NCBI GenBank assembly: GCA_963700535.1 | Contig: CAVOXU010000002.1 | Location: forward strand, 88,094 to 152,093 | Direction: 5' to 3' | DNA: 64,000 bases | Source of the DNA: Chrysiogenales bacterium | Lineage (GTDB): Bacteria; Acidobacteriota; Aminicenantia; UBA2199 | Shown here: one piece after another, positions 1 through 64,000 of the stretch | How the letters are laid out: the number at the start of each line of letters is the position of its first letter | How positions within the stretch are numbered: position 1 is the stretch's first letter | Position numbers and translations under genes: made by a program | Notes under the pieces: model-generated | Database searches by the model: none | What the model saw: the letters and a program-made list of their open reading frames with translations, nothing else | What the model was told of the DNA's origin: nothing

Positions 1-1050
1 CAGGCTGGCGATCTCGGCGGGCAGCCAGCCGCGCATTTGGGCAACAAAGGAGTATTGGGTGGTTTCAGTGCAGATGGTGCGGTTGCTGCCGGAGTTGGGC
101 GAGCCGTTTTTATAATGGTTGCTGCTATCGTACTTACTTCCTTCATAGTGGTCGCGCAATACCCGGAAAAGATCGTTCGGGCGGATACGGCGCCGGGGTT
201 TGAATGAAAATGGCAAGGGGTTTTCCAGTTTGAGTGTTTTGGCGGCCAGCAAATTGGTACCCTGCCATTGCCGCAAAACGTTCTTCATGTCGCTGAAATT
301 GCTTGGATTTGAATAGACGCTGGCGAAATTGAATTCGCCGTCCTTTTGCGGATTGAACCAACCCCGGCCCACGGCATATTCAATGATGTCCGTTGCGCCC
401 TGAAAATTCTCGCGGTCTTTCAGGTCCACGGCAGTAATGGTGAAGCGATTGGCGATGACCGCAACTTCGTTGTCCGGGACACGTTTGGCGACCCAGTGTC
501 TGCCGTTGACCGCGTGCAAAAGCCAACCTTCGCGGGCATCGGCGATGATGTAGGTTCGTCCTGAGGCATTGTACCCGTGCTGGGAGATCAATTCGCCGGC
601 AATGCGCACGCCTTCACGGGCCGTATGCGCCCGTTCGGCGACAAGACGCCGCAGGCTGAAGCCGATGCCGCCCGCAATCAGTTCGGGCTTGTCTTCGCGC
701 GAGGGGCAGGAATTGGAGGTCACGGCCACCCCGTATTCGTTGACGTAGGTATCGGCAAAATCGCTTTCCGGGATCTCCAGCCACAACAGACCGGGAACAT
801 TGGTGATTTGGGGAAGTACAAGGCCGCTTTTCAAGGTGAAGACAATATCACGCCGGTGTTCCCGGGCCGGGACTTTGTAGATGTTGACCAACAGTCGGCC
901 ACGGTCGTCTTCATTGTGGGCTAGAAACACCGAACCGTCGGCCGTGGTGTCCTTTCCTGTCACAATGGTGAAGCAGTTGAGGTTTTCATCGGTCGCCAGC
1001 AGCCAGCCGGCCAAAAAAACCAATAACATGAAAATAATGCTTTTCTTCAT
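1..1050 (-). CDS. Secreted C69-family dipeptidase, partial (C-terminus runs past the window start)
   Basis: Reverse-strand translation from the ATG at 1050 gives MKKSIIFMLLVFLAGWLLATDENLNCFTIVTGKDTTADGSVFLAHNEDD. This is a signal peptide followed by the Cys-nucleophile and HNED motifs typical of C69 dipeptidases. The frame stays open to position 1. Confidence 0.7.
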   Translation of the reverse strand, partial: MKKSIIFMLLVFLAGWLLATDENLNCFTIVTGKDTTADGSVFLAHNEDDRGRLLVNIYKVPAREHRRDIVFTLKSGLVLPQITNVPGLLWLEIPESDFADTYVNEYGVAVTSNSCPSREDKPELIAGGIGFSLRRLVAERAHTAREGVRIAGELISQHGYNASGRTYIIADAREGWLLHAVNGRHWVAKRVPDNEVAVIANRFTITAVDLKDRENFQGATDIIEYAVGRGWFNPQKDGEFNFASVYSNPSNFSDMKNVLRQWQGTNLLAAKTLKLENPLPFSFKPRRRIRPNDLFRVLRDHYEGSKYDSSNHYKNGSPNSGSNRTICTETTQYSFVAQMRGWLPAEIASL

Positions 1051-1265
1051 GATTTAAAAATAGCATAACTTCGGCTTTTTGACAAAAAACAAAAAAAAGA
1101 CATCCTGGAGTTCAACAGTTCAAGGGTTACGGACTCAGCAGCAATCAACCGAGTTCTGCCAAATTTTTTGAATTTTACAAATCCTGAACCATTTGACTCT
1201 TTAACCATTCCCCTGTATTTGTTACAATTCATTTCATTCATGAACAAAAAAATCGAGGATATTTC

Positions 1266-1901
1266 ATGATCAAAAAAGCAAATGCTTTCCGTTTCCGCGC
1301 TTTTATCTCTTTTTGGCTGGCCTTTTCATTTTTATTAAGTGTCCTTTCAGGTTTCATTTTATTCCTGCGCCCCGAAGGCAGTCTGGCAGCTTGGACCGCC
1401 TGGTCGGTGCTGGGGTTGATAAAGAAGCAGTGGGAGGGTGTGCACACGGTTTTCGTTTTTGTTTTGCTTATCAGCGCCTTGATCCACTTGCTATACAATT
1501 GGCGCGTCTTGGCAGCCTATTTTCGGCTGAAAAAAGAACAATTTGGAAGGGGTTTCAAGGGCATGGCTGCGTATCGCGAACTCATCGCCGCGGCACTGCT
1601 GACCGGTCTGATCCTGGTCGTTGCCATAGGCGAGTGGTTGCCTTGCCAATGGCTCATCGGTTGGCGCGGAGCATTCAAGAGCGGCTCGGCCTTGGTGACC
1701 ATCACCCCGCCTGTTGCCGACGCCGATAAACTTTCCCTGGCCGGTCTTTGCGCTTTGTCGGGGATTTCCGAGCAGCGGGTTTTGCGCAATGCCGGGGCCA
1801 GGGGCCTGCAGCTCAATTCTTTGAGCGAAACCTTAAGTGATGTCGCAAAAAAAAACCGCATGTCACCTGAAGAGATATATGGGTTGCTTTTTATGAAATA
1901 A
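1266..1901 (+). CDS. DUF4405-like integral membrane protein
   Basis: 211 aa with several N-terminal TM helices. A GAGGA Shine-Dalgarno sits 8 nt upstream. Confidence 0.5.
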   Translation: MIKKANAFRFRAFISFWLAFSFLLSVLSGFILFLRPEGSLAAWTAWSVLGLIKKQWEGVHTVFVFVLLISALIHLLYNWRVLAAYFRLKKEQFGRGFKGMAAYRELIAAALLTGLILVVAIGEWLPCQWLIGWRGAFKSGSALVTITPPVADADKLSLAGLCALSGISEQRVLRNAGARGLQLNSLSETLSDVAKKNRMSPEEIYGLLFMK

Positions 1902-3069
1902 TAACTGAAGCCTCATCAATTAATTTCTTTTTCAGGACAGAAAAAATTTCAAAATGGTCTGTCTGGGGAAAATTGTCGAGCAGCCGCAATTCCTGCAGTT
2001 TGAAACCATGGGAGGAGAACAGCCGCAGGTCTCGGGCCCAAGTGGCTGAATCACAGGCAAAATAAACAACTGTTTCGGCAGCGCTGGCGGCCATGGCGGC
2101 GATGATCCTGGCAGATAGTCCCCCGCGCGGGGGATCCGCTACGTATAGCCCGGCCGGAGGCAGGTCGGACTGCAACACGTCGGCCTGGAGGATGCGGACG
2201 TTACCGACCCGGTTCAGTTCAACGTTGCTGCGCAGGGCCGCTAGGTTTTGCGGATCGTTTTCAAGGGCCAGAACGCTTTGGCAGCGGCGGGCCAGCGGCA
2301 GGGTAAAAAAGCCGCAGCCGCAGAAGAGGTCGGCGGCCGTACCCACATTCATGCCGTCCAGGGTTTTTTCAACAAGATCCAGCATGGGCAGCAGCTGGAA
2401 AAGGTTGGCTTGGACAAAATTATCAGGGGCTATCTGATAGGTGTAAGCGCCCACTTCGAAGTGGACCGAATGCTCGCAACTGAACCAAGTGTTCGACTCG
2501 CCCGGAGAAACCAGCCTGGCAGCCAGGTCCCGGCCGTTGCTGATGACCCGCAACTGGGCGTTGGCATATTTGCTGATAGCCTGGCGCTGGGAGAGGAAAT
2601 GGGCTTGCACCGCCTCCGGTACCAGCAGGCACTGGCGGATGGGGATCACCTGCTGCGATTCTTTTTTAAAAAAACCGCCCACACCGTCACGAACCTGGAA
2701 TTCGCTCTTGCTGCGATAGCGCCAGGGCCGGGAAGGCAAAATGTCCAGCGGTCCGGAAAAAACTACGCCGGCGATTTTATTCATGTTGCCCAGCAGTATT
2801 TCGCTTTTGCTGCGCAGTTGCTCCTCATAGCTCATGTGCTGCAGGTTGCAGCCGCCGCATTCATGATAGTGGGGGCAGGGCGGTTCGACCCGTCGGGGCG
2901 AAGCTTCGATCACCCGCAGCAGTTTTCCCCGCCAGACCGATTGCCGCCGGTTCAAGTGGGCATATTCCACGGTTTCTCCGGCGATGACACCGGGGATGAA
3001 TATGGTTTTTTCCGCATCGCGAATGATGCCGCAACCACCCTTGGCAATGGCATGCACTTTCCCGATCAT
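1891..3069 (-). CDS. rlmD: 23S rRNA (uracil-C5)-methyltransferase, RlmD/RumA family
   Basis: N-terminal TRAM-like region, Fe-S motif CPHYHECGGCNLQH, and a class I SAM methyltransferase core (DLFCGCGFFTLPLA, ADPPRGG). Confidence 0.8.
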   Translation of the reverse strand: MIGKVHAIAKGGCGIIRDAEKTIFIPGVIAGETVEYAHLNRRQSVWRGKLLRVIEASPRRVEPPCPHYHECGGCNLQHMSYEEQLRSKSEILLGNMNKIAGVVFSGPLDILPSRPWRYRSKSEFQVRDGVGGFFKKESQQVIPIRQCLLVPEAVQAHFLSQRQAISKYANAQLRVISNGRDLAARLVSPGESNTWFSCEHSVHFEVGAYTYQIAPDNFVQANLFQLLPMLDLVEKTLDGMNVGTAADLFCGCGFFTLPLARRCQSVLALENDPQNLAALRSNVELNRVGNVRILQADVLQSDLPPAGLYVADPPRGGLSARIIAAMAASAAETVVYFACDSATWARDLRLFSSHGFKLQELRLLDNFPQTDHFEIFSVLKKKLIDEASVIIS

Positions 3070-3095
3070 TGGCTTTTGAATCCGGCTTAAATAAC

Positions 3096-3130
3096 GGGGC
3101 GCGCCGCAAGCGCGCCCCGCGAACCTTTTT
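3096..3130 (-). terminator. GC-rich hairpin with U-rich flanks, likely intrinsic terminator for the 3134..4333 gene
   Basis: The hairpin ggggcgcgc-cgcaa-gcgcgcccc is followed on the minus strand by guuauuuaa and on the plus strand by gcgaaccttttt. Confidence 0.5.
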
Positions 3131-3133
3131 GCC

Positions 3134-4333
3134 TTATTCGATGGCGATGGCGATCTTTTCGCTCATGAATTTTTTAATGTCCAGAATGGTGATGGTCACG
3201 CTTTTGCCGATTTCGTAGAATTCGACTTTATAATCCCTGTCCTGTTTGAAATAGCTTGGATAAATGGTTATGTCCTTGATCTTGCTGAGCTGGAAATCGG
3301 CCGCGGCGGCGGTGATCTTCGGGTCGCCGCGCAGGTCCAGCGAACGGTCGAACATGGTGATGTCGACTTTCTGCAGCTTGGTGGAGCGCAGGAAGCCACC
3401 CTTGATGATGCCGTTTTTTGTCAGGTTTTTGCGCAGGTCCATGGCAAAATAGACAGAATTGAGGGCGGCCTGCATTTCCTGGTTCTGATCGTTGAGATTG
3501 CTCATTTTACCCAGCATGTTCTGTTTTTCCTGGTTGAGCAGGTCCAACTGGGAGATCAGCTCGCTGCGCCGGAGTTCCATTTCATCTATATCACTTTGCA
3601 ATTGATCCTTTTCGGCGATGGCTTTGTCCTTGGCGTCGACCAGTTCTTTTTTCACTTTTCTCTGGATCTGGTTGGGGGAGATGGGGGCGCTGCCCTGAGT
3701 GATGAAGGTGCCGTATTCGTCTTCGGCATAGAAGTTCCAGATCTTGAAGCCGGGAACGATCGGCTCGAAGAGCAGGGTCCTTTCCACCAGTTCCATGGCC
3801 CGGGCCTTATCCACGCCTTTTTCATTGAGCAGGAAATTCATGGCGATCTGGTAATGGTTCTCTCCCTTTTCTACCAGGTGCGGCTTGGGAAGCAGTGTTT
3901 CCAGTTCCTGAACCCTGGCGTTCAGGTTATGTATGTCGTTGTTCTTGTCCAGGATATCCTGGAGAAGTGATTTAATGGAGACGTCTTTCTCATTTTTTAT
4001 CTTTTCTTCCAGGACCTTTTTTTGCTCGGGAGAGAGGTTCATGATATTGACTTCGGGAAGGTCTTCGCCTGTCTTGGTTTTGTAGTCGCTTAAAATATCG
4101 AAAACTTCGTTCTGCTTTTCCTGGATGCTCGTTTCCAACTGCTGGATCTGCTGCACTGTTTCTTGCATCTGCTTCATTTTTGGTGAGAGCTGGGGGCCTG
4201 CCGGTCCTTTGAAAACAAAATAAGCCAGAACCAGGATCACCAGAGCCAGGGCGCCGATGACATAGTAGGGTTTTTTTGATTTTTTTTCCGTCATGCTCTC
4301 CTGGAATGGAACTTTCGGTTGTTCTTGGGTCAT
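3134..4333 (-). CDS. Membrane-anchored coiled-coil protein, hypothetical
   Basis: 399 aa. Strong AGGAGG Shine-Dalgarno, one N-terminal TM helix, then a long heptad-rich, K/E/Q-rich region. No recognisable catalytic motif. Confidence 0.55.
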   Translation of the reverse strand: MTQEQPKVPFQESMTEKKSKKPYYVIGALALVILVLAYFVFKGPAGPQLSPKMKQMQETVQQIQQLETSIQEKQNEVFDILSDYKTKTGEDLPEVNIMNLSPEQKKVLEEKIKNEKDVSIKSLLQDILDKNNDIHNLNARVQELETLLPKPHLVEKGENHYQIAMNFLLNEKGVDKARAMELVERTLLFEPIVPGFKIWNFYAEDEYGTFITQGSAPISPNQIQRKVKKELVDAKDKAIAEKDQLQSDIDEMELRRSELISQLDLLNQEKQNMLGKMSNLNDQNQEMQAALNSVYFAMDLRKNLTKNGIIKGGFLRSTKLQKVDITMFDRSLDLRGDPKITAAAADFQLSKIKDITIYPSYFKQDRDYKVEFYEIGKSVTITILDIKKFMSEKIAIAIE

Positions 4334-4469
4334 GATTTCCTCCTTTAAAATTCCTCAATACAGACTTAATCAATAATATTTTATCACAAGCATCCTGCTG
4401 AAACAATCCGGAACTCTCTTGCATAATCGTGTTCGGCAGCATATAATTCTGTTTTTACAGGAGACCTCC

Positions 4470-5015
4470 ATGACACGCGAGCAAGCATTGGAATTGCTTC
4501 AGCAGCACCTGAAAAACCGCAACCTGGTCAAGCACTGCCTGGCTGTTGAGGCCTGCATGAAGGATTTCGCCCTGCATTTCGGCCTGGACCCGGAACCATG
4601 GGCGCTGGCCGGACTGCTGCACGACCTGGATTACGAATACACAGTTCAAAACCCGGCCGAACACACGGAAAAAACCGCTGAGATGCTTGCCGCTCATACT
4701 TTGCCTGAGGAAATCATTCATGCCATCAAGTCCCACAATATGCGGGTCGAGCCCCGCTCTAAAATGGATTTCTCCCTGCTGACCATCGATCCGGCCAGCG
4801 GTTTCATCATTGCCTGCGCCCTGATGCATCCGGAGAAGAAACTGCAAAGCCTGGATCTGCCTTTCCTGAAGAAGCGCTTCAAGGAGAAAGCCTTTGCCAA
4901 GGGGGCCTCGCGTGAGCAGATGGCGGGCTGCGTCAAATTGGCAATGACCCTTGACGATTTTCTGCAGCTGTGTCTGGGCGCCATGCAAAAAATTTCCTCT
5001 GAACTCGGATTGTGA
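4470..5015 (+). CDS. HD/HDIG-domain phosphohydrolase
   Basis: H...HD motif (LLHDLDYE). CAGGAGAC Shine-Dalgarno 7 nt before the ATG at 4470. The stop overlaps the next gene's start (ATGA). Confidence 0.65.
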   Translation: MTREQALELLQQHLKNRNLVKHCLAVEACMKDFALHFGLDPEPWALAGLLHDLDYEYTVQNPAEHTEKTAEMLAAHTLPEEIIHAIKSHNMRVEPRSKMDFSLLTIDPASGFIIACALMHPEKKLQSLDLPFLKKRFKEKAFAKGASREQMAGCVKLAMTLDDFLQLCLGAMQKISSELGL

Positions 5016-5740
5016 TGGACCGGCTGCTGACCCGCGACCTGACCAAGATCTACAACCGCGTTGCCGTGGTTGACGGCATCAACCTGGAATTCAAGTCCGG
5101 GAAGATCACTGCCCTGCTGGGGCGCAACGGTGCGGGCAAGACCACCACTTTCCTGATGATGGCCGGCATCGTCAAGCCCGACAGCGGCAGCGTTGAACTC
5201 AATGGCGAGAACGTCAACGGCATCCCGTCTTACGAGCGCTCGCAGAAAGGGCTGATTTACCTTCCCCAGCAGCATTCGGTTTTCATGAAAGCCACGGTTT
5301 TCAACAACCTGTTCATGGTGCTGGAGCTGCACAGCCCCGCTGACGAGGCCCGGCAGAAAACCATGGACTTGCTGGCTGATTTCGGCCTGCTGGCGGTCAA
5401 GGATTCCCCGGCCCACCAGTTGTCGGGCGGGGAGAAAAGGCGCCTGGAGATCGCCCGTTCCATGATCATGGCGCCGCGCTTCCTGTTCATGGACGAACCT
5501 TTCACCGGCATCGATCCCATCACCATCATGGATATCCAGACGATCATTTTGAAGCTCAAGACCAGGGGCATCGGCATTATCATCACCGACCACAATGTCA
5601 AGGACACTTTTTACATCACCGACCTGGCCTATATCATCCATAAGGGACATATCCTGAGTTCCGGTACTCCGGCCCAGATAGTTCAGGAGGAAAAGACCCG
5701 CCAATTGTTCCTGGGCAAAGATTTCGAGTGGAACGGCTGA
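5012..5740 (+). CDS. ABC transporter ATP-binding protein, LptB-like
   Basis: Walker A GRNGAGKTT, signature LSGGEKRRLEIARSM, Walker B FMDEP. The ~240-aa length and the GLIYLPQQ motif resemble LptB. No LptFG or LptAC genes lie nearby. Confidence 0.7.
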   Translation: MMDRLLTRDLTKIYNRVAVVDGINLEFKSGKITALLGRNGAGKTTTFLMMAGIVKPDSGSVELNGENVNGIPSYERSQKGLIYLPQQHSVFMKATVFNNLFMVLELHSPADEARQKTMDLLADFGLLAVKDSPAHQLSGGEKRRLEIARSMIMAPRFLFMDEPFTGIDPITIMDIQTIILKLKTRGIGIIITDHNVKDTFYITDLAYIIHKGHILSSGTPAQIVQEEKTRQLFLGKDFEWNG

Positions 5741-6663
5741 ACCCTCCATTTTATCTTGAGCTTTCCGCGGCCGATTGGCGCTGGAAACGAGAATTTTTTG
5801 CGGATCGTTTCAATACCTGCCGCCTTTGTCCGCGCCAATGCGGCGCCGAACGTAAAAACAATCATTCCGGCGTCTGCCGGGCGGTCCGGGAAGTCAAGAT
5901 CGCCTCTCACAACCTCCATTTCGGCGAAGAGCCGCCGATTTCCGGCTGCCAGGGCTCGGGCACGGTGTTTTTTTCCGGCTGTACATTGAGCTGCCTGTTC
6001 TGCCAGAATTACCCTATCTCGCAGCTCTTTCATGGTGAGTTTTATCAGGTCGAGCAGCTGGCCGGAATTTTTTTATCGCTGCAAAAGCGGGGCAGTCACA
6101 ATATCAACCTGGTGTCGCCGACGCCTTACCTTCATCATATCCTGGCCGCCCTGGAGATCGCCCGCGCCAAGGGACTCGCTATCCCGCTGGTCTACAACAC
6201 CAGCGGCTATGACAGGGCCGAGGTGATCGCCCAGTTGGCAGGTGTGGTGGATATCTACCTGCCCGACCTGAAGTACGGTCCAAGCGAAAGCTCGCGGCTG
6301 CTGGCCGCGGAACTGTCGGGCGCCGGAGATTATTTCGCGCATGCCGCGGCCGCCATTGCCGAGATGTTCCGGCAGACCGGGCCGCTGCAGCTGGACGATA
6401 ATGAAGTGGCCGTGCGCGGCACAGTGATCCGCCACCTGATCATCCCCGGCAAAACGGAAAATTCCCTGGAAGTGTTGCGAACCATTGCCGCCAGCAATTA
6501 CAAAGAGGCCTGGCTCAGCCTCATGAGCCAGTATTTTCCGGCTCACCGCGCCGCCGGCTGCAAGACCTTGAACCGCCGCCTGCAACCTGAAGAATACCGG
6601 CTGGTCAGGGACGAGGCCCTGAAACTGGGTCTGGAGAACGGCTGGTTCCAGGAGATCGATTAA
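5728..6663 (+). CDS. Radical SAM protein, PflX/COG1313-like activating enzyme
   Basis: CTLSCLFCQN motif (CxxxCxxC). Overlaps the lptB-like stop by 13 nt. Confidence 0.7.
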   Translation: MERLNPPFYLELSAADWRWKREFFADRFNTCRLCPRQCGAERKNNHSGVCRAVREVKIASHNLHFGEEPPISGCQGSGTVFFSGCTLSCLFCQNYPISQLFHGEFYQVEQLAGIFLSLQKRGSHNINLVSPTPYLHHILAALEIARAKGLAIPLVYNTSGYDRAEVIAQLAGVVDIYLPDLKYGPSESSRLLAAELSGAGDYFAHAAAAIAEMFRQTGPLQLDDNEVAVRGTVIRHLIIPGKTENSLEVLRTIAASNYKEAWLSLMSQYFPAHRAAGCKTLNRRLQPEEYRLVRDEALKLGLENGWFQEID

Positions 6664-6680
6664 GACGAAATCAAGTGTTT

Positions 6681-6764
6681 GTGATAGTGTTAGTGTTAGC
6701 AAAAGCACACACCCGAAACTCTTTGAAGATCGATTGTTTTCTTCCTAACACTAGCACTAACACC
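6681..6764. repeat. Intergenic inverted-arm element, locus A (hexamer units)
   Basis: Left arm gtgatagtgttagtgttagc. Right arm cctaacactagcactaacacc. The arms are reverse complements of each other, separated by about 45 nt. Confidence 0.6.
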
Positions 6765-6825
6765 GATACTTGCTTTTATTGGGTTTGCTCTACAGTGCGG
6801 TTTTGTTTATAATTGGGTTTCCGCC

Positions 6826-8070
6826 TTGGAGGGAAAATTGATCCTGGCCGCCAAATTCCTGCTGCTTGTCGTTCTGCTGATCCTGCTTCTGCGCTTGAAG
6901 GTCGAACTCTCCCTGGCTGTTTTTGCCATCACCCTGCTCACCGTGGCCCTGTTCGGAGTCAACCTGTTCAAGGCCGGAGAGAGCGCCTGGGCGGGAGTAA
7001 GCGATCCCCAGACCCTGGAGTTGTTCCTGATCATCATCCTGGTGCAATATATAGGCGCCGTGCAGAAAAGCCGGCGCATGTACGACCGCCTGATCGATTC
7101 GCTCAACACCATGATCCGCGACAAGCGCCTGGTGGCCATGGTCTCTCCGGCCATTATCGGTTTTCTGCCCATGCCGGGAGGGGCGCTGCTCTCGGCGCCG
7201 CTGGTCCAGGTTTCCACCGATAAAATGAAGCTGAAGCCGGCTTTCAACGCTTTCCTCAACTTCTGGTTCCGTCATGACTGGGAACTGATCTGGCCGCTCT
7301 ATGCCGGACTGCTGCTTTTCCAGACCTTGTCGCGCATACCGATGCGCCGCATCATTTTGTTCCAACTGCCGTTTTCGATCCTGCACATCAGCACCGGCCT
7401 GGCCGTTTCCTTCTGGTATTTCCGCCGCCACGGGATTCAACGGCAATATCCGGGTGCGAGCAATGGCATAAACGCCACGGTGCGCGACTTCTTTTCCGGA
7501 ACCTGGCCGATCATGGCAGTGGTGCTGCTTTTCTTCGTCAAGGTACCGCCGCTGCTGCCGCTGCCGCTGCATTGGGCGCTGCTGCTGGTAGCCGCGATCT
7601 TGAGCGTATGGAAAAAAGTCGCTGCCAAAGAGATGGTCGCCGTTATTTTCGGGAAATCCACGATCCGCAGCCTGCTGGTCATTGCCGCGGTCATTGTCTT
7701 TCAGCGCATCATTCAGATTTCTTCAGCGTTTGACACGCTCAAGACCATGGACATCTCCCTGGGCCTGGCCGTGGCTTTCATTTTCATGGTTTCCTTCACC
7801 GTGGCTTTTCTGACCGGGGTGAACACGGCCTACATCGCCATCGCTTTTCCGGTCCTCCTGCCCCTTATCCAGCACCTGCCCAATTACTTTTACCTGTCGC
7901 TGTACATTTATGTGGTCGGATTCGCCGGCATCCTGGTCTCGCCGCTCCACCTCTGCCTGGTGCTGACCAATGAGTATTTCGGGGCTTCCCTGCTCGACGT
8001 CTACCGCTACATGGCGATACCGATATTCGTGATGATTGCACTGGCGACGGGGCTGGTAATGATCCTTTAA
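6826..8070 (+). CDS. DUF401-like polytopic membrane protein
   Basis: 414 aa, about 10-12 predicted TM helices. Confidence 0.5.
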   Translation: MEGKLILAAKFLLLVVLLILLLRLKVELSLAVFAITLLTVALFGVNLFKAGESAWAGVSDPQTLELFLIIILVQYIGAVQKSRRMYDRLIDSLNTMIRDKRLVAMVSPAIIGFLPMPGGALLSAPLVQVSTDKMKLKPAFNAFLNFWFRHDWELIWPLYAGLLLFQTLSRIPMRRIILFQLPFSILHISTGLAVSFWYFRRHGIQRQYPGASNGINATVRDFFSGTWPIMAVVLLFFVKVPPLLPLPLHWALLLVAAILSVWKKVAAKEMVAVIFGKSTIRSLLVIAAVIVFQRIIQISSAFDTLKTMDISLGLAVAFIFMVSFTVAFLTGVNTAYIAIAFPVLLPLIQHLPNYFYLSLYIYVVGFAGILVSPLHLCLVLTNEYFGASLLDVYRYMAIPIFVMIALATGLVMIL

Positions 8071-8133
8071 ATGAAATCGGTATAAGGTTTAGGGTATACG
8101 GTGGACGGTGAAGACAAAAGAGAGTAATAATTA

Positions 8134-8161
8134 GTAGTGACAGGTCGCGACCTGTCACTAC
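8134..8161. repeat. REP-like 28-bp perfect palindrome, copy 1
   Basis: gtagtgacaggtcgcgacctgtcactac, followed by the flank ccgatgatga. Confidence 0.85.
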
Positions 8162-8182
8162 CGATGATGAAATAAAATATAA

Positions 8183-8710
8183 ATGATTCATCAACGTAAA
8201 TACATGCGTTTGCGTGGTTGGGATTACACATCTCCCGGTTGGTATTTTATGACGATCTGCGTGAAAAACAAGGAGTGCTTCCTAGCTGATATTGTAAATG
8301 GGAAAATTATTCCGAATGAGTTCGGAAAAATCGTTGAGTCACGATGGGTTTGGCTTAGAAATCAATATCCTTATGTTGAATTGGACGCTTTTGTCGTCAT
8401 GCCGAATCATGTTCATGGATTGGTTCGGATCGTCAATCCGTCTGTAGTGACAGGTCGCGACCTGTCACTACTGATGATTCCGGAGAAAATCAAATCTTTA
8501 TCCGAAATAATTGGTGCTTTTAAAATGACTTCTTCCAAGGACATCCATTTGGCTGGCTTTCCCAATTTCTTCTGGCAGCGGTCTTTTTATGAAAAAATTA
8601 TTCGTTCGGAACAGGAAGCAAATGCGGTTCGTAAGTATATCAGGGAAAATCATTTGAATTGGGAACAGGATGATGAGAATCCCGACATTGATTTCCGTAA
8701 AATTCCGTAG
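8183..8710 (+). CDS. REP-associated tyrosine transposase (RAYT, IS200/Y1 HuH family)
   Basis: HuH motif MPNHVHGLV and a catalytic Tyr context (WQRSFYEKI). Flanked by REP palindromes, and a 36-nt in-frame palindrome-derived insert encodes SVVTGRDLSLLM. Confidence 0.7.
   Translation: MIHQRKYMRLRGWDYTSPGWYFMTICVKNKECFLADIVNGKIIPNEFGKIVESRWVWLRNQYPYVELDAFVVMPNHVHGLVRIVNPSVVTGRDLSLLMIPEKIKSLSEIIGAFKMTSSKDIHLAGFPNFFWQRSFYEKIIRSEQEANAVRKYIRENHLNWEQDDENPDIDFRKIP
8444..8471. repeat. REP-like 28-bp palindrome, copy 2 (inside the RAYT coding sequence, in frame)
   Basis: Identical 28-mer to copy 1. Confidence 0.85.
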
Positions 8711-8734
8711 TGACAGGTCGCGACCTGTCACTAC
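8707..8734. repeat. REP-like 28-bp palindrome, copy 3 (overlaps the RAYT stop codon)
   Basis: Identical 28-mer. The TAG stop at 8708-8710 lies inside the palindrome. Confidence 0.85.
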
Positions 8735-8754
8735 CGACACCGTGGAATAATTCG

Positions 8755-8783
8755 GGACGATCCCGGTCACTACCGATGATGAT
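8755..8783. repeat. Degenerate REP half-copy
   Basis: cgggacgatcccggtcactaccgatgatga shares gtcactaccgatgatga with copy 1 and its flank. Confidence 0.5.
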
Positions 8784-9756
8784 TACGCAATTATCCCGTT
8801 TTCTTTCAGGACCTTTAAAAATCTCTGCACGCCCAGGCCGTCGACCAATTGCCTTCCGGCTGCGCCCATTTGCTCGCGGTGCTCCCGGGTAAGCGGGGCG
8901 ATCATATCCCGGAATGCATCGATTGTCAGGGCCTCCAGTTTGCCGAAGGCAAGGCCGGCCTGGTGATCGGCCCAGGCGGCTGCCGTAATTGCCTGGCCGG
9001 GCTCCTGATAAAAATACGCGCCGGCGTGCCGATGGCCGCGGCTTCCAAGGTCTCGTTGCCGGCCGGGATCAGGGCCAGGTCGGCCTCGAAATAGGCACGG
9101 GCCGGGCTCTCGCTCTTGCCGCAAAAATGGCTGCCGGGATAAATTTTCATCAAGTTGCGCTTGTCGGCTTTTTTTAGGCTCAATCCAGGCGCTATCCTCA
9201 TTTTGAAATGCAGGCGATGCAGGGTATCGACGATGTGGCGCAGGTCGCGGTAGGGGAGATGATCGCCCAAATTAACAAAGACATTTTTTATGGTTTTGCG
9301 GTATTTTCTTTTGGCTTGGTGAAAATGGCGGAACTTGTGATGCAGCAGGGCGTATGCCGGGCCGGATATGACGATCGCTCCGGCCGCAGCCTGGTTAATC
9401 ACTGCGCTCAATGGCTGCAAAATGAGGTCAACTGGCTGACAGGCGCTGCCGGCATTGACGAACTGCATGGTTTTTATTCCGGCTTTCTTTGCTTTCTCCA
9501 GCAGGGTGCTGTCCGGAGTGGAAAAGTGGGGCAGGTCGAAGATTATGGCCGTGATCCCGGTCAGATCCATGGTGCCCGGATCTGCACCCAGTTGGGCGGG
9601 AATGTTTTTTTCAGCCAGATATTTCGCTGCTTTCTTGTCTTTGCTGTTAAGGATCAGCACCGGGGTGTTTTTTTTCAGGAGAGCTGCCAGCCAGGAGCAG
9701 CGGCGCAAAGGCTGCAGGCCGGATTGCGGTGCGGGGTCGGTGCGAAAGACGATCAT
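8783..9756 (-). CDS. PseG-like glycosyltransferase (GT28 C-terminal / UDP-sugar hydrolase family), with an apparent frameshift near 9010
   Basis: N-terminus MIVFRTDPAPQSG...RRC resembles the PseG/MurG-like fold. A C-terminal block (FGKLEALTIDAFRDMIAPL...) continues in another frame through ORF 8783..9124. Confidence 0.45.
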
Positions 9757-10968
9757 TTAGCCCAGGACTTCTCTGATCTTCTCCATGGCGGCATCGATGT
9801 CACCCTTGGTGATGACCAGGGGCGGTGCAAAGCGGATGATCCAGTCATGGGTCTCCTTGCAGAGCAGGCCCTTTTCTTTCAAAGCGGTGGTGTACTGGCG
9901 GGCTTTGCCTGCCGATTCGTGCAGGACCACGCCGATCAGCAGCCCTTTGCCGCGCACCAGCTTGATTTTATTCGTTTTTTTCTGAAGATCTTTCAATTGG
10001 CCAATGAAATATCCGCCCATCTCAGCGGCGCGCTCGGACAACTTTTCATCCAGCAGCACATCGATCGAGGCCATGGCCACGGCACAGCCCAGGGGATTGC
10101 CGCCGAAAGTGGAGCCGTGGCTGCCGGGTTTGAAGACCCCCAGCACATCCTGGTTGGCGGCCACGGCGCTGACCGGGAATACACCGCCACCCAGTGCCTT
10201 GCCCATGATGATGATGTCGGGATCGATATCTTCGTGCTGGTAGGCAAACAGCTTGCCGGTGCGGCAGAAGCCGGTCTGGATCTCGTCCACGGCCAGCAGG
10301 ATGTTGTTTTTTTCAGCAATCGCGCTCAAGCCTTTCAGGTAGCCGTCGTCCGGAACCACAACGCCGGCTTCGCCCTGGATGGGTTCGACCATTATGCCGA
10401 CAGTGTTATTATTGACCGCTTTTTCAACGGCTTTCAGGTCGTTGTAGGGGACGATCTTGAAGCCGGGGGTGAAAGGGCCATAGTTATCTTTGGCGATCGG
10501 ATCGCTGGAAAAGGAGACGATGGTGGTGGTGCGGCCGTGAAAATTTTCGCTGAAAACGATGATTTCGGCCTTATCGGCGTCCACTTTCTTGACCAGGTAA
10601 CCCCACTTGCGCATGGTTTTGATGGCCGTCTCCACGGCCTCGGCCCCGGTATTCATGGGCAGGATCATCTCTTTGCCGGTCAACTCGGACAGTTTTTTGG
10701 CGAATATCGGCCAGCGGTCATTGAAAAAGGCCCGTGATGTCAGGGTAAGGATGTCGGCCTGGTCTTTCAGGGCCTTGATGATGGCCGGATGGCGGTGGCC
10801 CTGGTTGACGGCAGAATAGGCGGACAGCATGTCGATGTAGCGCTTGCCTTCAGGGTCTTCAACCCAAATGCCCTCGGCCTTGGCGATAACCACTTCCAGG
10901 GGGTGGTAGTTGTGGGCACCGTAGCGATGCTCGATATCCATTAATTCCTGTGAACTCAATTTATTCAT
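9757..10968 (-). CDS. rocD: Ornithine aminotransferase
   Basis: Class III aminotransferase. N-terminus MNKLSSQELMDIEHRYGAHNYHPL is typical of OAT. Confidence 0.85.
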   Translation of the reverse strand: MNKLSSQELMDIEHRYGAHNYHPLEVVIAKAEGIWVEDPEGKRYIDMLSAYSAVNQGHRHPAIIKALKDQADILTLTSRAFFNDRWPIFAKKLSELTGKEMILPMNTGAEAVETAIKTMRKWGYLVKKVDADKAEIIVFSENFHGRTTTIVSFSSDPIAKDNYGPFTPGFKIVPYNDLKAVEKAVNNNTVGIMVEPIQGEAGVVVPDDGYLKGLSAIAEKNNILLAVDEIQTGFCRTGKLFAYQHEDIDPDIIIMGKALGGGVFPVSAVAANQDVLGVFKPGSHGSTFGGNPLGCAVAMASIDVLLDEKLSERAAEMGGYFIGQLKDLQKKTNKIKLVRGKGLLIGVVLHESAGKARQYTTALKEKGLLCKETHDWIIRFAPPLVITKGDIDAAMEKIREVLG

Positions 10969-11040
10969 GAAATCACCTCGTTTTAGTTTGGATTTTATTG
11001 TAGCAGTTTAAACTATTTCGTCAATAGGGAGGCAAGGCCA

Positions 11041-11141
11041 GTAATTCGTAATACGTAATTCGTAAATCGAAACAGCAATCAGACAAATCCAGAAGAATAC
11101 TCTTTTTCTTCCGAATCACTAATCACGAATTACGAATCACG
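11041..11141. repeat. Intergenic inverted-arm element, locus B (heptamer units aaNNcgt)
   Basis: Left arm gtaattcgtaatacgtaattcgtaaatcg. Right arm ccgaatcactaatcacgaattacgaatcacg (imperfect reverse complement). Confidence 0.6.
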
Positions 11142-11231
11142 TAGTGCTTGAAATGCCATAGGCTTGATTATTTTTAACGAAAACGGTATATTTTTTGCGT
11201 AATGCAAAGAATTGATGCTGAGGAGGTCAGG

Positions 11232-11681
11232 ATGAAGGTTGGCAAGATTCTCGAAAACAAGGCCAGCGTTGTATTTTCAGTTCACATTGACGCCATTGTC
11301 AGCGATGCCTTGCAAAATATGGATGAAAAAAATATTGGTGCCCTGATGGTGATCGACAGCCAGGAAAACATCCAGGGCATTGTTTCCGAAAGAGATATCG
11401 TGCGCAACTGCTACCGCAACCAGGCCAATGTCAAGGGGCTGGCCATCCGTGACGTTATGACTCCGCGCGGCAAGCTGCTGGTGGCACGAGCCGAAGATGA
11501 CATCAACAACCTGATGGGGGCCATGACCCAGAACCATATCCGCCACATCCCGGTGGTCAATGAACAGGACAAGGTTGTGGGTATGGTGTCCATTGGCGAT
11601 ATCATCAAGGCCATGTTGAAGGACAAGGATTACCAGATCCGCCACTTGAAGGACTATATCGAAAGCAAATACCCATTATAA
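11232..11681 (+). CDS. CBS-pair domain protein
   Basis: Two CBS motifs. GAGGAGG Shine-Dalgarno before the ATG at 11232. Confidence 0.7.
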   Translation: MKVGKILENKASVVFSVHIDAIVSDALQNMDEKNIGALMVIDSQENIQGIVSERDIVRNCYRNQANVKGLAIRDVMTPRGKLLVARAEDDINNLMGAMTQNHIRHIPVVNEQDKVVGMVSIGDIIKAMLKDKDYQIRHLKDYIESKYPL

Positions 11682-11687
11682 TATCTT

Positions 11688-11822
11688 CAGGTTCGATGTG
11701 CGGAGTTCGATGTTCGACGTTGGAAAACCTTAAAACGAACAAAACAAGAAAAAATATCGATTATTGCTGATTTACAGATATTGCTTTCTAACCTCGAACT
11801 TCGAACCTCGAACTTCGAACCT
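11688..11822. repeat. Intergenic inverted-arm element, locus C (heptamer gttcgaN units)
   Basis: Left arm aggttcgatgtgcggagttcgatgttcgacgtt. Right arm aacctcgaacttcgaacctcgaacttcgaacctt, followed by a T-rich tract. Confidence 0.65.
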
Positions 11823-11826
11823 TGTT

Positions 11827-12957
11827 TTATTTCTGAGCGCTGATCTTTTCGCTGAACCACTTCCAGAGCGCATGGTGAAAGGCGAGCGTGGGTGGGTTCT
11901 CCTGCAGGAAGGACAGGGGATTGAAGTCCAGGGGGGCACCGGTCTGGCGGCGCTGGAAAAGGCCTTTGCGGTAGAGGGTGTGGCGTTCGGGATGAAATTG
12001 GATGCCCAGGACGTTGGGGAAAATGCGGTGTTCAACTGCTTCCACGATTTTTTTGTCCAGTGAGGTCGCAGTCACATGCAAATTTGCACCCAGTTCAGCG
12101 ATCGCCTGGTGGTGGGCCGTGGCCACGAAGGGACGGTCCCCTCCTGAAAATCCCATCTCGCGCACAAAAATGCTGTCTGCACCCAGGCGGATGCGATGGA
12201 ACGTCATCATCAGTTCCGTATCGTTCGGGAAGAGCTTTCCCAGGTAGATTCCCGAATGGATCCGGTCAGGATCTGCTGCCAGGACTTCCTCCACCGTCTT
12301 TTGACCGTACACTTCGCTGGGGATGTCCTGGGTCAGGCTGCCGCCGGTGGCCACGTTCAGGCTCTGGGCCCCCAGGCAGATGGCCAGCAGGGGAAAATTC
12401 CTGCGCCCGGCCAGGAACGGGATGAAAGCCGGATTCCTGCTGCTGCCCAGCAGGTGAAAAATCAAGGAGATCTCGTAATAGGAACGCGCCGGCGTCGAGG
12501 GTTCGGAAAGCAAGCTGATCCCCTGGTTATACAGCGTTGGCGGAATATCCATGCCCCCGGTGAAAATGATGCCGCTGGCCGCGCTGAAGATCTCCTTGAA
12601 TTGGGAAGTCCATAGGTTTTCCTGGAACAGGTCTTTGGCGTCCACCCGGCCAGTTATTTTTCGGAATTGAATCCAGGTGAGCCGATTCTGCTGTACGTAT
12701 GCGAAGGCTTCCTGGAAAGCTTTGGCTTCCTCGCCATTGGCGAGTTCATCCTCGTGGTAGATCCCCAGCAGCACCAGTGATTTCAAAGGCAGGATGTTTT
12801 TTTCGTACAATTCCACTATATTTTGAACCTGGAAGAGGGTAGGATGGGTCATGATAATAACCGGCGCTCCCGCGGAGAAATCCTCTCCCTGCGCTGCCGC
12901 CGTCAGACCCAGGCCGATCAGCAGCAGAAAAATCCATATCAGGTTCTTTTTTTTCAT
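11827..12957 (-). CDS. Secreted class I glutamine amidotransferase-like / peptidase C26 family protein
   Basis: Signal peptide MKKKNLIWIFLLLIGLGLTAAA. GATase1 motifs (ICLGAQ, GIQFHPE). Confidence 0.7.
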   Translation of the reverse strand: MKKKNLIWIFLLLIGLGLTAAAQGEDFSAGAPVIIMTHPTLFQVQNIVELYEKNILPLKSLVLLGIYHEDELANGEEAKAFQEAFAYVQQNRLTWIQFRKITGRVDAKDLFQENLWTSQFKEIFSAASGIIFTGGMDIPPTLYNQGISLLSEPSTPARSYYEISLIFHLLGSSRNPAFIPFLAGRRNFPLLAICLGAQSLNVATGGSLTQDIPSEVYGQKTVEEVLAADPDRIHSGIYLGKLFPNDTELMMTFHRIRLGADSIFVREMGFSGGDRPFVATAHHQAIAELGANLHVTATSLDKKIVEAVEHRIFPNVLGIQFHPERHTLYRKGLFQRRQTGAPLDFNPLSFLQENPPTLAFHHALWKWFSEKISAQK

Positions 12958-13037
12958 GAATACTCCCGAAATGTGCTTTTGGGTTCCAGCTATTGATTTG
13001 AAGATGAAGGAGAGGCCCGCGGGCCTCTCCCCATATA

Positions 13038-14307
13038 TTATTCGCTGAATTTTTTTAAAAGTAAAGTAGCGTTGGTGCCGCCGAATCCGAAGGAATTGGA
13101 CAGGGCGTAGGGGATCTCCCGGCTGAGGCCCTGGTTGGGGGTGTAGTTCAGGTCGCATTCCTCATCCCGGGTTTCATAATTGATTGTCGGCGGGATAAAG
13201 GAGTTGGCGATGGCCAGGGCGGTGAAGGCGGCCTCGGCGCTGCCCGTGGCGCCCAGCATGTGTCCGGTCATGGATTTGGTCGAACTGATGGCCAGCTTGG
13301 CGGCATGATCGGCAAAAAGTCGTTTGATGGCGTGGGTTTCCAGCTTGTCGTTGAGTTCAGTAGAAGTGCCGTGGGCGTTTATGTACACAATGTCTTCGGG
13401 TTTGATTTGGGCGTCGGCCACAGCCATTTTCATGGAGCGGTAGGCGCCGTCTGCTTCGGGATCCGGGGCGGTCATATGGAAGGCGTCGCCGGTGAAGCCG
13501 TAGCCGACGACCTCGGCATAGATCCTGGCTCCGCGGTTGTGGGCGTGCTCCAGGGATTCCAGGATCAGTACCGCGGACCCCTCGGCGATGACGAAGCCGT
13601 CGCGGTTCTTGTCGAAGGGCCGTGAGGCCTTTTCCGGCTGATCATTGCGCGTGGAAAGGGCGCGCATGGCGGTGAAGCCTGCCACTCCCAGGGGAGTGAT
13701 GGGATACTCGGCGCCGCCGGCGATCATGATGTCGGCTTCGCCGCGCTGAATAATGCGTGTCGAGTCGCCGATGGCGTGGGTACCGGTGGCGCAAGCGGTG
13801 CAGTTGGCCAGGTTGGGGCCTTTGAAGCCGAACTTGATGGATACCTGGCCGGCGGCCAGGTTGGCGATACAGGCCGGCAGAAAGAATGGAGATATCCGCT
13901 CCGGCCCCTTTTCCATCAATATTTCCTTGTTGATCTCGATGGTTTGGATGCCGCCGATGCCCGAGCCGATATAGATGCCGGCCCTCACTTTATCAATGAC
14001 ATTCATGTCCAGCCCTGAATCCTTGACCGCCTCTTCCGAAGCGATCAAGGCGAACTGGATAAAGGGATCGAATTTTCTCAGGTCTTTCCGGTCAAAGTAC
14101 TGGTGAGCATCGTAGTTCTTGATTTCTCCGGCGATCTGGCTGGCATGCCGACTGGCGTCGAAGCGGGTGATTTTACCGATGCCGCTGCGCCCGTTGCGGA
14201 GGCTTCTCCCAGTTCTCGTCCTTGTTCTTGCCGACGGGCGTAAACAGCCCGATACCGGTGACGACAACGCGGCGCAAAGGTATTGTCTTGCTTATGAATG
14301 GATCCAT
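13038..14307 (-). CDS. fabF: Beta-ketoacyl-ACP synthase II, with an apparent 1-nt frameshift near 14200
   Basis: KAS II core. The true N-terminus MDPFISKTIPLRRVVVTGIGLFTPVGKNKDENWEK lies in another frame and rejoins at LRNGRSGIGKITRFDAS. Confidence 0.85.
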
Positions 14308-14322
14308 GTTAGCGAACGGGAC

Positions 14323-14565
14323 TTACTGGGCTTTCTTCAGGACGTAGTCAACGGCCGATCCCACGGTCGTAAGCTTCTCGGCTTCCTCCTCGGGGATTTT
14401 GAGCTCGAATTCATCTTCAAGGGCCATGATCAATTCCACCTGGTCGAGAGAATCGGCGCCCAAGTCTTCGACGAACTTGGCTTCTTCGGTAACCTGATCT
14501 TCACCGACATTCAGCTTCTCGGCTACAACCGCTTTAACTTTGGTCAGGATTTCTTCTTTTTTCAT
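14323..14565 (-). CDS. acpP: Acyl carrier protein
   Basis: 80 aa with the DSL phosphopantetheine-attachment motif. Confidence 0.9.
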
Positions 14566-14582
14566 TTTTTCCTCCTTGGATT

Positions 14583-15323
14583 TTAAATCAATAGTCCGCC
14601 GGAAACGTTAAGAACCGTTCCAGTTATATAATGAGCTGCAGGAGATGCCAGAAAATAAACGGCTTCAGCCACATCTTCCGGTGTACCTGCTCTTTTGAGT
14701 GCGATCTGTGCAATATAGGCTTCCTTGACATTTTCAGGAAGCTTTTCGGTCATTTCGGTCAGGATAAAGCCTGGAGCCACGGCGTTGACCGTGATGTTGC
14801 GGCCGCCCAGCTCGCGGGCCATGGACTTGCTCAAGGCGATGATCCCGGCCTTGGAGGCGGCGTAATTTGCCTGGCCCGCGGTGCCCAGGATGCCGCTGAC
14901 CGAAGCCAGGTTGACGATGCGGCCGAAACGTTTTTTCATCATCTCCTTGGCTGCGAAATGGGAACAGAGAAATGTCCCCTTTAAATTGATGTTCATGACC
15001 AGGTCCCAATCATTTTCCCCCATGCGGATGGAGAGGTTGTCACGGGTAATGCCGGCATTGTTGACCAGTACATCGACGGAGCCGAAGGCGGCCATGGTCT
15101 GTTTGATCAATTCCTCGGCGTCATGACTTTTGGAAACATCGGTTGTGACGGCCAGGGTGCGCACGCCCGTTGCCGCGATTTCCCGCGCGGTTTTGACGGC
15201 CTCATCGCCCATGATGTCGGAAATGATGATATTCATCCCTTCCTTGGCCAGGCGCCGGGCGATAGCTTTGCCAATGCCGCGGGCGCCGCCGGTGATGATC
15301 GCGCTCTGAGCCGGGTCAGACAT
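14583..15323 (-). CDS. fabG: 3-oxoacyl-ACP reductase
   Basis: SDR fold with [12 protein letters not shown] and YAASKAG. Confidence 0.9.
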
Positions 15324-16359
15324 ATTTCAGTTCCTTAATGGTTTTCTTCATTATGCCGATCTCCTGGGATATTTTTTCCAAAACCTTTTCAGAAACGAAT
15401 TTGTAGCTGAGAGAAATAGCGTTCTTGATGGCCTTGGCGTTGGAGCCGCCGTGGCCTATGATGACAATGCCGTTGACTCCCAGCAGCAGGGCCCCGCCGT
15501 ATTCGGCATAGTCGAGCTTCTTTTTGATGCGTTTCAGCGATTTTTTCAGAAAGAAAAAACCGATTTTGGAAAAGATATTGGACATGATCTCTCTTTTCAG
15601 CATGGAGAGCATGACATCAACCACGCCTTCGGATATCTTCAGGGCGACGTTGCCGGTGAAGCCGTCGGTGACGATCAGATCGGCTTCGCCGATATATACA
15701 TCACGGCCTTCGACGTTGCCGATGAAATTGATTTCCATCTGCTTGAGCAGGTTGTGGGTGGTCTTGGTCAATTCGTTGCCCTTGACCTCTTCTTCACCGA
15801 TGTTCATCAGGGCGATGCGCGGATTCTCGATGCCGTAAATGCTTTCCAGGTACACCTTGCCCATCAGGGCGAACTGCACCAGGTTGTGGGGCTTGGAATC
15901 GGTGTTGGCGCCGACATCGACCAGGAGCGAATTGCCCTTCAGGGTGGGGATCATAATGGCCAGAGCCGGGCGGTCGATGTTTTTCATTGAGCCAAGAATG
16001 GTTTTGGCCATGGCCATGACGGCTCCGGTGTTGCCGGCCGAAACCATGGCTTTGGCTTTATCGTTTCTCACCAGGTCGATGGCTTTCTTGATCGATGTCT
16101 CTTCGCGTTTCCGCCAATAGGAAAGGAAATGCTCTTTCATGGAGATCTCTTCCAGGGCATCGACGATCTCCAGGCGGTCGAGGCGGACATTCTTGTATTT
16201 TTTCAATTCTTTTTGGATCTCTTTTTCCTTGCCGACCAGGATGATGCGGTAACCGTCATTATGGCTGTTCTCGCGGAGGTAAGCTACCACTCCCTCGATG
16301 ACGATGCCGGGGGCGTGGTCGCCGCCCATGGCGTCAACGGCAATCTTGACCGGTTCCAT
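15316..16359 (-). CDS. plsX: Phosphate acyltransferase PlsX
   Basis: N-terminus MEPVKIAVDAMGGDHAP. Sits between rpmF and fabG. Confidence 0.85.
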   Translation of the reverse strand: MEPVKIAVDAMGGDHAPGIVIEGVVAYLRENSHNDGYRIILVGKEKEIQKELKKYKNVRLDRLEIVDALEEISMKEHFLSYWRKREETSIKKAIDLVRNDKAKAMVSAGNTGAVMAMAKTILGSMKNIDRPALAIMIPTLKGNSLLVDVGANTDSKPHNLVQFALMGKVYLESIYGIENPRIALMNIGEEEVKGNELTKTTHNLLKQMEINFIGNVEGRDVYIGEADLIVTDGFTGNVALKISEGVVDVMLSMLKREIMSNIFSKIGFFFLKKSLKRIKKKLDYAEYGGALLLGVNGIVIIGHGGSNAKAIKNAISLSYKFVSEKVLEKISQEIGIMKKTIKELKYV

Positions 16360-16364
16360 TTCAA

Positions 16365-16547
16365 TCAGGCTTCGCTGCCTTTGACGATCTGTTTGCCCTG
16401 GTAATAACCGCAGTTGCCGCAAAGACGGTGGGGGAGCTTGGGTTCATTGCACTTGGGGCAAACGGACAAACCTTCCACTTTCAGGGCATCGTGAGACCTT
16501 CTTTTATTTTTTCTGGAATGGGAATGTCTTCTTTTTGGTTGGGGCAT
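16365..16547 (-). CDS. rpmF: 50S ribosomal protein L32
   Basis: 60 aa, MPQPKRRHSHSRKNKRRSHDAL, with CxxC...CxxC. Confidence 0.9.
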   Translation of the reverse strand: MPQPKRRHSHSRKNKRRSHDALKVEGLSVCPKCNEPKLPHRLCGNCGYYQGKQIVKGSEA

Positions 16548-16550
16548 TTG

Positions 16551-17060
16551 TCACCTCTTTACTTTTTCAAACAAGAATTTTATTTCATTTTTATTCTGTT
16601 CGCATTGGCAGGAACTGTGGTTCAGGTTGGTGCCGCAACTGGAGCAGATCCCTTTGCATTCGGCTTTGCAGACCGGTTTGAAGGGAGTGAACAGATTGAC
16701 CTGTTCGATAAGTATCTTTTCCAGGTCGATCTGTTCGTTTTCGTAAAAAATATATTCCAACTCCTCGTCATCCAGGGCGGTGCTGCGCTGATCCACCATT
16801 TCACTGGGGAAAAGGATAATGTCGAATCGGGAATTGATTTTCAAGTCGAATTGTTCAAGGCAGCGGACGCAAATCAACGAGATGGCAGTCTTGATCTTGC
16901 CCTGGGCCTGAACGCGCTGGTTTTGCCGCTTGAAAAATATCTGGTACTCGATGCCTTCGAGAAAAAAACTTTCGTCCTCGAGCAAATTGGTGCTGTCGAT
17001 CTCTATGGTGTCGTTTAAAGCGTAGCCCCTATCAGAGATTTTATTTACGTTTATTATCAT
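16551..17060 (-). CDS. yceD: YceD/DUF177 family protein
   Basis: C-terminal Cys cluster CKAECKGICSSCGTNLNHSSCQC. Located upstream of rpmF. Confidence 0.75.
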   Translation of the reverse strand: MIINVNKISDRGYALNDTIEIDSTNLLEDESFFLEGIEYQIFFKRQNQRVQAQGKIKTAISLICVRCLEQFDLKINSRFDIILFPSEMVDQRSTALDDEELEYIFYENEQIDLEKILIEQVNLFTPFKPVCKAECKGICSSCGTNLNHSSCQCEQNKNEIKFLFEKVKR

Positions 17061-17178
17061 TTTTACCCTTAATACCGGTATTCGTTGACAAGTCAAACTT
17101 AATATCATACTTTCCCGTCCATGTCAATAAAAACAGTCTTGATTTGTGATTCGATTGCTGACTGGCTCGGTCTGATTA

Positions 17179-18432
17179 TTATTCGATTTTCCAGTCCTGG
17201 TTTTTGGGGCAGCGGCCGTAAGTGAGCAGCGCCGCCTGACTCAGATCAAGATATTTGCCGCAGAAACCGTTGATATCCTGGCTGGTCGTGGCATTGATCT
17301 CGGAGATGATGTCAGCGACTTTCTGTTCCTTGCCGAAATACAACTCCTGGCCGGTGTTGAACCGCATTTTGGCCACATTGTTTTCCAGGCTGAGGATGAT
17401 GGATGACTTGATGTGGTCCTTGGCCCTCTCCAGTTCTTCTTCGCTGATGCCTTTTTTTCTCAAGCGCCTGATTTCACTGCTTATGGCTTTCAGATAGGGG
17501 CTGACTTTATCGGGCTCGATAACGGCATAAATGAGTTGCACGCCGCATTCCTGGTAGGAGTCGATGAATGAGCTTATTGTGTAAGCCAAACCTTTTTCTT
17601 CCCTGATGCTTTGAAAAAGCCGTGAGCTCATCCCCCCGCCCAAGATATCGTTCATGATCATGATCGGATGGCGCAGGCGAGATACCAGGGATATGCTGTC
17701 CAGGGCGGTCAGTACGTAGCACTGGTTCAGGGTCTTGTTTTTTTTATAAAACTGGCGGGGATGGAAGCGGGCGCGGGGAAATTTGAACTGCCGCGCGGTG
17801 CGGGGAGGGGAGCCTGTGAAAAAATCACTGGCCAGGTCCACCAGTTCCTTGTGGCGGATATTGCCGGCGGCGGACAGCAGCATGTTCTCCGGGACGTAAT
17901 GCTCCCGGTAAAAAGTGAAGACCTGACCGCGGTTCAGCCCGGAGACATGTTTTTCCCTGCCGCCGATCGGATAGCCCAGGGCGTTGCCGGCATATATCTT
18001 TTCATAAAATGTCTCGAAAGCGTGGGTTTCCGGGTTGTCATCGGCTTCCTTGATTTCTTGAACGATAACGTTTTTTTCCTTGGTGAACTCATCCTCGGGA
18101 AAAGTGGAGTGGAACACGATATCGGACAGCAGGGCGAAGGATTCGTTCAGTTTTTCATCGATTGATTTGATGTAATATTGGGTGATCTCCTTGCTGGTGA
18201 AAGCGTTAAGCCGTCCCCCCAAGCGGTCGGAAATGTCGGCTATCTGCTTCAGATCATGGCGGCGGCTGCCTTTAAATAGCATGTGCTCGACCAGGTGGTG
18301 CACGCCGTTGCTGTCGGCAGTTTCGGCTCGGGAGCCGCTTTTCAGTGAGTAGCTGAGCGCAAATGAAGGAAATTCGGGAAAATTTTCCGATATAACGGTC
18401 AGGCCGCAGGGTAATACTGTTTTTTCGACCAT
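17179..18432 (-). CDS. M16 family (pitrilysin-like) zinc peptidase
   Basis: Inverted zinc motif HHLVEHMLFKG (HxxEH). Confidence 0.8.
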   Translation of the reverse strand: MVEKTVLPCGLTVISENFPEFPSFALSYSLKSGSRAETADSNGVHHLVEHMLFKGSRRHDLKQIADISDRLGGRLNAFTSKEITQYYIKSIDEKLNESFALLSDIVFHSTFPEDEFTKEKNVIVQEIKEADDNPETHAFETFYEKIYAGNALGYPIGGREKHVSGLNRGQVFTFYREHYVPENMLLSAAGNIRHKELVDLASDFFTGSPPRTARQFKFPRARFHPRQFYKKNKTLNQCYVLTALDSISLVSRLRHPIMIMNDILGGGMSSRLFQSIREEKGLAYTISSFIDSYQECGVQLIYAVIEPDKVSPYLKAISSEIRRLRKKGISEEELERAKDHIKSSIILSLENNVAKMRFNTGQELYFGKEQKVADIISEINATTSQDINGFCGKYLDLSQAALLTYGRCPKNQDWKIE

Positions 18433-18643
18433 GGGGGCTGCTCCTTAAGTTGTGCGGGCTGATTATACCATTGGAGCGCGAATTCGCCTACCGTTTTCTG
18501 GGGAAGACGCTGAATCGGTTTGCAGTGAAATAGTTATTTGTGATTGGTCAAAAGAAAGATAAAATCAAGCGGACAGGGCAACAGTAATAAGTATCTTTGA
18601 AAATCTTGCTTCTCAGCCATTCACTTGCCTCTGATTGCCCCAA

Positions 18644-19366
18644 TTACGACAATTCGTCAATTTTTTGTACCATGGCGCTGGCTTTCATGGACATGGGGCT
18701 TAGCATTCCGGCCAGTTTTTCGAATTGAGCTCTGGCTGCTTGCTTCTGACCCTGACGCAGCAGCACGAAACCTTTGTAATAAAGAGCTTCGTCAAAATAT
18801 GCTGGATCCATGGCGCGGATGATGGCATCGAATATTTCGCCGGCTTTGGCCGCTTCGTCCTCGCCAAGATAGCAGATGGCGCGGAAGAATTCGATCTTGG
18901 GGTAGCCGGCTTCCTCCATGAGGGGGCCTTCAAGCAGGTTCAGGGCCGGGCGGAACCTTCTTTCTTGGAGATGTTTCATGGCCTGAGAAAACTTTGCCTC
19001 AATTGCCGCGCCATTTTCCGGAATACGCCTCAGTTCGCCCTGGTGGTATGGGGGGATTTCAAATGCCGAAATTTCCAGAAGCAGGCGGGCTTGCCGTTTC
19101 TGCTGCACCAGCAGGAAGGAAAACAGGGTGAGCAGGAAAAGTGAAGACATGATCAGCAGTGGTTTGAAAAGTTTCAGGGCAAAGGCCCGCGGCTTTTCCT
19201 CCAGGGTGATGCGCACTTCTTTATTTTGCAGTGATTCATTCAGTTTCAACCCGAGAAAGCACTTTCGGCAGTGGAAAAAATGTTCTTCAAATTTTTCGCG
19301 CCGGGGTTCGTCTATTGTTTCCTGCAAATAGGCATCAATCAGGTTTTTAAATTCATTGCATCTCAT
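18644..19366 (-). CDS. Anti-sigma factor (zf-HC2, single TM helix, TPR-like C-terminus)
   Basis: N-terminal C...H...C..C pattern, TM helix IMSSLFLLTLFSFLLV, and position directly downstream of the ECF sigma gene. Confidence 0.6.
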   Translation of the reverse strand: MRCNEFKNLIDAYLQETIDEPRREKFEEHFFHCRKCFLGLKLNESLQNKEVRITLEEKPRAFALKLFKPLLIMSSLFLLTLFSFLLVQQKRQARLLLEISAFEIPPYHQGELRRIPENGAAIEAKFSQAMKHLQERRFRPALNLLEGPLMEEAGYPKIEFFRAICYLGEDEAAKAGEIFDAIIRAMDPAYFDEALYYKGFVLLRQGQKQAARAQFEKLAGMLSPMSMKASAMVQKIDELS

Positions 19367-19381
19367 GTTGTCCTCATCACT

Positions 19382-19933
19382 TCAATACAATTTTTTGCGA
19401 AAAATCTCGTTTTTTATTTTTTTTATGGCCCGCTGTTTGCGGACACTGATGTAATGGTTGGAACGGTTGATCATGTCTGATATTTCGCTGATTTTCTTTT
19501 CCTGCAGGTAGAAGGCATTCAGAATGAGCCGGTCAATTTGCGGCAGGTCCTTGATCAGCCGGTTTAAAACTTCGCCCAGTTTCTGATTTTCCATCCTGTC
19601 GGCTTCGGTGAAATCGCAAGTCACTTCGCAGACCAGGCTGACTTTTTGCTGGATTTCATTGTTTTTTCTCTGCTTGTAGAAATAATTGTAAAGCACCCGT
19701 TTGGCAATGCCGAACAGGAATGGCGCGATCCAGACTGCGCTCGCCATCTTGCCCTGGTCAAGTCCGCGGAAAAATGCGCTGAAAACCTCCTGTACCAAGT
19801 CTTCATAATTGTTCTCGCCCTTGATGCGGTTGCGAAAATACATGAAAATGCGCGGATTGAATGTTTCGATCAATTTTTTCTGCGCTTGCGGGTCGTGGTT
19901 GCGCAAATTTTCAAAAAAACGGGCACCGTCCAT
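19382..19933 (-). CDS. RNA polymerase sigma-70 factor, ECF subfamily
   Basis: Sigma-2 and sigma-4 regions (DLVQEVF, YLQEKKISEISDMI). Confidence 0.8.
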   Translation of the reverse strand: MDGARFFENLRNHDPQAQKKLIETFNPRIFMYFRNRIKGENNYEDLVQEVFSAFFRGLDQGKMASAVWIAPFLFGIAKRVLYNYFYKQRKNNEIQQKVSLVCEVTCDFTEADRMENQKLGEVLNRLIKDLPQIDRLILNAFYLQEKKISEISDMINRSNHYISVRKQRAIKKIKNEIFRKKLY

Positions 19934-19936
19934 GTT

Positions 19937-20338
19937 TCAGGGCAGTGGATGCAAATCCTTTTCCAGAAAATTGTTGCTGAAATCGGATTCGGGAATTGCT
20001 TTTTCCACGTTCACATCCACCCGGATCTTCAGCGCCTTCCCGGCCCTGAAATTGGTCTTGAATATAATAAAACTGTTTTTTAAAAAAATAGTAGGGTCAA
20101 TGCCTTTGATCTTGTATTCGGCCCGTTTTACGCCATTGATCGCCAGCTTCAGAAAAATCTTATCCCGGGCTTGCAGGGGGTATTGGAAATCCTGGCTGGA
20201 AGAATTTTCGATTTTCAGGGCAATGAAGCCGTCCTGAAGCACCAGGATGTCTCTGATTTTGAAATCCGGCACTTCTCCGGCCTGCAAAAGCAGCAAAGCC
20301 GGCATCAGAAAAAACGCCCATTTGTTCATTGTTGCCAC
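19937..20338 (-). CDS. Secreted hypothetical protein, first gene of the ECF sigma operon
   Basis: Signal peptide MATMNKWAFFLMPALLLLQA. GAGGGTGG Shine-Dalgarno. Confidence 0.5.
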   Translation of the reverse strand: MATMNKWAFFLMPALLLLQAGEVPDFKIRDILVLQDGFIALKIENSSSQDFQYPLQARDKIFLKLAINGVKRAEYKIKGIDPTIFLKNSFIIFKTNFRAGKALKIRVDVNVEKAIPESDFSNNFLEKDLHPLP

Positions 20339-20389
20339 CCTCAGAATACATACAGATAATAAACCAATATCTCAAATTTAACAATGAGA

Positions 20390-20418
20390 TTGCATAAAAA
20401 AATGATATGGCCTATAAT
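20390..20418 (+). promoter_or_regulatory. Near-consensus sigma-70 promoter for the CHAT gene; a palindromic operator overlaps the -35
   Basis: TTGCAT, 17-nt spacer, TATAAT. The ATG lies 8 nt after the -10 and has no Shine-Dalgarno, suggesting a leaderless transcript. The inverted repeat atctca-N10-tgagat spans 20370-20391. Confidence 0.5.
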
Positions 20419-20426
20419 TTTCGCCG

Positions 20427-22017
20427 ATGAAGAAGATAGGTCGGGCCTGGCTTTTCCTTTTGCTGATCTGGTCGCTGCCGGCTTCAGAGCCTGTAATTCA
20501 CGGAAATGGCTTGCCGCGGTTGAAGAAAGATTTTTCCGAAATCATCTGCCGCTTGCTCAACGGCTTTGAACTGCGCCGCGAGAGCCGATTTTTGCAGGCT
20601 GCGCTTTTTTTCAGCGAGATCAGGTCCCATCCGCTTTGGGAATTGACCTGGGGTAAACGCAGGCAATCGCTGGCAGCCGAACAAAAACTGCTGAAAGCAA
20701 GCACCCTGCTCTGCAGTCATCTGCGTAGCGATACTTGCCTGCCTAAAAAAAGTGAATTGAATCTATCCCAGCTGGCATTGGAATATTTGCGCATGGCCGA
20801 CCGAGTTCAGGTGCCGATGCTCAAGGCGGCACTGTGTCCGCCTGATGGTTGGGAGATCGGCCGGGTGCAAAAGCAACTTGAGGCCGGACAGGTGCTGCTG
20901 AAGTACGTTTTGCTTGAAAACCGCATGCTGGTGTTTTTCATCGGGCCCGAGTCGGCCGGATATGTTTTTCTCCCGGCCAGTACGGCACATGCCGTGCAGA
21001 TGATCGACCGGCTTTCCGAGCCGCTGGAGGATTTGGCCAACGGCAGGGTCGATTACCTGCGCATACATTTTGACATGGAACTGGCGCAACGGCTTTACAA
21101 TGTTTTTCTGAAAAAAACGGTCGAGCGTTTTCCTCATATGCGACGAGCTTTTTATCATTCCCGACAAGGAACTTTTCAAGTTGCCATTTGAAGCCCTGGT
21201 TATGGGTTTTAACAGAAACTTCCAGCAGGACGATGTTTTGTTTTCTGAGTACCAGGCAGCCGATTATGTCATTCAAAAATACACGGTTTCGTATTATCTT
21301 TCCCTTGCCGATTTTTTGCGGAAATTTCCAGGCCCCAAGAATCATCCGCTCACGCTGGCCGCTTTCGGCCAGCCGCTTGTCATGCAGCCAGCGGAAAACG
21401 CACATTTCCCGAACCAGGCAAGCGTCAGCTCCATAGCCGAAATCCCTTCAACCCGCCTGGAGATACTGAACCTGGAAAAAATGTTTGCCGTTTCGCGCCG
21501 GCGCATATTCCTGGGCGCCAGTTTCAATCATGACAATTTTGTCCGCTTCGCGCCCCAGGCCAGGCTCATCCATATCGCTACCCATTTTTTTACCAACCAT
21601 GAGGATCCGTCCTGTTCGGCTTTTCTGTTTTCCCGACCGCCACTCACCCGTCCTGTGTGCCAGGCCAAACAGATCCTCAAACTGCGCCTGCAGGCTGAAC
21701 TGGTGATCCTCAGCGCCTGCGAAACTTCGGAAAAAAATTTACTGGGCCTCAAGTCGTTGAGCGGCATGACGGCCGCTTTTCGCCAATCCGGGGTGCGGGA
21801 CCTGATAGCCAGCCTCTGGCCTGTGGATGAATTCAGCTCCCTGATCGTGCCGTTGTTCTACGGGGAATACCTGCAGAGCGGAGCTTGCGCCGCGGCCTTA
21901 AGAAAGGCCAAATTGATCCTTTTCGACAAAACCATTCCCATCCAGGACAGCGTCCGGCTCTCATTGGCCCATCCCTTCCTGTGGGCCAATTATGTCCTGG
22001 TTCATTTCTATCGCTGA
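20427..22017 (+). CDS. Secreted CHAT-domain (caspase-like) protease, with an apparent frameshift near 21140
   Basis: Signal peptide, then a His/Cys dyad context (LIHIATHF, LVILSACETS). ORFs 20427..21191 and 21181..22017 are contiguous in different frames. Confidence 0.65.
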
Positions 22018-22239
22018 AAGCTCCTCGATTCGCGGAAAAATCATGCATAAGACGCGGATCATGTTCAGGTGATCGGCTGTGCCGGCCGTTTCCCGGATCG
22101 AGCGCAAGGCCGGCATGGCTTTGCCGACATCGAGCGAGTGCATTTCCAGTCTTGACGGTACACGCGGACCAATGGTCGATCCAGCCGGCCATCTTGACTG
22201 CTGTTTTAAAAAACGCTACACTTCCAGCCAGGAGCAACG

Positions 22240-23007
22240 ATGATCGCCTTGCTGGAGGAGACGCGGGAATTCCGCCGAGTAGCCGAGGTCCTGTTCATCA
22301 AAGGCTGGGCTGAAGCCAGTGCCGGCAACATTTCCCTGCGCTTGGCCGCTCCCCCCGCCCTTGACAAACTCGGGCCCGATCCTGACAAAATCATGGAATC
22401 CTCAGTGGACATGACCGATCTGATCGGAGATTGCTTTCTGGTCACCGCCAGCGGCAGCCGCATGCGTGAAATTGCCGCCGAACCTGAAAAGGGCCTTTGC
22501 CTGATCCAAATCATTGACAACAGCCGTTTTTGGATCATTGACGGCTGCGAGAAATTAAGCAGCGAGTGGGCCACCCATGCCGGCCTGCATTCCCTTTTCA
22601 AGGAGAACCGCAGCGGCGAACGGGCCGTGGTTCATTGTCATCCGCTCAGCCTGATCGCTCTGAGCCATATTTTCAACTCTGAAAAAGAAATCAATGAGAG
22701 GATTTTCCGCCTGCAGCACGAGACGCGCCTGTTCGTCCCGGAAATGCTCGGGTTGATCCCTTATGCCGTTACCGGCTCTAAAATCCTGGCCAAGGCCAGC
22801 AAGGAAAAACTGAAGAAATACCGTCTGGCCCTTTGGGACAAGCATGGCGTCATCGCCTCGGGAAAAAACCTGAGCCAGGCTCTGGACCGGATTGAAATAG
22901 TGGAGAAAGCGGCTGCTCTCTATATGCAGTTGAAATCCATAGGCCTGGAACCGGAGGGGTTGAGCGACAAGCAGATTGCCGAGACCCTGCGCGCCTTCAA
23001 AAAATGA
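22240..23007 (+). CDS. Class II aldolase/adducin family protein (RhaD/AraD-like)
   Basis: GNISLR motif with a His-rich metal site (HCHP). Confidence 0.6.
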   Translation: MIALLEETREFRRVAEVLFIKGWAEASAGNISLRLAAPPALDKLGPDPDKIMESSVDMTDLIGDCFLVTASGSRMREIAAEPEKGLCLIQIIDNSRFWIIDGCEKLSSEWATHAGLHSLFKENRSGERAVVHCHPLSLIALSHIFNSEKEINERIFRLQHETRLFVPEMLGLIPYAVTGSKILAKASKEKLKKYRLALWDKHGVIASGKNLSQALDRIEIVEKAAALYMQLKSIGLEPEGLSDKQIAETLRAFKK

Positions 23008-23975
23008 AAAAAATATTTGCGGTCATGGCGATTTTCATGCTGACCTCGGTGCTGTTCCCCAACCAGGACCTGACCTACCGTTTGGAGTACCAGATCTGCG
23101 GCAGCGCGGTTTCGCGCCTGTTATTGATAATTCCCATCCGTGTTTATTATGATGCGTCGGCTGCGATCGACCTGAAGGTTCGCCCGGGGCCCGATGGCAG
23201 CGCCGTTTTCACCTATGCCGGCATTCCCCGCTCAGCCTATATCCTCAGGACGCTTGGTTTCTCCGGTAAAACCCTGGCCCTGCTCAGTGCCGATCAGGAC
23301 GAAGCTGCCGGAAAGATTTTTATCGATCAACTTTTTCTTGAGTGGCAGAAGCAGACACCTGAATTTTCCGAGCGAGTGAAAACAATAAAAAAATTCCCCC
23401 ATCAGCTGACAACTACCGGTCCGGAGGCATTTGCCTTTGAAAGGGACAGCCAAGGCTATTATGATAATTTCACTGTCGGCCTGGAACCGCGTTACAAGTA
23501 CCACCCTGCTCAAATCGGCATTTATTTCAAGGTCTTTCCCACGCTGGCCGAATTGCTGAAACTGCTCAACCATCGTTTCACTCCCGGCCCGGCCAATGCT
23601 CGATTCGGCCCGTTTCCCGCCGAGTGGACAGGCGATGGGCTTGATTTTTCCGACAACCTGAACCGGGTTGCGGTGCTGCTGGAAAAGATTGTCAAGGCGA
23701 AGGTCACGGTACAGCAAAAATCCCCTTTGCGCCTGCACTACCGCATTGGCGCCAATAATTCCAAAGAGTTGGAGATATGCGGGGAATCATACCCCGACGT
23801 TCCACTTTGGAAAGGATTCATGATCAGGGAGATTTTTCGCCGCGTACGCTTGCGCCAGGTCGACCGGGCTCTGCTTGCCGACGAATTATGGATGGGGGTG
23901 CGCAACAGCAAGGGCCAGGGAGGTTTTTGCAGACTGCAATTAAAAATGATCGAATCCGAGGAGGATGAAAAATGA
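23004..23975 (+). CDS. Secreted hypothetical protein
   Basis: Signal peptide MKKIFAVMAIFMLTSVLF. Its start and stop overlap the neighbouring genes (translational coupling). Confidence 0.5.
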   Translation: MKKIFAVMAIFMLTSVLFPNQDLTYRLEYQICGSAVSRLLLIIPIRVYYDASAAIDLKVRPGPDGSAVFTYAGIPRSAYILRTLGFSGKTLALLSADQDEAAGKIFIDQLFLEWQKQTPEFSERVKTIKKFPHQLTTTGPEAFAFERDSQGYYDNFTVGLEPRYKYHPAQIGIYFKVFPTLAELLKLLNHRFTPGPANARFGPFPAEWTGDGLDFSDNLNRVAVLLEKIVKAKVTVQQKSPLRLHYRIGANNSKELEICGESYPDVPLWKGFMIREIFRRVRLRQVDRALLADELWMGVRNSKGQGGFCRLQLKMIESEEDEK

Positions 23976-24922
23976 ACGACAGCGCCTTTTTATTTCCCGG
24001 TCAGGGTTCCCAGACTGTTGGCATGGGGCTGGACCTTTTCGAGAAAAGTGAATTCGCCAAAAAAACCTTCAAGCAGGCCGATGAGATCCTGGGATATCAT
24101 TTGTCACGCATTTGTTTTACCGGTCCGGAAGAGGAGCTGAAACTGACCTGCAATACCCAGCCGGCCCTGCTCACTGTTTCCTACATTCTTTATTCACTTT
24201 GGCAAAAAGAACCGCTGCTGGCGGCCGGGCACAGTCTGGGTGAGTATTCGGCCCTGCTTTGCGCCGGGGTGTTCACTTTTGAAGACGGGCTTACCCTGGT
24301 TCACAAACGGGGCAAATACATGCAGGAGGCGGTGCCGGTCGGCAAAGGGGCCATGGCCGCCCTGATCGGCGCGGATATCGATGATGTCCGCCAGATCGTG
24401 GCTGAAGTGAACCATGAGCTTGCCGGCCTGCCCGCCGACCCCGCCGGGGTCAGGCGGGTTGTCAACCTGGCCAACTGGAACAGTGCCAGCCAGGTTGTGA
24501 TCTCTGGTGAAAAAGGGGCGGTTGAGGAGGCGGCGCGACGCCTGGAGGTAAAAACGGTCTTTTTGCCGGTTTCGGCTCCTTTTCATTCGGAGCTGATGCT
24601 CCCGGCTGAAGAGAAATTGGCCCTGGATCTCGACCGCGTGGTTTTTGCCGATCCCGGATTCCCGGTCATTAACAATTGGCAGGTGCAAAAGGTCAGGAGT
24701 GGGGCAGAGGCCCGCGCCGGTTTGAAAATGCAGGTTTCACGACCGGTCCGCTGGCATGAAACCATGGAGTCGCTGCTCCTTGATCCAGGCGTCGCCAGAT
24801 TCGCCGAGATAGGCAGCGGCAAAGTGCTGGCCGGTCTGCTCAAGCGCGCCGCCCGGGACAGGCAACGTGATGTCCCGATCGTGAATATTGAAAATCTGGC
24901 CGATATCGAAAAAAATCACTGA
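23972..24922 (+). CDS. fabD: Malonyl CoA-ACP transacylase
   Basis: LFPGQGSQ and GHSLGEYSAL motifs. Confidence 0.9.
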   Translation: MNDSAFLFPGQGSQTVGMGLDLFEKSEFAKKTFKQADEILGYHLSRICFTGPEEELKLTCNTQPALLTVSYILYSLWQKEPLLAAGHSLGEYSALLCAGVFTFEDGLTLVHKRGKYMQEAVPVGKGAMAALIGADIDDVRQIVAEVNHELAGLPADPAGVRRVVNLANWNSASQVVISGEKGAVEEAARRLEVKTVFLPVSAPFHSELMLPAEEKLALDLDRVVFADPGFPVINNWQVQKVRSGAEARAGLKMQVSRPVRWHETMESLLLDPGVARFAEIGSGKVLAGLLKRAARDRQRDVPIVNIENLADIEKNH

Positions 24923-25118
24923 ATATCCCCTTAAGCCGCTTGGGGAAAAGAAAATCAGGAAAAAAACCCGAAAAAAACCCCTGAAACAGTGAAATTCAAA
25001 TAATCAAGCAATATAGGCATTTGACAGAAAAAAAACTCGATAAGGCAAGCCTGTTTTGGATGTCCGAGTGTCAACATTTCCATATCCCCGATAAATCTAT
25101 AAAAAAAACAAAAAAAAC

Positions 25119-25147
25119 TTGACATTATATTTTCAATATGTTAATAA
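25119..25147 (+). promoter_or_regulatory. Sigma-70-like promoter of the pil operon
   Basis: TTGACA, 17-nt spacer, TAATAA, in an AT-rich upstream region. Confidence 0.5.
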
Positions 25148-25184
25148 AACCTTAGTATGAAAATTACATACAGTGGAGAGTGCC

Positions 25185-26267
25185 ATGCCTCTAATCAGTT
25201 TTAAAAAATCCAAACCCATCGTTGGACTTGACATAGGTTCATTTGCTTTGAAACTGGTGGAGTTGAAGGCGAAAAAAAAGGGAGCTGAAACACGCTATGA
25301 ACTTGTCTCCATCGGCTATGAACCTGTTCCCTATCAATCCATCGTGGAAGGAAGCATCATGGATTCCACGGCTGTGGCCGAGGCCATTCAGCATGTATTT
25401 TACGACAGCAAGGCCAAAACCAACCGTATCGCATTTTCCGTGTCGGGAAGTTCGGTCATTGTCAAAAAGATCGAGGTACAGCGCCTGAATCCCGATGAAA
25501 TGCACGAGCACATCCTGTGGGAAGCCCGGCCGCACATCCCCTTCACTCCCGATGAGGTTAACATTGACTATGAAGTAATCGAATCTCCCGACTCCCCTCC
25601 TGACCGGGTTGGGGTAATTTTATCGGCGGTCAGAAAGGAAAAAATGAATGATTACCTCAACGTGATCACCAGCGCCACCAAGGTAGCCAATATCGTTGAC
25701 CTGGATTCTTTCGCTGCCCTGAACAGCGTACTGCTCAATTATGATCTGTACCGCGACAAGGTCCTGGCCATCATCAATATCGGGGCATCGATCTCCAATG
25801 TGATCATCTCCAAGGCCGGACACCCTGTATTTGTCCGCGATATCGCTTTCGGCGGCAACCAGTTCACCGATCTGCTGCAAAAAGAATTGAATCTCAAGTA
25901 TGAAAAGGCCGAAGCGGTCAAAAAAGGCCGTGCCGTGGAGGGCATCTCCACCGCTGCGGTCAAGCCGATCATCAACATCGTGCTGAACGACCTGCGCAAC
26001 GAAATCAAAAAGACGTTTGAATTTTACCGCTCCAACACCACGGAAGGCCGGATCGACAACATCCTGCTCTGTGGCGGCAGTGCCAACCTGGAAGCGATCA
26101 CCGACTATTTCTCTCAGGAATTTGATATCCCGGTTGAAGTGGTCAACCCCTTCAACAATATCGACATCAATTACAAAAAGTTTGATCTAAACTTCATCAA
26201 GGACATGGCTCCGTTGTTTACGGTTGCCGTTGGCCTGGCCCTGAGGGCCGTAGGGGATTCGAAATGA
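25185..26267 (+). CDS. pilM: Type IV pilus assembly protein PilM
   Basis: Actin-like ATPase fold. N-terminus IVGLDIGSFALKLVEL. Confidence 0.85.
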   Translation: MPLISFKKSKPIVGLDIGSFALKLVELKAKKKGAETRYELVSIGYEPVPYQSIVEGSIMDSTAVAEAIQHVFYDSKAKTNRIAFSVSGSSVIVKKIEVQRLNPDEMHEHILWEARPHIPFTPDEVNIDYEVIESPDSPPDRVGVILSAVRKEKMNDYLNVITSATKVANIVDLDSFAALNSVLLNYDLYRDKVLAIINIGASISNVIISKAGHPVFVRDIAFGGNQFTDLLQKELNLKYEKAEAVKKGRAVEGISTAAVKPIINIVLNDLRNEIKKTFEFYRSNTTEGRIDNILLCGGSANLEAITDYFSQEFDIPVEVVNPFNNIDINYKKFDLNFIKDMAPLFTVAVGLALRAVGDSK

Positions 26268-26863
26268 TCAAAATCAATTTATTAAAACCGGAAAAAAAAG
26301 AGGTGGCCGCTGGAGGGACGACCATCAGCCTGACCGAAGAGGCAAAGCCGAGCCAGTTAAGCCTGCCGGCGCTGATCGCGGCCATTGCCATCACGGTTTG
26401 CGGCATCGGTTTGCTGTACTTCCTGCAATCAAGCGAACTGGCTTCTGAAAAAAAACTGTTGGCCGAACGGACCCTCAGAAAGGCGGAACTTGAAAAAGTA
26501 TTGAAGGAGCTGGCTGAAATCGAGAAAACCAAATTGGAATTGGACGCCAAAATAAAGATCATCACCGACCTGAAACTGCGGCAAAAAGATGCGGTTTTCA
26601 TGATGGACAAAATGTCCAGAAGTCTGCCCGAATGGGTTTGGCTGACTGATTTGAATTTCAAGGGCGGGTCGGTGGCAATCAGCGGCAAAGCGCTTTCCAA
26701 CAACCTGATCGCGGACCTGATCAACAACCTGCAGAATTCGAATTCGTTTGTCAATGTCCAGTTGAAATCGACTACAAGAAAAAAGGAAGCCGGTATCGAT
26801 ATTTTTGAATTTCGGATCGAATGTCAGTTTATCCGTCAGTCTGATCTCAATAAGGTGGTTTAA
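26264..26863 (+). CDS. pilN: Type IV pilus assembly protein PilN
   Basis: N-terminal MIKINLLKPEKK, TM helix, then coiled coil. Confidence 0.8.
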   Translation: MIKINLLKPEKKEVAAGGTTISLTEEAKPSQLSLPALIAAIAITVCGIGLLYFLQSSELASEKKLLAERTLRKAELEKVLKELAEIEKTKLELDAKIKIITDLKLRQKDAVFMMDKMSRSLPEWVWLTDLNFKGGSVAISGKALSNNLIADLINNLQNSNSFVNVQLKSTTRKKEAGIDIFEFRIECQFIRQSDLNKVV

Positions 26864-26864
26864 A

Positions 26865-27503
26865 ATGGAAATTCAAAATTTACCTTGGTATGGACAATTG
26901 CTGGTTTTTCTGATTGTAGGCGCCGTCCTGTTCGGTATTTTTTATTTCGTCATTTATTCTCCCACCCAGGACGAGATCGCGTCCATCGTCGTGCAAAGCG
27001 AAAGACTCGAGGATGAAATCCGCAGAGCGGAAAAAAATGAAAGTAAACTGGAAAAACTAAAAACAGAAAAAGCAGCCAATGAAAGGACCCTGGAAGCCTT
27101 GAAGGGTATTCTGCCGGAGAAGAAGGAAGTGAGCCAGATCCTGCGCAAGATCCAGGCCATTGCCTCCAATGCCCGTCTGAAAACCTCGACCTTCACTTTC
27201 AACAAGGAAAACAACCGTGAGATCTATCTGGAATGGCCGATCGCCATCAGCCTGGAAGGCAACTACCACAATTTGGGCATATTTTTCGATCAGGTTTCGC
27301 GCCTGAAAAAAATATTCACCATTGACGGGCTGCATATCACTCCCCTGCGTTCCCTGAGTTATGATTATACGGTCCAGGCCCGTTTTACCGCCACGACCTA
27401 TATCTATCGCGAAGGAGGCAAAATCAGGCAGGCCGTGCCCAAACGCGCCCCGGCCCGCAGGCCTGCAGCTCCGGATACGGGGTTAAAACCAGGAGATTTT
27501 TAA
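26865..27503 (+). CDS. pilO: Type IV pilus assembly protein PilO
   Basis: TM helix plus coiled coil. AAGGTGG Shine-Dalgarno. Operon position between pilN and pilP. Confidence 0.7.
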   Translation: MEIQNLPWYGQLLVFLIVGAVLFGIFYFVIYSPTQDEIASIVVQSERLEDEIRRAEKNESKLEKLKTEKAANERTLEALKGILPEKKEVSQILRKIQAIASNARLKTSTFTFNKENNREIYLEWPIAISLEGNYHNLGIFFDQVSRLKKIFTIDGLHITPLRSLSYDYTVQARFTATTYIYREGGKIRQAVPKRAPARRPAAPDTGLKPGDF

Positions 27504-27995
27504 ATGAAAACCATATTTGTTCTTTTTATTTTATTATTTCCCCTGTTTATACAAGCCCAGGAAATACCCATTGATCTTCCCGAGGCGAGTGATGATGAGA
27601 CCGCCGAGATCAGTGTCATGCCCGGAGAGTTTGTCTACAATCCGGAAGGCCGCCGTGACCCTTTCTGGAACCTGCTGCAGGGCAAGAGTGTCAAGGAAAA
27701 CCGCGAGGCCATAGAGGGCATCGCCGGACTGATGATCGATGAACTGGAACTCGAGGGCATCGTTTTTGCTCAAGGGTCTTTCAAGGCATTGCTGAAAGGT
27801 CCGGATACCAGGCCGTATATCGTCAGCATCGGCGACAAGGTCTATGATGGGGAAGTCGTGGCCATGGACAGAAATTCCGTCAGTTTCAAAAAAAGCTTAA
27901 CCTTGGCCCTGGCCGGCCAGAAAGAACGAATTCTGATAAAGACCTTAAATCCTGAAGAGGAGGAAATGAAAGAAAATGAAAAAAGCAACATGTAG
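27504..27995 (+). CDS. pilP: Type IV pilus assembly lipoprotein PilP
   Basis: Signal peptide. Operon position. Confidence 0.65.
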   Translation: MKTIFVLFILLFPLFIQAQEIPIDLPEASDDETAEISVMPGEFVYNPEGRRDPFWNLLQGKSVKENREAIEGIAGLMIDELELEGIVFAQGSFKALLKGPDTRPYIVSIGDKVYDGEVVAMDRNSVSFKKSLTLALAGQKERILIKTLNPEEEEMKENEKSNM

Positions 27996-30328
27996 AATTT
28001 TGTTGATAGTTCTCTTTTTATTGTGCGGCCTGGGGCTCGACGCCAAGGTGACCATCAACAAAATTGAATATTTCCCCGGCGAGGATTTCGTGCAACTGCA
28101 CATGCAAACCGACAAGATTCTCCCAATTCCCGATATTTTCTATCCCCAGAAAGACAACCTCAATCGCCTGGTCATGCGAATCAAGGATGTCGATTTCAAG
28201 GTGGAAAGCAATTACCTCAGTTTCGATTCGCCGGTGATCCAGGACCTGAACATCAAGAATTCCACTGACTTCACCGACGTCGAGATCACTTTGAAAAGCG
28301 ATGTAAATTACCGTGTATTCACCAACCAGACCGGTTTGTATATCGAATTCCCCGTGCTCAAGGGGCTGGCCACGGCAAATAAGAAAAATGTCGTTGCCGA
28401 CCCGCAGCCCAAGCCAAAAGCCATCCAGGATCCGCTTCCGGTCCGGACCGCTGCTGCTGATTCCGGCCCGGTAAGTGTTCGGGACGTGAAAGTGACTTCT
28501 GCTGAACCCGGCCATATCTGCTTCGAATTCGTCTTGTCGGAACAAACCGAATATCGCGTCATACCGCTCGAACAGCAGCCGGTGCGCCTGGCCATCGACT
28601 TGAAGAACGCCCAGTCCAGGAAGATCCTTAAACCCATAAATTTGCAGAATGTCAAAGCCATCCGCGGCGGCAATAATTCGGCCGAGGTCTTCCGTATCGT
28701 TTTTGACCTTGATTACCTGAAGCATTTTTCGGTGCAGACCAAGGGCAACCTGCTGCAGGTGGAATTTTTTGATAATTCGCAGCAGAGCCCGGCCAACCCG
28801 GTTGTGGCCCAGAAACAGGATATTGCCGACTTATCCTCAACGCCGGCCCAGCCGGTCCTGAAAACCGAACCCGCGCCCACCACCGTCAAAGCTCCGGACA
28901 AGGTCCTGCTGACCCCGGCGCTTGAATCCAAAGCCAAGCCCGCGGCTGCCGGCAAGGAATTTTTCGGACCGGAAAAATCCAGGGCCGAGAATGAGATTGC
29001 CAATCTGCAGGAGGACGCCCCGGTCCAGGAAGAACCGGCACAGGCAGACAACCTCAATTTCCAGAAGAAAACCGTGGATGAAGGCCGGCCGCAGTTTTCC
29101 GGAGACCCTTACGATTTTTCCTTCAAGAATGCCGATATCAGCAACATACTGAAGTTCATCTCCAAAATTACCGGGTTGAACATGGTCATTGACCCCGATG
29201 TCACCGGTCGCTTCACCTGCGAACTGGTGCAGGTCCCCTGGGACCAGGCCCTGGAGCTGGTCCTGAAAGTGAATGGCCTGGACATGGTCCAGGAGGGCAA
29301 TATCCTGCGCATCGGCAAGGTGGAAAAACTGGCCCAGGAGTCCAAGCGCAGGCAGGAACTGCGCGAGGCGCGCGAACAGGAAGGCAACCTGGAAGTTTCA
29401 ACCCGCACCTTGAGCTACGCCAAGGTCAAGGACGTGCAGGCCATCCTGAAAAAGCAGATGAGCCCGCGCGGCGAGCTGGTCATCGACGAACGCACCAACA
29501 CCCTGATCATTTCCGAAGTGCCGGACCGCATCAAGGTCATCGACGGACTGATCGACACCCTGGACGCCGCCAATCCCCAGGTGCAGATCGAGGCGCGCAT
29601 TGTGGAAGCCAATACCAGTTCCCTTGATTCTTTCGGAATCCAGTGGGGCTATAACGCCGTCGCCAATGCCGCGCACGGCAACCAGACCAATCTGATCTTT
29701 CCCAACTCCGTTGTCAGCGGCGGCGTGATGGATGAAAAAGCCAACCCCAACGGCTACGCCATCAACTTGCCGACGGCGGACAGCGTGATATTTCCGAAAA
29801 TTTCTCTGGGCAACATTGCCGGCACCTTCAACCTGGATGTGGCCCTGACCGCCCTGACCCGCAAAGGCAAGGGCCGCATCATCTCCTCGCCCCGGGCCAC
29901 CACCCAGAACAACATGCCGGCCGAGATCACCCAGGGCCAGCGCATTCCCATCCAGACCAACCAGAACAACACCATCACCACCCAATACATCAATGCCGCC
30001 CTGGAGATGAAAGTGACGCCGCAGATCACGGCCAGGGGCTCGGTGATCATGACTGATCGACATCAAGAACGATGTCGCCAATTTCGACCGCCAGGTCCTG
30101 GGCATCCCGACCATCGTCACCGAAACGGCCAAGACCACGGTCATGGTCCAGGATGGCGGCACCATCGTCATCGGCGGTCTGTACAAGATCTCCCAAGCAA
30201 AGCAATACGGACGGAGTGCCGATTTTGAGCAAGATCCCCCTGCTGGGCAAATTGTTCCGCAACTCCCGCAAAGACGGGGAACGCAGAATGAATTGATGAT
30301 CTTCATCACTCCGCGCATCATTAAATAG
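27976..30328 (+). CDS. pilQ: Type IV pilus secretin PilQ (AMIN domains plus secretin), with three frame changes in the last ~280 nt
   Basis: Secretin C-terminal motifs are recoverable only by switching frames near 30052, 30200 and 30285 (VQDGGTIVIGGLYKISQ / SNTDGVPILSKIPLLGKLFRNSRKDGER / NELMIFITPRIIK). Confidence 0.8.
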
Positions 30329-30337
30329 GAGGGAAAA

Positions 30338-30956
30338 ATGAAACTGAAATTTTTGGCGTTGATCATAATGGTGTTGTTGCTGGCCGGCTGCGTCGCCAAG
30401 GAAAACGACTCCACGTCGGGAAGTTTCCTGGTGATCAATTCCCTGACCGGCAACGACCTGGAGGGGAATGAAGGATCGACCACGGTTTTTTCCGATGTCG
30501 ACATCGCCGGCAGCATCATCAACGACAACGGCGTGGCAGAAGTTACGGCACTGATATACAATCCCCTTACAGACTACCGATGTGTCCTATTACAACAATG
30601 TCATCGTCGACCAGATCGATGTCGAGTTCAGGCGCACCGATGGCCGCAACGTGGAGGGGGTCGATGTGCCCTACCGCTTCACCCAGCCCATGAACTGGCT
30701 GGTGGCGGTCGATGCCACCGAAGAAATTCCTTTCATGCTGATCCGCCACGTGGCCAAACTGGAAGCGCCCCTGCTGGCCCTGCGCGAGGTTCCCAACCAG
30801 GGGATCGTCCTGCAGCTGGTGGCCATGGTGACCATCCACGGCAAGGACCTGGGCGGGCACCGGGTGGCGCCGGTGAGCGGCTATATCAGCGTCTGGTGCA
30901 GCAATTTCGCCGATCGCCGAACCGACACTCAGCCGCTGCAGAGTCTGGAGAAATAG
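30338..30956 (+). CDS. Lipoprotein, hypothetical, with a frameshift near 30570
   Basis: Lipobox LLAGC. Continues in ORF 30582..30956. Confidence 0.5.
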
Positions 30957-30968
30957 GAGGAAAGTAAC

Positions 30969-31352
30969 ATGAAAAAAACACTTTTCCTTTTGCTTATAAT
31001 CGGCCTGATCCTGTCCGTTTCTTCATGCAAGCGCACTTCTATCGATGATCCCGAGTGGGACAGCCCGGTCGGTTTCTATGTGCTGCTCGAGGGTTCGGCC
31101 AACCCGGCCGTGTTCTTCATCGACGGCAACATCCACCGCAGCACCATCTATGTGCGCGTGACCGATGCCAAGGGCAACCCGCTGGCCGGCGAAACGATCT
31201 TCTTCGAGCAATTGCGCGACAGTACTTCCCACGACCAGGTCGAATGGGGGTATTTCGAAAACAATGCCGCGACCATCAAGAAGGTGACCAACGCCAACGG
31301 CGAGGTCAGGGTAACGTTCTACAGCCCGGTGAAATTCTATTCGGCGGCATGA
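30969..31352 (+). CDS. Lipoprotein with an Ig-like beta-rich domain, hypothetical
   Basis: Lipobox SVSSC. Contains TIYVRVTDAKGNPLAGETIFFE. Confidence 0.5.
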   Translation: MKKTLFLLLIIGLILSVSSCKRTSIDDPEWDSPVGFYVLLEGSANPAVFFIDGNIHRSTIYVRVTDAKGNPLAGETIFFEQLRDSTSHDQVEWGYFENNAATIKKVTNANGEVRVTFYSPVKFYSAA

Positions 31353-31635
31353 TCATCCATGCCCTGATGCAGGTCGATGACCGTGCCTACAGGGGCAGCA
31401 CCAGCCATGTAGGCAATATCCCCCAGGATTTTATCGCGATCACCATGTATCAATTCCGGCGGCGCCGCGGCCGGGACCACGAAATAATCCGGCCCGCGAC
31501 AGTTCCTTGCTGCCGGCTCCGGACAGGCAATGTCCGTTTTTTGATGGGGGAGCGGTTCAGCGGTGCCCGGGTTGCATTTTGCCGGCAGATATGGTACAAA
31601 AAACATGACAAGGTCTGCATGGAGAAGAGGTAAAT

Positions 31636-32397
31636 TTGGCCAATTTTCAGAATGAAAGGGAGCAGCTGGCGCAGCTGGAAGACCTGTTCCGGGAAAACAA
31701 ATTCATTGACGGCCTGGCCCAGGCTGAAGAGGTGATCAAGCAGTTTCCGGCTTCCTTTCAATTGCGGTTCCTTAAATTCAAATTCCTGCGCGCCTTGGAA
31801 AAAACCGAGGAAGCCATGCTGCTGCTGCGTGAAATGCACGTCATGTTCGGCGACAATATCATGGTCCTGAAAGAACTGGCTGACTTGAATTTTCAGCAGC
31901 AAAAACATCCCGAGAGCCTGCTGTATTACCAGAAACTGCTTTTTTTGGATTCTTTCAACACGGTTGCCCAGGAGCGGGTCAAGCAGCTCCAGGGGCTGCT
32001 TGAGGCCGGTGTGACTGCCAAGTTGGCCGATACCAAAGTAGAATTGTCTCATGATGACAGCTTCAGTCCCGTGCCGTTCGATGTCGCGCCGCCGCAGATC
32101 ACTTTTGAAGTGGAAAACGAAACAACAGTGCTGGCGGACGAAAAGGCATCGCTGCCCCAGGATGGGGAAAAGCCTTTTGAAACGGAAAGCGCCGCCGAAT
32201 TGTATTTCAAGCAGGGTCTTTACCGTGAATCCCTGGCCATTTACAAGACCCTGTTTGAAAAAACCGGCCGCACCGACTTTTTCATGAAGATAAAGGCCAT
32301 TCTGCTGCTGCTGCGCACCGAAAAAAGCAACCAGGTCATCGAACAACTGCAGAGGTTTTTGCAATTGATCCAACAAAGGGGAAGCCAAATTGTTTAA
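31636..32397 (+). CDS. TPR-like repeat protein, hypothetical
   Basis: Helical repeat composition, 253 aa. Confidence 0.5.
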   Translation: MANFQNEREQLAQLEDLFRENKFIDGLAQAEEVIKQFPASFQLRFLKFKFLRALEKTEEAMLLLREMHVMFGDNIMVLKELADLNFQQQKHPESLLYYQKLLFLDSFNTVAQERVKQLQGLLEAGVTAKLADTKVELSHDDSFSPVPFDVAPPQITFEVENETTVLADEKASLPQDGEKPFETESAAELYFKQGLYRESLAIYKTLFEKTGRTDFFMKIKAILLLLRTEKSNQVIEQLQRFLQLIQQRGSQIV

Positions 32398-32737
32398 AAC
32401 GATTTTTAACGACATACAGGCCCGCAATCCTGAAATTTACCTGATCGGGATCTGGGGCAAGGACGGACTGGAATTGGAAAAAGCGGTGTACCTTCCCCCC
32501 GACGCCGATACGGACCTGCTCGGAGCCGAGCTGGCCGAAGTGGTCGGGAAACTGGACAACCTGGAAGTGAGCCAGCGCCGATTTCCATATCGAATATGTT
32601 TCCGGAAAATTCAAGATCATGGTTCATTCATTGAACAGCGGTTATTTCCTGCTTTTTTTTTCAGGACCGAACCTGATTTCCGGGAAATTGAATTATTACC
32701 TGAATTTAAAAAAAGACAATATCCTCGCTTTGCTTTG
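32390..32737 (+). CDS. Roadblock/LC7 (MglB-like) domain protein, with a frameshift near 32580
   Basis: N-terminal EIYLIGIWGKDGLELEK. The C-terminal block DFHIEYVSGKFKIMVHSLNSGYFLLFFSGPNLISGKL lies in a second frame. Confidence 0.55.
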
Positions 32738-32777
32738 AACCGGCTCATTACCAGCAATTTTTTCAGGAGTGTAAGCC

Positions 32778-35322
32778 ATGGGAATTTTTAAAAAATTCAA
32801 AGTTGTTCCCGACCTGCCGGAAAAGCTGAAGCCGCTGCTGGTCATCGCCTCCAACCTATGGCTGACCTGGAATCCTGAAGCCATCAAGCTTTTCATAACC
32901 ATGGACAGTGATTTGTGGGAAAAAAACCAGCACAATCCTATCCGCATGTTGGGAGAAATCAGCCAGGAAAAGCTTGATGAGCTGACCCATGATGAAGGGT
33001 TTTTAAGTGAGCTGCAGCGCGTCAGCGAGCAGCTGGACCAGTACCTGCACCTGCTGCGCAGCATCAACCATACCCAGCAGGTCAGCATTGCCTACTTTTC
33101 CGCTGAGTACGGCCTGAGCGATACCCTGCCCATTTATTCCGGGGGTCTGGGGGTCCTTTCCGGCGACCATGTCAAAGCGGCCAGCGATTTGAACCTGAAC
33201 TTTCACGGCGTAGGATTGCTCTACCAATTGGGTTATTTTCAGCAATACTTGAATATGGACGGCTGGCAGCAGGATTTTTACCAGGTCAACGATTTCCACA
33301 ACATGCAGGTCCAGGAAGTGAAAAAGCCTGACGGACTGCCTCTGGAAATCGAGCTGGATTTTCCCGGGCGCAAGGTTTATGTAAAGGTCTGGCAGATACA
33401 GGGTGGGAAGGGTTTCCATCCATATGCTTGATTCCAATATTGACAAGAACAGTGACTACGACCGGCGCCTGACTTCCCAGCTTTACGGGGGCGGCCCCGA
33501 AATCCGCCTGCAGCAGGAGATCATCCTGGGCATCGGTGGCGTGAAGATGCTGGCAGCCCTCGGCATCCAGGTCACCGCCTTGCACATGAACGAGGGCTAT
33601 TCGGCTTTCACGGCTTTCGAGCGGGCCAGGACCTTGATGAAAAACCAGGGCCTCAGCTTCGGCGAGGCCATGGAACTGGTGCGCCAGTCGAGTGTGTTCA
33701 CCACCCATACCAATGTCCAGGCCGCCCATGATGTCTTCAGCCCCGAACTGCTGAAAAACTATTTCGGAAACTACCTGAAGGAATTCAACATTCCCCTGAA
33801 CGATTTTTTGGCCTTCGGCCGGGTTGACCGTGAGAACCAGCAGGAAAATTTTTCCATGACCGTGGCTGCCGTGAAAAATTCCGCCTTTGTCAACGGCGTT
33901 TCCACTCTGCATGCCCAAGTGGCCAAGGATATCCTGAAAAATCTCTGGCCGGCCGTGCCGTTGGAGCATGTTCCCGTTCAAGCGATCACCAACGGCATCC
34001 ACATTCCCTCCTGGGTTTCTTTTGAAATGAACGACCTGTTCGAAAGGTATCTGGGCGGCAAGTGGCGCGAAAAGCAGGATTACCGCGATGCCTGGGAAAA
34101 GGTGCTGAATATCCCCGATCCCGAGCTCTGGAACGTGCATGAGATCCGCCGCAGGCGCCTGATCGCTTTCACCCGCCAGCGCTTGCAAAAGCAACTGATC
34201 GCCAAGGGTGCCTCGAACCTGCTGGTCAGCGAATCGCAGGAAGCCTTGAATCCGGTGGCCCTGACCATCGGTTTCGCCCGCCGCTTCGCAACCTACAAAC
34301 GCGCTTACCTTATCTTCAAGGATCGGGAGCGCTTGCTTAAAATTTTGAATAATCCGGAGCGGCCGGTGCAGCTGATCTTCGCCGGCAAGGCCCATCCCCA
34401 GGACCAGGCCGGCAAGGAACTGATCAAGGACATCATTTCTTTCATGTCCACAGAGCACCTGCGCGGCAAAATCGCTTTTATTGAAGACTATGACATCAAC
34501 GTGGCCCGCTACCTGGTTTCGGGCGTCGATATCTGGCTGAATACGCCGCTGCGGCCGTTTGAGGCCTGCGGCACTTCGGGCATGAAGGCCGCCTGCAACG
34601 GGGTCTTGAATTTCAGTGTCTTGGACGGCTGGTGGGACGAGGCCTATGACTTGAAGAACGGTTGGGCCATCGGCAACCGCGAAGCCTACACCGACAGGGA
34701 ATACCAGGACGAGGTCGAAAGCAAGGCCATTTATTCCATTCTTGAAAAAGATATCATTCCCCTGTTTTACGAAAGGGGCGCCGATGGCCTGCCGCGCGAA
34801 TGGATCCGCATGATGAAGCATTCGCTGGTCACCATCGCCTCGCGCTATAACACCAATCGCATGGTCAAGGAATATTTCAGCAAATTCTATAAAAATGCTG
34901 CGGACAACTACGCCAAGCTGAGCGCCGATGGTTTTTCCGCCTGCCGTGAACTGGTCAAGTGGAAGAGCAGGATGAGGAACGAATTCCCGGCCGTGCGCGT
35001 CGAGAACGTTCAGGCAGACACCAACCGCACCTACAAGAGCGGCGAGCAGTTCCGTCTGCAGGCCGATCTTTTTTTGGGCAAGATCCAACCAGGGGAAATC
35101 CGCGTCGATGTATATTACGGCACCATCGTTGGCGATGACATTTTGCAGAGTTCCGCCCTGGTCCCATTGGACAATGTCGAAAAAATAGAGGAGAGCCGCT
35201 TCCGCTTCAGCGGCGTTATCAACTGCACCCGCACCGGCAGCTTTGGTTTCAAACTGCGTGTCACGCCTTTTCATCCGCTGCTGAGCGATCCCAATCAGAT
35301 GAACCTGGTGCTTTGGAGCTAG
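32778..35322 (+). CDS. glgP: Alpha-glucan phosphorylase (GT35), with a frameshift near 33402
   Basis: Conserved GT35 blocks. ORFs 32778..33431 and 33403..35322 are contiguous in different frames. Confidence 0.8.
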
Positions 35323-35339
35323 GAATCCAAACAGAGCCA

Positions 35340-35488
35340 GGTTTACGGCATACGGTAGACGGTTTACGGCAAAAAAAGAACGCAACCTTTCCCCCAGGAT
35401 CTTATCGAATTTGCAGCCGTTCAAGGTGATTTTCTTAGGTAGTGTCTTTGGCTTTCACCGTCTGCCGTCAACCGTAAACCGTACACCG
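35340..35488. repeat. Intergenic inverted-arm element, locus D (heptamer NNNacgg units)
   Basis: Left arm ggtttacggcatacggtagacggtttacggc. Right arm caccgtctgccgtcaaccgtaaaccgtacaccg. Confidence 0.65.
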
Positions 35489-35506
35489 ATAACAGTTCAA
35501 GATCAT

Positions 35507-36797
35507 TTAGGCTCTAACAAGGAAATATAGAACAAATCGTTGTTCAGTTCGGAAGGCAATAAATAGCATCCGTATTTCGCCTGTTTTATCCTGAAACCGT
35601 ATTTTTCCAGCAGCGGCTGAATGGCCACCGCCTGCAGGCCGCGGCTGGCGGCAACTTTTTCCACCACCGCTCTCGCCCTCTTCATGGATAAACGAGCAAA
35701 CGGCATACAACCAGCGGGCATGCGGGAAGCGTTCGACCAGGCTGGCCAGCATGAGGCGTTGCTGCCGTGAGTTTTTTTCGATCATTTCCTTGCTGATCTT
35801 GCTTTTCAGATCGGGATTTTTGCGCAGAGTGCCGCTCGAGGTGCAAGGGGCATCAAGGATGATCAGGTCGGCTGCCTCCCGGCCGGGCGGATACTTGAAG
35901 ATATCGGCAACGAAAGGAAAAATCGTGTCCAGGTGCAGACGGCGGATGTTTTGCTCGAGCAGGCGCAGCCGCTGCGGGTTGACATCGCTGGCCCATATTT
36001 TTATATCAGGCCGCAGGCAGGCCAGGGTCTGTGATTTGCCCCCCGGGGCCGCGGCCACGTCGCAGACCGTTTTCTCGGCAGTTGCGGCCGCCAGCAGCGC
36101 CACCGCTTGCGAACCGGTATTCTGGACATAAAATCCTGCCAATTGCTCCGGCTTTTCCAGTACCTGGCCGGCGGCCGTGGTTTCGAAACAATCCAGTTGC
36201 GGCAATTCGCGGAAGGGGATGCCGGCGCTGGTCAAGGTCTGGCGCGCCTGATCCATGGTCATCTGCCTGGGGTTGAAACGCAGGTGAAAAGCGGGTTCGC
36301 GGTCCAGGTATTCCAGGTCCGCTTCCGCTGCGGCGGACACCTGCTGCAGGCTGGCGAGCAGCCGTGCCGAAATGGAGAATTTCAAGCCAGGATTTTCGCT
36401 GCGGCTGATGGATTGTTGTGACCTCCTGCTTGCGGCGCAGCAGTTGGCGCAAAACGGCGTTGACAAAAGGTTTCTCTTTTTTGGCTACGGCATTCACCAC
36501 TTCGTTGACCACCGCGTACTCGGGATAGGAATCGGAATACAACAGCAGGAAAACAGCGATTTTTAAAAATACATGAGTGGCCATGACCGGCGCCTGGTTT
36601 TTGTTTTTCAGGAAAAGGCCGATAACATGTTCCAGGGCGATGTCCTTGCGCACGACCCCGTACACCGTGCGTGTCAGCGCATTTTTGTCGCTGGCGGAAT
36701 AATGCTCTAAAAATCGCGTCAACAACATACGCAGGTTGGTTTGCGGGTCGGAGAAATAATCGCACAGGACACTGGCGGCCGGGGTGATGAATTTCAC
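35507..36797 (-). CDS. rsmB: 16S rRNA (cytosine-C5)-methyltransferase RsmB (NusB-like N-terminus plus NOL1/NOP2/Sun domain), with at least two frameshifts
   Basis: GTG start overlaps the fmt stop (GTGA). NusB-like block, SAM-methyltransferase block (DVAAAPGGKS, ILDAPCTSSG) and C-terminal block lie in three different frames. Confidence 0.75.
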
Positions 36798-37726
36798 GAT
36801 AACAGCTCGGGGAAGCGGTTCCCCAGGGAAAACTGCCAGGGGCTCATTGCCTTTTTGCCATCGGGCTGAATATTGGTGATTTCCAGGACCGTATCCAAAC
36901 CGCAACCGACCAGCAGGCCCTGGGCGTCCAGGGCCAATATTTGGCCTGCCTGGCCCTGGTGTTCTTTGCCGGATACTCTGGCGTTCAGGATCTTGATCTG
37001 CCGCTTTTCCAAACTGAAAAACAACCCGGGCCAGGGTGTGAAAGCCCGCAGCCTGTCGTAAAGGCGCTGGGCCGGCAGCCGCCAATCAACCCGACCTTCG
37101 CTTTTTTTGACCGCCGGCGCCAAAGTAGCCAGGGAATCGTCCTGGGAATGCTTGCGGATCTTGCCCGAAAAAATCTGGTTTAATGTTTGCATAAGAAAGG
37201 GAGCGGCCCTTTCACCCAGGCGCAGCTGCAAGGAGGCGGTGCTGTCGTCGGGACGGATGGCGATCTCTTCCTGGGCCCAGACCGGACCGGCATCCATGCG
37301 GCCGCTGATCTCAAAAACGGTTATGCCGCTGCGGTTCTCTCCATTTTCAATGGCGCGCTGTACCGGTGCGGCCCCGCGGTAGAAGGGCAGCAGAGAAAAA
37401 TGGACATTGATGGTCCTGTAATGAGGCAGGGAATATATGGCTTTGGGAATGAACTGGCCGTAAGATACGACTACGGCTATGGCCGGGTCGATGCGGCGCA
37501 TGGCCAATTCCAGCTCCGGCTCGTGAAGATCGGGCGGCTGGATGCAGGGCAGGCGGTTCTCGACAGCGAATTGCTTGACCGGAGGGACGATCAGCTGGCG
37601 GTTGCGTCCACCGTAATTATCCGGCTGAGTGACGATCAGTTTCAGGTTGAAATTTCTGTTCAGTTCTTTGAGGATGGTCAGGCCTATGGCCGAAGTTCCG
37701 AAAAAAACCAATTCACCATTGGCCAC
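36794..37726 (-). CDS. fmt: Methionyl-tRNA formyltransferase
   Basis: Formyltransferase N- and C-terminal domains. Follows def. Confidence 0.9.
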   Translation of the reverse strand: MANGELVFFGTSAIGLTILKELNRNFNLKLIVTQPDNYGGRNRQLIVPPVKQFAVENRLPCIQPPDLHEPELELAMRRIDPAIAVVVSYGQFIPKAIYSLPHYRTINVHFSLLPFYRGAAPVQRAIENGENRSGITVFEISGRMDAGPVWAQEEIAIRPDDSTASLQLRLGERAAPFLMQTLNQIFSGKIRKHSQDDSLATLAPAVKKSEGRVDWRLPAQRLYDRLRAFTPWPGLFFSLEKRQIKILNARVSGKEHQGQAGQILALDAQGLLVGCGLDTVLEITNIQPDGKKAMSPWQFSLGNRFPELLS

Positions 37727-38231
37727 TTTTTCTCTTCTGGTTGATCTCTTTTTTGATCAGGGTACGTTTCAAACTGGATACGCGGTCAACAATAAGCATG
37801 CCGTTGAGGTGGTCGATCTCATGCTGCAGCACCCGCGCCTTCAGGCCGTCGAATTCGGCGCGCAGTTCCTGGCCGTCAAGCAGGGTGGCTTGCAGGAAAA
37901 TACGGGCGTTGCGCTTGATGGGCAGAGAATAGCCGGGAACCGACAGGCAACCCTCCTCGCTTATTTCATAGCCTTCGGCTTCGATGATCTGCGGATTGAT
38001 GATGATCAGCAGTTCTTCGGGATTTTCACCGATCGAGAGATCCAGGGTGAGCAGCTGAACGGATTCGTTCACCTGGGGCGCGGCCAGGCCGATGCCCGGG
38101 GCCTGGTGCATGGCTTGAACCATGGCCGCGGCCAGGTCGGTGATGTGCCGGTCGATGTCGCGGATCGCGCTTGCCTTCACTTTCAGCACATCGTCGCCGT
38201 ATTTGCAGATCTTCAAAGTCTCGTTTGCCAC
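37713..38231 (-). CDS. def: Peptide deformylase
   Basis: GCLSVPG, EGCLS and HEIDHLNG motifs. GTG start. Confidence 0.85.
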   Translation of the reverse strand: MANETLKICKYGDDVLKVKASAIRDIDRHITDLAAAMVQAMHQAPGIGLAAPQVNESVQLLTLDLSIGENPEELLIIINPQIIEAEGYEISEEGCLSVPGYSLPIKRNARIFLQATLLDGQELRAEFDGLKARVLQHEIDHLNGMLIVDRVSSLKRTLIKKEINQKRKSGQW

Positions 38232-38237
38232 TGAATG

Positions 38238-38266
38238 ATTATATTTTTTCGCTGGACACTTGTCAA
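38238..38266 (-). promoter_or_regulatory. Consensus sigma-70 promoter of the def-fmt-rsmB operon, with leaderless geometry
   Basis: On the minus strand: TTGACA, 17-nt spacer, TATAAT, then 6 nt to the GTG start. Confidence 0.55.
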
Positions 38267-38304
38267 TCATTCGCGGATTTGCCGAACTTGGCATCCTCCC
38301 TTGT

Positions 38305-38398
38305 CCCCCCCTTCAGTAAGGGGGGAATTTGAAAGGTTAGAGAAGTTGAGTGATTTCTGCTAAAGCGATTGCTTCCAACCCCCCTTTGCTAAGGGGGG
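38305..38398. repeat. Pair of C7/G6 hairpins separated by 53 nt (locus G)
   Basis: cccccccttcagtaagggggg and cccccctttgctaagggggg lie in the def/mutL divergent region. Confidence 0.55.
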
Positions 38399-38546
38399 TG
38401 GCGCAGGCGGGGGGATCTATATGTCGTGTATCAATGGTTTTGTTATTGTCGTCTCTTTAGGGTTGTGTGTTTCGAATTGCAAAAGAAGCGGCTTTGTGAT
38501 ATTTTTTCCAGATTGCCGGCAGGTTAGCCGGCTGCTGGGAGTAGTT

Positions 38547-40241
38547 GTGGCCAGAATTCAGGTTTTAGCTGAAAGTGTGTTTCGCAAGATCGCCGCCGGT
38601 GAGGTAATCGAACGCCCGCTTTCCGTGGTAAAGGAGCTGGTGGAAAACGCCATTGATGCCGGTGCCAGCGAGATCGCCGTGGCCATGCTGTCCGGAGGCA
38701 AGGAAATGATTCGTGTCGAGGACAATGGCTGCGGCTTTGGCGCTGACGATATCGAGATTGCTTTCCAGCGCCACAGCACTTCCAAGCTGGTGGAACTGGA
38801 AGACCTGGACCGCTTGTTGACCCTGGGCTTTCGCGGCGAGGCCCTGCCCTCCATCCTGGAAGTGGCCGATATCGACCTGGACACTGCCGACAACAACGAT
38901 GGCCGCGGCTGGCACTGTCGTTTCCGTGGCGGCAGGATGCTGGAGAAAAAACAGGCCTCCTGTCGCCGGGGCAGTGCCGTGACGGTGCAGCAGCTGTTCG
39001 CCAATTTCCCGGTGCGCCGCAAGTTCATGAAAAGCGACCAGGGGGAGATGCGGCCGGTTGCCGCTTTTCTGGAAAATGCGGCCCTGGCCCGTCCCGCCAT
39101 CGCCTTCTCCTTGCAGCACAATGGCAGGACGGTATTTTCTTACCCTGCGGCCGCGAATCTCTCTGAACGCATCTATCAGGTCTTTGGAAAGGAGTTTCTG
39201 GACGATTTGCGGCCCGTGGATTTTGCCTCCGGCCACTTCTCTCTTAACGGTTTCATTTCGGCGACGCAAACCGGCGTCAGCGGCAAAGGACGCCAGTTTT
39301 TCATGGTTAACGGACGGCCGGTCAAGGAAAAAACCCTGCTGGCCGCTTTCAACAATACCTATCGGCCCTACCTGGAAAAATCTCGCAGTCCGGTCGGGGT
39401 GCTCCATTTTAATGTTCCTCCCAGCCAGATCGATGTCAACGTCCATCCCATGAAGCTGGAGATACGCTTCCTGGACAGCCAGCGCGTATACCAGTTCCTG
39501 CAGCAGGCCATCGACACCACCCTGGGGCGGCCGCTGCGCCCGCAGTCCGTTGCCTTCAACGAATTTTCTCAGCCTGCGGCTTTTGCCGGCCCGGACGCCG
39601 GAAGCAATGCGATCTCCGCTGCGGCGCCCGCGCTTTTCGACAGGGCAGCGCTTGATCCCGGGGATGATTTTTGCCTGCTGGGTCAATACCTGAATTCTTA
39701 TATCGTGGTCGAAAAAAACGGAGAACTGCTGATCATCGACCAGCACAATGCCCGGGAAAGAGTACTGTTCGAACGCTTGCAGATCGGCTACAACTCCGGC
39801 AACGCCCCAGCGGCGCAGACCCTGTTCCCGCTGCTGCTGGAATTGTCTCCGGCGGAACGGGCGGCCCTTGATGAAAGCAAAATGATTTTCTTTAAAAAAG
39901 CCGGTTTTGACATCCGTCTATTAAGCGGCTCGGCCATTGAGATCAAGGCATATCCGCAGTTTTTAAGCGAAGCAGGCATCCGCGATTCCCTGCGCGCCGC
40001 ACTGCGTGAATCACCTGCCGGGGACAGGTCGCCCGGAGAATTGAACGATGATGAGCATAGGCTTGCCGCCCTGGCCTGCCACGACGCAGTCAAGGTTAAC
40101 CAGCGCTTGCAGCCCGAGCAGCAGCGTGCTTTGGTCCGGGACCTTTTTGCCTGCGCCCATCCCTATTTTTGCCCGCACCGCCGTCCGATCATCGTTACCC
40201 TGACCCAGGCCGACATTGAAAAGCAACTGAAACGACGCTGA
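38547..40241 (+). CDS. mutL: DNA mismatch repair protein MutL
   Basis: GHKL ATPase N-terminus (VIERPLSVVKELVENAIDAG) and a MutL C-terminal dimerisation domain. GTG start with a GGGAG Shine-Dalgarno. Confidence 0.85.
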   Translation: MARIQVLAESVFRKIAAGEVIERPLSVVKELVENAIDAGASEIAVAMLSGGKEMIRVEDNGCGFGADDIEIAFQRHSTSKLVELEDLDRLLTLGFRGEALPSILEVADIDLDTADNNDGRGWHCRFRGGRMLEKKQASCRRGSAVTVQQLFANFPVRRKFMKSDQGEMRPVAAFLENAALARPAIAFSLQHNGRTVFSYPAAANLSERIYQVFGKEFLDDLRPVDFASGHFSLNGFISATQTGVSGKGRQFFMVNGRPVKEKTLLAAFNNTYRPYLEKSRSPVGVLHFNVPPSQIDVNVHPMKLEIRFLDSQRVYQFLQQAIDTTLGRPLRPQSVAFNEFSQPAAFAGPDAGSNAISAAAPALFDRAALDPGDDFCLLGQYLNSYIVVEKNGELLIIDQHNARERVLFERLQIGYNSGNAPAAQTLFPLLLELSPAERAALDESKMIFFKKAGFDIRLLSGSAIEIKAYPQFLSEAGIRDSLRAALRESPAGDRSPGELNDDEHRLAALACHDAVKVNQRLQPEQQRALVRDLFACAHPYFCPHRRPIIVTLTQADIEKQLKRR

Positions 40242-40257
40242 GGCAAAGCAAGAAGTC

Positions 40258-41847
40258 ATGAAAACAAAGAAAAACAGCATCGCGACTGCCAAAAGCAAAG
40301 ATGGATTTGCCGAAAAAAATAATTCCGCCTCTTGGCCCGGCCTGTTGCAGTCGGCCATCATGTCCGCTCGCGAAGCCGTTTTCCTGACCGATCGCCAAGG
40401 AACGATCTGCTTTGCCAATCCCGCCTTTGAGAAACTGAGCGGCTACACTGTCGCCGAGGTGCTGGGAAAAAATCCGCGCCTGCTCGGCAGCGGCAGCCAG
40501 ACCCGGGACTTTTACCGCGAGTTGTGGGACCGTCTTGCCAACGGCGAATCCTGGCAGGGTGAATTCATCAACAGGAAAAAAAACGGTTGCCTGTACACCC
40601 AGGGCACATCAATTTCTCCGGTTTTCGCTGCCGATGGGCGCATCAGTCATTTTTTGGCCATTGCCGCCGACATCAGCAATGAAAAAAATGTTGAGGAACA
40701 GTTTTTTCAAGGGCTGAAAATGGATTCTCTGGGACGTTTAGCCGGGGGCATCGCTCACGATTTCAACAACCTGCTGACCATAATCAACGGCTATGCTGAA
40801 ATGCTGCTGTCCGACAGTTCCAGCAGCAGCCGGGCGCGCGAGAATGTGCAATGCATATACAACGCCGGCGAGAAAGCGGCGCGCTTGATCTCCCACATCC
40901 TGGCTTTCAGCCGCAAGCAGATCATTTATCCGCGGGTTCTGAATGTCAATGGCGTGGTGCGCGAACTGCAGCAGATGCTTCGCGGCATCCTGGGCGAGAA
41001 TATCGCCTTGCAGATAGACCTTGCCGCCGACGCCGCCCCGATCTGCATCGACTACTCCCAGCTTGAGCAGGTGATCATGAACCTGGCGGTCAATGCCCGT
41101 GATGCCATGCCTTCCGGGGGCAGGCTTATGCTGGCCAGCTTAAATTTCAGAATGGACGACGATTTTGTCGGGAATCATCTCGGCGCCAAAAAGGGCGAAT
41201 ACGTACGCTTGGAGATCTCTGACAGCGGGCGGGGCATGGCTTTGGAAGTGCAGCAGCATATCTTCGAACCATTTTTCACCACCAAGCGGCTGGGCGAGGG
41301 CAGCGGACTGGGGCTGGCCTCGGTATACGGCATCGTCAAGCAGAACCGGGGCTACATCACCTTTGACAGCGAGCCCGGCCGGGGAACGCGTTTCAGCATC
41401 TATTTTCCCAAGCATGAATATCTGGATCTGGATGAGGTAGGGGATGGGTCCGGCCTAAAGAAACCTCCCTTTGCCGGTCGCACCGTCCTTTTGATAGAAG
41501 CAGACGATACGGTGCGCAAGCTGACCGAAAAAGTAATGCTGGCGGCCGGATTCCAGGTAATGGAATCGGTGAATTGGCCGCTGGCCGTACGCCTGGTAAA
41601 GGAGGACCGCCACCAACTCGACCTGATTGTGGCCGATGTCCTGGTTCCGGAAATGCCCGGCTGGGATGCTGCGAAAAAAATACTGGCCGCCCACCCTGAA
41701 GCCAGGGTGCTGCTTACCTCCGGCTATTCTGAAAAACGGTTGCTGCTGCCCGGGAAGCCCGGCCAGAATATCCATTTCATCTGCAAACCATACAACCGCC
41801 AGGAATTGCTGGAAAAAATCGCCGAGATCCTGGCTAAAAAAGATTGA
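40258..41847 (+). CDS. Hybrid sensor histidine kinase (PAS, HisKA/HATPase, C-terminal receiver)
   Basis: PAS region, H-box GIAHDFNNLL, G-boxes, and a receiver domain with a conserved Asp. Confidence 0.8.
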   Translation: MKTKKNSIATAKSKDGFAEKNNSASWPGLLQSAIMSAREAVFLTDRQGTICFANPAFEKLSGYTVAEVLGKNPRLLGSGSQTRDFYRELWDRLANGESWQGEFINRKKNGCLYTQGTSISPVFAADGRISHFLAIAADISNEKNVEEQFFQGLKMDSLGRLAGGIAHDFNNLLTIINGYAEMLLSDSSSSSRARENVQCIYNAGEKAARLISHILAFSRKQIIYPRVLNVNGVVRELQQMLRGILGENIALQIDLAADAAPICIDYSQLEQVIMNLAVNARDAMPSGGRLMLASLNFRMDDDFVGNHLGAKKGEYVRLEISDSGRGMALEVQQHIFEPFFTTKRLGEGSGLGLASVYGIVKQNRGYITFDSEPGRGTRFSIYFPKHEYLDLDEVGDGSGLKKPPFAGRTVLLIEADDTVRKLTEKVMLAAGFQVMESVNWPLAVRLVKEDRHQLDLIVADVLVPEMPGWDAAKKILAAHPEARVLLTSGYSEKRLLLPGKPGQNIHFICKPYNRQELLEKIAEILAKKD

Positions 41848-41903
41848 AAAAGGATCAAGCAAGTGAAAAATACCTGGATAAAGACTCGGTATAAGCTGTA
41901 AGA

Positions 41904-42040
41904 CATACGGTTTACGGCGAAGAAAATAACATCAAAATCCAGCCTTAGTCCCGGCAATTTCTTTGTCAGCCGTTTGCCGTGCGTCGTTTCCGTCCGCCGA
42001 ACTCTTCAACCTCGAACTTCGAACAGCGAACCTTTTTGAC
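41904..42040. repeat. Intergenic element, locus E, a mosaic of D-type (acgg) and C-type (cgaac) arms
   Basis: catacggtttacggcg pairs with gccgtttgccgtgcgtcgtttccgtccgccg. It is followed by caacctcgaacttcgaacagcgaacctttttgac. Confidence 0.6.
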
Positions 42041-42118
42041 ATTCGTCCCGGGCTATGTTACCATTGCCTTTCACTTTGGCTTCCCGGCCAATCCGTTCGG
42101 ATGAAAGAGGTGTGAAAC

Positions 42119-42745
42119 ATGTTCAAATCCCTGGTTCCGAAAAACGAAATTTTTTATGAACTCTTCGACCAGATCAGCGCCAATACGGTCGAAGGTGTGC
42201 AGACCCTGGTCAAAATGCTCGACGACTGTGAGCATTACAACGAGTACGCTGTCAGCCTGAAGTCGCTGGAGCACCAGACCGACCTTTTGGTGCACAGCGT
42301 CATGTCGCACCTGCACAAGACATTCGTCACGCCCATCGACCGCGAAGACATCCACCAGCTGGCCTCTCGCCTGGACGACATCCTGGACCTGGCCGAAGCC
42401 GCCAGTTCGCGCATCGATCTCTACCGTCCCTGCGCCGTGCCGCGCGAAGCCAAGGAACTGAGCCACGTGCTGCTGGAAAGCGTCAAGCTGGTCAAGGAAA
42501 TGGTCGGCCTGCTGCGCGTACTGAAAAAACCGGCGCGCATCATGGAACTGACCGTGGAGATCAACCGCCTGGAGGACCAGGCCGACTACATCCGCCGCAG
42601 CACCCTGGCCCGTCTTTTCCGCGAGGAAAAGGACCCCTTCGAGCTGATCAAGTGGAAGGATATCCTGGAATACATCGAACGGGCCACCGACCGCTGCGAG
42701 GACGTGGCCGACATCACCGAAGGCATCGTCCTGGAAAATACTTGA
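42119..42745 (+). CDS. DUF47 (PhoU-like) family protein, partnered with Pit
   Basis: 208-aa helical protein immediately upstream of the PiT transporter. Confidence 0.7.
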   Translation: MFKSLVPKNEIFYELFDQISANTVEGVQTLVKMLDDCEHYNEYAVSLKSLEHQTDLLVHSVMSHLHKTFVTPIDREDIHQLASRLDDILDLAEAASSRIDLYRPCAVPREAKELSHVLLESVKLVKEMVGLLRVLKKPARIMELTVEINRLEDQADYIRRSTLARLFREEKDPFELIKWKDILEYIERATDRCEDVADITEGIVLENT

Positions 42746-42758
42746 CCGAATAAGCACC

Positions 42759-43757
42759 ATGATGATCCTGATCGTTTTCATTGTTTTTCTCGCCCTGCTT
42801 TTTGATTTCATCAACGGCATGAACGATGCCGCCAATTCGGTGGCGACCATCGTTTCCACGCGCGTCCTCTCCCCGCGCCAGGCCGTGCTTTGGGCGGCTT
42901 TCTTCAACTTTGTCGCCGCCTTTCTTTTTGGCGTGCACGTGGCCAACACCATCGGCAAAGGGATAATTGATTCGCGAGTCGTTTCCGCCCCCATGATCCT
43001 GGCTACTTTGATCGGTGCCATTGTCTGGTCATATTTGTGTACCCACATGGGATTGCCGATCAGCATCTCGCACGCCCTGGTTGGCGGCCTGGTCGGCGCC
43101 GCCCTGGCCAAAGGCGGCATCAAGGCGCTGGTCGTTTCAGGGCTGTTGAAGATCTCCCTGTTCATCGTCCTGGCGCCGCTGATCGGAATGCTGCTGGGCT
43201 ATATGCTCATGATCCTGGTCATGTGGATCTGCCACAAGCGTGCGCCGCGGACTGTGGACCACTGGTTCCGCCGTCTGCAGCTCTTTTCCGCCGCCCTGTA
43301 CAGCCTCGGCCACGGCACCAACGATGCCCAGAAGACCATGGGGGTCATCGCCATGCTGCTGTACTCCACCGGCCACCTGGGTTCAACTTTTTATGTGCCG
43401 GTGTGGGTGATCCTGAGCTGCCACGCGGCGATCGCCCTGGGCACCTTGAGCGGCGGCTGGAAGGTGATCGAGACCCTGGGCATGAAAGTGACCAAGCTCA
43501 AGCCCGTGCACGGCTTCAGCGCCGAGACCGCCGCGGCGGGATCCATCCTTATGTCTTCATTATTGGGCGTCCCGGTATCCACCACCCATACCATCACCGG
43601 GGCCATCATCGGCGTCGGCGCCACCACCCGCCTGTCGGCCATCCGCTGGGGGCTGGCCTATCGCATAGTCTGGGCCTGGATCCTGACCATCCCGGGATCG
43701 GCCCTGGTCGCGGCCCTTTGCTGGTACGGCATATCGCTGCTGCACCTTCCCGGCTGA
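42759..43757 (+). CDS. pit: Inorganic phosphate transporter, PiT family
   Basis: GMNDAANS and GTNDAQKTMG signature motifs. Confidence 0.85.
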   Translation: MMILIVFIVFLALLFDFINGMNDAANSVATIVSTRVLSPRQAVLWAAFFNFVAAFLFGVHVANTIGKGIIDSRVVSAPMILATLIGAIVWSYLCTHMGLPISISHALVGGLVGAALAKGGIKALVVSGLLKISLFIVLAPLIGMLLGYMLMILVMWICHKRAPRTVDHWFRRLQLFSAALYSLGHGTNDAQKTMGVIAMLLYSTGHLGSTFYVPVWVILSCHAAIALGTLSGGWKVIETLGMKVTKLKPVHGFSAETAAAGSILMSSLLGVPVSTTHTITGAIIGVGATTRLSAIRWGLAYRIVWAWILTIPGSALVAALCWYGISLLHLPG

Positions 43758-43917
43758 GTGGAAGGAAGTATTCATAATTGGAGGATAACGATCCTACGGC
43801 GAACGTATTGCATGCGGCAAGCAAGAGAAACATGGCATACAGGAATCTTTTAGTAACTTGAACAAGCTTATTTTTTTAAAACGGAACTCTACAATTTGAT
43901 CGGCTTCGATTCCGGGG

Positions 43918-43945
43918 TTGACAACACCTGGAAAGTTGGTAAAAT
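43918..43945 (+). promoter_or_regulatory. Sigma-70-like promoter upstream of the pst operon
   Basis: TTGACA, 16-nt spacer, TAAAAT. Confidence 0.45.
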
Positions 43946-44004
43946 GAAACTTAATTAATCTCCAAAACAATTTCAACAATCATTTAAATTGCAAGGAGAA
44001 AAAA

Positions 44005-44887
44005 GTGGCACAAAAAAAATGGATATTTTTTGGCAATAGGCCTCTAGCCTGGCGCTGGGTCTCTGGTTCTCCGGCTGCGGCCGGCAGGGGCAAGAAGGCC
44101 GATTCTCTCCAGATCAAGGGCTCGGACACCATGGTCAACCTGGGCCAGGCCTGGGCCGAAGAGTTCATGAAAGCGAATCCCAAGGTGTCGGTGGCCGTCA
44201 CCGGCGGCGGTTCGGGCACGGGCATCGCCGCCATGCTTTCCAACACATGCGACATCGCCGAACTCTCGCGCGAGCTCAAGCCCGAGGAGATCGCCATGGC
44301 CAAAAAGAAGGGCTTCGAGCCAAAACAGATCGTCGTGGCCCTGGACGGGCTGGCCGTGGTGGTCCATCCCGCCAACCCGCTGTCGCAGCTGACCCAGGAC
44401 CAGTTGGCCGCGATCTTTTCCGGTTCCGTCAGCAATTGGAAAGACGTCGGCGGCAGCGACCTGCCCATCGTGGTCCTGTCGCGCGAGGTCAACTCCGGCA
44501 CCCATGTCTATTTCAAGGAGCACGTGCTGCGCCGCAACCGCAAGGAGAGCCAGGTGGAATTCGCCGCCAATGCCCTGATGCTGCCCAGTTCCCAGGCCAT
44601 CGCCGACGAAGTGGACCAGAATCCCAGGCGCCATCGGCTATTACGGCATGGGCTACATTTCCCCGAAGGAAAAAGCCCTGGCCATCGCCAAGGATGCCGA
44701 TTCTCCATATGTTCAGCCTACCATTGAAAATGTCGTCAGCCAGGCTTATCCCATTTCGCGTCCGCTGCTCATGGTCAGCCGCGGCCAGCCCACGGGACTG
44801 GTGGCCCGCTTTATCGATTTTATACTCAGCCCGGAAGGACAAAAGATCGTGGTCAAGATCGATTTCGTGCCGGTGAAAAGCAATTAA
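44005..44887 (+). CDS. pstS: Phosphate ABC transporter substrate-binding lipoprotein PstS, with about four frame breaks
   Basis: The lipoprotein signal (..LALGLWFSGCGRQGQEG) is spread over three frames in 44010-44110. The core is SLQIKGSDTMVNLGQAWAEEF. Another frame break near 44627 joins ORF 44648..44887. Confidence 0.8.
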
Positions 44888-44893
44888 ACAAAG

Positions 44894-45775
44894 ATGAAAC
44901 CCATTCGGGTCCGCAAGCTGAAGGAATGGCTCATAGAAAGATCCATTTTGCTCAGCGGCATATTTTCCGTTGTTTTTGTGTTGCTGATATTCCTTTTCTT
45001 GCTGCGCGAAGGACTTTCCCTTTTTCGCGGCGAAAGCGTGATCGATTTTCTTTTCGGCAAGAGCTGGTACCCCATCTCCGATCCGCCGCGCTTCGGCATC
45101 CTGCCGCTTATCCTCGGCTCGCTGCTGGTCACTTTGGGAGCGGCCGCCATTTCGGTGCCCATCGGCATCGCCGCCGCGTTGTATATCGCCGAGATCGCTC
45201 CGCGGCGGCTCAAAGAGGTCCTGAAGGCCGGCATTGAACTCCTGGCCGCCATCCCCTCGGTGGTCATCGGCTTCATCGGCATGATCACCCTCGGGCCCTG
45301 GATCAAAAATATTTTCAACATCCCTACCGGGCTGACGGCCCTGACCGGCTCGGTCACCCTGGCCTTCATGGCCATGCCCACCATCGTTTCCATCGCCGAG
45401 GATGCCATCACCGCCGTGCCGCGGCAATACCGCGAAGCGGCCATCGCCATGGGAGCCACCAAGTGGCAGACCACCTGGCGCATCGTGGCCCGCGCCGCCC
45501 GCCCGGGCATGCTGGCCGCGGTCATGCTGGGCATCGGCCGGGTAATCGGCGAGACCATGGCCGTGATGATGGTCACCGGCAATGCCGCCATCATCCCCAC
45601 CAGTTTCCTGCAGCCGGTGCGCACCCTGACCGCGACCATCGCCGCCGAAATGGGCGAGTCGGTGCAGGGAGGGCCTCATTACGCCGCCCTGTTCGCCATC
45701 GGCATCGTGCTCTTTGTCATCACCTTCCTGATCAACGGTGTGGCCGATCTTTACCTGCACCGCTCGCGCCGCTAG
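44894..45775 (+). CDS. pstC: Phosphate ABC transporter permease PstC
   Basis: Six-TM permease with the EAA loop. Confidence 0.85.
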   Translation: MKPIRVRKLKEWLIERSILLSGIFSVVFVLLIFLFLLREGLSLFRGESVIDFLFGKSWYPISDPPRFGILPLILGSLLVTLGAAAISVPIGIAAALYIAEIAPRRLKEVLKAGIELLAAIPSVVIGFIGMITLGPWIKNIFNIPTGLTALTGSVTLAFMAMPTIVSIAEDAITAVPRQYREAAIAMGATKWQTTWRIVARAARPGMLAAVMLGIGRVIGETMAVMMVTGNAAIIPTSFLQPVRTLTATIAAEMGESVQGGPHYAALFAIGIVLFVITFLINGVADLYLHRSRR

Positions 45776-45777
45776 CC

Positions 45778-46624
45778 ATGAACGCGCGCCTGGCCCAGAA
45801 GATCGCTTTTGCGCGTCCTGCTGCTGGCCACCCTGCTGGTGGTGCTGCCGGTGCTGGTCATCCTGCTGATCATCGTGGTCAAAGGGGCCAGCGCCATCAG
45901 CTGGGATTTCCTTTTTTCCATGCCCCGCGACGGCATGACCGCCGGCGGCATTTTTCCGGCCATCCTGGGCACGCTCTACCTGGTGATCGGGGCCATTATC
46001 TTTGCCGTGCCGCTGGGCGTCATGGCCGCCGTTTACCTGGTCGAATATTCCAGCGACAACTGGCTGTCGCGCCTGGTCAAGTTGTCCATCGTCAACCTGG
46101 CCGGCGTGCCGTCGGTGGTCTACGGCCTTTTCGGCCTGGGGATCTTTGTCACCTTCTTCGGTTTCGGCGCCTCGATCCTGTCCGGGTCGCTGACCCTGGG
46201 CATCATGATCCTGCCGGTGATCATCACCTCGTCGCGCGAAGCGCTGGAAAGCGTGCCCCGGCATTTCCGCACCGTAAGCCTGTCGCTGGGAGCCAGCCGC
46301 TGGCAGACCATCCGTCATTCGGTGCTGCCGCACGCCTTGCCGGGAATTTTGACCGGCATGATCCTCGGCCTGGGCCGCGCCGCCGGCGAGACCGCCCCCA
46401 TTCTCTTCACCGTGGCCGCATTTTACCTGCCGCGCCTGCCGCAGTCGATTTTCGATCAGACCATGGCTTTACCCTACCACCTGTACGTCATATCCACTCA
46501 GGTGCCTGGAATAGCCGAGAACGTCCGCTACGGCACGGCGCTGGTACTGCTGTCCCTGGTGCTGTTGCTCAACCTGGCCGCCATCCTGATCCGCTCCCGT
46601 TTCCGCAGGAAGAAAAAATGGTAG
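45778..46624 (+). CDS. pstA: Phosphate ABC transporter permease PstA, with a frameshift near 45812
   Basis: MNARLAQKIAF (frame 1) joins LRVLLLATLLVV... (frame of ORF 45809..46624). Confidence 0.8.
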
Positions 46625-47379
46625 ATCCGGCCGCCAAGTTCTCCATTCGCGCTTTCCATGTCCAATACGGCCAGTTCAGCGCCCTGCGCGACCTGAACCT
46701 GGAAATCATGGCCAACGAAATATTCACCGTCATCGGGCCGGCCAATTCCGGCAAAACCACTTTCCTCAATTCCCTGAATCGTTTGATCGACCTGGTCCCG
46801 GTCAGCCGCTGCAGCGGCGAGATCAAATTGGATGGAGTAGATATCCGCCGCAGTCTGGAAGTCGAAGCCTTGCGCCGCAAGGTCGGCATTGTATTTGCCC
46901 TGCCGCTACCGCTGCCCATATCAATTTTTGAAAATGTGGTCTACGGCCTGCGCATGCAAGGCATACGCGATGCGCGGCGCCTGAATGAAGCGGTAGAGAG
47001 AAGCCTCAGCGAATCGTATCTTTGGGAGGAGGTTAAAGACCGTTTGCGTACGCCGGCCATGAACCTTTCCGGCGGTCAGCAGCAGCGTTTGTGCATGGCC
47101 CGCATCCTGGCCGGCCAACCTGATGTGCTGCTTTTCGATGAACCAACCTCGGGGCTGGATCCGATTTCCACGGCCAGGATCGAGGAGACCCTGTTGATCT
47201 TGAAGGAAAAGTACACCATAGTGCTGGTGACCAACAACATAGCCCAGGCGGCCCGGGTTGGTGACCGCACTGCATTTTTTCTGATGGGGGACATGATCGA
47301 AGTGAGCGACACGGGCAAGATGTTCACCACGCCGGCCGATCAGCGCACCAGCGATTACATAACCGGCAAGTTTGGCTGA
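46618..47379 (+). CDS. pstB: Phosphate ABC transporter ATP-binding protein PstB
   Basis: Walker [25 protein letters not shown], Walker B. Overlaps the pstA stop (ATGGTAG). Confidence 0.9.
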
Positions 47380-47380
47380 C

Positions 47381-48138
47381 ATGAACGAGATCAGTATAGA
47401 AACCCGCGCCCTGGACCTTTTTTACGGCGATTTCCAGGCCCTTACCGGGATCGATCTGCGCATACCCGTCCGCCAGGTGACCGCCCTGATCGGGCCCAGC
47501 GGCTGCGGCAAGAGCACCCTGCTGCGGGTGTTCAACCGCATGAACGACCTGATCGACGGCGTGCGCGTCAAAGGCCAGGTCATTATCGACGGCCAAGACA
47601 TCTTCGCCCCCGGAGCCGACCTGCTCCGCCTGCGCGAAAAGGTGGGCATGGTCTTTCAGCGCCCCAATCCCTTTCCCCTTTCGGTTTATCGAGAACATTG
47701 TATTCGGCCTGGCCGTGCATCGCCTGGCGCGGCGGCAGGATTACGACGGCATAGTCGAACAGGCTTTGCGCAGCGTCCTGCTTTGGGATGACCTCAAGGA
47801 CCGGCTGCACCATTCGGCATTGAAACTGTCGCTGGAACAGCAGCAGCGCCTGTGCATCGCCAGGGTACTGCCTTTGAAACCGCAGATACTGCTCATGGAC
47901 GAACCCTGTTCAGCGTTGGATCCCGTGGCCACGCTGCATATTGAGGACCTGATGCAGAGACTGAAAAAAGAGTATACCATCGTCATTGTCACCCACAACA
48001 TGCAGCAGGCGGCCCGGGCCTCGGACCGCACCGGCTTCCTCTACCTTGGCAAGCTCATCGAGTTCGCTGAAACCGAAAAATATTCACCAAGCCGGCTCAG
48101 ACCATGACCGAAAACTACATCAGCGGCCGTTTCGGCTG
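47381..48138 (+). CDS. pstB: Second PstB paralog, with frameshifts near 47688 and 48073
   Basis: [24 protein letters not shown]. The C-terminus [21 protein letters not shown] is recovered by a 1-nt shift in an A-run. Confidence 0.8.
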
Positions 48139-48155
48139 AAACCAGGAGAAAGAAT

Positions 48156-48805
48156 ATGGCAAGAGAACATTTTCAAAACATGTTGCGCGGGCTGGAACAG
48201 GAACTGGTGGCAATGGGGGAGATGGTCATCACTGCCATCGACCGCTCTATCCAGGCGCTTAAGAACGTCGACAAGGCCGAAGCCGAACGCATCATCGCCG
48301 ACGATGCCCTGATCAACCAGCGGCGCTGGGACATCGAAAATCAATGCATCCAGCTTTTTGCCACCCAGCAGCCCGTGGCCGGTGACCTGCGTGAGATCGT
48401 GTGCCCTCATCGATGATCACCAACCTGGAGCGCATGGCCGACCACGCCAAGGGCATCGCCACCATCGTGGTCAGGCACGATCAGAAGCCGCTGCTCAAGC
48501 CGCTGATCGATATCCCGCGCATGGCTGACAAGGCCCGCGAAATGATCCAGAAAAGCCTGACCGCCTTCATCACCCAGGATGTGGAAGCGGCCGCTGCCAT
48601 CATTGAAATGGACAACGAAGTGGACGCTTTATACGATCAGATCTTCCGCGAGCTTCTGACCTACATGATGGAGGATCCCAAGACCATTACCCGCGCCGTC
48701 TACCTGATCTGGGTAAGCCACAACCTGGAACGCATCGCCGACCGCGTGACCAACATCTGCGAACGGATCATCTTCATGGTCACCGGCGAGATCCAATCGG
48801 ATTAA
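48156..48805 (+). CDS. phoU: Phosphate signalling regulator PhoU, with a frameshift near 48400
   Basis: Two PhoU repeats. ORFs 48156..48416 and 48401..48805 are contiguous. Confidence 0.8.
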
Positions 48806-48899
48806 ACCGCAAAGAAAACTGACCAAGTGATTTTCCTGTCAAAATAATCTGCGGCGATTCCGATTCAATGAAAAAAATATTTTTTATTTTTTATTTCTA

Positions 48900-48928
48900 T
48901 TGACACGTGTTTAAAAACAAACTATATT
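48900..48928 (+). promoter_or_regulatory. Sigma-70-like promoter of the kamA operon
   Basis: TTGACA, 17-nt spacer, TATATT, followed by a GGGAGG Shine-Dalgarno and a TTG start. Confidence 0.45.
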
Positions 48929-48956
48929 CTTAATTGAAAAGTGGGAGGCAATAAAA

Positions 48957-50282
48957 TTGAAAAAAGCCAATCAGGTGATGGCCATGAAGGAAGCTGAACT
49001 TCCCAGTGAGGAGGCTGAACCTCCAAGCAGGGCGCTGCTGGAGGAAAGCAACAACCTCGCCCCGTCGTTGCTCTTTCCCGAGTTAATACAATTCCCCAAT
49101 TCCAAACCCGACAAAACAGTTCTGAAGATAGGAGCTCGTTCACTGCAGTTCCTGAGAAAATATTTTCCTTTAGCGACAAAGGATGACTGGAATAATTGGG
49201 AATGGCAGCTGCGCAACAGCATCACCAGCTTGAAAGCACTGCAGCAATTTCTGCAGCTGTCCGATGATGAGGTGCAAGCCATGACCGTGCAGAGCGGCAG
49301 CCTGCCCCTGCGCGTCACCCCCTATTATGCCAGCCTGCTCGATCCACTTGACTCCATGCAGCCGCTGCGCCGCAGTGTCGTGCCGGTAACCGCCGAGCAC
49401 CTGATCTCCTGCGGTGAAGCCGCCGACCCGCTGGGTGAGGACTCCCACAGCCGCGTCCCCGGCCTTGTGCATCGCTATCCCGACCGGGTACTTTTGCTGG
49501 TCACCGGTTTCTGTTCGACCTATTGCCGTTATTGCACCCGCTCGCGCCTGGTGGGCGACCAGAACAAGCGCCATCTCAACCACGAACAATGGGACCGGGC
49601 CCTTTCCTACATCGAACTGAATCCTGCCGTGCGCGATGTCCTGCTCTCCGGCGGTGACCCGCTGACCTTGCCCGATGAAAGCCTTGAATACCTGCTGACC
49701 CGTTTGAGCCGCATCCCCCACGTGGAATTCGTCCGCATCGGCACCAAGGTGCCTGTGACCATGCCGCAGCGCATCACCCATTCGCTGGTCAATATATTGA
49801 AACGTTTCCGTCCCCTGTGGATGAGCATCCATTTCACCCACCCTGACGAGATCACTCCGGAAAGCATTCAGGCTTGCGAGCGGCTTGCTGATGCCGGCAT
49901 CCCCTTGGGCAGTCAGACCGTGCTGCTGAAAGACATCAACGATTCGCTGCCGGTCATGAAAAAATTGATGCATGAACTGCTCAAGATCAGGGTCCGTCCA
50001 TATTATATGTACCAGTGCGATCCCATCGTCGGATCTTCACATTTCCGCACCCCGGTGGAAAAAGGCCTGGAGATAATCGAAGGCCTGCGCGGCCACACCA
50101 GCGGCTACGCCGTTCCCCATTACGTTATCGATGCCCCGAACGGCGGCGGCAAGATCCCGCTGCTTCCCGATTATTACCAGGGCCGGGCCGACGGCAACGT
50201 ATTGCTGAGAAACTACCAACAAAAAATATACCGCTACCCCGATCAGAAGAGCGAAGGATCGGCGCCGGGAGAGGGCTTGTAA
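48957..50282 (+). CDS. kamA: L-lysine 2,3-aminomutase (radical SAM/PLP, KamA family)
   Basis: CSTYCRYCTR radical SAM cluster. Strong collinearity with clostridial KamA. Both lysine-specifying Asp residues are present (YQCDP, VIDAPNGGGK). Confidence 0.85.
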   Translation: MKKANQVMAMKEAELPSEEAEPPSRALLEESNNLAPSLLFPELIQFPNSKPDKTVLKIGARSLQFLRKYFPLATKDDWNNWEWQLRNSITSLKALQQFLQLSDDEVQAMTVQSGSLPLRVTPYYASLLDPLDSMQPLRRSVVPVTAEHLISCGEAADPLGEDSHSRVPGLVHRYPDRVLLLVTGFCSTYCRYCTRSRLVGDQNKRHLNHEQWDRALSYIELNPAVRDVLLSGGDPLTLPDESLEYLLTRLSRIPHVEFVRIGTKVPVTMPQRITHSLVNILKRFRPLWMSIHFTHPDEITPESIQACERLADAGIPLGSQTVLLKDINDSLPVMKKLMHELLKIRVRPYYMYQCDPIVGSSHFRTPVEKGLEIIEGLRGHTSGYAVPHYVIDAPNGGGKIPLLPDYYQGRADGNVLLRNYQQKIYRYPDQKSEGSAPGEGL

Positions 50283-50366
50283 AAGCCGGTGCCCGTCTGA
50301 AAAACCGCTTGCGTATTTTTATCAGGTGGAATAAAATCACCATGAAATCCAAACGCAGAGGAACCC

Positions 50367-51345
50367 ATGAACATCGGTTTAACCTATGATCTGAGACAGG
50401 ATTACCTGGATGCAGGATACAGCGAAGAACAAACCGCTGAGTTCGACAGTCCCGCCACCATTGCCGCCATTGACAAAGCGCTTATCGCCATGGGGCACAA
50501 GACCATGCGCATCGGCAATGTGAAAAGCCTGGTTCAGCGGCTGGCCGCCGGCGAGCGCTGGGATATGGTCTTCAACATCTGCGAAGGCATGTTCGGGCTG
50601 GGACGCGAGGCCCAGGTGCCGGCCCTGCTCGATGCCTACCAGATCCCCTATACCTTTTCCGGCCCCCTGGTGCTGGCCCTTACCCTGGACAAGGCCCTGA
50701 CCAAGCGTGTGGTCCGTTCCCTGGGCGTGGCCACCCCCGATTTCGCCGTGGTTGCGGCCAAGGAGGATATCGCCGCCGTTGATCTGCCCTTTCCCCTTTT
50801 TGCCAAGCCCCTGGCCGAAGGCACGGGATTGGGCATCGATGCCAGGTCCAAGATAGATTCCCGCCGGCAGTTGACATGCCGTCTGTTGCGAATTACTGGA
50901 AAAATTCAAGCAGCCGGTGCTGGTGGAGACCTATCTGCCCGGTCGGGAGTTCACCGTCGGCATTGTCGGCAGCGGCACTGCGGCCGAGGCCGTCGGCGTG
51001 ATGGAAGTTTTTTTGAAGCCCGAGGCCGAAGCCAATGCCTATTCATATGTCAACAAGGAGAACAGCGAGGAATTGGTCCAGTACGCGCTGGCGCCCGAGG
51101 CCGAGGCCTCAGCTTGCCGGGATGTGGCTTTGCGGACCTGGCGCGGCCTGGGTTGCCTTGATGCCGGCCGCGTCGACTTGAAAATGGACAGGAACGGTGC
51201 CGTTAATTTCATAGAGGTCAATCCCCTGGCCGGCTTGCATCCCGAGCACTCCGACCTGCCGATCATCTGCAGCCTGGTGGGCATCCCCTTCCAGGCGCTG
51301 ATGGAGAGGATCATGGCTTCCGCCGGCCGCAGGACGCGCCCATGA
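50367..51345 (+). CDS. ATP-grasp ligase, D-Ala-D-Ala-ligase-like, with a frameshift near 50875
   Basis: Ddl-like N-terminal and central domains. The C-terminal ATP-grasp block (LVETYLPGREFTVGIV...FIEVNPLAG) is in ORF 50917..51345. Confidence 0.7.
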
Positions 51346-52350
51346 AAGGAAAAAACGCGGTCATCCTGCACAGCCAGGTCGAGGCAGATTCGCCCAAGGA
51401 CGAACAGGATGTGCTGGTCCAGGCCGAGCGAGGTTTGCAAATCCCTGGCCGAATTGGGCTATCAACCGCTTGCCGTACCCTTTTCCCTGGATATTGAAAA
51501 AAATATCCGCACCCTGAAAAAAATGGATCCGCTCTTTGTCTTCAACCTGGTGGAGACGGTGGAAGGCAACGGCCAGCTGATCCACCTGGCTCCGGCGCTG
51601 CTCGATCACCTGGGCCTGCCCTACACAGGCAACAGCCAGGAAGCGATTTTTGTAACCTCCAACAAGGCCCTGTCCAAGAAGCTTTTCTCTGCGGCCGGGG
51701 TGGCTTCCCCGCCCTGGCTGGCTGTTGGAAATCCCCGGGATGCCGCTGCGCTGGGAGCGGGGAGGTACCTGCTGAAATCGGTCTGGGAGCATGCCAGCAA
51801 CTGGTTCGACGACAGTTCCCTTGTCCAGGTCGACGACGGCGCGGAATTGGGCGCGCTGCTGGAGAAGAAGAACCGCGGCGGCCGCGGCCGCTTCTATGCC
51901 GAAAGTTACATCGATGGGCGTGAGTTCAACCTGGCGCTGCTGACCGGTGAATTTTTACCGGCAGCCGAGATCCAGTTCATTGAATTTCCTGACGACAAAT
52001 TGCGCATCGTCGATTTCCGTGCCAAATGGGAAGAGTCGTCGTTTGAATACACCCATACGCCGCGCTCCTTTGATTTCCCGGCCGCCGATCAACCGCTTCT
52101 TGCCGAGTTGCGGACCATCGCCGGCCGCTGCTGGGATTTTTTCAACCTGCGCGGTTACGCCCGGGTCGATTTCCGCGTGGACGAAAACAACCGTCCCTGG
52201 GTGCTGGAGATCAATACCAATCCCTGCCTCTCTCCGGATGGAGGTTTCCATGCCGCCGCTGAACGGAGCGGTCTGTCGTTCACCCAAACAGTGGCAAGGA
52301 TAGTCAATGATTGCCTGTCCGGCCAAGGAATAGAATCTTTGCGCGAATGA
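51342..52350 (+). CDS. Second ATP-grasp ligase, Ddl-like, with a frameshift near 51430
   Basis: Start overlaps the upstream stop (ATGA). Motifs ESYIDGREFNLALL and VLEINTNPCLSP. Confidence 0.7.
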
Positions 52351-52361
52351 TGGAGGAATCC

Positions 52362-52856
52362 ATGAATAAGTCCGAACCGTTGGTTTTTCGCGAAGATGTT
52401 CTGCCCGGCGATCCCGCCGCGGTCAGAGGAATCGTAGAGTCAACGGGATTTTTCTACGACCATGAGATCGCTGTGGCGGTGGAACTGGTGGAAGAGCGGC
52501 TGCAAAGGGGAATGGAGAGCGGCTACCTTTTCCTGTTCGCCGCGCGGGGTGATCGTACGGTCGCTTACAGTTGTTTCGGTGAGATCGCCTGCACCCAAGG
52601 CAGTTACGACCTTTACTGGATTGCCGTGCATGACGATTGCCGCAACCAGGGCATCGGCAAAATCCTGCTCGAAAAGACCGAAGCGCTGATCAGCGCCCGC
52701 AAGGGCCGCGCCATATGGGTGGAAACCTCGGGCCAGGAAAAATACCTGCCGACGCAAAAATTCTACCTGCGTTTCGGCTACAGGCAAGAGGCGGTGCTCA
52801 AGGATTTTTACGGTGCGAACGATGACAAGATAATCTTTGTCAAACGGCTGGTCTGA
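52362..52856 (+). CDS. GNAT family N-acetyltransferase
   Basis: Acetyl-CoA-binding motif RNQGIGKILL. GGAGG Shine-Dalgarno. Confidence 0.75.
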   Translation: MNKSEPLVFREDVLPGDPAAVRGIVESTGFFYDHEIAVAVELVEERLQRGMESGYLFLFAARGDRTVAYSCFGEIACTQGSYDLYWIAVHDDCRNQGIGKILLEKTEALISARKGRAIWVETSGQEKYLPTQKFYLRFGYRQEAVLKDFYGANDDKIIFVKRLV

Positions 52857-52858
52857 CC

Positions 52859-53928
52859 ATGGTTGAAAAAATAAAAAAAAGATCGCTTAAAAGCGGGCTG
52901 CCTCCGGGGACACTGATGCATATCAGCACGAAGAAGGCCGTGGAGAGCCGCATCCGCATCCTGGATTACGATGAGAGCTTCGCTGCGTGAAAAAAAACAG
53001 GCCGTCTTCGAAGAGTGCCTGCCTTTCTGCGACAGCGCTTCGGTGACCTGGATCGATATTGAGGGGCTCCAGGACGTCGGCCTGCTGGAACGCCTGGGCA
53101 ATGGTTACGGCCTGCACCCCCTGATCCTCGAGGATATCCTTAACACCGACCAGCGCCCCAAGTTCGATGACATGGATGGATATATCTATGTGGTCCTTAA
53201 AATGCTGGATTACGACCCCGACACTGCCGGATATCGTTTCCGAACAGGTCAGCATCGTTTTCGGCCGGAATTTCGTGATCTCGATCCAGGAGGGACGCGA
53301 AGGCGATCCCTTCGAGCCCCTGCGCGAGCGTATCCGCAGCGGCAAGGGGCGCATCCGCAAGCTGGGTCCCGACTACCTGGCCTATTCCCTGCTCGACGCA
53401 ATTATCGACCATTATTTCCTCATCCTGGAAAAATTCGCCGAAAGCATCGAGATGCTCGAGGAAAACCTGGTCAGCGATCCCGGGCCGGAAACCCTGCACC
53501 GCATCCACCACCTGAAGCGGGAAATGATCTTTTTGCGCAAGTCGGCCTGGCCCCTGCGCGAAGTCATATACGGCCTGGAAAAGAGCGATTCCGACCTGAT
53601 CCGCCCGGAAACCAAGATATTCCTCCGCGATATATACGACCATGCCGTGCATATCATCGACAGCATCGAAACCTACCGCGAGATGCTCTCCAGCATGCTG
53701 GACATCTACCTTTCCTCGGTGAGCAACCGCATGAACCAGGTGATGAAGGTCCTGACCGTGATCGCCACCATTTTCATGCCCCTCACCTTCCTGGCCGGCA
53801 TCTACGGCATGAACTTCAAATACATGCCCGAGACCGGCTGGCGCTGGGGCTACCCGCTGGTGCTGCTCATCATGCTGGGCGTGGGCGGGCTGATGTTCTA
53901 TTTTTTCAAAAAGAAAAACTGGCTGTAG
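52859..53928 (+). CDS. corA: Magnesium/cobalt transporter CorA, with two frameshifts near 52985 and 53225
   Basis: YGMNF motif and two C-terminal TM helices. The N-terminal blocks lie in other frames (ORFs 52971.. and 53167..). Confidence 0.8.
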
Positions 53929-53946
53929 TAACGATACATCGCCCAT

Positions 53947-54110
53947 GGACATCGTCTGCGTGAAGCCTGAGTTAATTTAGCGATCATTCATGAATTCGTA
54001 GTGTGATAGCGAAGAATTTTATTGTAATTTCATATTTATGCTTTTTTTCATCACGCTTCATATCTCACGCGTCACGCCAGTTCGCCTGCCGTCAACTCGT
54101 TCCCTATTGA
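53947..54110. repeat. Intergenic inverted-arm element, locus F (heptamer cgtgaNN / NNtcacg units)
   Basis: Left arm gacatcgtctgcgtgaagcctgag. Right arm catcacgcttcatatctcacgcgtcacgcc. The interior carries fragments resembling loci A and B (gtgatagcg, gaattcgtag). Confidence 0.5.
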
Positions 54111-54286
54111 CCGACACATTTTTTTGTGGTATGAATATTCCCAATGTTACGTAATTCAGGTTTCTTGTCGTCGCCCGCCTTTGCCCGGCACTACGGTTGC
54201 TGGTGGGCGGCCCCGTCCGCCTGAAAATCTATCCATCCATCCTTTTTTTTATTTCCTGAAAATTAAAAAATCCCAAGGAGAAAAAC

Positions 54287-55597
54287 ATGGAAAGATTTTC
54301 ATCGAGAAAAAAAGAACATCTGCCGACCCATTTCTATAACATCAAGGCCGACCTGGCCGAGCAGCCCAGGCCGCCCCTGGACCCGCGCAGCGGCCAGCCC
54401 CTCGATCCAAGCGCTTTGCAGGCGATCTTCCCGCGCGCTTTCATTGATCAGGAGATCAGCCGCGAGCGTTTTCTGCCGATCCCGGCGGCGGTGCTGGAGG
54501 CATACGCCCAGTTTCGCCCCACACCGCTCGTTTATGCCGCGGAGCTGAAAAAACAGCTGCGCACACCGGCCCATATTTTTTACAAATACGAAGGAGCCAG
54601 CCCCACCGGCAGCCACAAGAGCAACACGGCATTGATGCAGGCCTATCTTGCCGCCGGCGAAGGAGTGCGGGAGCTGGTGACCGAGACCGGCGCCGGCCAG
54701 TGGGGCTCAGCCCTGGCTTACGCCGGCTCGCGCTTCGGCATTTCCACGCGGGTGTTCATGGTGCGGGCCAGCTACCGCCAGAAGCCCGGGCGGCGCACGA
54801 TCATGAACCTGTTCGGGGCGCAGGTCGAGGAAAGTCCCGGTCCCAATACCGAATCCGGGCGCGGATATTTTTCAAAAAATCCCGATCATCCGGGCAGCCT
54901 GGGCATAGCCATTTCCGAAGCCGTGGAAACTGTCCTGGGCAACCCGGCCAGCAAATATGCCCTGGGTTCGGTGCTGGACAGCGTGCTGATGCACCAGACC
55001 GTGATCGGGCAGGAAGCGGAAAAACAGTTAAAGGAAATCGGCATGGAGCCGGACACGGTCATCGGCTGCGTGGGCGGCGGCTCCAATTTCGCCGGCATCA
55101 GTTTTCCTTTTATAAGAAAGAACCTGGCTGAGGGAAAAAAAATCGACTTCATTGCCGTGGAGCCCGAGGTTTGCCCTACACTGACCGACGGGGAATTGCG
55201 CTATGATCACGGCGACAGTGCCGGACTGACGCCGCTGTTGTACATGTATACTTTGGGGCGGGATTTCATTCCGCCGCCCATTCACGCCGGCGGCCTGCGC
55301 TACCACGGCATGGCGCCCCTGGTCAGCCACCTGGCCGCTGCGGGGCAGGTGCGGGCTCGCTCCTACTCCCAGTCCGCCGTGTTCGCCGCCGCCAAAACCT
55401 TTTATGTCAGCGAAGGAGTGCTGCCGGCACCCGAATCGGCCCATGCCATAGCTGCAGTTATCGAGGCAGCCGAGCAGGCCGCGCGCACAGGAGAGGAAAA
55501 AGTCATACTGTTCAATCTTTCCGGGCACGGTTTTTTTGATATCGGCGCCTATGAGTTGAATGGCGGCGCCTCCAGCGCAACCGCAGTGCCGTCCTGA
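54287..55597 (+). CDS. TrpB-like PLP enzyme (tryptophan synthase beta chain type 2, TrpB2)
   Basis: 436 aa. PLP lysine context (ASPTGSHKSN) and GGGSNFAG. N-terminus PTHFYNI...PLDP is typical of TrpB2. Confidence 0.75.
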   Translation: MERFSSRKKEHLPTHFYNIKADLAEQPRPPLDPRSGQPLDPSALQAIFPRAFIDQEISRERFLPIPAAVLEAYAQFRPTPLVYAAELKKQLRTPAHIFYKYEGASPTGSHKSNTALMQAYLAAGEGVRELVTETGAGQWGSALAYAGSRFGISTRVFMVRASYRQKPGRRTIMNLFGAQVEESPGPNTESGRGYFSKNPDHPGSLGIAISEAVETVLGNPASKYALGSVLDSVLMHQTVIGQEAEKQLKEIGMEPDTVIGCVGGGSNFAGISFPFIRKNLAEGKKIDFIAVEPEVCPTLTDGELRYDHGDSAGLTPLLYMYTLGRDFIPPPIHAGGLRYHGMAPLVSHLAAAGQVRARSYSQSAVFAAAKTFYVSEGVLPAPESAHAIAAVIEAAEQAARTGEEKVILFNLSGHGFFDIGAYELNGGASSATAVPS

Positions 55598-55654
55598 GAT
55601 AGCGGCTGGGAATTATCCCCGGATGTGTTAAAATGAAAACTGAGGTATGCGGCC

Positions 55655-57280
55655 ATGTTCGACGTCATCCTGGTTTTGCCTTATCCCTGCGCCGATCACC
55701 CTTCCTTCCCCGAGGGGATCCTGAAAAGGGCCCTGGAAGCGGCCGGGTTCAGTGTCGGCGTGATCGAAACGCCATTCTGGCAGGACAAGGAATCATTTGC
55801 AGCCCTGGGCCGGCCGCGGCTTTTTTTCGCCGTGGTTTCGGGCCCGCTCGATTCAGTGGTGTTGAACTATACCGCCAGCCGCCGCCGGCGCCGCGAAGAC
55901 CTTTATCAGTTCGAAGGCGCAGCCTTTTTCAGCGGCCGCCCTCCCGACATCAAGTTCAAGATCCGCCCCGACCGCACCCTTGCTGTATTCTCCAACCGGC
56001 TGCGCGAAGTATTCCGCGAGGTGCCTGTGGTCATCGGCGGCGTCGAGGCGACGCAGCGTTGCTTTGCCCATTATGATTTCCAGGAAAACAAGGTCCGGCG
56101 CTCCATACTGCTCGATTCCCGCGCCGATATCCTGGTCAGCGGCAACGGCGAAAAGCAGGTCGTGACCATCGCCCGCCTGCTGCAGCAGGGCGTGCCGGCG
56201 GCGCAGATAGACATTCCCGGCACGGCCAGGATCTGCTCCGGGCCGCCTTTGGCAAAAAACTGCCTGGAGCTGCCCGCCTGCGAAGAAGTGCAGGCCGATC
56301 CCGCCCAACTGCTGCAGAGCCAATTGCGCATCAGCCAGGCCGGCGGCAAGCTCAGCCTGGCCCAGAAGCACGCCAACCGCTGGGTGGTGCAAAACCCGGC
56401 CGAGATTTACGATAGTGACGACCTTGACCATATTTATGGACTCGGCTATAGCCGCCGCCACCTGAAGGGCCCGGCCTATTCCCCGGCCCTGCGCATGAAC
56501 CTTTTTTCGGTCACCGCGCAGCGGGGCTGCGCCGGCGGCTGCGCCTTCTGCTCGATCACTTCAAGCGAAGGGCGGCGTGTGGTTTCGCGTTCCGCGGATT
56601 CGATTTTCAGGGAGATACGCTCCCTGGCCGCCCATCCCGAATGGCGCGGCGTGGTCTCCGACATCGGCGGCGCCACTGCCGAAATGTACGGCAGCGATTG
56701 CCTGGTCGCGTCCTGTCAGCGTGATTCCTGCCTTCAGCCCCGGCAATGCCGCCATTTCAATCCCGGCGAACCGTATCGGCAGCTGCTGCGCCAGGGGCGG
56801 GCCCTGCCCGGAGTCAAAAAGATCATGCTGGGCTCCGGGCTGCGCCATGACCTGTTGCTGCAAAATCCCGAGCTGCTGGAAGAGATTCTGCGCGAACACT
56901 GCGGACGTTTCCTGCGTGTTGCCCCTGAGCATACCGAGGACGAAGTTCTGGATCTGATGGGCAAGCCGCGCTTCGCGGTTTTCGAGGAATTCGTGGCTCT
57001 TTTCAAGCGCGTGAACCGCGGCTTGCAGCGCCCGGTCGAGCTGGCGCCTTACCTGATCGTCGGCCATCCCGGCGAGAGCAGGGTCATGGTTCAAGCCATG
57101 AAGGAGAAAATGCGCGATCTGGGACTGAAAACCAGCGATGTGCAGATCTTCACTCCCGCACCCGGCACCCTGTCCACTGCCATGTATCACTCGGGCCTGT
57201 CGCCTTCGGGAAAGGAATTAGTTGTGGAAAAAGACATCCGCGCCCTGCAGCAACGTAAAAATCTGCTGGCCCAAGAATAA
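55655..57280 (+). CDS. YgiQ/UPF0313 family radical SAM protein
   Basis: N-terminal DHPSF motif. CAGGCAFCS cluster. Confidence 0.7.
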   Translation: MFDVILVLPYPCADHPSFPEGILKRALEAAGFSVGVIETPFWQDKESFAALGRPRLFFAVVSGPLDSVVLNYTASRRRRREDLYQFEGAAFFSGRPPDIKFKIRPDRTLAVFSNRLREVFREVPVVIGGVEATQRCFAHYDFQENKVRRSILLDSRADILVSGNGEKQVVTIARLLQQGVPAAQIDIPGTARICSGPPLAKNCLELPACEEVQADPAQLLQSQLRISQAGGKLSLAQKHANRWVVQNPAEIYDSDDLDHIYGLGYSRRHLKGPAYSPALRMNLFSVTAQRGCAGGCAFCSITSSEGRRVVSRSADSIFREIRSLAAHPEWRGVVSDIGGATAEMYGSDCLVASCQRDSCLQPRQCRHFNPGEPYRQLLRQGRALPGVKKIMLGSGLRHDLLLQNPELLEEILREHCGRFLRVAPEHTEDEVLDLMGKPRFAVFEEFVALFKRVNRGLQRPVELAPYLIVGHPGESRVMVQAMKEKMRDLGLKTSDVQIFTPAPGTLSTAMYHSGLSPSGKELVVEKDIRALQQRKNLLAQE

Positions 57281-57371
57281 AGGCGACATGGATAAAAAAT
57301 AGCATGTGCTGGTTTTTGACTTTGTCGTTTAAACGTGATTAAATATGCCCTCCCCAGGGAGGGGATGCGCT

Positions 57372-57644
57372 ATGATAAATAAACATGGTAATACAGCTGA
57401 AGTGATCAGCCGTTTAAACAAGATCGAAGGTCACATCAGGGGTGTCATTGGCATGGTGGAAACAGAAAAGGCCTGCGACGAGATCCTTCTTCAGTTTTCC
57501 GCGATCCAGGCCGCAATCAAAAAAGCCGGTCAAATCATATTGGTTGACCATTTTGAGCATTGTATTCTGGACAGGATCAATGACGAGGATGTCAAAGGCG
57601 ATGTGAAGTTGTTCCAAACAGCATTGTCGCGATTGCTGAAATGA
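57372..57644 (+). CDS. CsoR/RcnR family metal-sensing transcriptional repressor
   Basis: ~90 aa. Conserved Cys...His...Cys (ACDE, HFEHC) typical of Cu(I)-sensing CsoR. Confidence 0.7.
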   Translation: MINKHGNTAEVISRLNKIEGHIRGVIGMVETEKACDEILLQFSAIQAAIKKAGQIILVDHFEHCILDRINDEDVKGDVKLFQTALSRLLK

Positions 57645-57678
57645 TCGTGCCTGCCTACAATCAGGAAAAGAGGTAAAA

Positions 57679-59181
57679 ATGAAAAATCGCTTGTTGCTTT
57701 TAATGATGATCCTTACTCTGACTATTCAATGCCGGAAGTCCGCCGCTCATGATGACGAACATGATGCTGAGGACCTCAAACCCAAGATTCAGTTCACAGC
57801 GTACAGTGAACATCACGAGCTTTATGCAGAGTCAGATATTTTTGTCGAGGGGAAGCCCGCATCATTCCTGGCCCATTTCACAAAACTGTCAGACTTCAAG
57901 CCTTTGTCGCGGGCAAAGATATCTCTTGCGCTGAAGGTCAATGATCATACAGTACTCGCCGAGCAAGCCGGACCCATCCGTCCCGGAATTTACTTGTTCT
58001 CGATTGTCCCCAAATTTTCCGGCAAAGGACAATTGCTGGTCAATATTGGCGAAGATGACCGTCTCGATCAAATAATCCTGAAAACTGTCACTATTTACAA
58101 AAACGAAGCGGATGCCCTGAATAAGCATCGAGAACCACCGGCCAATGCCCAGGCGGTGCTGTTTACAAAAGAAAAATCCTGGAAAGTGGAATTTGCCACC
58201 GAGTTGCCGCTGGCAGGAGCGTTCGGACAGATCATCAAAACCACGGCGCAAATACAGTCGGCCCAGGGAGATGAAGCGATCATTACAGCCAAAGCCAATG
58301 GCGTGATCGTGTTTGACGGTGATGTGCTTGAGGGAAAAAGTCTTACATCCGGGCAAAGCCTGTTCATGATTTCCGCCGGGGGAATTACCGAAAACAATTT
58401 GGCGGTTCGCTTTTCGGAAGCGCAAAACAATTTCCGGAGAGCCAAAGCCGAATACGAAAGATCAAAAGATCTGGCCCGGGATAAAATTGTCGCGGAGAAG
58501 GATTTTCTGAAGATTAAAAATGAATACGATAATGCCAAGCTGATATTTGACAACCTGAACAGGAATTTCAGTGGCGGAGGACAAAGGGTGGTCACTCCTT
58601 TCGCCGGTTTCATCAAGCAAATATTCGTAAATAACGGTCAGTTTGTGAATGCCGGACAGCCAATTGTCACTGTCTCTCAGAACCGCACGTTTTTGCTCCG
58701 GGCCGATGTTCAGCAAAAATATGCACCGGTGTTGGCTTCTATCGTATCAGCAACGATCCGTACGCTTCACGACAATCAAACCTATTCGCTTGAACAGCTG
58801 AACGGAAAAATTCTCTCATATGGCAGGAATGTAAACAATGATAATTATCTGATCCCCATCAGTATTCAGATCGAAAACAAGGGCGGGCTTCTTTCCGGGG
58901 GCTTTGTTGAATTGCATCTCAAGACCATGATCAATGCCAATAAGCTGAGTATCCCCAATACCTCTATATTGGAAGAACAGGGGAAATATTTTGTTTATGT
59001 GCAGGTCAACCCTGAAAATTTCGAGAAACGTGAAGTGACGCTTGGGGCAAGCGATGGACTCAGAACGGAAATCATAACCGGGATCGACGAAAATGACCGC
59101 TTTGTCAGTAAAGGAGCGATCTGGGTGAAGTTAGCGCAGGCATCGGGAGCCCTGGATGCTCATTCCGGCCATGTTCATTAA
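57679..59181 (+). CDS. Efflux RND periplasmic adaptor (CusB/CzcB-like), with His-rich termini
   Basis: HlyD-family core. N-terminal HDDEHDAED...EHHE, C-terminal HSGHVH, plus an extra ~150-aa N-terminal domain. Confidence 0.75.
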   Translation: MKNRLLLLMMILTLTIQCRKSAAHDDEHDAEDLKPKIQFTAYSEHHELYAESDIFVEGKPASFLAHFTKLSDFKPLSRAKISLALKVNDHTVLAEQAGPIRPGIYLFSIVPKFSGKGQLLVNIGEDDRLDQIILKTVTIYKNEADALNKHREPPANAQAVLFTKEKSWKVEFATELPLAGAFGQIIKTTAQIQSAQGDEAIITAKANGVIVFDGDVLEGKSLTSGQSLFMISAGGITENNLAVRFSEAQNNFRRAKAEYERSKDLARDKIVAEKDFLKIKNEYDNAKLIFDNLNRNFSGGGQRVVTPFAGFIKQIFVNNGQFVNAGQPIVTVSQNRTFLLRADVQQKYAPVLASIVSATIRTLHDNQTYSLEQLNGKILSYGRNVNNDNYLIPISIQIENKGGLLSGGFVELHLKTMINANKLSIPNTSILEEQGKYFVYVQVNPENFEKREVTLGASDGLRTEIITGIDENDRFVSKGAIWVKLAQASGALDAHSGHVH

Positions 59182-59195
59182 GCAGAACAAGAAAC

Positions 59196-62100
59196 ATGTT
59201 AAATAGCATTATAAAGTTTTCCCTGAACAACAAGTTCCTGGTTATTCTATGCACCGTGGCAGTGATGGTCGTCGGCTTCTACACCGCGGCGAACATGGAT
59301 GTTGATGTTTTTCCCGATCTTACCGCTCCGACCGTGGTTGTCATGACCGATGCCCACGGCATGGCTGCTGAAGAGGTGGAACGTTTGGTGACCTTTCCAA
59401 TCGAGACTGCGGTGAATGGGGCCACGGACGTGCGCCGCGTACGTTCGTCTTCCGCGCAGGGCTATTCATTTGTCTGGGTGGAATTTGACTGGGGAACCGA
59501 CATATTCAAAGCCCGGCAGATCGTGAGTGAAAAGTTGATCAGTGTTACTTCACAAATGCCATTGGGTATCGGGCTGCCTGCGCTCGCTCCCCAATCCAGC
59601 GTGATGGGGGAAATGTTCTTCATCGGCATTCAAGCCGAGCACACCGACCTGATGGCTTTGCGTACCATCGCCGAATGGAACGTGAAACCGCTGCTGCTGG
59701 CAACCAGTGGAGTCTCGCAAGTTACCATTATCGGTGGTGAATACAAGCAATACCAGGTGTTGGCTGACCCCCAAAAAATGAAATATTATGGCGTTTCTCT
59801 GCGTGAGCTGGCTGAAATTTGCAAGGGCATAAGCCAAAATTCGACCGGTGGTTCCGTGCGTCAATTCGGAAACGAATATGCAGTACGCGGCATCGCGCGC
59901 ACAGCGGATCTCGAAGCATTGGGAAATTCTTACATCAAATCACGCAATGGCCAGGCAATCCTCATCAGGGATGTTGCCGAAATTAGGATTGCCGGCGCAA
60001 TAAAAATGGGCTATGCCTCGGAGAACGCGAAACCGGCCATCATTATTTCTGTCTCCAAACAGCCCAACACCAACACTTTGGATTTGACAAGACGGATCGA
60101 AGCCAATCTCGGCGTCCTGCAAAGGACATTGCCTCCTGATGTGAAGCTGGACACGAAAATATTTCGTCAGGCTGATTTCATCGAAACCTCGATCGGCAAT
60201 GTGAAGAATGCATTGTTTGAGGGGTCAATTTTCGTTGTCATCATTCTTTTCATTTTTTTAGGCGGGTTTCGCACGACTTTGATTTCCTTGATTGCCATGC
60301 CGCTTTCGTTGCTGGGTTCGATCATCGTGCTGAAACAATTAGGTCTGAACATCAATACAATGAGCCTGGGAGGAATGGCAATTGCCATCGGCTCCCTGGT
60401 CGATGATGCAATTATTGATGTTGAAAACGTTTACAAGAGACTGAAGCAGAACCTGCAACTGCCCCGCGCGGAACGCCGCTCGATTTTTACCGTTGTCTAT
60501 GAAGCTTCAAAGGAAATTCGTGCTTCGATCCTCAATGCGACACTGATCATTATTGTGGCCTTTTTGCCATTGTTTTTTCTTTCCGGAATGGAAGGCCGCA
60601 TGCTCAAACCGCTGGGAATCGCTTTTGTCGTATCCTTGTTTATATCACTTGTCGTGGCCATGACCTTAACCCCGGTGTTGTGCAGGATGTTCCTGTCGAA
60701 TGAAGTCTTTCTTAAAAAAACCGAGAAAGAAAAATGGTTTATTGGCAGACTTTCATATTATTACAAAAATTCACTGGCCTGGACCCTGCGCCATAAATGG
60801 GTTGTCGTCCTTTCAGCACTGGGGCTCTTTGTTCTTTCACTTGCGGCTTTTTTAAACATGGGGCGCAGTTTCCTGCCCGAATTCAATGAAGGTTCACTCA
60901 CACTTTCCGTGGTGTGCAAGCCCGGTACTTCGCTGGAAGAGAGCAACCGCCTGGGCAATCTGGTCGAAACGGAACTGCTGTCCATTCCCGAAGTGGCAAG
61001 CACAGCGAGAAGAACCGGGCGGGGCGAACTGGATGAGCATTCGCAAACCGTTAATAGTGCGGAAATAGATGTAAACTTCTCGCTCAAAGGTCGCAGTCGA
61101 GATATTTTCATGGCTGATGTCAGGGGCAGATTAGCCGGCATACCGGGCATTGCTTCCACCGTCGGCCAGCCACTTGGGCATCGGATCGATCATATGCTTT
61201 CCGGAACCCGGGCCAATATTGCCATAAAAATCTTCGGCAATGATCTGCACAGACTGTTCCAGCTCGGGAATGATATTAAAAATTCGCTTGCGGATGTGGC
61301 GGGACTGGTCGATGTGGCCGTAGACCAGCAAATTGAAATTCCTCAGATCCAGATCCGTGCCCATCGCGGCCTGCTGGCCGCTTATGGAATTACCATTCAA
61401 CAGTTCAATGAATTTGTGGATACGGCTTTTGCCGGAGAAAAAGTGTCCGATATTTACGAAGGACAGATGCGCTTTGACCTTGTCTTGCGGCTGAACAAGG
61501 ACTATACAGAATCGATCGAAGGCATTCGGGCGGCTTTGATTGAAACCCATGACGGCAAGGTGGTACCCTTGGAGCATGTGGCTGATATCGTATCGGTCGC
61601 CGGCCCCAGCACCATCAGCCGGGAAAATGTTCAACGGAAGATTGTTGTTTCCGCCAATGTGTCCGGACGTGACCTGCGCAGTGTCGTCAGCGATATCCAG
61701 CAAATAATCAATGAAAAAATCACTTTGCCCAAAGGGTATCGCATTGAATATGGAGGACAATTTGAGAGTGAAACCCGTGCTTCACAAACCCTGCTCCTGA
61801 CATCGCTTTTATCCATAATGATTATTTTCATGCTGCTTTTTCTGGAATTTAAAAATTTCAAACTGGCGGCCGTGATCCTGCTGAACCTGCCTTTGGCCAT
61901 GATCGGCGGAGTGTTTGCGGTTTATTTCACGGCCGGGTCTTTGAGCATACCCGCCATCATCGGGTTTATTACCCTTTTTGGAATTGCCACGCGCAATGGC
62001 ATCCTCTTGATTTCCAGTTATCAGCAAATGCAATGGCAGGGATTTCAAGTGCAGGAAACAGTGATCAATGGTTCACTCGACCGTCTCAACCCGATTTTGA

Positions 62101-62297
62101 TGACTGCCTTCACATCGGCATTGGCATTGATTCCCCTGGCCATGAAGGGAAACTTATCGGGAAATGAAATTCAAAGTCCGATGGCTAAAGTGATTTTAGG
62201 TGGTTTACTCACTTCCACCTTGCTGAATATTTATTTCATGCCTGTGGTGTACAGTATTCTCAACAACCGCGGCATCTTAAAACCAAGGAACAAATGA
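59196..62297 (+). CDS. Heavy-metal efflux RND pump, CusA/CzcA family
   Basis: 1033 aa, 12 TM helices, HME-RND family sequence. Confidence 0.85.
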   Translation: MLNSIIKFSLNNKFLVILCTVAVMVVGFYTAANMDVDVFPDLTAPTVVVMTDAHGMAAEEVERLVTFPIETAVNGATDVRRVRSSSAQGYSFVWVEFDWGTDIFKARQIVSEKLISVTSQMPLGIGLPALAPQSSVMGEMFFIGIQAEHTDLMALRTIAEWNVKPLLLATSGVSQVTIIGGEYKQYQVLADPQKMKYYGVSLRELAEICKGISQNSTGGSVRQFGNEYAVRGIARTADLEALGNSYIKSRNGQAILIRDVAEIRIAGAIKMGYASENAKPAIIISVSKQPNTNTLDLTRRIEANLGVLQRTLPPDVKLDTKIFRQADFIETSIGNVKNALFEGSIFVVIILFIFLGGFRTTLISLIAMPLSLLGSIIVLKQLGLNINTMSLGGMAIAIGSLVDDAIIDVENVYKRLKQNLQLPRAERRSIFTVVYEASKEIRASILNATLIIIVAFLPLFFLSGMEGRMLKPLGIAFVVSLFISLVVAMTLTPVLCRMFLSNEVFLKKTEKEKWFIGRLSYYYKNSLAWTLRHKWVVVLSALGLFVLSLAAFLNMGRSFLPEFNEGSLTLSVVCKPGTSLEESNRLGNLVETELLSIPEVASTARRTGRGELDEHSQTVNSAEIDVNFSLKGRSRDIFMADVRGRLAGIPGIASTVGQPLGHRIDHMLSGTRANIAIKIFGNDLHRLFQLGNDIKNSLADVAGLVDVAVDQQIEIPQIQIRAHRGLLAAYGITIQQFNEFVDTAFAGEKVSDIYEGQMRFDLVLRLNKDYTESIEGIRAALIETHDGKVVPLEHVADIVSVAGPSTISRENVQRKIVVSANVSGRDLRSVVSDIQQIINEKITLPKGYRIEYGGQFESETRASQTLLLTSLLSIMIIFMLLFLEFKNFKLAAVILLNLPLAMIGGVFAVYFTAGSLSIPAIIGFITLFGIATRNGILLISSYQQMQWQGFQVQETVINGSLDRLNPILMTAFTSALALIPLAMKGNLSGNEIQSPMAKVILGGLLTSTLLNIYFMPVVYSILNNRGILKPRNK

Positions 62298-63472
62298 AAA
62301 AAATATTGCTGGTAATCATCGTCGCATCAGCTTGCTTATTAACTTACGCCCAGGACGGCATCGACAGGGTCCTGGCCCAGATTGAGCAGAACAACACGAC
62401 CTTGCTGGCTTTGCAGAAACAGATGCAGGCCCAAAAGCTGGCGAATCGGGTAGGCCTCGGCCTGCCCGATCCCGAAGCTGAATTCAACTTCCTGTCCGCC
62501 GCACTTCCCGTGATCGGCAAGCGTACAGATATCAGCATCCGGCAGGCATTTGATTTTCCCACGGCCTATTTCTTCAAAAAGCATATCGCCGCTACCCGTA
62601 ATGAACAACTGGCCTGGGATTTCCAGAAACAACGGCAGGCCCTGCTTTTGGAGGCCCGTTTGACCTGCATCGACCTGGTGCATGCCAATGCCATGCATGA
62701 TGAATTGGCCAGGCGCCTGGCCCGGGCCCAACAGGTCGCCACTTCTTTTCAAGCCAGGTTCGACAGGGGAGAAACAAATATTTTGGAGTTTAACAAGGCG
62801 CAATTGAGCTTGCTGAACGCCAGGCGGGAAGTTGATGCAAACGAGATCGAACGCAATACCCTCTTGGGCGAATTGTCCCGCCTCAACGGCGGCGTGGCCA
62901 TCGATTTTCACGACCGCTCATTCGAGTCACCGACACTGGCAGCTGATTTTGAACAGTGGTATGCGCAAACCGAGAAAATTAATCCTGCCCTGCAATGGCT
63001 TAAGAAAGAAATCGTGATCCTGCAGAAGCAGGTAAAATTGAGCCAGGCATTGAGCCTGCCGCGAATTTCCCTGGGCTACATGAGTGAAAAAACCATAGGC
63101 GAGCGTTTCCATGGGCTTACGGCTGGGATCTCGCTGCCGTTGTGGGAGAAAAAGCATTCCGTTGCACTTGCCAAGGCCAATTCCCTGGCCTGGCAGAGCA
63201 TTGAAGCTGATCAGCGGGCCCAAATCTATTATCAGATGAAAACCCGGCACTCGCAAGCGGTCGCTTTGCAGAAATCAGCCTCGGACTACCGTTCAACCAT
63301 GCAGTCACTGGACAGTTCCGGATTTCTTGATAAAGCATTGGCCAAGGGTGAAATATCTTTAATTGAATACATAATGGAACTCTCTCTTTACTATGACAGC
63401 ATGACCCGTTTGCTCCAGGCGGAACGGGATTGGCACAGAGCCTTTGCCATTTTGAACCAGTATCGGCAATAA
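62294..63472 (+). CDS. TolC-family outer membrane efflux protein (CusC-like)
   Basis: Signal peptide. Two OEP repeats. Confidence 0.75.
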   Translation: MKKILLVIIVASACLLTYAQDGIDRVLAQIEQNNTTLLALQKQMQAQKLANRVGLGLPDPEAEFNFLSAALPVIGKRTDISIRQAFDFPTAYFFKKHIAATRNEQLAWDFQKQRQALLLEARLTCIDLVHANAMHDELARRLARAQQVATSFQARFDRGETNILEFNKAQLSLLNARREVDANEIERNTLLGELSRLNGGVAIDFHDRSFESPTLAADFEQWYAQTEKINPALQWLKKEIVILQKQVKLSQALSLPRISLGYMSEKTIGERFHGLTAGISLPLWEKKHSVALAKANSLAWQSIEADQRAQIYYQMKTRHSQAVALQKSASDYRSTMQSLDSSGFLDKALAKGEISLIEYIMELSLYYDSMTRLLQAERDWHRAFAILNQYRQ

Positions 63473-63480
63473 TACGATCC

Positions 63481-64000
63481 CTACAGGTCCAAGCGGATAG
63501 GCATTGTAACTGAGGTTATTTCGTCCCAATGCAGATGGCGCTGGATGGCGAAGGCCGTCTCGTTGTGCAGCATCTTGTGGTAGAACTTCTCGTGGCGGAA
63601 GGTCAATTTGCCGGTGAACACCGTGGAACGGTGGAACTCGTTCTTGATGTCTTTGCACAACCGGGTAGCGGTCTCGACCACGTCGGTGCCCACGGCGCAG
63701 CGCCAGTCGGCGGCGAAGCCCAGACGTCGGGCCAGCTCCACGTATTTTTGCAAGGAAGCTTTCGATGCTTCTTCGAGGTTTTTCATCTCTTCGGTCCCCT
63801 TGAATGAGCCGGAGTCGACCACGGCCACCGAGGCGAAGATGAAATTTTTGTAGAGGTTGGGAAAATTGCGGATCACCGACAGCACGGTATGCACGCCGAA
63901 GCCGTTGTAGTCGCTGACCAGCTGGATGGCGGTCATCTCCTGGGGGTTGGGCTTTTCCAGGTTCGCCTTGCGGCTGGTGGGGATGTCCATCAGCAGGTCG
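63481..64000 (-). CDS. Hypothetical protein, C-terminal part (N-terminus lies beyond the window end)
   Basis: The frame is open to position 64000. No confident family assignment. Confidence 0.4.
   Translation of the reverse strand, partial: DLLMDIPTSRKANLEKPNPQEMTAIQLVSDYNGFGVHTVLSVIRNFPNLYKNFIFASVAVVDSGSFKGTEEMKNLEEASKASLQKYVELARRLGFAADWRCAVGTDVVETATRLCKDIKNEFHRSTVFTGKLTFRHEKFYHKMLHNETAFAIQRHLHWDEITSVTMPIRLDL

Follow-up and report, generated by a model that had tools for sequence, protein, structure and literature searches.

The intergenic elements scattered over the analysed window, a 64,000-nt stretch of DNA from an uncultured Aminicenantes bacterium, form a lineage-specific family of mosaic repeats, dispersed and nested, and are not local inventions that arose independently. 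The explanation that we favor, with a probability of roughly 45%, is that they form a lineage-specific superfamily of noncoding hairpin mosaic repeats, which resemble REPINs and BIMEs, have been remodelled by slippage and recombination, and may serve as bidirectional terminators or 3´-end hairpins.

Each module, read outward from the centre of an element, consists of a pyrimidine-rich leader (about TTTTCTTC), a tandem array and a T-rich tail, and this outward-reading layout is common to all types. The array contains 3–5 units of 6–11 nt, each with a constant core of 4–6 nt and 1–3 free positions; super-periods of 14 nt and 18 nt also occur. Over 88 arms, the leader is 67% pyrimidine (about 75% beside the array), and the tail contains 41% T versus 20% A, with a background T content of 20%. 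Two modules with the same core type stand back to back in opposite orientation, which allows the region to form a long hairpin with periodic mismatches. The detector found 10 tandem runs in the window, six of which have an inverted partner, whereas 100 block-wise dinucleotide shuffles gave means of 1.7 runs and 0.17 paired runs; the paired arms are thus far above chance. Of the architecture that the initial annotation had described as shared by loci A–F, with a related layout at G, elements A–D are intact, E is decayed, F retains remnants only, and G belongs elsewhere.

Elements A–F are given without strand, and RNA z-scores of A–D refer to the + and − strands, respectively. Element A (6672–6772; arms 6675–6699 and 6745–6769) carries the 6-mer GTGTTA/TAACAC four times in tandem in its arms, begins 9 nt downstream of a radical-SAM gene's stop codon (6663), and has a 45-nt spacer with CAAAAG at its start and TTTTCTTC at its end. 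It folds with z −7.8/−6.0 as RNA and −4.0 with DNA parameters. Two relatives, L162 and L165, carry nearly identical copies, and the element is missing in L003, where the same flanks are separated by only 34 nt. Element B (11041–11141; arms 11041–11072 and 11109–11141), with four tandem copies of the 7-mer GTAATTC/GAATCAC, lies precisely in the interval that separates the −35 boxes of two divergent promoters, those of rocD (11024–10997) and the CBS gene (11164–11192). Its z-scores are −2.4/−4.6 as RNA (−5.6 for the − strand with the folding tool's own shuffles) and −1.6 with DNA parameters; orthologous copies are present in L001, L078, L162 and L166. Element C (11689–11822; arms 11689–11724 and 11787–11822) occupies a convergent gap, 8 nt past the CBS-gene stop (11681) and 5 nt short of the stop of the next gene (11827). 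Its arms contain 4–5 tandem 7-mers of the GTTCGAN type (GTTCGAY/YTCGAAC) with every seventh position mismatched, it folds with z −4.9/−6.5 as RNA and −4.9 with DNA parameters, and its orthologs in L162 and L163 show one difference and about 85% identity, respectively. Element D (35339–35488; arms 35339–35369 and 35458–35488) is of the ACGG type, with four tandem NNNACGG/CCGTNNN units per arm and an 88-nt spacer, and is flanked by the convergent genes for a glucan phosphorylase (stop 35322) and an RsmB-like protein (stop 35507); its z-scores are −3.5/−3.4 as RNA and −2.5 with DNA parameters.

Pairing of the arms on folding, which had been put forward as a check on these loci, was observed for A–D (RNA z to −7.8) and not for the remaining two. 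Element E (41887–41999; left arm 41887–41919, right arm 41970–41999) is a decayed ACGG-type pair that folds no better than shuffles (z −1.3/−0.8 as RNA, 0.05 as DNA). Its left arm is paralogous to a solo left arm of the ACGG type at 8079–8110 (+ strand; GGTATAAGGTTTAGGGTATACGGTGGACGGTG, then GAAGACAAAAG), and TCGGTATAAG begins both. After element E comes a solo GTTCGAN-type right arm (AACCTCGAACTTCGAACAGCGAACC; 42008–42032, + strand), which retains a CTCTTC leader and a T-rich tail of its own and matches the right arm of element C in type and flanks. Locus F (53997–54096) combines arm remnants of two types, namely a weak left arm (53997–54011), a TCACG-type array with a TTTTTTTC leader (54049–54078) and an ACGG-type fragment (54083–54096), and forms no hairpin (z +0.2/−0.5 as RNA, +0.36 as DNA). 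A possible 8-mer-type remnant at about 1100–1240, overlooked in the initial annotation, has no significant fold. Locus G (38306–38398, + strand), earlier counted as a related seventh locus, was rejected as a member of the tandem-unit family: it consists of two direct copies (38306–38325 and 38379–38398) of a small C6/G6 hairpin, CCCCCCTTnnnnAAGGGGGG, without tandem-unit arms. This hairpin, which is also present in the relatives L002 and L003, represents a separate REP-like family.

The solo arm at 8079–8110, also overlooked earlier, lost its partner to a RAYT/REP insertion directly downstream and does not fold alone (z +1.5); the orthologous site in L001 holds the complete pair (12196–12325). 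The inserted cassette (8134–8734, + strand), which sits in the loop of this ACGG-type element, encodes a RAYT-type (IS200-like Y1) transposase (8183–8710; Pfam Y1_Tnp, E=1.7e-7) and contains three copies of the REP palindrome GTAGTGACAGGTCG|CGACCTGTCACTAC (8134–8161, 8444–8471 and 8707–8734), the second of which lies in frame inside the gene. Relative L078 has an ortholog of this transposase, 84% identical, with the same internal REP. The cassette does not itself belong to the tandem-unit elements. Classical GTAG-REPs, and no tandem-unit arms, flank its RAYT, and this also applies to 80 RAYT relatives from metagenomes. The RAYT is the only transposase nearby, and no mobilising enzyme for the tandem-unit elements was found.

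The two arms had been described as approximate reverse complements. Over 40 elements, complementarity is 0.785 in register and 0.781 after a one-unit shift, which indicates that pairing comes only from the shared periodic core, not unit by unit, and that hairpin formation is possible in any register. The mismatches are balanced (67 G.T versus 66 A.C) with no strand bias in wobble pairs, a pattern to be anticipated where both strands, or the DNA itself, are important. This symmetry would also suit elements that extrude cruciforms or absorb supercoils at the DNA level, acting as topological insulators between convergent or divergent genes with no role for RNA, as would the AT-rich centre with GC-richer arms, the folding of A, C and D with DNA parameters (z −2.5 to −4.9), and the position of element B between divergent promoters, a place that should not be transcribed. 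We consider such a role very unlikely, however. Spacers of 36–90 nt and 20–25% mismatches speak against it, since long spacers and mismatches make cruciform extrusion energetically costly; element B folds poorly as DNA (z −1.6), and transcription of hairpins from either strand in convergent gaps would equally be expected to give symmetric wobble counts.

The elements occur at 8.7 per 100 kb in the clade of close relatives versus 0.25 in 798 kb from other genomes with the same rocD gene, a difference of about 35-fold. Coding DNA of the relatives aligns at 75–95% identity, and the breaks fall exactly at the element gaps. Comparison of orthologous intergenic regions revealed the same architecture with unrelated unit types: at site B, between flanking genes that are 85–99% identical, at least six unrelated types are found among relatives (CGTGATT, GTTAAAG, the 11-mer GAGGGAAGANA, AGTGACN, AGTAGNN and GGCNNNN), and L016 has no element at all. 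Among close relatives, the alleles of sites B and C occur in all six combinations, although this shuffling could in part reflect chimeric metagenome assemblies. Whole elements and composites behave as discrete alleles that are present, absent or exchanged, and they are also copied to other sites. The clade contains at least 15 core types. The vocabulary is nevertheless limited; the same types recur across sites and genomes, contrary to the earlier statement that the unit sequence differs at every locus. The heptamer types are closer to each other than random heptamers are, which is suggestive only.

The exchange of at least six types at the rocD/CBS site bears out the earlier view that the elements are not the site of a single sequence-specific regulator. 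A broader protein-based explanation, that the paired arrays serve to bind global regulators or abundant nucleoid or DNA-bending proteins, which contact the core 3–5 times per strand, appears unlikely to us. The equivalent paired sites of Geobacter metallireducens have been read in this manner (IHF/HU; PMC2700814). The sharp split of units into a constant core and free positions, with arms that match only via the core, could indeed reflect protein contact instead of the reading we prefer; solo arms with their own leader exist, and elements are enriched in convergent and divergent gaps, where transcription-driven supercoiling accumulates. However, the unrelated cores are interchangeable at one orthologous site, which one relative leaves empty, the more than 15 core types would demand equally many proteins, and unit lengths of 6, 7, 8, 9, 10 and 11 nt lack common helical phasing. 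Moreover, neither IHF nor HU is known to bind motifs of this kind.

The common leader/array/tail layout is joined by conserved boundaries, which supports a shared origin or the shared generative process that had been proposed earlier. In the ACGG type, conserved in many genomes, the termini are AAATCGG...CCGATTTC and the inner junctions are ACGG-CAAGAAAAA ... TTTTCCCA-CCGT. Elements are nested concentrically in one another's loops (ACGG > CCAAAT > AAAGG or GATGAGT types in L001, L006 and L008), and one composite of ~260 nt is present at two sites in L013. Family-specific conserved termini with free internal sequence, copies of one subfamily at different sites, nesting, and the presence or absence of entire elements between relatives would fit miniature inverted-repeat transposable elements, in which a transposase would bind the units as reiterated subterminal sites and the autonomous partner would lie elsewhere in the genome; IS elements at a fixed distance from class-1 sites in Geobacter (PMC2700814) agree with this. 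Such an origin nonetheless seems improbable. No target-site duplication is visible in the one occupied-versus-empty comparison (site A versus L003), no arm-flanked transposase gene was found in about 1.6 Mb of related DNA, each of the many types would need a cognate enzyme, and the duplicated composite has non-matching ends (a CGTRACG arm and a CCGT arm), which fits recombination better than transposition.

Unit number varies between orthologous arrays. This variation and the 14-nt and 18-nt super-periods are compatible with a purely mutational by-product, generated at each locus by polymerase slippage and intra-strand template-switch mirroring, with neither function nor mobility; heptamers are described as the commonest long simple-sequence repeat of bacteria, with slippage as the accepted cause (Mrazek 2007, as presented in PMC4679880). 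We judge this to be highly improbable as the whole explanation: leaders, termini and junctions are common across loci and genomes, paralogous copies and duplicated composites exist, the type vocabulary is limited, and the elements are 35 times denser in one lineage than elsewhere. Template switching also predicts the best complementarity in register, which is not seen, and near-identical full-length copies within one genome have already partly been seen. In the mosaic-repeat reading that we favor, replication slippage would make and homogenise the arrays, and modules would spread through copy-paste or ectopic recombination.

Elements begin 5–20 nt past stop codons and occupy 15/43 convergent, 13/54 divergent and 5/85 tandem gaps by our own gene calls, counts in which a few orthologous, non-independent sites are sampled repeatedly. 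Canonical terminator-like sites show no enrichment (31 found versus 28.9 expected), and the consensus scan misses the elements. The post-stop, mostly convergent placement, the A-rich run before and T-rich run after the hairpin, and the lack of a terminator excess together suggest that element transcripts act as bidirectional transcription stops and/or protective 3´-end hairpins. Since element B lies between two −35 boxes, outside the transcripts of the flanking genes, this function cannot account for every copy; copies between divergent promoters may be tolerated insertions or insulators. Bidirectional intrinsic terminators likewise lie just past stop codons, mostly of convergent genes, and combine an A-rich run, a hairpin and a T-rich run. 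In contrast, the Aminicenantes stems are 25–35 bp with periodic mismatches, the loops (36–90 nt) are far longer than those of classical terminators, and the T-rich tails lack their tight U-tract.

REP doublets or REPINs and BIME or NIME mosaics (Bertels & Rainey 2011, PMC3116915; Di Nocera et al. 2013, PMC3733652) share further traits with the family: two inverted short repeats 20–100 bp apart form one long hairpin, they are extragenic and frequent at gene 3´ ends, their modules form mosaics, REPs can insert into larger palindromes, and presence or absence differs between strains. REP units, however, are themselves small palindromes that bear a GTAG or CGTC tag, and they are linked to a RAYT gene with the same REP flanks, whereas the Aminicenantes arms are tandem arrays and the RAYT in the window comes with classical REPs of its own. 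Cyanobacterial STRR heptamer arrays and other long simple-sequence repeats (Mazel 1990; Mrazek 2007; as presented in PMC4679880 and PMC4692102) are likewise intergenic tandem heptamers confined to certain lineages, and a metagenome locus (L144) carries inverted pairs of the CCCCAGT/ACTGGGG type. STRRs are, however, usually described as solitary direct arrays that use a small set of fixed heptamers, and their definition does not include a paired leader/spacer geometry.

The nearest precedents are found in two other groups. The 'global regulator binding sites' of G. metallireducens, classes 1–3 (Aklujkar et al. 2009, PMC2700814), read in that paper as putative protein-binding sites, are also intergenic pairs on opposite strands with 3–5 tandem units each; the units (8 nt GTTGCTYN, 8–9 nt TCTCCGTS[Y] and 7 nt MTYCTGA) have a constant core and variable positions, and class-3 pairs start 71–114 nt apart. 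Multiple classes coexist in one genome with some hybrid pairs, a T/C-rich leader (CTTTTCTT, CCTTTC) precedes most arrays, and IS elements are inserted beside sites. That organism belongs to another phylum and has 8–24 pairs per class in one genome, compared with at least 15 core types in the Aminicenantes clade; nesting, allelic turnover and register-free complementarity come from the present family and are not covered by that study. The GGGAATC repeats of Xanthomonas (Rehm et al. 2015, PMC4692102) are likewise tandem heptamers, mainly intergenic, with 70–75 cases per genome of two nearby arrays in convergent orientation on opposite strands, and their positions are kept between species while length and sequence vary. 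They differ in having one G-rich, G-quadruplex-capable unit type, whereas the Aminicenantes units are of many types and are not rich in G-tracts. Paired tandem-repeat sites are thus already known from Geobacter and Xanthomonas, where they are little studied and unexplained, and the Aminicenantes family joins them.

The intergenic tandem-unit elements are real and larger in extent than the initial annotation proposed, and they constitute a clade-wide superfamily that forms much of the intergenic DNA. Tandem Repeats Finder and our own lag-autocorrelation detector confirm the tandem 6- and 7-mers where they were originally annotated and reveal head-to-tail, conserved-core units of 6, 7, 8, 9 and 11 nt, in 3–5 copies each. 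At least five arm types occur within the window, and every period-7 run is intergenic. According to an inverted-repeat tool, the intact pairs of inverted arms (elements A, C, D and B) are the four longest close inverted repeats of the 64-kb window, and the arms of A–D are spaced 36–88 nt apart. Ten tandem runs are observed, six of which have an inverted partner, whereas 100 dinucleotide shuffles in 500-nt blocks give means of 1.7 runs and 0.17 paired runs, which bears out the claim that such pairs are commoner than chance. The arms of A–D also match the sequences originally described and pair in folding, with RNA folds that beat those of shuffled sequence (z −3.4 to −7.8, with a weaker −2.4 for the + strand of B). 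Inverted-repeat search and RNA and DNA folding both describe an inverted doublet with a 20–100 bp spacer that closes into one long hairpin, which is the geometry of REPINs. The DNA-parameter folds bear on a rival explanation, in which the elements act as cruciforms or topology elements; these folds reach z −2.5 to −4.9 for A, C and D and −1.6 for B.

Locus E comprises a decayed pair and, after it, a solo arm of a second type, but its fold is no better than chance. F likewise retains remnants of two arm types but does not fold. G, which had been assigned to the same family, belongs to a different one: the small hairpin CCCCCCTTnnnnAAGGGGGG occurs there twice in direct orientation (38306–38398), between the divergent def and mutL genes, and it recurs in two relatives (L002, 1232–1251; L003, 9090–9109). 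A solo arm at 8079–8110, overlooked initially, is a paralogue of the left arm of E, and another solo arm lies at 42008. Region 8076–8126, folded alone, forms no structure (z +1.5); the arms are direct tandem arrays and not the palindromic units of a REP. The divergent gap at 1100–1240 holds a possible decayed element (AGTTCAAC AGTTCAAG GGTTACGG ... CTTTAACC) of the 8-mer type that L002 and L003 carry between rocD and the CBS-gene; folding of 1096–1240 is no better than that of shuffles. Short A-rich direct repeats (24959–24986 and 25101–25118; GAAAAAAACCC twice and AAAAAAAAC twice) sit in a 250-nt AT-rich gap upstream of a type IV pilus gene cluster.

Each arm is an array of one core (ACGG, TCGAAC, GACGT, GTGAC and others), placed in opposite orientation on the two sides, with 1–3 free positions per unit. 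Across 40 elements, the complementarity between arms is 78.5% in register, and shifting one arm by a unit leaves it at 78.1%. This indicates that the arms are not unit-by-unit mirror copies, and both a unit-by-unit palindrome and compensatory evolution are rejected on this ground. The hairpin can therefore form in any register. Mismatches are balanced between G.T (67) and A.C (66), so that no single RNA strand is favoured overall, which argues against a structure that serves in RNA on one strand only; B alone shows a strand preference. The flanks of the arrays are also patterned. In 88 arms, taken from the centre outward, the array is preceded by a 14-nt leader that is 67% pyrimidine and ~75% pyrimidine beside the array (typically TTTTCTTC) and followed by a 14-nt tail with 41% T and 20% A, against a background of 20% T. 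Solo arms retain the pyrimidine-rich leader. In the ACGG type, the outer ends (AAATCGG...CCGATTTC) and the inner junctions are conserved in many genomes.

The arm types behave as dispersed families, since one ~260-nt composite, in which a CGTRACG arm, a CCAAAT hairpin and a CCGT arm are combined, occupies two separate sites in L013. Types are also mixed: E combines two of them, and L012 and L013 contain a hybrid CGTRACG/CCGT pair. Heptamers representing the types are closer to one another than random (mean nearest distance 1.36 versus 1.98, P about 0.01), which is only suggestive of common descent because the representatives were chosen by us.

The ornithine aminotransferase gene (rocD; 9757–10968) has relatives with 97–98% identity in metagenome-assembled genomes, mostly labelled Aminicenantes or Acidobacteria. 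This placement, together with the lack of enrichment of GCGATCGC (2 found versus 2.3 expected), rules out a cyanobacterial origin of the HIP1/STRR kind. The density of paired arms whose units measure 7 nt or more, multiples of 3 left out, is 8.7 per 100 kb in the window and its closest relatives (390 kb). It is 0.25 per 100 kb in 798 kb of more distant genomes that also carry rocD (Synergistota, other Aminicenantes and others) and 0.67 per 100 kb in 449 kb of unrelated metagenome loci. One of the few pairs outside the clade, at a cyanobacterium-like locus, consists of inverted CCCCAGT arrays. Two unrelated metagenome contigs fetched by the RAYT query (L144, 809–879 and 3780–3849; L090, 11231–11379) carry inverted tandem-heptamer pairs with spacers of only ~10 nt, whose heptamers include CCCCAGT, the classical cyanobacterial STRR unit. 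The whole window has no Rfam match at the gathering score, and a literature search on Aminicenantes repeats found nothing.

The comparison with relatives, including six loci (L161–L166) obtained through an exact acyl carrier protein match, reveals how the elements turn over. Coding DNA aligns at 70–95% identity, and the alignments stop precisely at element-bearing gaps: site A (6663–6826), site H (8070–8790), site B (11028–11161) and site C (11681–11850). Two divergent promoters enclose site B between their −35 boxes. In relatives, this site holds the same architecture built from unrelated units (CGTGATT, GTTAAAG, the 11-mer GAGGGAAGANA, AGTGACN, AGTAGNN, CGTGACG and GGCNNNN), and it is empty in L016. 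The adjacent rocD promoter (10997–11024; TTGACG, 16 nt, TG-TACAAT, within CTATTGACGAAATAGTTTAAACTGCTACAAT) is almost invariant in ~20 loci, and the DNA directly upstream of it is completely replaced between relatives. The 11-mer type at this site (L004, L007, L009, L011, L013, L080 and L164; for example, L011 3671–3796) sets a pure polypurine arm, (GAGGGAAGANA)n, opposite a polypyrimidine arm and could form a triplex (H-DNA) besides the hairpin; in L007, its two arms have unequal unit numbers. The convergent site C is occupied in every relative by GTTCGAN, CGTRACG or AGTGACN types, by ACGG-type composites or by REP-type hairpins, and some copies are nested concentrically (in L001, ACGG outside CCAAAT outside AAAGG). 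Site A holds an element in the window, L162 and L165, and L003 has just 34 nt between the same flanks.

In the 99% identical L162, A, B and C differ by 0–2 nt, and in relatives with 88–95% identity, orthologous copies of the same type differ by ~5–15%, a divergence similar to that of their flanks. The sole exception, at ~84%, is the site H arm, which is clearly more diverged. Hypermutation of the arms is thereby rejected, and the differences between genomes are discrete replacements. Sites B and C (11028–11850) are separated by only one 480-bp gene. For two alleles at site B and three at site C, each of the six possible combinations is found among close relatives (the window, L001, L002, L003, L008 and L161–L166) whose flanking genes are 88–99% identical. 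The combinations therefore reflect either recombination between old alleles, which would be frequent within 600 bp, or strain-chimeric metagenome assemblies. Unit number varies between orthologs and between the two arms of an element, as expected from slippage. Heptamers are the commonest long simple repeats in bacteria and are generally ascribed to slippage, according to the summary in PMC4679880, and a rival explanation takes the arrays as a by-product of slippage and nothing else.

Site H bears on how the elements might move. The open reading frame at 8183–8710 encodes a RAYT-type transposase (IS200-like Y1; Pfam Y1_Tnp), and GTAG-tagged REP palindromes (GTAGTGACAGGTCG) flank and interrupt the gene (8134–8161, 8444–8471 and 8707–8734). 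The interrupting copy is in frame, leaves the reading frame intact and encodes ...PSVVTGRDLSLLM...; it is also present in the 84% identical ortholog of L078 and in L162, and the Pfam match is confined to the RAYT part after this insertion. In L082 (10286–10329), a 68% identical relative carries a 9-nt-periodic insertion of CTACCAATG-like units inside the gene, at approximately the position of the internal REP. At site H, the loop of the ACGG-type element holds the whole RAYT/REP cassette, which has removed one arm. The element is complete in L001, the same RAYT is found in L078, L162 and L166, and L003/L161 and L165 have a fragment of another RAYT, accompanied by GGGGCG...CGCCCC REPs of its own. 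This second REP family, (GTA)GGGGCG-N10-CGCCCC(TAC), lies beside the fragmentary RAYT in L003 (12180–12605) and at site H of L165, and its dispersed copies fill the convergent site C gap in L002, L003, L161, L165 and L166. Pieces of REP flanks or half-REPs are tandemly duplicated beside REPs (L078, 3760–3880 and 4950–5020; window, 8724–8782), with AATCGGTAGT... three times at ~29-nt spacing and CCTGTCACTACCGA twice at 28–39 nt, which indicates that REP ends also spawn local tandem copies.

The RAYT is rejected as the mobilising enzyme, since classical REPs rather than tandem-unit arms flank it in the window and the tandem-run detector finds no paired tandem-unit arms around any of 80 metagenome RAYT relatives. 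There is no evidence that RAYTs move the tandem-unit elements; their common trait is merely the landing in hairpin loops, and REPs inserted inside larger palindromes have already been reported (PMC3733652). The elements resemble REPINs and BIME mosaics in geometry, location and mosaic habit and differ from them on three counts: their units are not imperfect palindromes of 20–40 bp, no conserved GTAG or CGTC tag marks one end, and no RAYT gene is flanked by the same repeats. The true REPs of the window have GTAG; among the arm types, it occurs in AGTAGNN only and is absent from ACGG, GTTCGAN, GTAATTC and GTGTTA. Alternatively, the elements could be MITEs. They do possess terminal inverted repeats, formed by the arms and by family-specific termini (for example, AAATCGG...CCGATTT), but a survey of the window and 166 loci, not aimed specifically at long-range arm pairs, brought no autonomous, transposase-encoding partner with matching ends to light. 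The single occupied/empty comparison, the window versus L003 at site A, reveals no target duplication; 6 nt are replaced, and the boundary is ambiguous.

The location of the elements suggests a function. Intact elements begin 5–20 nt past stop codons: A and the solo arm at 8079 start 9 nt after one, C lies 8 and 5 nt from its two flanking stop codons, and D lies 17 and 19 nt from them. In the loci of the clade, elements occupy 15 of 43 gaps between convergent genes, 13 of 54 between divergent genes and 5 of 85 between tandem genes, counts that are indicative only because few orthologous sites are resampled and the genes were called by us. In the first 20 kb, sites that fit the terminator consensus show no enrichment (31 versus 28.9 expected), and those listed lie outside the elements, in coding sequence and not after stop codons, with the exception of one on the REP palindrome at 8133–8162. 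The elements themselves lack the form of an intrinsic terminator, a short GC-rich stem with a 3–8-nt loop directly followed by a U-tract. Read in either direction, they present an A-rich run, a hairpin and a T-rich run. Given the position at stop codons, the lack of terminator enrichment and this layout, the most economical reading of the sequence is a putative bidirectional terminator or 3´-end-protecting hairpin. It leaves B unexplained, which neither flanking promoter should transcribe.

The architecture has already been described, functionally unexplained, in two other groups, and the present set is unusually diverse. Geobacter metallireducens has 24, 21 and 8 intergenic pairs of opposite-strand sites, with 3–5 tandem units of 8, 8–9 or 7 nt (GTTGCTYN, TCTCCGTS[Y] and MTYCTGA); some pairs are hybrid, insertion sequences lie at a fixed distance, class-3 pairs start 71–114 nt apart, and most arrays are preceded by CTTTTCTT- or CCTTTC-like leaders (Aklujkar et al., PMC2700814). 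Those authors guessed that the sites bind global regulators such as IHF or HU (PMC2700814), and a rival explanation here likewise takes the arms as platforms for protein binding. Xanthomonas genomes contain 70–75 pairs of inverted GGGAATC arrays each, whose positions are kept between species while length and sequence vary (Rehm et al., PMC4692102). Intergenic opposite-strand pairs of 3–5 conserved-core units, several classes and hybrid or unpaired sites are common to these systems and ours; the unit sequences differ, and only the layout and the T/C-rich leader are held in common.

We consider that these observations are best explained by a self-propagating, recombining, hairpin-forming repeat family that would double as predicted two-way transcription stops, with a probability of roughly 0.45. 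A broader proposal is improbable: the leader, periodic core array and T-rich tail may define a widespread, unrecognised element class, common to Aminicenantes, Geobacter, Xanthomonas and cyanobacteria, with trans-acting machinery of its own, in which case the arrays may be neither a slippage by-product nor a passive hairpin. One candidate for such machinery is a single-strand nucleic-acid-binding protein that measures ~7 nt per subunit, for example a cold-shock-domain protein that would regulate termination by opening or closing the register-free hairpins; an enzyme dedicated to writing or copying the arrays is a second candidate.

The paired sites mentioned briefly for Geobacter (2009) and Xanthomonas (2015) do not stand alone, and the architecture recurs across phyla. 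Geobacter metallireducens can be cultured and thereby opens the architecture to direct experiment, and matching in any register through a periodic core is a design feature concrete enough to be tested. In the window, close to half of the larger non-coding gaps consist of these modules, and the convergent and divergent clade gaps examined are filled in nearly every relative, which makes the modules a major component of the non-coding DNA of a widespread uncultured lineage. If the elements are the terminators or 3´-end hairpins of this lineage, terminator prediction and operon calling in it would need a different model.

Follow-up and report, generated by a model that had tools for sequence, protein, structure and literature searches.

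The stretch of DNA analysed here, 64 kb in length and referred to below as the window, carries at positions 8134–8783 of its plus strand a cassette of ∼650 bp that is very probably a REPtron of TnpAY1 subclass 2.4 (RAYT group 4), that is, an HuH/Y1 single-stranded DNA endonuclease-transposase together with its cognate double-foot REP. One copy of the REP lies in frame within the transposase gene itself. Comparison with homologous loci indicates that this internal copy was inherited with the gene and not newly inserted, and that the conserved object is a nucleic-acid hairpin and not the peptide that it encodes.

The REP, GTAGTGACAGGTCGCGACCTGTCACTAC, is a perfect 28-bp palindrome, and exact copies, 28/28 identical to each other, are present at 8134–8161, 8444–8471 and 8707–8734, where none is expected by chance. 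The upstream double-foot REP (8134–8161; the REPs are assigned to neither strand) comprises a GTAG foot, a 10-bp stem, a CGCG loop and a CTAC foot, and is located 22 nt before the ATG at 8183. The internal REP (8444–8471) is translated in frame, with GTA read as Val, to give the peptide VVTGRDLSL in a low-confidence loop that leads from the HuH strand to the next helix. Codons 87–98 (8441–8476), which encode SVVTGRDLSLLM, fall between the HuH motif (H76/H78) and Tyr152. The 3′ REP (8707–8734) overlaps the end of the gene, and the ORF terminates at the TAG contained in the GTAG foot of this REP (8708–8710). Every copy folds into a 12-bp stem with a 4-nt loop, with a predicted free energy per copy of −12 to −14 kcal/mol as single-stranded DNA (z of about −5 to −7) and −21 to −25 kcal/mol as RNA. 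A degenerate REP remnant follows at 8753–8782, in which a 5-bp hairpin (8753–8765) is joined to the right arm and flank of a REP. This fourth copy consists of the right arm and 3′ flank, CCGGTCACTACCGATGATGA at 8763–8782, and matches positions 8151–8170 at 19 of 20 bases. A first-pass annotation of the window had described three perfect palindromes and a degenerate fourth, placed upstream of the gene, in frame between the HuH motif and the Tyr, and across the stop codon, and the coordinates bear this out. The spurious ORFs encoding the VVTGRDLSL peptide that it reported are likewise present on both strands.

The cassette is bordered on one side by a gene for a DUF401 membrane protein (stop at 8070) and on the other by minus-strand ORFs ending at 8783 and 8926. 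Beyond the three copies the palindrome was not found in the 64-kb window, even as a 14-nt arm with up to three mismatches, and the window contains no second copy of the gene. An Rfam search of the window returned no match, and a scan for promoters and terminators around the cassette gave nothing above chance.

The gene (8183–8710, plus strand) encodes a protein of 175 amino acids, or of 168 from an alternative start at 8204 (the second Met), which corresponds to database protein P0001. Its HuH motif is H76-V-H78 (8408–8416) within PNHVHG (residues 74–79), its W-Q motif is W131-Q132 (8573–8578) within FWQRSF (residues 130–135), and its catalytic residue is Tyr152 (8636–8638) within YIRENH, which aligns to the Y motif of 4er8. 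In alignment A1, which contains 45 homologs down to ∼46% identity, H76, W131 and Tyr152 are invariant, H78 is at least 90% conserved, the W-Q motif as a whole is conserved, and I153 and N156 are near-invariant, the Y-motif consensus of the homologs being YIxxNPxNW. The region of E. coli TnpAREP that matches the W-Q motif has been implicated in reading the GTAG foot (PMC6006769). Pfam PF01797 (Y1_Tnp) is matched at 31.8 bits (cutoff 23), with the match limited to the C-terminal half since the domain is split by the loop. The match to NCBIfam NF047646 (REP_Tyr_transpos), at 52.5 bits with E=4.6e-14, is under the curated cutoff of 80, and the protein is related to that family but, by the NCBI threshold, is no equivalog of it.

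A single-sequence phmmer search against the PDB matched no transposase, and structural relatives emerged only with a family profile and from a fold search. The family profile matched 4er8 with E=1.5e-4 in two aligned blocks, and the stretch from the HuH motif to the W-Q motif is longer in the family than in 4er8 by ∼19 residues. An AF2 model built from 45 homologs (mean pLDDT 82.8) contains the HuH strand at residues 76–83, a low-pLDDT loop and a helix at residues 106–123. Foldseek with this model gave as the best PDB match 4er8_A, which is E. coli TnpAREP with a REP hairpin (E=2.8e-7), followed by the ISDra2 and IS608 TnpA structures, with 4er8_A, 2xm3 and 2vih all at E≤1e-5. Motifs and model together assign the ORF to the RAYT-type HuH/Y1 transposases, in agreement with its earlier designation as an IS200/Y1-type HuH RAYT, given the Y1_Tnp score over the Pfam cutoff and 4ER8 as the best fold match.

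The internal copy was compared across 81 homologous loci (80 metagenomic and one from a MAG) that span 43–84% identity and many phyla. The 28 nt at each locus were taken by protein-homology alignment to the query palindrome and not by means of a palindrome search. At the homologous loop the palindrome is perfect (14/14) in 49 of the 81 loci and scores 13/14 in 16, together 65 of 81. A score below 9 was obtained in only four loci, three of which hold the palindrome in another open reading frame, and an in-frame internal palindrome is present in at least 77 of the 81. Both the length of the loop and the offset of the internal REP within it differ among homologs. Residues T90-G91-R92-D93-L94-S95 are each at least 90% conserved across the 45 homologs of A1, the named sources of which include Acidobacteriota, Chrysiogenia, Uhrbacteria, Segetibacter, Spirochaetia, Leptospiraceae and Cloacimonadota. 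The 12-residue segment that had been taken for an insert, to be checked by alignment with other RAYTs, is carried natively by the homologs. Two further points were set aside. A protein that is seemingly truncated at the palindrome (P0065) runs off the end of its contig and is uninformative, and precise excision of the internal REP to leave a clean gene was rejected, since 28 nt is not divisible by three and the ORF is open through the REP in all homologs.

The 28 nt at this position occur as 39 distinct sequences, and the differences among them are compensatory changes that alter the peptide. The stem is kept in variants encoding VGTGRDLSL, VGNGRDRSL, VGTGRDPSL, VGTTRELSL, VGGGRDRPL and VGAGHDPHL. 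In an alignment of 36 distinct sequences that are in register, the proportion of paired cells is 92.4%, compared with 79% after shuffling, and two-sided changes are found in 10 of the 12 stem pairs. Covariation amounts to 0.356 versus 0.111 for shuffled sequences, a score that none of 500 shuffles reached, and slid controls gave 0.03–0.06. Where two sequences encode the same amino acid, the codons are identical in 86.6% of pairs within the palindrome versus 49.2% outside it. Gly91 (GGT) and Arg92 (CGC) are each 97% identical, compared with 27–35% for conserved Gly and Arg residues elsewhere. It is from the compensatory changes, the covariation and the frozen synonymous sites that conservation of the hairpin, and not of the peptide, is therefore deduced. 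The covariation could also have arisen without selection on the internal copy, either mutationally, through intrastrand template switching in quasipalindromes, or through wholesale replacement by other REP variants.

A quite different reading of the same segment is that protein function accounts for the conservation of the peptide V(V/G)TGRDLSL, the palindrome being incidental and the flanking ‘REPs’ being decayed fragments of RAYT genes. The peptide is indeed at least 90% conserved in A1, and some external copies do lie in RAYT gene fragments. We nevertheless give this reading next to no credence. Variants such as VGNGRDRSL, VGTTRELSL, VGGGRDRPL and VGAGHDPHL change the peptide and keep the stem, the palindrome stands in another reading frame at three loci, and the Gly and Arg codons are uniform here to a degree not seen elsewhere in the gene. 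In addition, AF2 models the region as a loop with low confidence, and 127 of 140 genomic copies among the matches listed have no RAYT nearby and are mostly outside long ORFs.

The age of the copies can be judged from two close relatives. Locus L001 is in a Chrysiogenia MAG, with its RAYT gene between bipA and a DEAD-box helicase gene, and L002 is on a metagenome contig, the protein that it encodes, P0002, being assigned to Acidobacteriota in the NCBI annotation. Their RAYTs share 79–84% amino-acid identity with that of the window, and the hosts and neighbouring genes differ. The identical 28-mer occurs three times in L001 and three times in L002, in the same upstream, internal and downstream layout and with the same REP-gene-REP order as in the window cassette. 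L001 also has, at 3630–3647, a right half-site comparable to the remnant in the window. When the palindrome is excluded, the two loci are 79–82% identical to the window in nucleotide sequence, and only 58–65% identical at third codon positions. Because L001 and L002 share the triplicated 28-mer in spite of this divergence at third positions, the identity of the copies is best read as a product of constraint or homogenisation and not of youth.

These data bear directly on the proposal, put forward in the first-pass annotation, that this RAYT gene recently acquired a mobile REP by in-frame insertion and that the identical copies reflect recent activity in this genome. That the three copies are identical at all 28 positions would be expected, and the cassette is foreign in composition (41% versus 54% GC) and may itself be a fairly recent arrival. 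However, essentially every homolog, down to 43% identity, has the segment at the corresponding position, with a perfect or one-mismatch palindrome in 65 of 81 loci, relatives with RAYTs only ∼80% identical hold the same 28-mer in the same layout, and the 64-kb window is without further copies. A recent insertion is accordingly regarded as highly improbable, and the identity of the copies does not serve as a sign of recent activity. The composition of the cassette is nonetheless distinctive. The RAYT coding sequence of the window has ∼41% GC and its flanks ∼54%, making the cassette AT-rich, and across the window and several of its closest relatives (L001, L002, L004 and L007) the corresponding values are ∼39–46% for RAYT coding sequence and 53–61% for flanks. 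This contrast fits horizontal movement of the cassette, as judged from base composition.

The REP is by no means confined to RAYT loci. Among the matches listed, GTDB representative genomes that contain its 18-nt core, GACAGGTCGCGACCTGTC, belong to many phyla, including Bacteroidota, Patescibacteria, Nitrospinota, Omnitrophota and Chloroflexota as well as Gammaproteobacteria, Spirochaetia, Fibrobacter, Bacillota and Aminicenantes. Genomes of Pontibacter (Bacteroidota) contain several dispersed copies of the core each. Of the 140 core sites among the matches listed, 7 are contained in RAYT homologs, another 6 have a homolog at a distance of up to 600 bp, and the remaining 127 are without one in the 8-kb locus. 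Long ORFs cover 32% of the core sites compared with 77% of random positions, a clear depletion. Most copies have a GTAG foot on one or both sides, and the extended REP consensus is ATTCY|GTAG...CTAC|CGAYG. Many dispersed and mainly extragenic copies are the mark of a REP, and the sequence family fits this description. For the window's own genome only 3 copies are seen in 64 kb, and REP amplification there is no more than possible. The distribution argues that the palindrome is a genuine REP, as the earlier annotation had supposed, GTAG-tagged and dispersed in many genomes. A scan of viral contigs yielded only 7 solitary REPs and no RAYT, with no sign of a phage vehicle.

Around the RAYT gene itself, the flanking copies appear to be the less stable part of the arrangement and the internal copy the most persistently retained. 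In the 48 loci with at least 400 nt on either side, the internal copy stands alone in 26, both flanks carry a REP in 14, only the upstream flank in 6 and only the downstream flank in 2. The stop codon lies within the foot of a REP or half-REP, as in the window, in 16 of 74 homolog loci, and these span 44–84% identity. Several loci have been rearranged at REPs. Locus L201 occupies the same bipA/helicase site as L001, and its RAYT is cut off precisely where the internal REP ends in its 3′ foot, so that the gene lacks its 3′ half. In L007 the REP unit is present in tandem triplicate inside the ORF, and duplications occur in several other loci. In L006, L008/L009 and L003/L007, external REPs are followed by RAYT coding sequence that is normally 3′ of the internal REP. 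The sequence CGATGAT that flanks the REP in the window was considered as a sign of gene-derived copies and rejected, since ATTCY|GTAG...CTAC|CGAYG is the extended REP consensus, and longer coding-derived flanks exist in L006, L007 and L008. Judged from these breakpoints, the internal copy acts as an active site of recombination, on evidence that comprises a handful of metagenomic contigs in which palindromes can also yield assembly artefacts.

The instability of the flanking copies is also relevant to the idea that the cassette is an autonomous insertion sequence of the IS200/IS605 type, the outer palindromes being its left- and right-end hairpins and the whole unit being what transposes. A REP-gene-REP unit of ∼0.65 kb does recur across phyla in genomic surroundings that are unrelated, with a higher AT content than the host in each case, and the distribution of subclass 2.4 is patchy across phyla and resembles that expected from horizontal transfer (PMC6006769). 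We consider the idea unlikely, however, as both ends are identical perfect palindromes, the window holds a single copy of the gene, flanking copies are absent from more than half of the homolog loci, solitary REPs far outnumber genes among the matches listed, and the closest fold is TnpAREP and not IS608 TnpA. The left- and right-end hairpins of IS200/IS605 elements (IS608, ISDra2) are distinct and imperfect, and are accompanied by guide sequences.

If the cassette is a REPtron, its mode of action may be proposed by analogy with E. coli TnpAREP (4ER8). The window protein probably binds and cleaves its REP, and any benefit conferred by the internal copy is likewise inferred. The enzyme would bind the hairpin in single-stranded DNA, for example in the lagging-strand template, read the GTAG foot, and cut and rejoin the adjacent DNA, and REP copies would be spread and rearranged as a result. 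With GTAG and CTAC at opposite ends of a perfect palindrome, the REP would present the same substrate on either strand. Within the protein, the internal copy runs in frame through a surface loop that is disordered and connects the HuH strand to the helix after it, and it is kept either by direct selection or by continual homogenisation with the remaining REPs that the enzyme would recognise. E. coli TnpAREP is the only protein shown to bind and cleave single-stranded REP DNA with specificity for both sequence and structure (PMC3479197, PMC8266576).

It is possible, although on balance doubtful, that the internal REP is a selected cis-element and not a tolerated passenger. As a heritable master copy, it would keep enzyme and substrate linked through horizontal transfer and would seed the flanking and dispersed copies. 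As a self-limiting device, a hairpin in the mRNA or in the single-stranded gene would cut RAYT expression, or the gene would be its own target. These two versions are put forward jointly and only tentatively. They are consistent with the retention of the internal copy alone in 26 of 48 loci, with frozen synonymous sites and compensatory changes that override the peptide, and with external copies that carry coding sequence from beside the internal copy. They are also consistent with a single REP core in many phyla, as would be predicted for a REP carried along within the gene, and with a truncated allele (L201) that ends at the internal REP. The mRNA hairpins are predicted to have free energies of −25 and −21 kcal/mol, the 3′ REP overlaps the stop codon as in the 16 loci noted above, and ribosome stalling is reported in E. 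coli at REPs within about 15 nt of a stop codon (Liang et al. 2015, as cited in PMC6006769). The same data, however, fit the view taken in PMC6006769, in which an insertion in a permissive loop is neutral and is made uniform via enzyme activity or gene conversion, and copying from internal to external sites and copying in reverse both fit. The internal copy may be such a neutral passenger, kept uniform by enzyme activity, gene conversion or template switching at the hairpin. In the alternative, which we consider less likely than not, the in-frame REP of this clade of subclass 2.4 RAYTs would be obligatory and selected, a substrate hard-wired in the ORF that seeds or exchanges with other copies and makes the gene its own target, limiting RAYT dosage. 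If this were true, gene and REP would be inseparable in horizontal transfer, which would explain the presence of one REP across many phyla.

In itself the window cassette is an ordinary example of a published oddity, as in-frame REPs of subclass 2.4 were described in 2018 (PMC6006769). What is added here is a nucleotide-level constraint on the internal copy, the occurrence of one REP core across many phyla and mostly without a nearby RAYT (among the matches listed), the supply of the stop codon by a REP foot in 16 of 74 loci, and rearrangements of the RAYT gene that are bounded by REPs. These observations sharpen the question of how the match between an enzyme and its short non-coding substrate is preserved over long periods and from host to host, on which the constraint on the hairpin, its retention better than that of the flanking copies, and the breakpoints at the internal copy all have a bearing. 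Taken together, these three results open to experiment the possibility that a transposase gene employs its own target sequence, copied within it, as a means of linkage or self-control.

Of the known systems with which the window cassette may be compared, E. coli TnpAREP (YafM; Ton-Hoang 2012; Messing 2012; PDB 4ER8), a member of subclass 2.2, is the best structural match. It shares the HuH/Y1 fold, a GTAG-tagged hairpin as substrate (presumed for the window protein) and a gene flanked by cognate REPs. It differs in having only ∼19% sequence identity to the window protein, REPs with a single foot and a bulged stem, a gene without an internal REP, and a loop between the HuH and W-Q motifs that is ∼19 residues shorter. 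The TnpA proteins of the IS200/IS605 family (IS608, ISDra2) have the same fold and, by analogy, would share a single-strand ‘peel and paste’ chemistry on subterminal hairpins. However, their LE and RE hairpins are distinct and imperfect, and the elements move whole, are multicopy and often carry tnpB, whereas the window has identical perfect palindromes and no tnpB, and the small hairpins disperse alone. The intragenic REPs described by Di Nocera, De Gregorio and Rocco (2013, BMC Genomics 14:522) are GTAG-tagged and in frame and do not destroy coding regions, like the internal copy described here. Those REPs are sporadic in host genes, whereas the present one is in the presumed transposase of the REP itself and is a family-conserved trait.

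The closest parallel is with TnpAY1 subclass 2.4 as defined by Quentin, Siguier, Chandler and Fichant (2018, BMC Genomics 19:475; PMC6006769), which is characterized by the motifs NH[IFV]H, WQ and YIxNNP, a variable insertion between beta3 and alphaC, and long ‘double-foot’ REPs with 5′ GT[AG]G and 3′ C[TC]AC. REPs in frame within tnpAREP genes, generally between HuH and Y, were there called ‘a remarkable and unique feature’, and the loop was proposed to be peripheral, with internal insertions having little impact (PMC6006769). The in-frame REP that the earlier annotation considered unusual is hence a published hallmark of this subclass. All 100 sequences of RAYT group 4 (Bertels, Gallie and Rainey 2017) fall within subclass 2.4 (PMC6006769), and the group is patchily distributed, in 61 species of 17 classes, and associated with low-copy flanking 16-mers (PMC5581495). 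The REP sequence of the window was not found in the text part of the supplement to PMC6006769, and a literature search found no follow-up work on internal REPs. In the window, NHVH fits NH[IFV]H, WQ is present upstream of the Tyr, the loop after the HuH strand is ∼19 residues longer than in 4er8, GTAG...CTAC REPs are within 1 kb (22 nt upstream of the gene and overlapping its stop), and an in-frame REP (8444–8471) lies between HuH and Tyr. The Y motif differs, being YIRENH and not YIxNNP, and the protein is shorter, at 168–175 amino acids compared with a median of 194. Placed by motif, REP type and architecture, the window system appears to be separated from subclass 2.4 by nothing essential. 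The internal REPs of that subclass were interpreted as insertions in a permissive and highly variable loop, whereas in the clade studied here an internal REP is present in the homologous loop of almost every member, with covarying stems and frozen synonymous sites.

The cassette (window 8000-8750) has a GC content of ∼40-42%, compared with a window average of 54%, and its close homologues at four other loci (L001, L002, L004 and L007) are offset from their flanking DNA in the same way. This pattern suggests that the cassette was acquired horizontally. On its downstream side, two overlapping minus-strand ORFs, of 113 amino acids (window 8783-9124) and 276 amino acids (window 8926-9756), have no Pfam match. 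The end of the shorter ORF coincides exactly with the end of the REP remnant. The two ORFs may represent a single frameshifted gene, or a gene whose 3′ end was remodelled by the cassette. Further along, AT-rich intergenic DNA downstream of an aminotransferase gene contains a small tandem repeat (window 11786-11822; 2.6 copies of the 14-nt unit TTCGAACCTCGAAC).

A single chromosomal site, flanked by bipA and a DEAD-box helicase gene, contains an intact RAYT in the Chrysiogenia locus L001 (3001-3519) and a truncated RAYT in L201 (2791-3096). The truncated gene breaks off precisely where the internal REP has its 3′ foot. Additional REP-encoded peptides are present at further positions in the RAYT ORFs of four homologues. 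The peptide VGTGRDLSL occurs a second time in the N-terminal region of P0084, the other-frame peptide DRSRPV is found in an N-terminal extension of P0063 and a C-terminal extension of P0019, and P0015 contains the REP-encoded peptide as a triple tandem copy.

Some REP copies form the core of far longer perfect palindromes, the outer arms of which are unique to each copy. These include L097 (1-72) and L101 (685-748), together with three that lie within RAYT ORFs, L050 (433-486), L065 (374-419) and L037 (3242-3285). At least three extra pairs beyond the REP were found in 6 of 35 solitary copies, compared with an expected 1.6%, with a maximum of 22 extra pairs, and the extended stems within coding sequences reach 26 bp. 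These palindromes suggest hairpin-templated extension or the collapse of inverted dimers.

Seven viral contigs from IMG/VR (L203-L209) each carry one solitary copy of the REP core, and no RAYT homologue was detectable in any of the seven. REPs also form tandem arrays away from the window. In a Bacteroidetes MAG (JADKIC010000002.1; L105, 1891-2296), 9-10 head-to-tail copies recur with a 44-nt period, which is not a multiple of three, each unit comprising GTAGGGACAGGTCGCGACCTGTCC and, after it, a spacer of ∼20 nt (GGGAAAACAATCCACGTAT). So short a period does not fit a CRISPR array. A Chitinophagaceae MAG (CAVRFP010000010.1; L154, 4040-4960) contains at least three tandem repeats of a 279-nt unit, every one of which has two inverted single-foot REPs spaced by 77 nt, an arrangement that resembles a REPIN.

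Follow-up and report, generated by a model that had tools for sequence, protein, structure and literature searches.

Locus E, a probable composite member of a dispersed family of intergenic heptad palindromes in Candidatus Aminicenantes

Described heptamer repeats and the anatomy of locus E

The closest described relatives of the elements considered here are arrays of degenerate tandem 7-nt units that lie between genes. Xanthomonas genomes carry about 185 degenerate GGGAATC arrays each, mostly of 4 units, and contain 70-75 convergent inverted pairs that lie about 28 nt from stop codons or overlap them; the arrays are conserved in position between species and variable in length and sequence, they are transcribed, and their function is unknown (Rehm et al. 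2015, PMC4692102). For Geobacter metallireducens, a published account describes “global regulator binding sites” of classes 1-3, i.e. opposite-strand tandem arrays of 7-, 8- and 9-nt units with variable spacing, which occur in dozens of intergenic copies, some of them being two-class sites and some having IS elements beside them, and for which the binding role is stated as a hypothesis (Aklujkar et al. 2009, PMC2700814). On a broader scale, the SPADE survey found tandem heptamers to be the most abundant periodic repeat of prokaryotic intergenic DNA, again with unknown function (10.1101/309039).

The elements found in the window, by which we mean the whole stretch of 64,000 nt that was analysed, have in common with both systems the degenerate 7-nt units, about four or more per array, the convergent pairs, and a conserved intergenic slot near a stop codon, and they extend the known, functionally unexplained heptamer-pair repeats of Xanthomonas and G. 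metallireducens. Like the G-rich heptamers of Xanthomonas and Nostoc, they are built of imperfect tandem 7-nt units, about 4 per array, in intergenic DNA; unlike these, they contain no G-tracts, come in many unit types per genome, and are characterized by a common purine junction and by nested and mixed-type arrangements. With the Geobacter arrays, the likeness lies in the inverted array pairs, the variable spacing and the two-class sites that resemble locus E, and the difference in the phylum and in the units, which are GTTGCTYN, TCTCCGTS and MTYCTGA in Geobacter. The TAACTGA repeats of Beggiatoa (PMC4679880) were considered as well, but these are direct repeats of one unit before start codons and thus a different thing.

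Six elements were counted in the window (A, B, C, D, E and G; Table 1). Their 7-nt periodicity far exceeds chance: a lag-7 self-match of at least 16/21 was found in six window segments and in none at lags 5, 8, 9 or 10, and TRF detected period-7 arrays at 11041 and 11112 (B), 11691 and 11786 (C), and 35340 and 35457 (D). Five of the six elements begin at most 40 nt from a stop codon or fill a gap between convergent genes. Most elements of the family fold far better than shuffled sequences, the z values for either strand being -3 to -11. In the window, the two strands gave z = -4.9 and -6.3 for locus C and -3.5 and -2.7 for locus D, while in the degenerate locus G the fold signal is gone (+0.2 and +0.4). 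Locus E, with z = -2.0 and -1.1, is among the weakest. The window copies have arms in common, not spacers: for five of them, blastn-short revealed no spacer paralogue among all loci compared, which is unlike a recent MITE burst.

The original prediction had described locus E as a mosaic that joins an ACGG-type inverted pair to a CGAAC-type arm and ends in a recurring tail. The bases agree with this description, and both parts are seen at 41885-42032; the observation as a whole is borne out in part, as the recurrence of the tail does not go beyond chance (see below). Locus E begins with an ACGG-type left arm; a CCGT-type right arm comes next, and an unpaired array of three CGAAC heptads concludes it. 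The left arm is the most degenerate one, matches the arm of locus A at 8077 with 78% identity over 41 nt (window self-repeat family D4), and has a CTCGG terminus that recurs in the related loci L010, L017 and L386. No GTTCGA partner for the orphan CGAAC module exists upstream in E. The ACGG part, with its terminus GCCGAA, runs directly into the inner junction of the CGAAC module, a position at which one would expect a GTTCGA-type element to have the beginning of its spacer, and this points to nesting of one element within another. Rfam 15 gave no gathering-score match in the whole window and none at E <= 1 in 41840-42125, and the scan of the window for tRNA and tmRNA genes found none. Two further readings of the locus were rejected: a Pho box, since the units are spaced by 7 and not by 11 nt, and a sigma-54 promoter, since there is no fitting GG-N10-GC motif. 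Locus E probably belongs to a dispersed family of intergenic palindromic repeats, as a composite copy that has partly decayed.

Table 1. Positions of the heptad elements, the parts of locus E and the neighbouring features in the window
Feature	Positions	Strand	Remarks
Hairpin between two minus-strand genes	3097-3131	.	GC hairpin ggggcgcgc-cgcaa-gcgcgcccc, then gcgaaccttttt-g; no heptad array
Locus A	8075-8114	+	ACGG-type left module only, right arm missing, followed by REP-RAYT-REP unit
GTAG-type REPs with RAYT	8134-8161, 8441-8470, 8704-8731
Locus B	11031-11157	.	GTAATTC/GAATCAC-type inverted heptad element between divergent genes
Locus C	11689-11826	.	GTTCGA/CGAAC-type inverted heptad element between convergent genes
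Locus G	18525-18655	.	Degenerate GTGATT-type element; read by eye
Locus D	35339-35497	.	ACGG-type inverted heptad element, complete; flanking genes convergent
Locus E	41885-42032		Pair of ACGG-type arms, then the orphan CGAAC array
E, left module	41885-41918	+	Degenerate ACGG-type heptads ctcggtataagctgtaagacatacggtttacggc, terminus CTCGG; units ctcggtataa gctgtaa gacatac ggtttac ggc; sequence read
E, inner purine junction of left module	41919-41926	+	GAAGAAAA; GAAAG/GAAGA/GGAAG in all 50 anchored modules
E, spacer	41927-41959	.	33 nt, unique; no paralogue among all loci compared (blastn-short)
E, mirror pyrimidine junction	41960-41968	+	tctttgtca, precedes right arm; sequence read
E, right module	41969-42001	-	gccgtttgccgtgcgtcgtttccgtccgccgaa, CCGT-type heptads (reverse complement of ACGG type), ends GCCGAA; aligned to L002, L003, L004
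E, inner junction of orphan module	42002-42010	-	CTCTTCAAC (reverse complement GTTGAAGAG), reads ctcttcaac, directly after right arm; also in L002, L003, L004, L013
E, orphan CGAAC-type module	42011-42032	-	ctcgaac ttcgaac agcgaac plus terminal C; sequence read
Predicted sigma-70-like promoter of PhoU_div-Pit operon	42033-42064	+	Promoter scan, 10/12 matches with TG
T-run	42033-42037
-35 box TTGACA	42036-42041		Followed by 17-nt spacer
TG	42056-42057
-10 box TACCAT	42059-42064
Downstream operon	42119-43757	+	Two genes, PhoU_div then probable Pit
PhoU_div/DUF47 protein	42119-42745	+	PF01865 on record for product
Probable Pit phosphate transporter	42759-43757	+	Named from gene order and size

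Modules, distribution and slot turnover of the family

The building block of the family is a module of 4-6 degenerate 7-nt units that is followed by a purine junction, GAAAG or GAAGA, and such modules form inward-pointing pairs around a spacer. When 50 arrays, drawn from the window and from 20 related loci, were anchored on their inner ends, all 50 had G(T/G)T followed by GAAAG, GAAGA or GGAAG, and a weak 7-periodic base preference was in phase with the purine junction. The polarity of array clusters was “+-” in 12 cases, “++--” and “++-” in 2 cases each, and “+--” in one case, with no clean divergent pair. This inward symmetry gives both strands one and the same order, from an array through the purine junction, the centre and the pyrimidine junction to the second array. 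The spacers range from 24 to about 250 nt and often contain nested arrays of 7-, 8- or 11-nt units together with a small central hairpin. The termini are defined, being CTCGG...CCGAG in the ACGG family and AGGTTCG...CGAACCT in the GTTCGA family. Unit types such as GTTCGAN, ACGGYNN, GTRATTN and GTGACGC are free of G-tracts, which rules out for the Aminicenantes lineage the G-quadruplex explanation proposed for the G-rich heptamers, and several heptad types (at least 8) occur within one lineage. An uncultured phylum hence contributes an example of heptads that is G-tract-free and multi-type, and the window adds to the picture an inward polarity and a purine junction that are common across heptad types. 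A supply of stop codons in all three frames was rejected as the purpose of the 7-nt arrays, as GTTCGAN and ACGGYNN contain no consistent stop codon.

The modules do not always stand in complete pairs. The junction of a CCGT arm with CTCTTCAAC-(NTCGAAC)n beside the promoter is common to the window, L002, L003 and L004, which have 3, 1, 2 and 3 CGAAC units, respectively, with a clean 7-nt indel between the window and L003, and a GTTCGA partner is missing upstream in all four. In L003 (5059-5240), a complete pair is preceded by an orphan left module and followed by an orphan CGAAC module, a complete pair is followed by an orphan right module in L010 (8220-8496), an orphan left module precedes a complete pair in L015 (5138-5288), and L004 has orphan or mixed-type neighbouring arrays (9661-9921). 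The earlier suggestion that the arms are exchangeable modules therefore agrees well with the inward junction shared by the 50 arrays and with the recurrence of orphan, nested and mixed-type neighbours in relatives, and it is a fair description because locus E apparently represents nested elements of which the outer left arm has been lost.

PhoU_div orthologues with 86-98% identity all come from MAGs of Candidatus Aminicenantes (Acidobacteriota), to which the window belongs as well, and the loci L002, L001, L035 and L003 have 90-94% nucleotide identity to the window. Lag-7 arrays are common in these Aminicenantes relatives and rare in remoter loci, where inverted heptad pairs with other units were seen in one Omnitrophota, one Vicinamibacteria and one betaproteobacterial locus. 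A scan for three CGAAC heptads found at least 120 metagenome stretches, and several unrelated metagenome contigs contain the complete arrangement of AGGTTCGA(N-GTTCGA)n, purine junction, spacer, pyrimidine junction and (TCGAACN)n-CGAACCT. A phage contig, recognizable by terminase, portal protein and S49 protease, contains at least 8 heptad pairs between its genes, two of which have a canonical terminator hairpin on one side and a TTGACA box on the other. In L016, the copies in two slots of one genome are identical at 145/164 positions, including outer heptads, inner 8-mers and the central hairpin, and duplicative spread thus does occur.

The slots A-E are conserved and their contents are variable. 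The E slot contains an ACGG-type element in the window, L003, L004, L010 and L017, and other types in L007/L008, L013/L014, L016, L018, L019 and L022. In L035, which is 92.7% identical and has the same flanking genes, an unrelated element similar to that of L005 lies between aaaaatacctSgata and ttttgaca, and in L002 the left arm and the spacer are deleted without any replacement. Slots are still filled in species whose identity is only about 78%. The D slot holds ACGG elements in the window and L002, GTGATTA elements in L001, L003, L009 and L022, and a GTTCGA element in L019. Slots A, B and C were compared in six strains that have 95-98% identity to the window in the CBS protein. Between the identical boundaries CGTCAA and GGCTTGATT, the B slot contains either a heptad element or, in close strains, an 8-mer-array element instead; the C slot contains a GTTCGA element, arrays of GTAG-type REP hairpins, or a nested ACGG/CCAAAT element; and the A slot contains a complete ACGG element (L386), other heptad types, REP arrays, or the REP-RAYT unit of the window. 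REP arrays and heptad elements hence occupy the same slots in Aminicenantes genomes, and the window adds the aspect that heptad elements compete with REPs for the same variable gene-3' slots.

Rates of change differ between pairs of elements. The window and L002 have the same bases at 76/76 positions of the locus D arms, despite a difference of 13.5% at third codon positions and diverged coding sequence on the flanks, and this hints at a constraint on at least some copies. The element pairs of L013/L014 and L001/L003 diverge at about the synonymous rate, and the elements of L016 and L018 are grossly different at a synonymous divergence of only 10.6%. Judged from these alignments, sequence constraint on the elements is inconsistent across pairs. 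The retention of slots at about 78% identity, the proximity to stop codons and the 8 copies in a compact phage would also be expected of a functional element.

The T-run next to locus E and the predicted promoter

The original prediction had linked the element family to intrinsic-terminator-like tails, on the ground that cgaacc with a T-rich tract ends loci E and C and that the tail of E recurs after the GC hairpin at 3119-3130. In locus E, the tract, TTTTTGACA (TTTTT-GAC), follows directly 3' of the CGAAC heptads at 42032, and the -35 box of a predicted sigma-70-like promoter begins inside it, the T-run forming the upstream edge of that promoter. When the sequences preceding the PhoU_div gene in 28 related loci were aligned, the predicted promoter, made up of a T-rich stretch, TTGAC(A/T), a spacer and a -10 box rich in T and A, proved to be kept in every orthologue (20 or more), be it with a CGAAC arm, with another arm type or with no element at all (e.g. 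L001, L009, L011, L012, L015 and L020). The T-run of locus E is thus the -35 region of a promoter predicted for the next operon and no terminator. The second gene of that operon probably encodes a Pit phosphate transporter.

Terminators were sought as compact GC-rich stems of 5-20 bp with loops of 3-8 nt and a T-run 0-2 nt from the stem. No such site was called in 41700-42300 (E) or in 11600-11900 (C), nor on either strand for the hairpin at 3097-3119, where the T-run begins 7 nt past the stem. The heptad elements resemble intrinsic terminators in that they are inverted repeats 3' of genes and in that a T-rich stretch follows E and C, but their stems are imperfect and of 30 or more nt, their loops span 25-250 nt, and their T-run does not lie beside a compact GC stem. 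The link to terminator tails is consequently unsupported, because the promoter is kept in orthologues, T-rich tails are rare after CGAAC arrays, and the hairpin at 3119 is not called as a terminator.

The recurrence that had suggested this link is real, in that gcgaaccttttt of the E tail is found again at 3119-3130, but it carries little significance. The exact 11-mer CGAACCTTTTT has 2 occurrences in the window, and with at most one mismatch there are 6 matches versus 2.0 expected, a number reached in 2/100 shuffles. As the window holds 513 pairs of repeated 13-mers (versus about 75 in shuffles), the 13-mer common to E and 3119 means little. CGAACC with a T-run does not hold as a general motif either. 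In the window, at least 4 T within 6 nt follow CGAACC at 5/19 sites on the plus strand and 0/18 sites on the minus strand, with a background of 5.6%, and two of the five T-tailed sites on the plus strand lie within coding sequence. Outside this lineage, among the matches listed, a T-rich tail follows 6/139 metagenomic CGAAC arrays and 0/73 CGAAC arrays of viral contigs, and the last CGAAC is most often continued by CT, with which a further heptad begins. CGAAC-C(T) is nothing but the terminal heptad, and the recurrent terminus of the family is CGAAC-CT, without a T-run. For the annotation of locus E this means that a promoter, not a terminator, follows the element, and that a 7-nt-stepped array with strain-variable copy number lies upstream of this promoter.

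The likely nature of the family and the alternatives

We consider it likely, with a probability of roughly 0.6, that the family is a REP/MITE-like, selfish or near-neutral palindromic filler of intergenic slots. MITEs such as the Correia/NEMIS elements of Neisseria, and the foldback elements of Drosophila, have terminal inverted repeats, a short non-coding centre and many copies beside genes, and the arms of Drosophila foldback elements are short tandem repeats of variable number. The heptad elements likewise have terminal inverted repeats with defined termini. One difference is that neither a target-site duplication nor an empty site nor a parent transposon came to light; another is that the copies are far more diverged than those of a typical MITE family. 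With REP/BIME elements and RAYT-associated REPtrons, they have in common the short imperfect palindromes, the mosaic fill of gene-3' slots and the variability between strains. They do not fit the REP/REPtron description itself, as the REPs here are GTAG-type hairpins of about 28 nt with a RAYT gene, whereas the heptad elements are 100-300 bp long and have arms of tandem 7-mers. The defined termini, the paralogues, nesting, orphan modules, decay, replacement between strains and the niche shared with REPs together match the pattern known from REP/BIME elements and MITEs, and this is the reason for the selfish or near-neutral filler reading.

The dynamics of the family can be seen directly in the slots, and from these we infer the mechanism. 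Copies would be pasted into gene-3' and other intergenic slots and also into each other, the arrays would lengthen or shorten through 7-nt slippage, and slot contents would be exchanged whole between strains, probably via recombination in the flanking genes. As to the origin of locus E, the likeliest course would be that one element nested in the spacer of an older element, whose left arm was then lost. Locus E is an old composite copy that probably has little function of its own, since its fold is weak and since it is deleted or replaced in close relatives. Against this reading, slots A-E show neither an empty site nor a clear target-site duplication, each slot always being filled by another element, and transposition of heptad elements is thus only a possible mechanism. 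No transposase or other mobilising enzyme was identified for the heptad arrays, and the nearby RAYT belongs with the GTAG-type REPs.

What alternatives exist for such a filler? REP/BIME and Correia elements can terminate, insulate or stabilise upstream mRNA, and the heptad elements could in principle be functional RNA or DNA hairpins as well, whose arms form a long imperfect stem in read-through transcripts with the same effects; locus E would then be a 3' structure of the transcript of the upstream kinase gene. The stop-codon proximity or convergent-gap position of 5/6 window elements, the folding of most elements on both strands, and the inward polarity, which gives transcripts of either direction the same arm order, are consistent with this, as are some inner unique segments that are perfectly complementary (e.g. 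in L135), the arms of locus D that are conserved beyond the neutral rate, and the Xanthomonas arrays, which are transcribed and adjoin stop codons (PMC4692102). We nevertheless hold the hairpin explanation to be unlikely. In 29 aligned array pairs, arm-to-arm complementarity is about 80% (792 Watson-Crick positions versus 191 mismatches), which is roughly expected of two arrays with a common 5-of-7 consensus, and the mismatches are mostly transversions (107), next to 31 plus-strand and 53 minus-strand G:T pairs; there is no one-strand G:U excess, and this speaks against a strand-specific RNA helix. Orphan modules are unable to pair, the fold of locus E is weak (z = -1 to -2), its left arm was lost in L002 with nothing in its place, locus B lies between divergent genes, and the phage elements stand directly beside separate canonical terminators. 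Moreover, no terminator is called at E or C, and Rfam gives no match. The lack of any covariation of variable heptad positions between the arms would be expected of binding sites and not of helices, and this leads to the idea of cooperative protein-binding platforms with one dimer per 7 bp, similar to those of the ribbon-helix-helix protein Omega/ParB of pSM19035, which binds 7-10 contiguous WATCACW heptads and needs at least 4 (PMC9499535). Each heptad type would have its own cognate protein, or one loosely specific nucleoid protein would serve all, and the CGAAC array beside the -35 box of locus E would be an operator or activator site of the PhoU_div-Pit promoter. The 7-bp register and the 4-6 units fit the requirement of Omega for at least 4 contiguous heptads (PMC9499535), which can be direct or inverted and lie at promoters; the right arm of locus B (AATCACT AATCACG AATTACG AATCACG) and the TATCACT/AATCACT arms of L001, L009 and L022 fit WATCACW. 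Furthermore, in many species the element of the E slot stops 8-12 nt short of the -35 box, and two phage copies lie immediately upstream of TTGACA. MetJ-type boxes measure 8 bp, and the inner 8-mer arrays resemble them. For the Geobacter arrays, binding of the global regulators IHF/HU has been proposed (PMC2700814). Against this stands that Omega heptads are contiguous without a long spacer, plasmid-borne and of a single specificity (PMC9499535), and that at least 8 heptad types per lineage would demand many specificities. The arms of locus E, with the units ACGGNNN and NTCGAAC, do not match the WATCACW consensus, which fits only the arms of locus B, L001, L009 and L022, and by our estimate such a match would arise by accident in about 3% of cases among about 10 types. 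Neither 10 small ORFs of the window nor 20 phage ORFs have an RHH domain, binding would not require the palindromy to extend over the whole element with its unique inner sequence, some elements are placed in gaps between convergent genes, in which one expects no promoter, and the slots are freely exchanged for REPs. Taken together, binding platforms of this kind appear quite improbable.

A broader version of this idea, that the inward module of 4-6 heptads plus GAAAG is the recognition platform of an unrecognised widespread system in many phyla and phages, is doubtful to the same degree. Such a platform may serve cooperative DNA or RNA binders with one dimer per 7 bp, or a dedicated mobilising enzyme, and may mark gene boundaries. 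If true, the heptad would be an exchangeable address, and this would explain the excess of 7-nt periodic intergenic repeats in prokaryotes. The abundance of heptamers in the SPADE survey (10.1101/309039) would also agree with a simpler possibility, namely that there is no dispersed element at all and that local palindromes or terminators are lengthened in place by a 7-nt slippage bias, with arms homogenised by template switching. Slippage has already been proposed as an explanation (Mrazek 2007, in the form in which PMC4692102 cites it), unit numbers shift by exactly 7 nt between relatives, and the heptad sequence varies from locus to locus. All this notwithstanding, a purely local origin is very unlikely: the same kinds of heptad, junction and inner sequence occur at different slots of one genome (L016), the elements recur in unrelated contigs and in phage, a GAAAG-type junction and its phase are common to all types, and the element type switches abruptly between genomes that are about 93% identical, while the arms of locus D remain 100% identical over the same distance.

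REP elements and replaced heptad elements at slots A to C

Beside locus A, the three copies of the REP palindrome are arranged around a RAYT gene (8134-8731) and constitute with it a REPtron, the middle copy lying within the RAYT ORF, where it is translated in frame (see table). The same palindrome is also found in L387 and L388, two of the close strains that were compared at the slots, i.e. at the intergenic positions of the window's heptad elements (inverted pairs of arrays of 7-nt units). At slot A, L387 has the RAYT gene, whereas L382, L384, L386 and L388 have no such gene or only a remnant of it.

Table. Features near loci A and E (window positions)
Feature	Position	Basis or setting
GTAG-type REP palindrome GTAGTGACAGGTCGCGACCTGTCACTAC, 3 copies	8134-8161, 8441-8470, 8704-8731	
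RAYT ORF, IS200-like Y1 transposase	8183-8710	Pfam Y1_Tnp, E = 1.7e-7
Two C6-7/G6 hairpins, cccccccttcagtaagggggg and cccccctttgctaagggggg	38300-38325, 38378-38398	between divergent genes
pstS, pstC, pstA and pstB candidates	within 44005-48805	ORF size
PhoU-domain protein	48401-48805	Pfam PhoU, E = 4e-30

In L382, L384 and L385, which share 97-98% identity with the window in the CBS protein, slot B (10968-11232) is occupied by another element, whose boundaries are identical to those in the window (CGTCAA followed by GGCTTGATT). This alternative element of about 163 bp consists of 8-nt units, GTTGAAGG/GTTAAAGA, that flank a small centre. At slot C, strings of GTAG-type REP hairpins (GTAGGGGCG...CGCCCCTAC, CCCCCC...GGGGGG) replace the heptad element in L384 (3450-3679), L385 (3174-3401) and L387 (3450-3657), and in these three strains the CBS gene ends in TAG instead of TAA, this TAG being part of the GTAG of the REP.

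Surroundings of locus E and rearrangements in relatives

Locus E lies upstream of the PhoU_div-Pit operon, after which a phosphate-uptake cluster appears to follow (44005-48805); the genes upstream (38421-41847) include a sensor kinase/receiver hybrid. In L005, the E slot (~1800-2010) holds three tandem copies of a unit of about 65 nt that includes the right arm (ctttctcatcacgcataacggagttctg-aagntcgttcacgcatcacgtaggcta...), and in L003 a nested heptad element occupies the slot of the window's C6-7/G6 hairpins (38300-38398). In the elements of L016 (6740-7000) and L014 (6770-7040), the inner 8-mer arrays of the two arms differ in one central base (GTTGAAGN vs GTTCAAGN), and these 8-mers are exchanged between the arms in the one species relative to the other, which looks as if the centre of the element had been inverted by recombination between its arms.

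CGAAC arrays in metagenomes and a phage

The metagenomic CGAAC arrays of L111 (1504-2041), L104 and L130/L136/L166/L174 do not form inverted pairs, recur at a spacing of about 66 nt and have constant flanks (AAAAGMTGAACA...AGGGCGGCGGAAGGCG); they are therefore a different, longer tandem repeat. L203, L213, L217, L231, L253 and L259 all represent one 40.5-kb phage genome, IMGVR_UViG_3300012347_000612, which encodes a terminase gpA, a lambda-type portal, an S49 protease, HNH and Bro-N. Between its genes lie at least eight inverted CGAAC/GTTCG heptad elements with long CT-rich spacers, two of which are flanked by a terminator hairpin on one side and a TTGACA box on the other.

Follow-up and report, generated by a model that had tools for sequence, protein, structure and literature searches.

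Organization of the operon

In the window, a stretch of 64,000 nucleotides, we found kamA, ligase 1, ligase 2, a GNAT gene and corA in this order on the forward strand. The features are as follows, each with its coordinates, strand, description and basis.

48900..48928, +, sigma-70-type promoter of the operon, TTGACA-17-TATATT plus an upstream AT-rich element; agrees with the consensus at 11 of 12 positions
48957..50282, +, kamA, KamA-family radical SAM/PLP lysine 2,3-aminomutase, 441 aa, intact; Pfam, 2A5H, NCBIfam
49008..49028, +, short acidic motif E-E-A-E-P-P-S, KamA aa 18-24; conservation among homologs
50367..51345, +, ATP-grasp ligase 1, Ddl fold, ~325 aa, broken by a 1-bp insertion at ~50876; homolog mapping, AF2
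51342..52333, +, ATP-grasp ligase 2, Ddl fold, ~329 aa, 1-bp insertions at ~51428 and ~52323; homolog mapping, AF2
52362..52856, +, GNAT N-acetyltransferase, 164 aa, RimI-like, not AblB-type; Pfam, NCBIfam
52859..53928, +, corA Mg2+/Co2+ channel, 1-bp insertions at ~52978 and ~53226; TIGR00383 equivalog

The first-pass annotation had placed two genes for D-Ala-D-Ala-ligase-type ATP-grasp enzymes, a GNAT gene and corA 3' of kamA, and all of these genes are there on the same strand, the two ATP-grasp genes with a Dala_Dala_lig_C domain. It had also proposed three ATGA overlaps. The overlap of the ligase 2 start with the ligase 1 stop (51342-51345) is real and conserved, but the other two are not: kamA and ligase 1 stand 84 nt apart, and the apparent ATGA between ligase 2 and the GNAT gene at 52347 is an artefact, because the insertion at ~52323 shifts the frame. 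Ligase 2 really ends with a TAG codon at 52331-52333. The kamA gene has a TTG start codon and a GGGAGG ribosome-binding site, and both the promoter and the TTG start are kept in the relatives L001, L002, L004, L007, L008, and L018. The GNAT start (ATG at 52362) was set by homolog alignment, and corA begins 2 nt past the GNAT stop. A search of the window with Rfam revealed no riboswitch.

Frameshifts in the window

Compared with L004 and L006, relatives at 93.5% identity with intact genes, single-base insertions were found at ~50876, ~51428, ~52323, ~52978, and ~53226. Both ATP-grasp genes therefore have broken reading frames here. Intact homologs of ligase 1 map onto two frames (50367-50873 and 50878-51333), and corA maps onto three, while kamA has zero indels relative to L004. 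In total, about eight single-base frameshifts within 9 kb affect the unrelated genes pstS, pstB, phoU, both ligases, and corA. Because so many frameshifts crowd into 9 kb, assembly error is likely; mistakes in the assembly consensus are the most probable source of the frameshifts, ahead of gene decay. It is improbable that the frameshifts are real and that the operon is decaying into pseudogenes here, as could be read from the five frameshifting insertions in the ligases and corA and from an identical truncated 313-aa ORF in a public protein collection (P0241). Against this, pstS, pstB, and phoU show comparable frameshifts within the same 9 kb, every change is single-base, KamA and the GNAT are intact, and the repaired frames are free of stop codons. 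The coding sequence is otherwise undecayed, with intact homologs at 94-96% identity in sister genomes; ligase 1 has intact homologs at 96% identity (P0121 and P0122), and repaired ligase 2 shares 94% identity with P0361, an intact protein of 327 aa.

KamA and its N-terminal motif

KamA contains the Radical_SAM and LAM_C domains (Pfam) and matches the Clostridium subterminale KAM (2A5H) with E=2e-132. The alignment to 2A5H bore out the earlier claim that the radical SAM cluster and the lysine-specifying Asp residues are conserved: the CxxxCxxC motif (C125/C129/C132) is kept, as are R134, D293, D330, and the PLP lysine K337. In NCBIfam, the protein passes the KamA-subfamily model (358 against a cutoff of 199), and its top equivalog is AblA, with a score below the cutoff (484.5 against 525.4) because it is without the ~50-aa C-terminal domain and has an N-terminal extension of ~70 aa. 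EpmB scored lowest among the KamA subfamilies (258 against 369). Since the AblA cutoff is missed and the absent domain is that of the characterised tetrameric KAMs, the activity and stereochemistry of KamA are predictions.

The N-terminal extension falls outside every KamA-family model. Its sole conserved element, across phyla, is the acidic motif: of 120 close KamA homologs, 104 have it as EPP[GSA] and most others have near variants. The rest of the extension is variable. Two loci, L060 (nt 5659) and L047 (nt 4420), have no KamA core and instead carry a small motif-bearing ORF directly upstream of the ligase genes. The EPP[GS] motif is a feature that a simple soluble-pathway model leaves unexplained.

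Two divergent ATP-grasp ligases

The two ligases are paralogs with ~25% identity, and ligase 2 has relatives in 878 representative clusters (50% identity) at E<=1e-30. The top structural matches of both AF2 models (pLDDT 86.7 for ligase 1 and 88.8 for ligase 2) are Ddl, with a TM of 0.77-0.81 in the PDB for ligase 1. The ligases have the three-domain ATP-grasp fold of DdlA/DdlB and VanA (TM 0.76-0.81, 22-30% identity) and, like these, the ATP, Mg2+, and acyl-phosphate residues; K97, K144, E180, E187, K215, R255, D257, E270, and N272 (DdlB numbering) are retained in both. Judged by these residues and the modelled fold, the ligases look active. However, the D-Ala triad E15/S150/Y216 is lost in both, and other residues take the place of H63, of L282 (an invariant Asp in ligase 1), and, in ligase 2, of G276. 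With the Ddl model, which has a cutoff of 243, they reach 157 and 98.5 bits, and they fall far under the cutoffs of all Ddl family, VanA, and similar models. With the triad gone and every Ddl cutoff failed, the ligases are therefore not cell-wall Ddl. RimK/LysX and graspetide ligase models gave nothing above 16-20 bits, and among the model searches there was no match to the Ngg family.

GNAT and corA

The GNAT has Acetyltransf_1/7/10 domains (Pfam), and in NCBIfam it matches RimI best, with 48 bits (cutoff 86). AblB was considered for this protein and rejected, as the score is 22.5 bits and the cutoff 205. The corA gene was confined to Aminicenantes-type loci (L001, L004, L006-L008, and L018) and was not found in L002, L003, or the loci of other phyla; it is an operon member only in the Aminicenantes-type lineage.

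Conservation of the gene cluster

The operon is known from hundreds of species, mostly anaerobic bacteria, with at least 596 matches in species-representative genomes. In more than 10 phyla the four genes share a strand and follow one another as kamA-ligase1-ligase2-GNAT, and the core genes are co-oriented in 80 of 80 species-level loci. Flanking contexts differ around the four genes at 84%, 73%, and 61% KamA identity. Because the same order recurs in dozens of unrelated genomes, the arrangement is not due to chance; the gene-neighbourhood comparison called for in the first-pass annotation thus revealed strong conservation. All four genes occur in 37 of the 51 loci with full flanks. Among informative loci, kamA is present in 60/64, ligase 1 in 58/64, and the GNAT gene in 52/60. 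The four-gene set is not obligatory, since 8 of 60 loci have no GNAT and a few have no ligase 1. Certain loci have kamA and both ligases with no GNAT, and the ligases always lie between kamA and GNAT. Natural fusion proteins of the Rosetta-stone kind exist: the best 150 representatives include 11 ligase1-ligase2 and 23 ligase2-GNAT fusions.

Beyond the core cluster, every gene family is limited to 15 loci or fewer. A PF00850 deacetylase (acetylpolyamine-amidohydrolase/HDAC type) lies ahead of, or is fused to, the GNAT in 13 of 60 loci, in the form GNAT-HDAC(PF00850)-GNAT or as an inserted HDAC gene. A LysA equivalog lies downstream of the cluster in 7 Smithella-type loci. The cluster is flanked by pstSCAB-phoU upstream and corA downstream in Aminicenantes, is adjoined by a divergent phoBR-pst in L002, and is followed by PhoU_div+PiT in 12-13 Syntrophales/Smithella loci.

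A proposed pathway for an acetylated beta-lysine compound

The best reading of these genes, in which we place moderate confidence, is a beta-lysine-derivatising operon leading to an N-acetylated beta-lysine peptide or conjugate. In this reading the operon, which is widespread in anaerobes, forms a self-contained biosynthetic unit. The first-pass annotation had proposed a beta-lysine pathway to which a GNAT and two ligases of amino-acid type are added, and with the cluster conserved and the ligases distinct from Ddl this proposal holds as the best reading.

The identities of the genes, their conserved residues, the conservation of the operon, and the fusions are observed; the ligase substrates, the order of steps, the acetylation site, and the physiological role we infer as follows. 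KamA would turn free L-lysine into beta-lysine, as suggested by its catalytic and lysine-binding residues, all of which are kept; LysA downstream in the Smithella-type loci fits lysine as the input. Each divergent Ddl-fold ligase may then form one amide bond via an acyl-phosphate intermediate, so that the pair, which is translationally coupled and sometimes fused, would join beta-lysine to one or two more amino or acid partners. Finally, the RimI-like GNAT would N-acetylate a free amine, probably a lysine-type side-chain amine as in AblB. The deacetylase found beside the GNAT is in keeping with an acetyl group that can be put on and taken off a lysine- or polyamine-like amine. The predicted product is a small peptide or conjugate that contains beta-lysine and is N-acetylated; it could be made in bulk off the strong promoter and act in the cytoplasm as a solute or an organic-cation buffer. 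It may be the di- or tripeptide that the first-pass annotation had predicted, with a putative compatible-solute role. According to genome titles, most carrier genomes were obtained from freshwater, peat, groundwater, or digesters; these habitats are mostly non-saline and anaerobic, and a purely osmotic role is therefore not favoured. A literature search turned up no account of the cluster and no paper or experiment tying these genes to a metabolite, in line with the earlier statement that the product is not a described pathway product. If the reading is true, the operon makes an acetylated beta-lysine compound that is so far undescribed.

The proposed logic resembles that of NAGGN synthesis (Ngg/AsnO) and of mammalian NAA/NAAG (NAT8L with RIMKLA/B), in which N-acetylation is coupled to an ATP-dependent non-ribosomal peptide bond to yield a small N-acetylated peptide. 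Ngg catalyses both acetylation and ligation (PMC8070244), which is mirrored by the ligase2-GNAT fusions. The present cluster differs in having no AsnO-type amidotransferase, in its two ligases of Ddl rather than Ngg type, and in its input, which would be beta-lysine from a radical SAM mutase and not glutamine.

Alternative interpretations

A polyamine-like cation pathway is possible but rather unlikely. The ligases would produce a cationic oligomer or conjugate of beta-lysine as a buffer for anions, among them nucleic acids, ATP, and polyphosphate, and the GNAT, with the HDAC-type deacetylase in some genomes, would toggle its charge, like SpeG/SSAT and acetylpolyamine amidohydrolase. This is consistent with the GNAT-deacetylase associations, with the invariant Asp of ligase 1, which places an acidic side chain in the second-substrate pocket, and with the phosphate and Mg2+ transport genes that adjoin the cluster in independent arrangements. 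However, the transporter links, seen in just two or three lineages, may reflect nothing more than synteny, the region upstream of the operon has no recognisable Pho box, the GNAT resembles polyamine acetyltransferases weakly (PaiA, E=5e-4), and nothing points to oligomerisation.

The conserved EPP[GS] motif suggests another possibility, which we regard as unlikely: that the motif is a docking or covalent attachment site for the ligases, the covalent form being similar to the LysW/LysX amino-group carrier, or that the locus encodes a microviridin-type RiPP. In both cases the chemistry would take place on a peptide and not on free metabolites. The motif ORFs upstream of the ligases in L060 and L047 would suit a carrier, but these two may be deletion remnants. 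The microviridin/graspetide cluster mdnB/mdnC/mdnD likewise comprises two ATP-grasp ligases and a GNAT in one operon. The ligases here, however, are Ddl-type and not of the RimK-like graspetide type, the core cluster has no separate precursor-peptide gene, protease, or exporter, and the KamA that is present retains the residues for both amino groups of free lysine.

There is little likelihood that the operon makes plain N-epsilon-acetyl-beta-lysine as an osmolyte while the two ATP-grasp genes serve some other purpose. As in the AblA/AblB system of methanogens and some bacteria, a KamA-family aminomutase, for which AblA is the top-scoring equivalog, shares an operon with a GNAT, and beta-lysine is the probable intermediate; bacterial ablAB pairs have been proposed earlier, for example in Pelobacter (PMC3543383). 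In contrast to that system, KamA here has the EPP[GS] extension and no C-terminal domain, and the GNAT, RimI-like and 164 aa long, scores far below the AblB cutoff. In addition, the ligases always separate kamA from GNAT, many genomes fuse them to each other or to the GNAT, and loci exist in which they accompany kamA without any GNAT.

Beta-lysylation of EF-P or another translation factor, with an ATP-grasp ligase in place of EpmA, is very improbable. In EpmB/EpmA, to which KamA is related through EpmB, an aminomutase that also is without the C-terminal domain feeds beta-lysine to an ATP-dependent ligase, and efp lies immediately upstream of ligase 2-GNAT in L060. However, this is 1 of 86 loci, the LysRS paralog EpmA is absent here, KamA scores lowest with EpmB, and lysylation needs neither two ligases nor an acetyltransferase.

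Just as improbable are cell-wall D-Ala-D-Ala ligase paralogs, as the nearest fold and the public label 'D-alanine--D-alanine ligase' on both would have it, against which stand the replaced triad and L282, the sub-cutoff scores, and the lack of any mur/fts family conserved near the cluster, or a kamA of lysine fermentation, since kamDE, kdd, and kce adjoin the cluster neither here nor in the relatives' loci inspected, as the first-pass annotation had observed for this locus.

Operon layout and corrected gene boundaries

Using an ORF listing together with Pfam and NCBIfam scans, we located a KamA-family gene followed on the same strand by two genes with a D-Ala-D-Ala-ligase C-terminal ATP-grasp domain (ligase 1 and ligase 2), a small GNAT gene and corA. 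The corrected features of the window are listed below.

Features of the kamA operon and its flanks
42119-48805, PhoU_div, PiT, pstSCAB(B) and phoU, upstream of the operon
48900-48928, promoter TTGACA-17-TATATT, upstream of kamA
48957-50282, + strand, kamA, KamA-family radical SAM/PLP gene
49008-49028, acidic E-x-E-P-P-[G/S] motif (KamA residues 18-24), conserved across homologs
50367-51345, + strand, ligase 1
51342-52333, + strand, ligase 2
52362-52856, + strand, small GNAT gene
following the GNAT gene, + strand, corA
54287-55597, TrpB-like PALP enzyme, downstream of corA
55655-57280, YgiQ-family radical SAM gene (Radical_SAM_N and Radical_SAM), downstream
57345-63472, CsoR-like metal repressor and HlyD/RND efflux set, downstream

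The promoter matches 11 of 12 consensus positions and is preceded by an AT-rich upstream element; both it and the TTG start of kamA are kept in relatives.

Both ligase ORFs are broken in the window, where the regions matching intact homologs span two or three reading frames. We aligned the DNA with two homologous loci, L004 and L006, which are 93.5% identical to the window and carry intact genes. The intact copy in L004 (L004:6617-10487) comes from contig JAHIKI010000065.1 of assembly GCA_018897435.1. The alignment placed single-base insertions in the window at ~50876 in ligase 1, at ~51428 and ~52323 in ligase 2, and at ~52978 and ~53226 in corA. All five of these alignable insertions are 1 bp and lie outside long homopolymers. 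The pstS, pstB2 and phoU genes are also frameshifted, giving, with the three in the ligases and the two in corA, about 8 frameshifts in 9 kb (44005-53928), while kamA, the GNAT gene, pstC, pstB1 and ygiQ have none. Once repaired, ligase 2 shows 94% identity to an intact 327-aa protein of a sister MAG, and intact ligase 1 homologs reach 96%. The truncated 313-aa ligase 2 ORF is also present in the public protein collection (P0241), so the errors belong to the deposited record. Judged from the sequence, the frameshifts are probably assembly consensus errors and not gene decay.

These corrections bear on the first-pass annotation, which had described the genes as joined by overlapping ATGA starts. 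Because of the frameshifts, the overlap between ligase 2 and the GNAT gene is only apparent: ligase 2 actually ends with the TAG at 52331-52333, and the start of the GNAT gene is at 52362. A gap of 84 nt separates KamA from ligase 1. Only the overlap between the two ligases (51342-51345) is real, and it is kept in the homologous loci L001-L003. The original description therefore stands for this one overlap and for the KamA residues discussed next, and not for the other overlaps.

KamA resembles a lysine 2,3-aminomutase

KamA matched the C. subterminale enzyme (KAM, structure 2A5H) with E=2e-132. Its CSTYCRYC segment aligned to C125/C129/C132 (CxxxCxxC) of 2A5H, in keeping with its Pfam assignment (Radical_SAM), and Arg134, Asp293, Asp330 and Lys337 are identical to those of 2A5H (YQCD, VIDAP, GGGK and CTRSR). 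From KAM structures, we take Lys337 to be the PLP-binding and Arg134 the carboxylate-binding residue, and Asp293 and Asp330 to bind the epsilon-amine, separating lysine from glutamate and arginine mutases. The alignment thus bears out the earlier statement that the radical SAM cluster and both lysine-specifying Asp residues are conserved. Since the cluster cysteines, Arg134, both Asp residues and Lys337 are all identical, a glutamate or arginine 2,3-aminomutase is unlikely; models for those enzymes also scored lower, and we rejected this assignment.

KamA fell below the AblA equivalog model TIGR03820 (484.5 bits against a cutoff of 525.4) because about 55 C-terminal model positions are missing, and it passed only the KamA subfamily model TIGR00238 (358 against 199). 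The alignment stops at residue 367 of 2A5H and the C-terminal domain is absent. Cys268 of 2A5H is replaced by Ser, and the C-terminal tail contains no Cys. In the tetrameric clostridial enzyme, Cys268 and a C-terminal Cys triad presumably form the inter-subunit Zn site; unlike that enzyme, KamA here has neither the C-terminal domain nor this site. It also differs from characterised KAMs in bearing a ~70-aa N-terminal extension.

This extension is variable save for an acidic-acidic-x-E-P-P-[G/S] motif about 20 residues from the N-terminus. The EPP[GS] motif was found in 104 of 120 close KamA homologs, with near variants in most of the others, and it lies outside all KamA-family models. In two loci lacking the KamA core, the ligase genes are immediately preceded by a small motif-bearing ORF (L060:5659 and L047:4420). 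The motif could serve the ligases as a docking arm or as a carrier site; the small ORFs could also be simple deletion remnants.

The ligases are related to Ddl and have lost its D-Ala determinants

A PDB sequence search with the two ligases matched only Ddl structures (E=8e-30 and 9e-17), and their AF2 models (pLDDT 86.7 and 88.8) also found Ddl as the best Foldseek match (TM 0.76-0.81, 22-30% identity). We read residues off an alignment to E. coli DdlB, whose sequence was checked against 2DLN. Both ligase families retain the residues that handle ATP, Mg2+ and the acyl phosphate (K97, K144, E180, E187, K215, R255, D257, E270 and N272). They thus share the ATP-grasp fold and the ATP, Mg2+ and catalytic residues of a D-Ala-D-Ala ligase, but not its E15/S150/Y216 and L282. 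The E15 loop motif is absent, S150 is replaced by T in ligase 1 and A in ligase 2, Y216 by E/K and W, and L282 by an invariant Asp and by Gly, respectively; G276 is Cys in ligase 2. Intact homologs scored 157.1 and 98.5 bits against the Ddl cutoff of 243 (NF002378) and lay far below the cutoffs of all Van-type models.

With the machinery kept, the D-Ala determinants lost and the Ddl cutoff missed, both proteins appear to be active ATP-grasp enzymes with new substrate pockets. We infer that Asp282 in ligase 1 would be well suited to a cationic nucleophile, for example (beta-)lysine. The first-pass annotation had itself raised the possibility that the pair are cell-wall Ddl orthologs. The lost D-Ala residues and the missed family cutoffs rule this out; no mur/ftsQ neighbourhood was found either, as no family outside the core occurs in more than 15 of 83 loci and the window flanks are pst/phoU and corA. 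Public records (P0121-P0360) call both ligase families 'D-alanine--D-alanine ligase', and on the same sequence evidence this naming is a systematic mis-annotation.

A conserved four-gene core in many phyla

The order kamA-ligase-ligase-GNAT was found beside KamA homologs of 84%, 73% and 61% identity, with unrelated flanks. We then used an alignment of ligase 2 to scan a single genome from each species, which returned at least 596 matches. The best 80 of these came from Aminicenantes, Syntrophales, Smithella, Syntrophus and many Desulfobacterales, as well as Planctomycetota, Spirochaetia, Krumholzibacteriia, Kiritimatiellia, Lentisphaerae, Verrucomicrobiia, Bacteroidales and others. Gene presence in these 80 loci was mapped by tblastn. 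The core genes are co-stranded in all 80; 60 of 64 informative loci have kamA upstream, 58 of 64 have ligase 1, 52 of 60 have the GNAT gene downstream, and 37 of 51 have all four genes. Conservation of the cluster across genomes, which the first-pass annotation had proposed as a check, is thus clear in both order and strand.

Neighbouring families were called from same-strand ORFs only, as greedy longest ORFs on both strands gave antisense noise in GC-rich DNA. No family beyond the core occurs in more than 15 of 83 loci, which defines the core as kamA, ligase 1, ligase 2 and GNAT. CorA joins the operon in the Aminicenantes-type lineage alone.

An exhaustive phmmer search yielded 878 representative clusters at E<=1e-30. 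Among the best 150 representatives, 11 were ligase1-ligase2 fusions and 23 were ligase2-GNAT fusions, verified by domain scans and pairwise alignment. P0378 is one such natural fusion of the two ligases. The fusions are strong evidence that both ligases and the GNAT act on one pathway, and the three proteins probably work as a complex.

The GNAT and a deacetylase-containing variant

The best match of the 164-aa GNAT was RimI (48 bits against a cutoff of 86.4), and it scored 22.5 bits against the AblB model TIGR03827 (cutoff 205.1). By these scores, it is clearly RimI-like and not AblB. The GNAT sits some 1.8 kb farther 3' in 13 of 60 loci, several of which encode it as the C-terminal domain of a ~750-aa protein composed of a GNAT-like domain, PF00850 and GNAT (L046:7025-9289; also in L019, L034, L039, L055, L063 and L070). 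The PF00850 domain is of the histone-deacetylase/acetylpolyamine-amidohydrolase type, which points to a lysine- or polyamine-like amine being acetylated reversibly. By analogy only, this variant backs acetylation at the side-chain amine of a beta-lysine moiety. Some loci with the variant also have a Cys-rich ORF of ~170 aa between kamA and ligase 1.

Predicted pathway and comparison with known systems

In the best-supported pathway, KamA would convert lysine to beta-lysine, ligases 1 and 2 would then form two successive ATP-dependent amide bonds, and an N-acetylation by the GNAT would come last. Seven Smithella-type loci have a LysA equivalog after the cluster, in keeping with lysine as the starting substrate. 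The first-pass annotation had read the cluster as a candidate beta-lysine peptide or compatible-solute pathway. That reading is supported in part: the conserved cluster and the non-Ddl ligases, the two points on which it could have failed, both favour it, and the product and role stay predictions.

The closest known logic to the operon is that of AblA/AblB together with NAGGN synthesis. The operon shares the KamA and GNAT logic of AblA/AblB, but its GNAT fails the AblB model. In NAGGN synthesis, Ngg performs both acetylation and ligation (PMC8070244). The ligase2-GNAT fusions, seen in 23 of the best 150 representatives, likewise make an acetyltransferase and a peptide ligase one unit; in the window, the two genes are separate but adjacent. 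Neither the window nor the conserved neighbourhood contains an AsnO-type glutamine amidotransferase, and no Ngg-type model was among the NCBIfam hits of the cluster proteins. With an AblB-negative GNAT, no AsnO and Ddl-type ligases, the operon belongs to neither system.

Other systems agree less well. Graspetide/microviridin RiPPs have a separate precursor gene and RimK-like ligases, neither of which was seen here: no conserved small-ORF family adjoins the cluster, and RimK-type models gave the ligases only 16-20 bits. Beta-lysylation of EF-P by EpmA/EpmB was rejected, as the EpmB model scored 257.9 bits on KamA against a cutoff of 369.3 (the lowest of the KamA subfamilies), no LysRS-like (EpmA) gene is present, and only 1 of 86 loci (L060) has an adjacent efp. 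Lysine fermentation (kamA-kamDE-kdd-kce) was dismissed because, as the first-pass annotation had noted, no kamDE, kdd or kce lies nearby. The window neighbours are instead pst/phoU, corA, PALP, YgiQ and metal-efflux genes, and L001-L004 also lack adjacent fermentation genes.

The operon is widespread and well defined, yet built of familiar enzyme classes, and a full-text literature search found no paper describing the cluster. If the predicted pathway is correct, a beta-lysine-derived compound not yet described is made, from a tightly conserved operon with a strong promoter, by hundreds of anaerobic species, among them Aminicenantes, Syntrophales/Smithella, Desulfobacterales, Planctomycetota and Spirochaetia. 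Many of the carriers play central parts in digesters, sediments and peat. Knowing the compound would contribute a metabolite and extend the Ddl branch of the ATP-grasp superfamily by two new substrate specificities; it would also correct the systematic D-Ala-D-Ala ligase mis-annotation and open a way to study stress or ion homeostasis in hard-to-culture organisms. The prediction is open to direct test by heterologous expression.

A much bolder extension, which we consider improbable, is a new class of beta-lysine metabolites in anaerobes of many phyla, in which the KamA EPP[GS] motif would organise assembly as a docking arm for the coupled or fused ligases or as a LysW-like covalent carrier, and a switch in product charge, run by acetylation and deacetylation of the GNAT/HDAC type, would be tied to phosphate and Mg2+ homeostasis.

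Flanking genes and upstream regions

Phosphate uptake genes adjoin the cluster in several independent layouts. PhoU_div+PiT and pstSCAB-phoU lie upstream in Aminicenantes (42119-48805 in the window), and L002 has a divergent phoBR-pst set (L002:1-7944). PhoU_div+PiT lies directly downstream in 12-13 Syntrophales/Smithella loci (~7200-9400; L010, L014, L016, L028, L031 and others), and in seven of these the LysA equivalog then follows. The phosphate flanks may reflect either a tie to phosphate and cation homeostasis or plain synteny. Nothing convincing or conserved resembling a Pho box was seen upstream of kamA.

Compared with L004, the window has an insertion of ~1.7 kb 3' of corA (53929-55657) bearing the PALP enzyme, and another of ~6 kb (57300-63480) bearing the CsoR-like repressor and HlyD/RND set. 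The YgiQ gene is kept just 3' of the cluster in Aminicenantes-type relatives (L001, L002 and L004), even where corA is replaced, and was seen beside the cluster in no other phylum. In L060, efp (L060:4546-5106) lies directly upstream of a ligase 2-GNAT pair without kamA or ligase 1. PADLOC gave no anti-phage defence hits.

Neither the window nor 12 related loci matched an Rfam family, and no Na+ or c-di-AMP riboswitch was found in the window. Syntrophus-type kamA genes have a conserved 5' leader (L014:3165-3376, L016:3460-3624, L021:3549-3713 and L050:3330-3517), which matches no Rfam family and gave only noise in a permissive scan. The leader ends in a terminator-like hairpin (AAAAGAGAGG-N6-CCTCTCTTTTT) directly before the RBS, and may be an attenuator or riboswitch.
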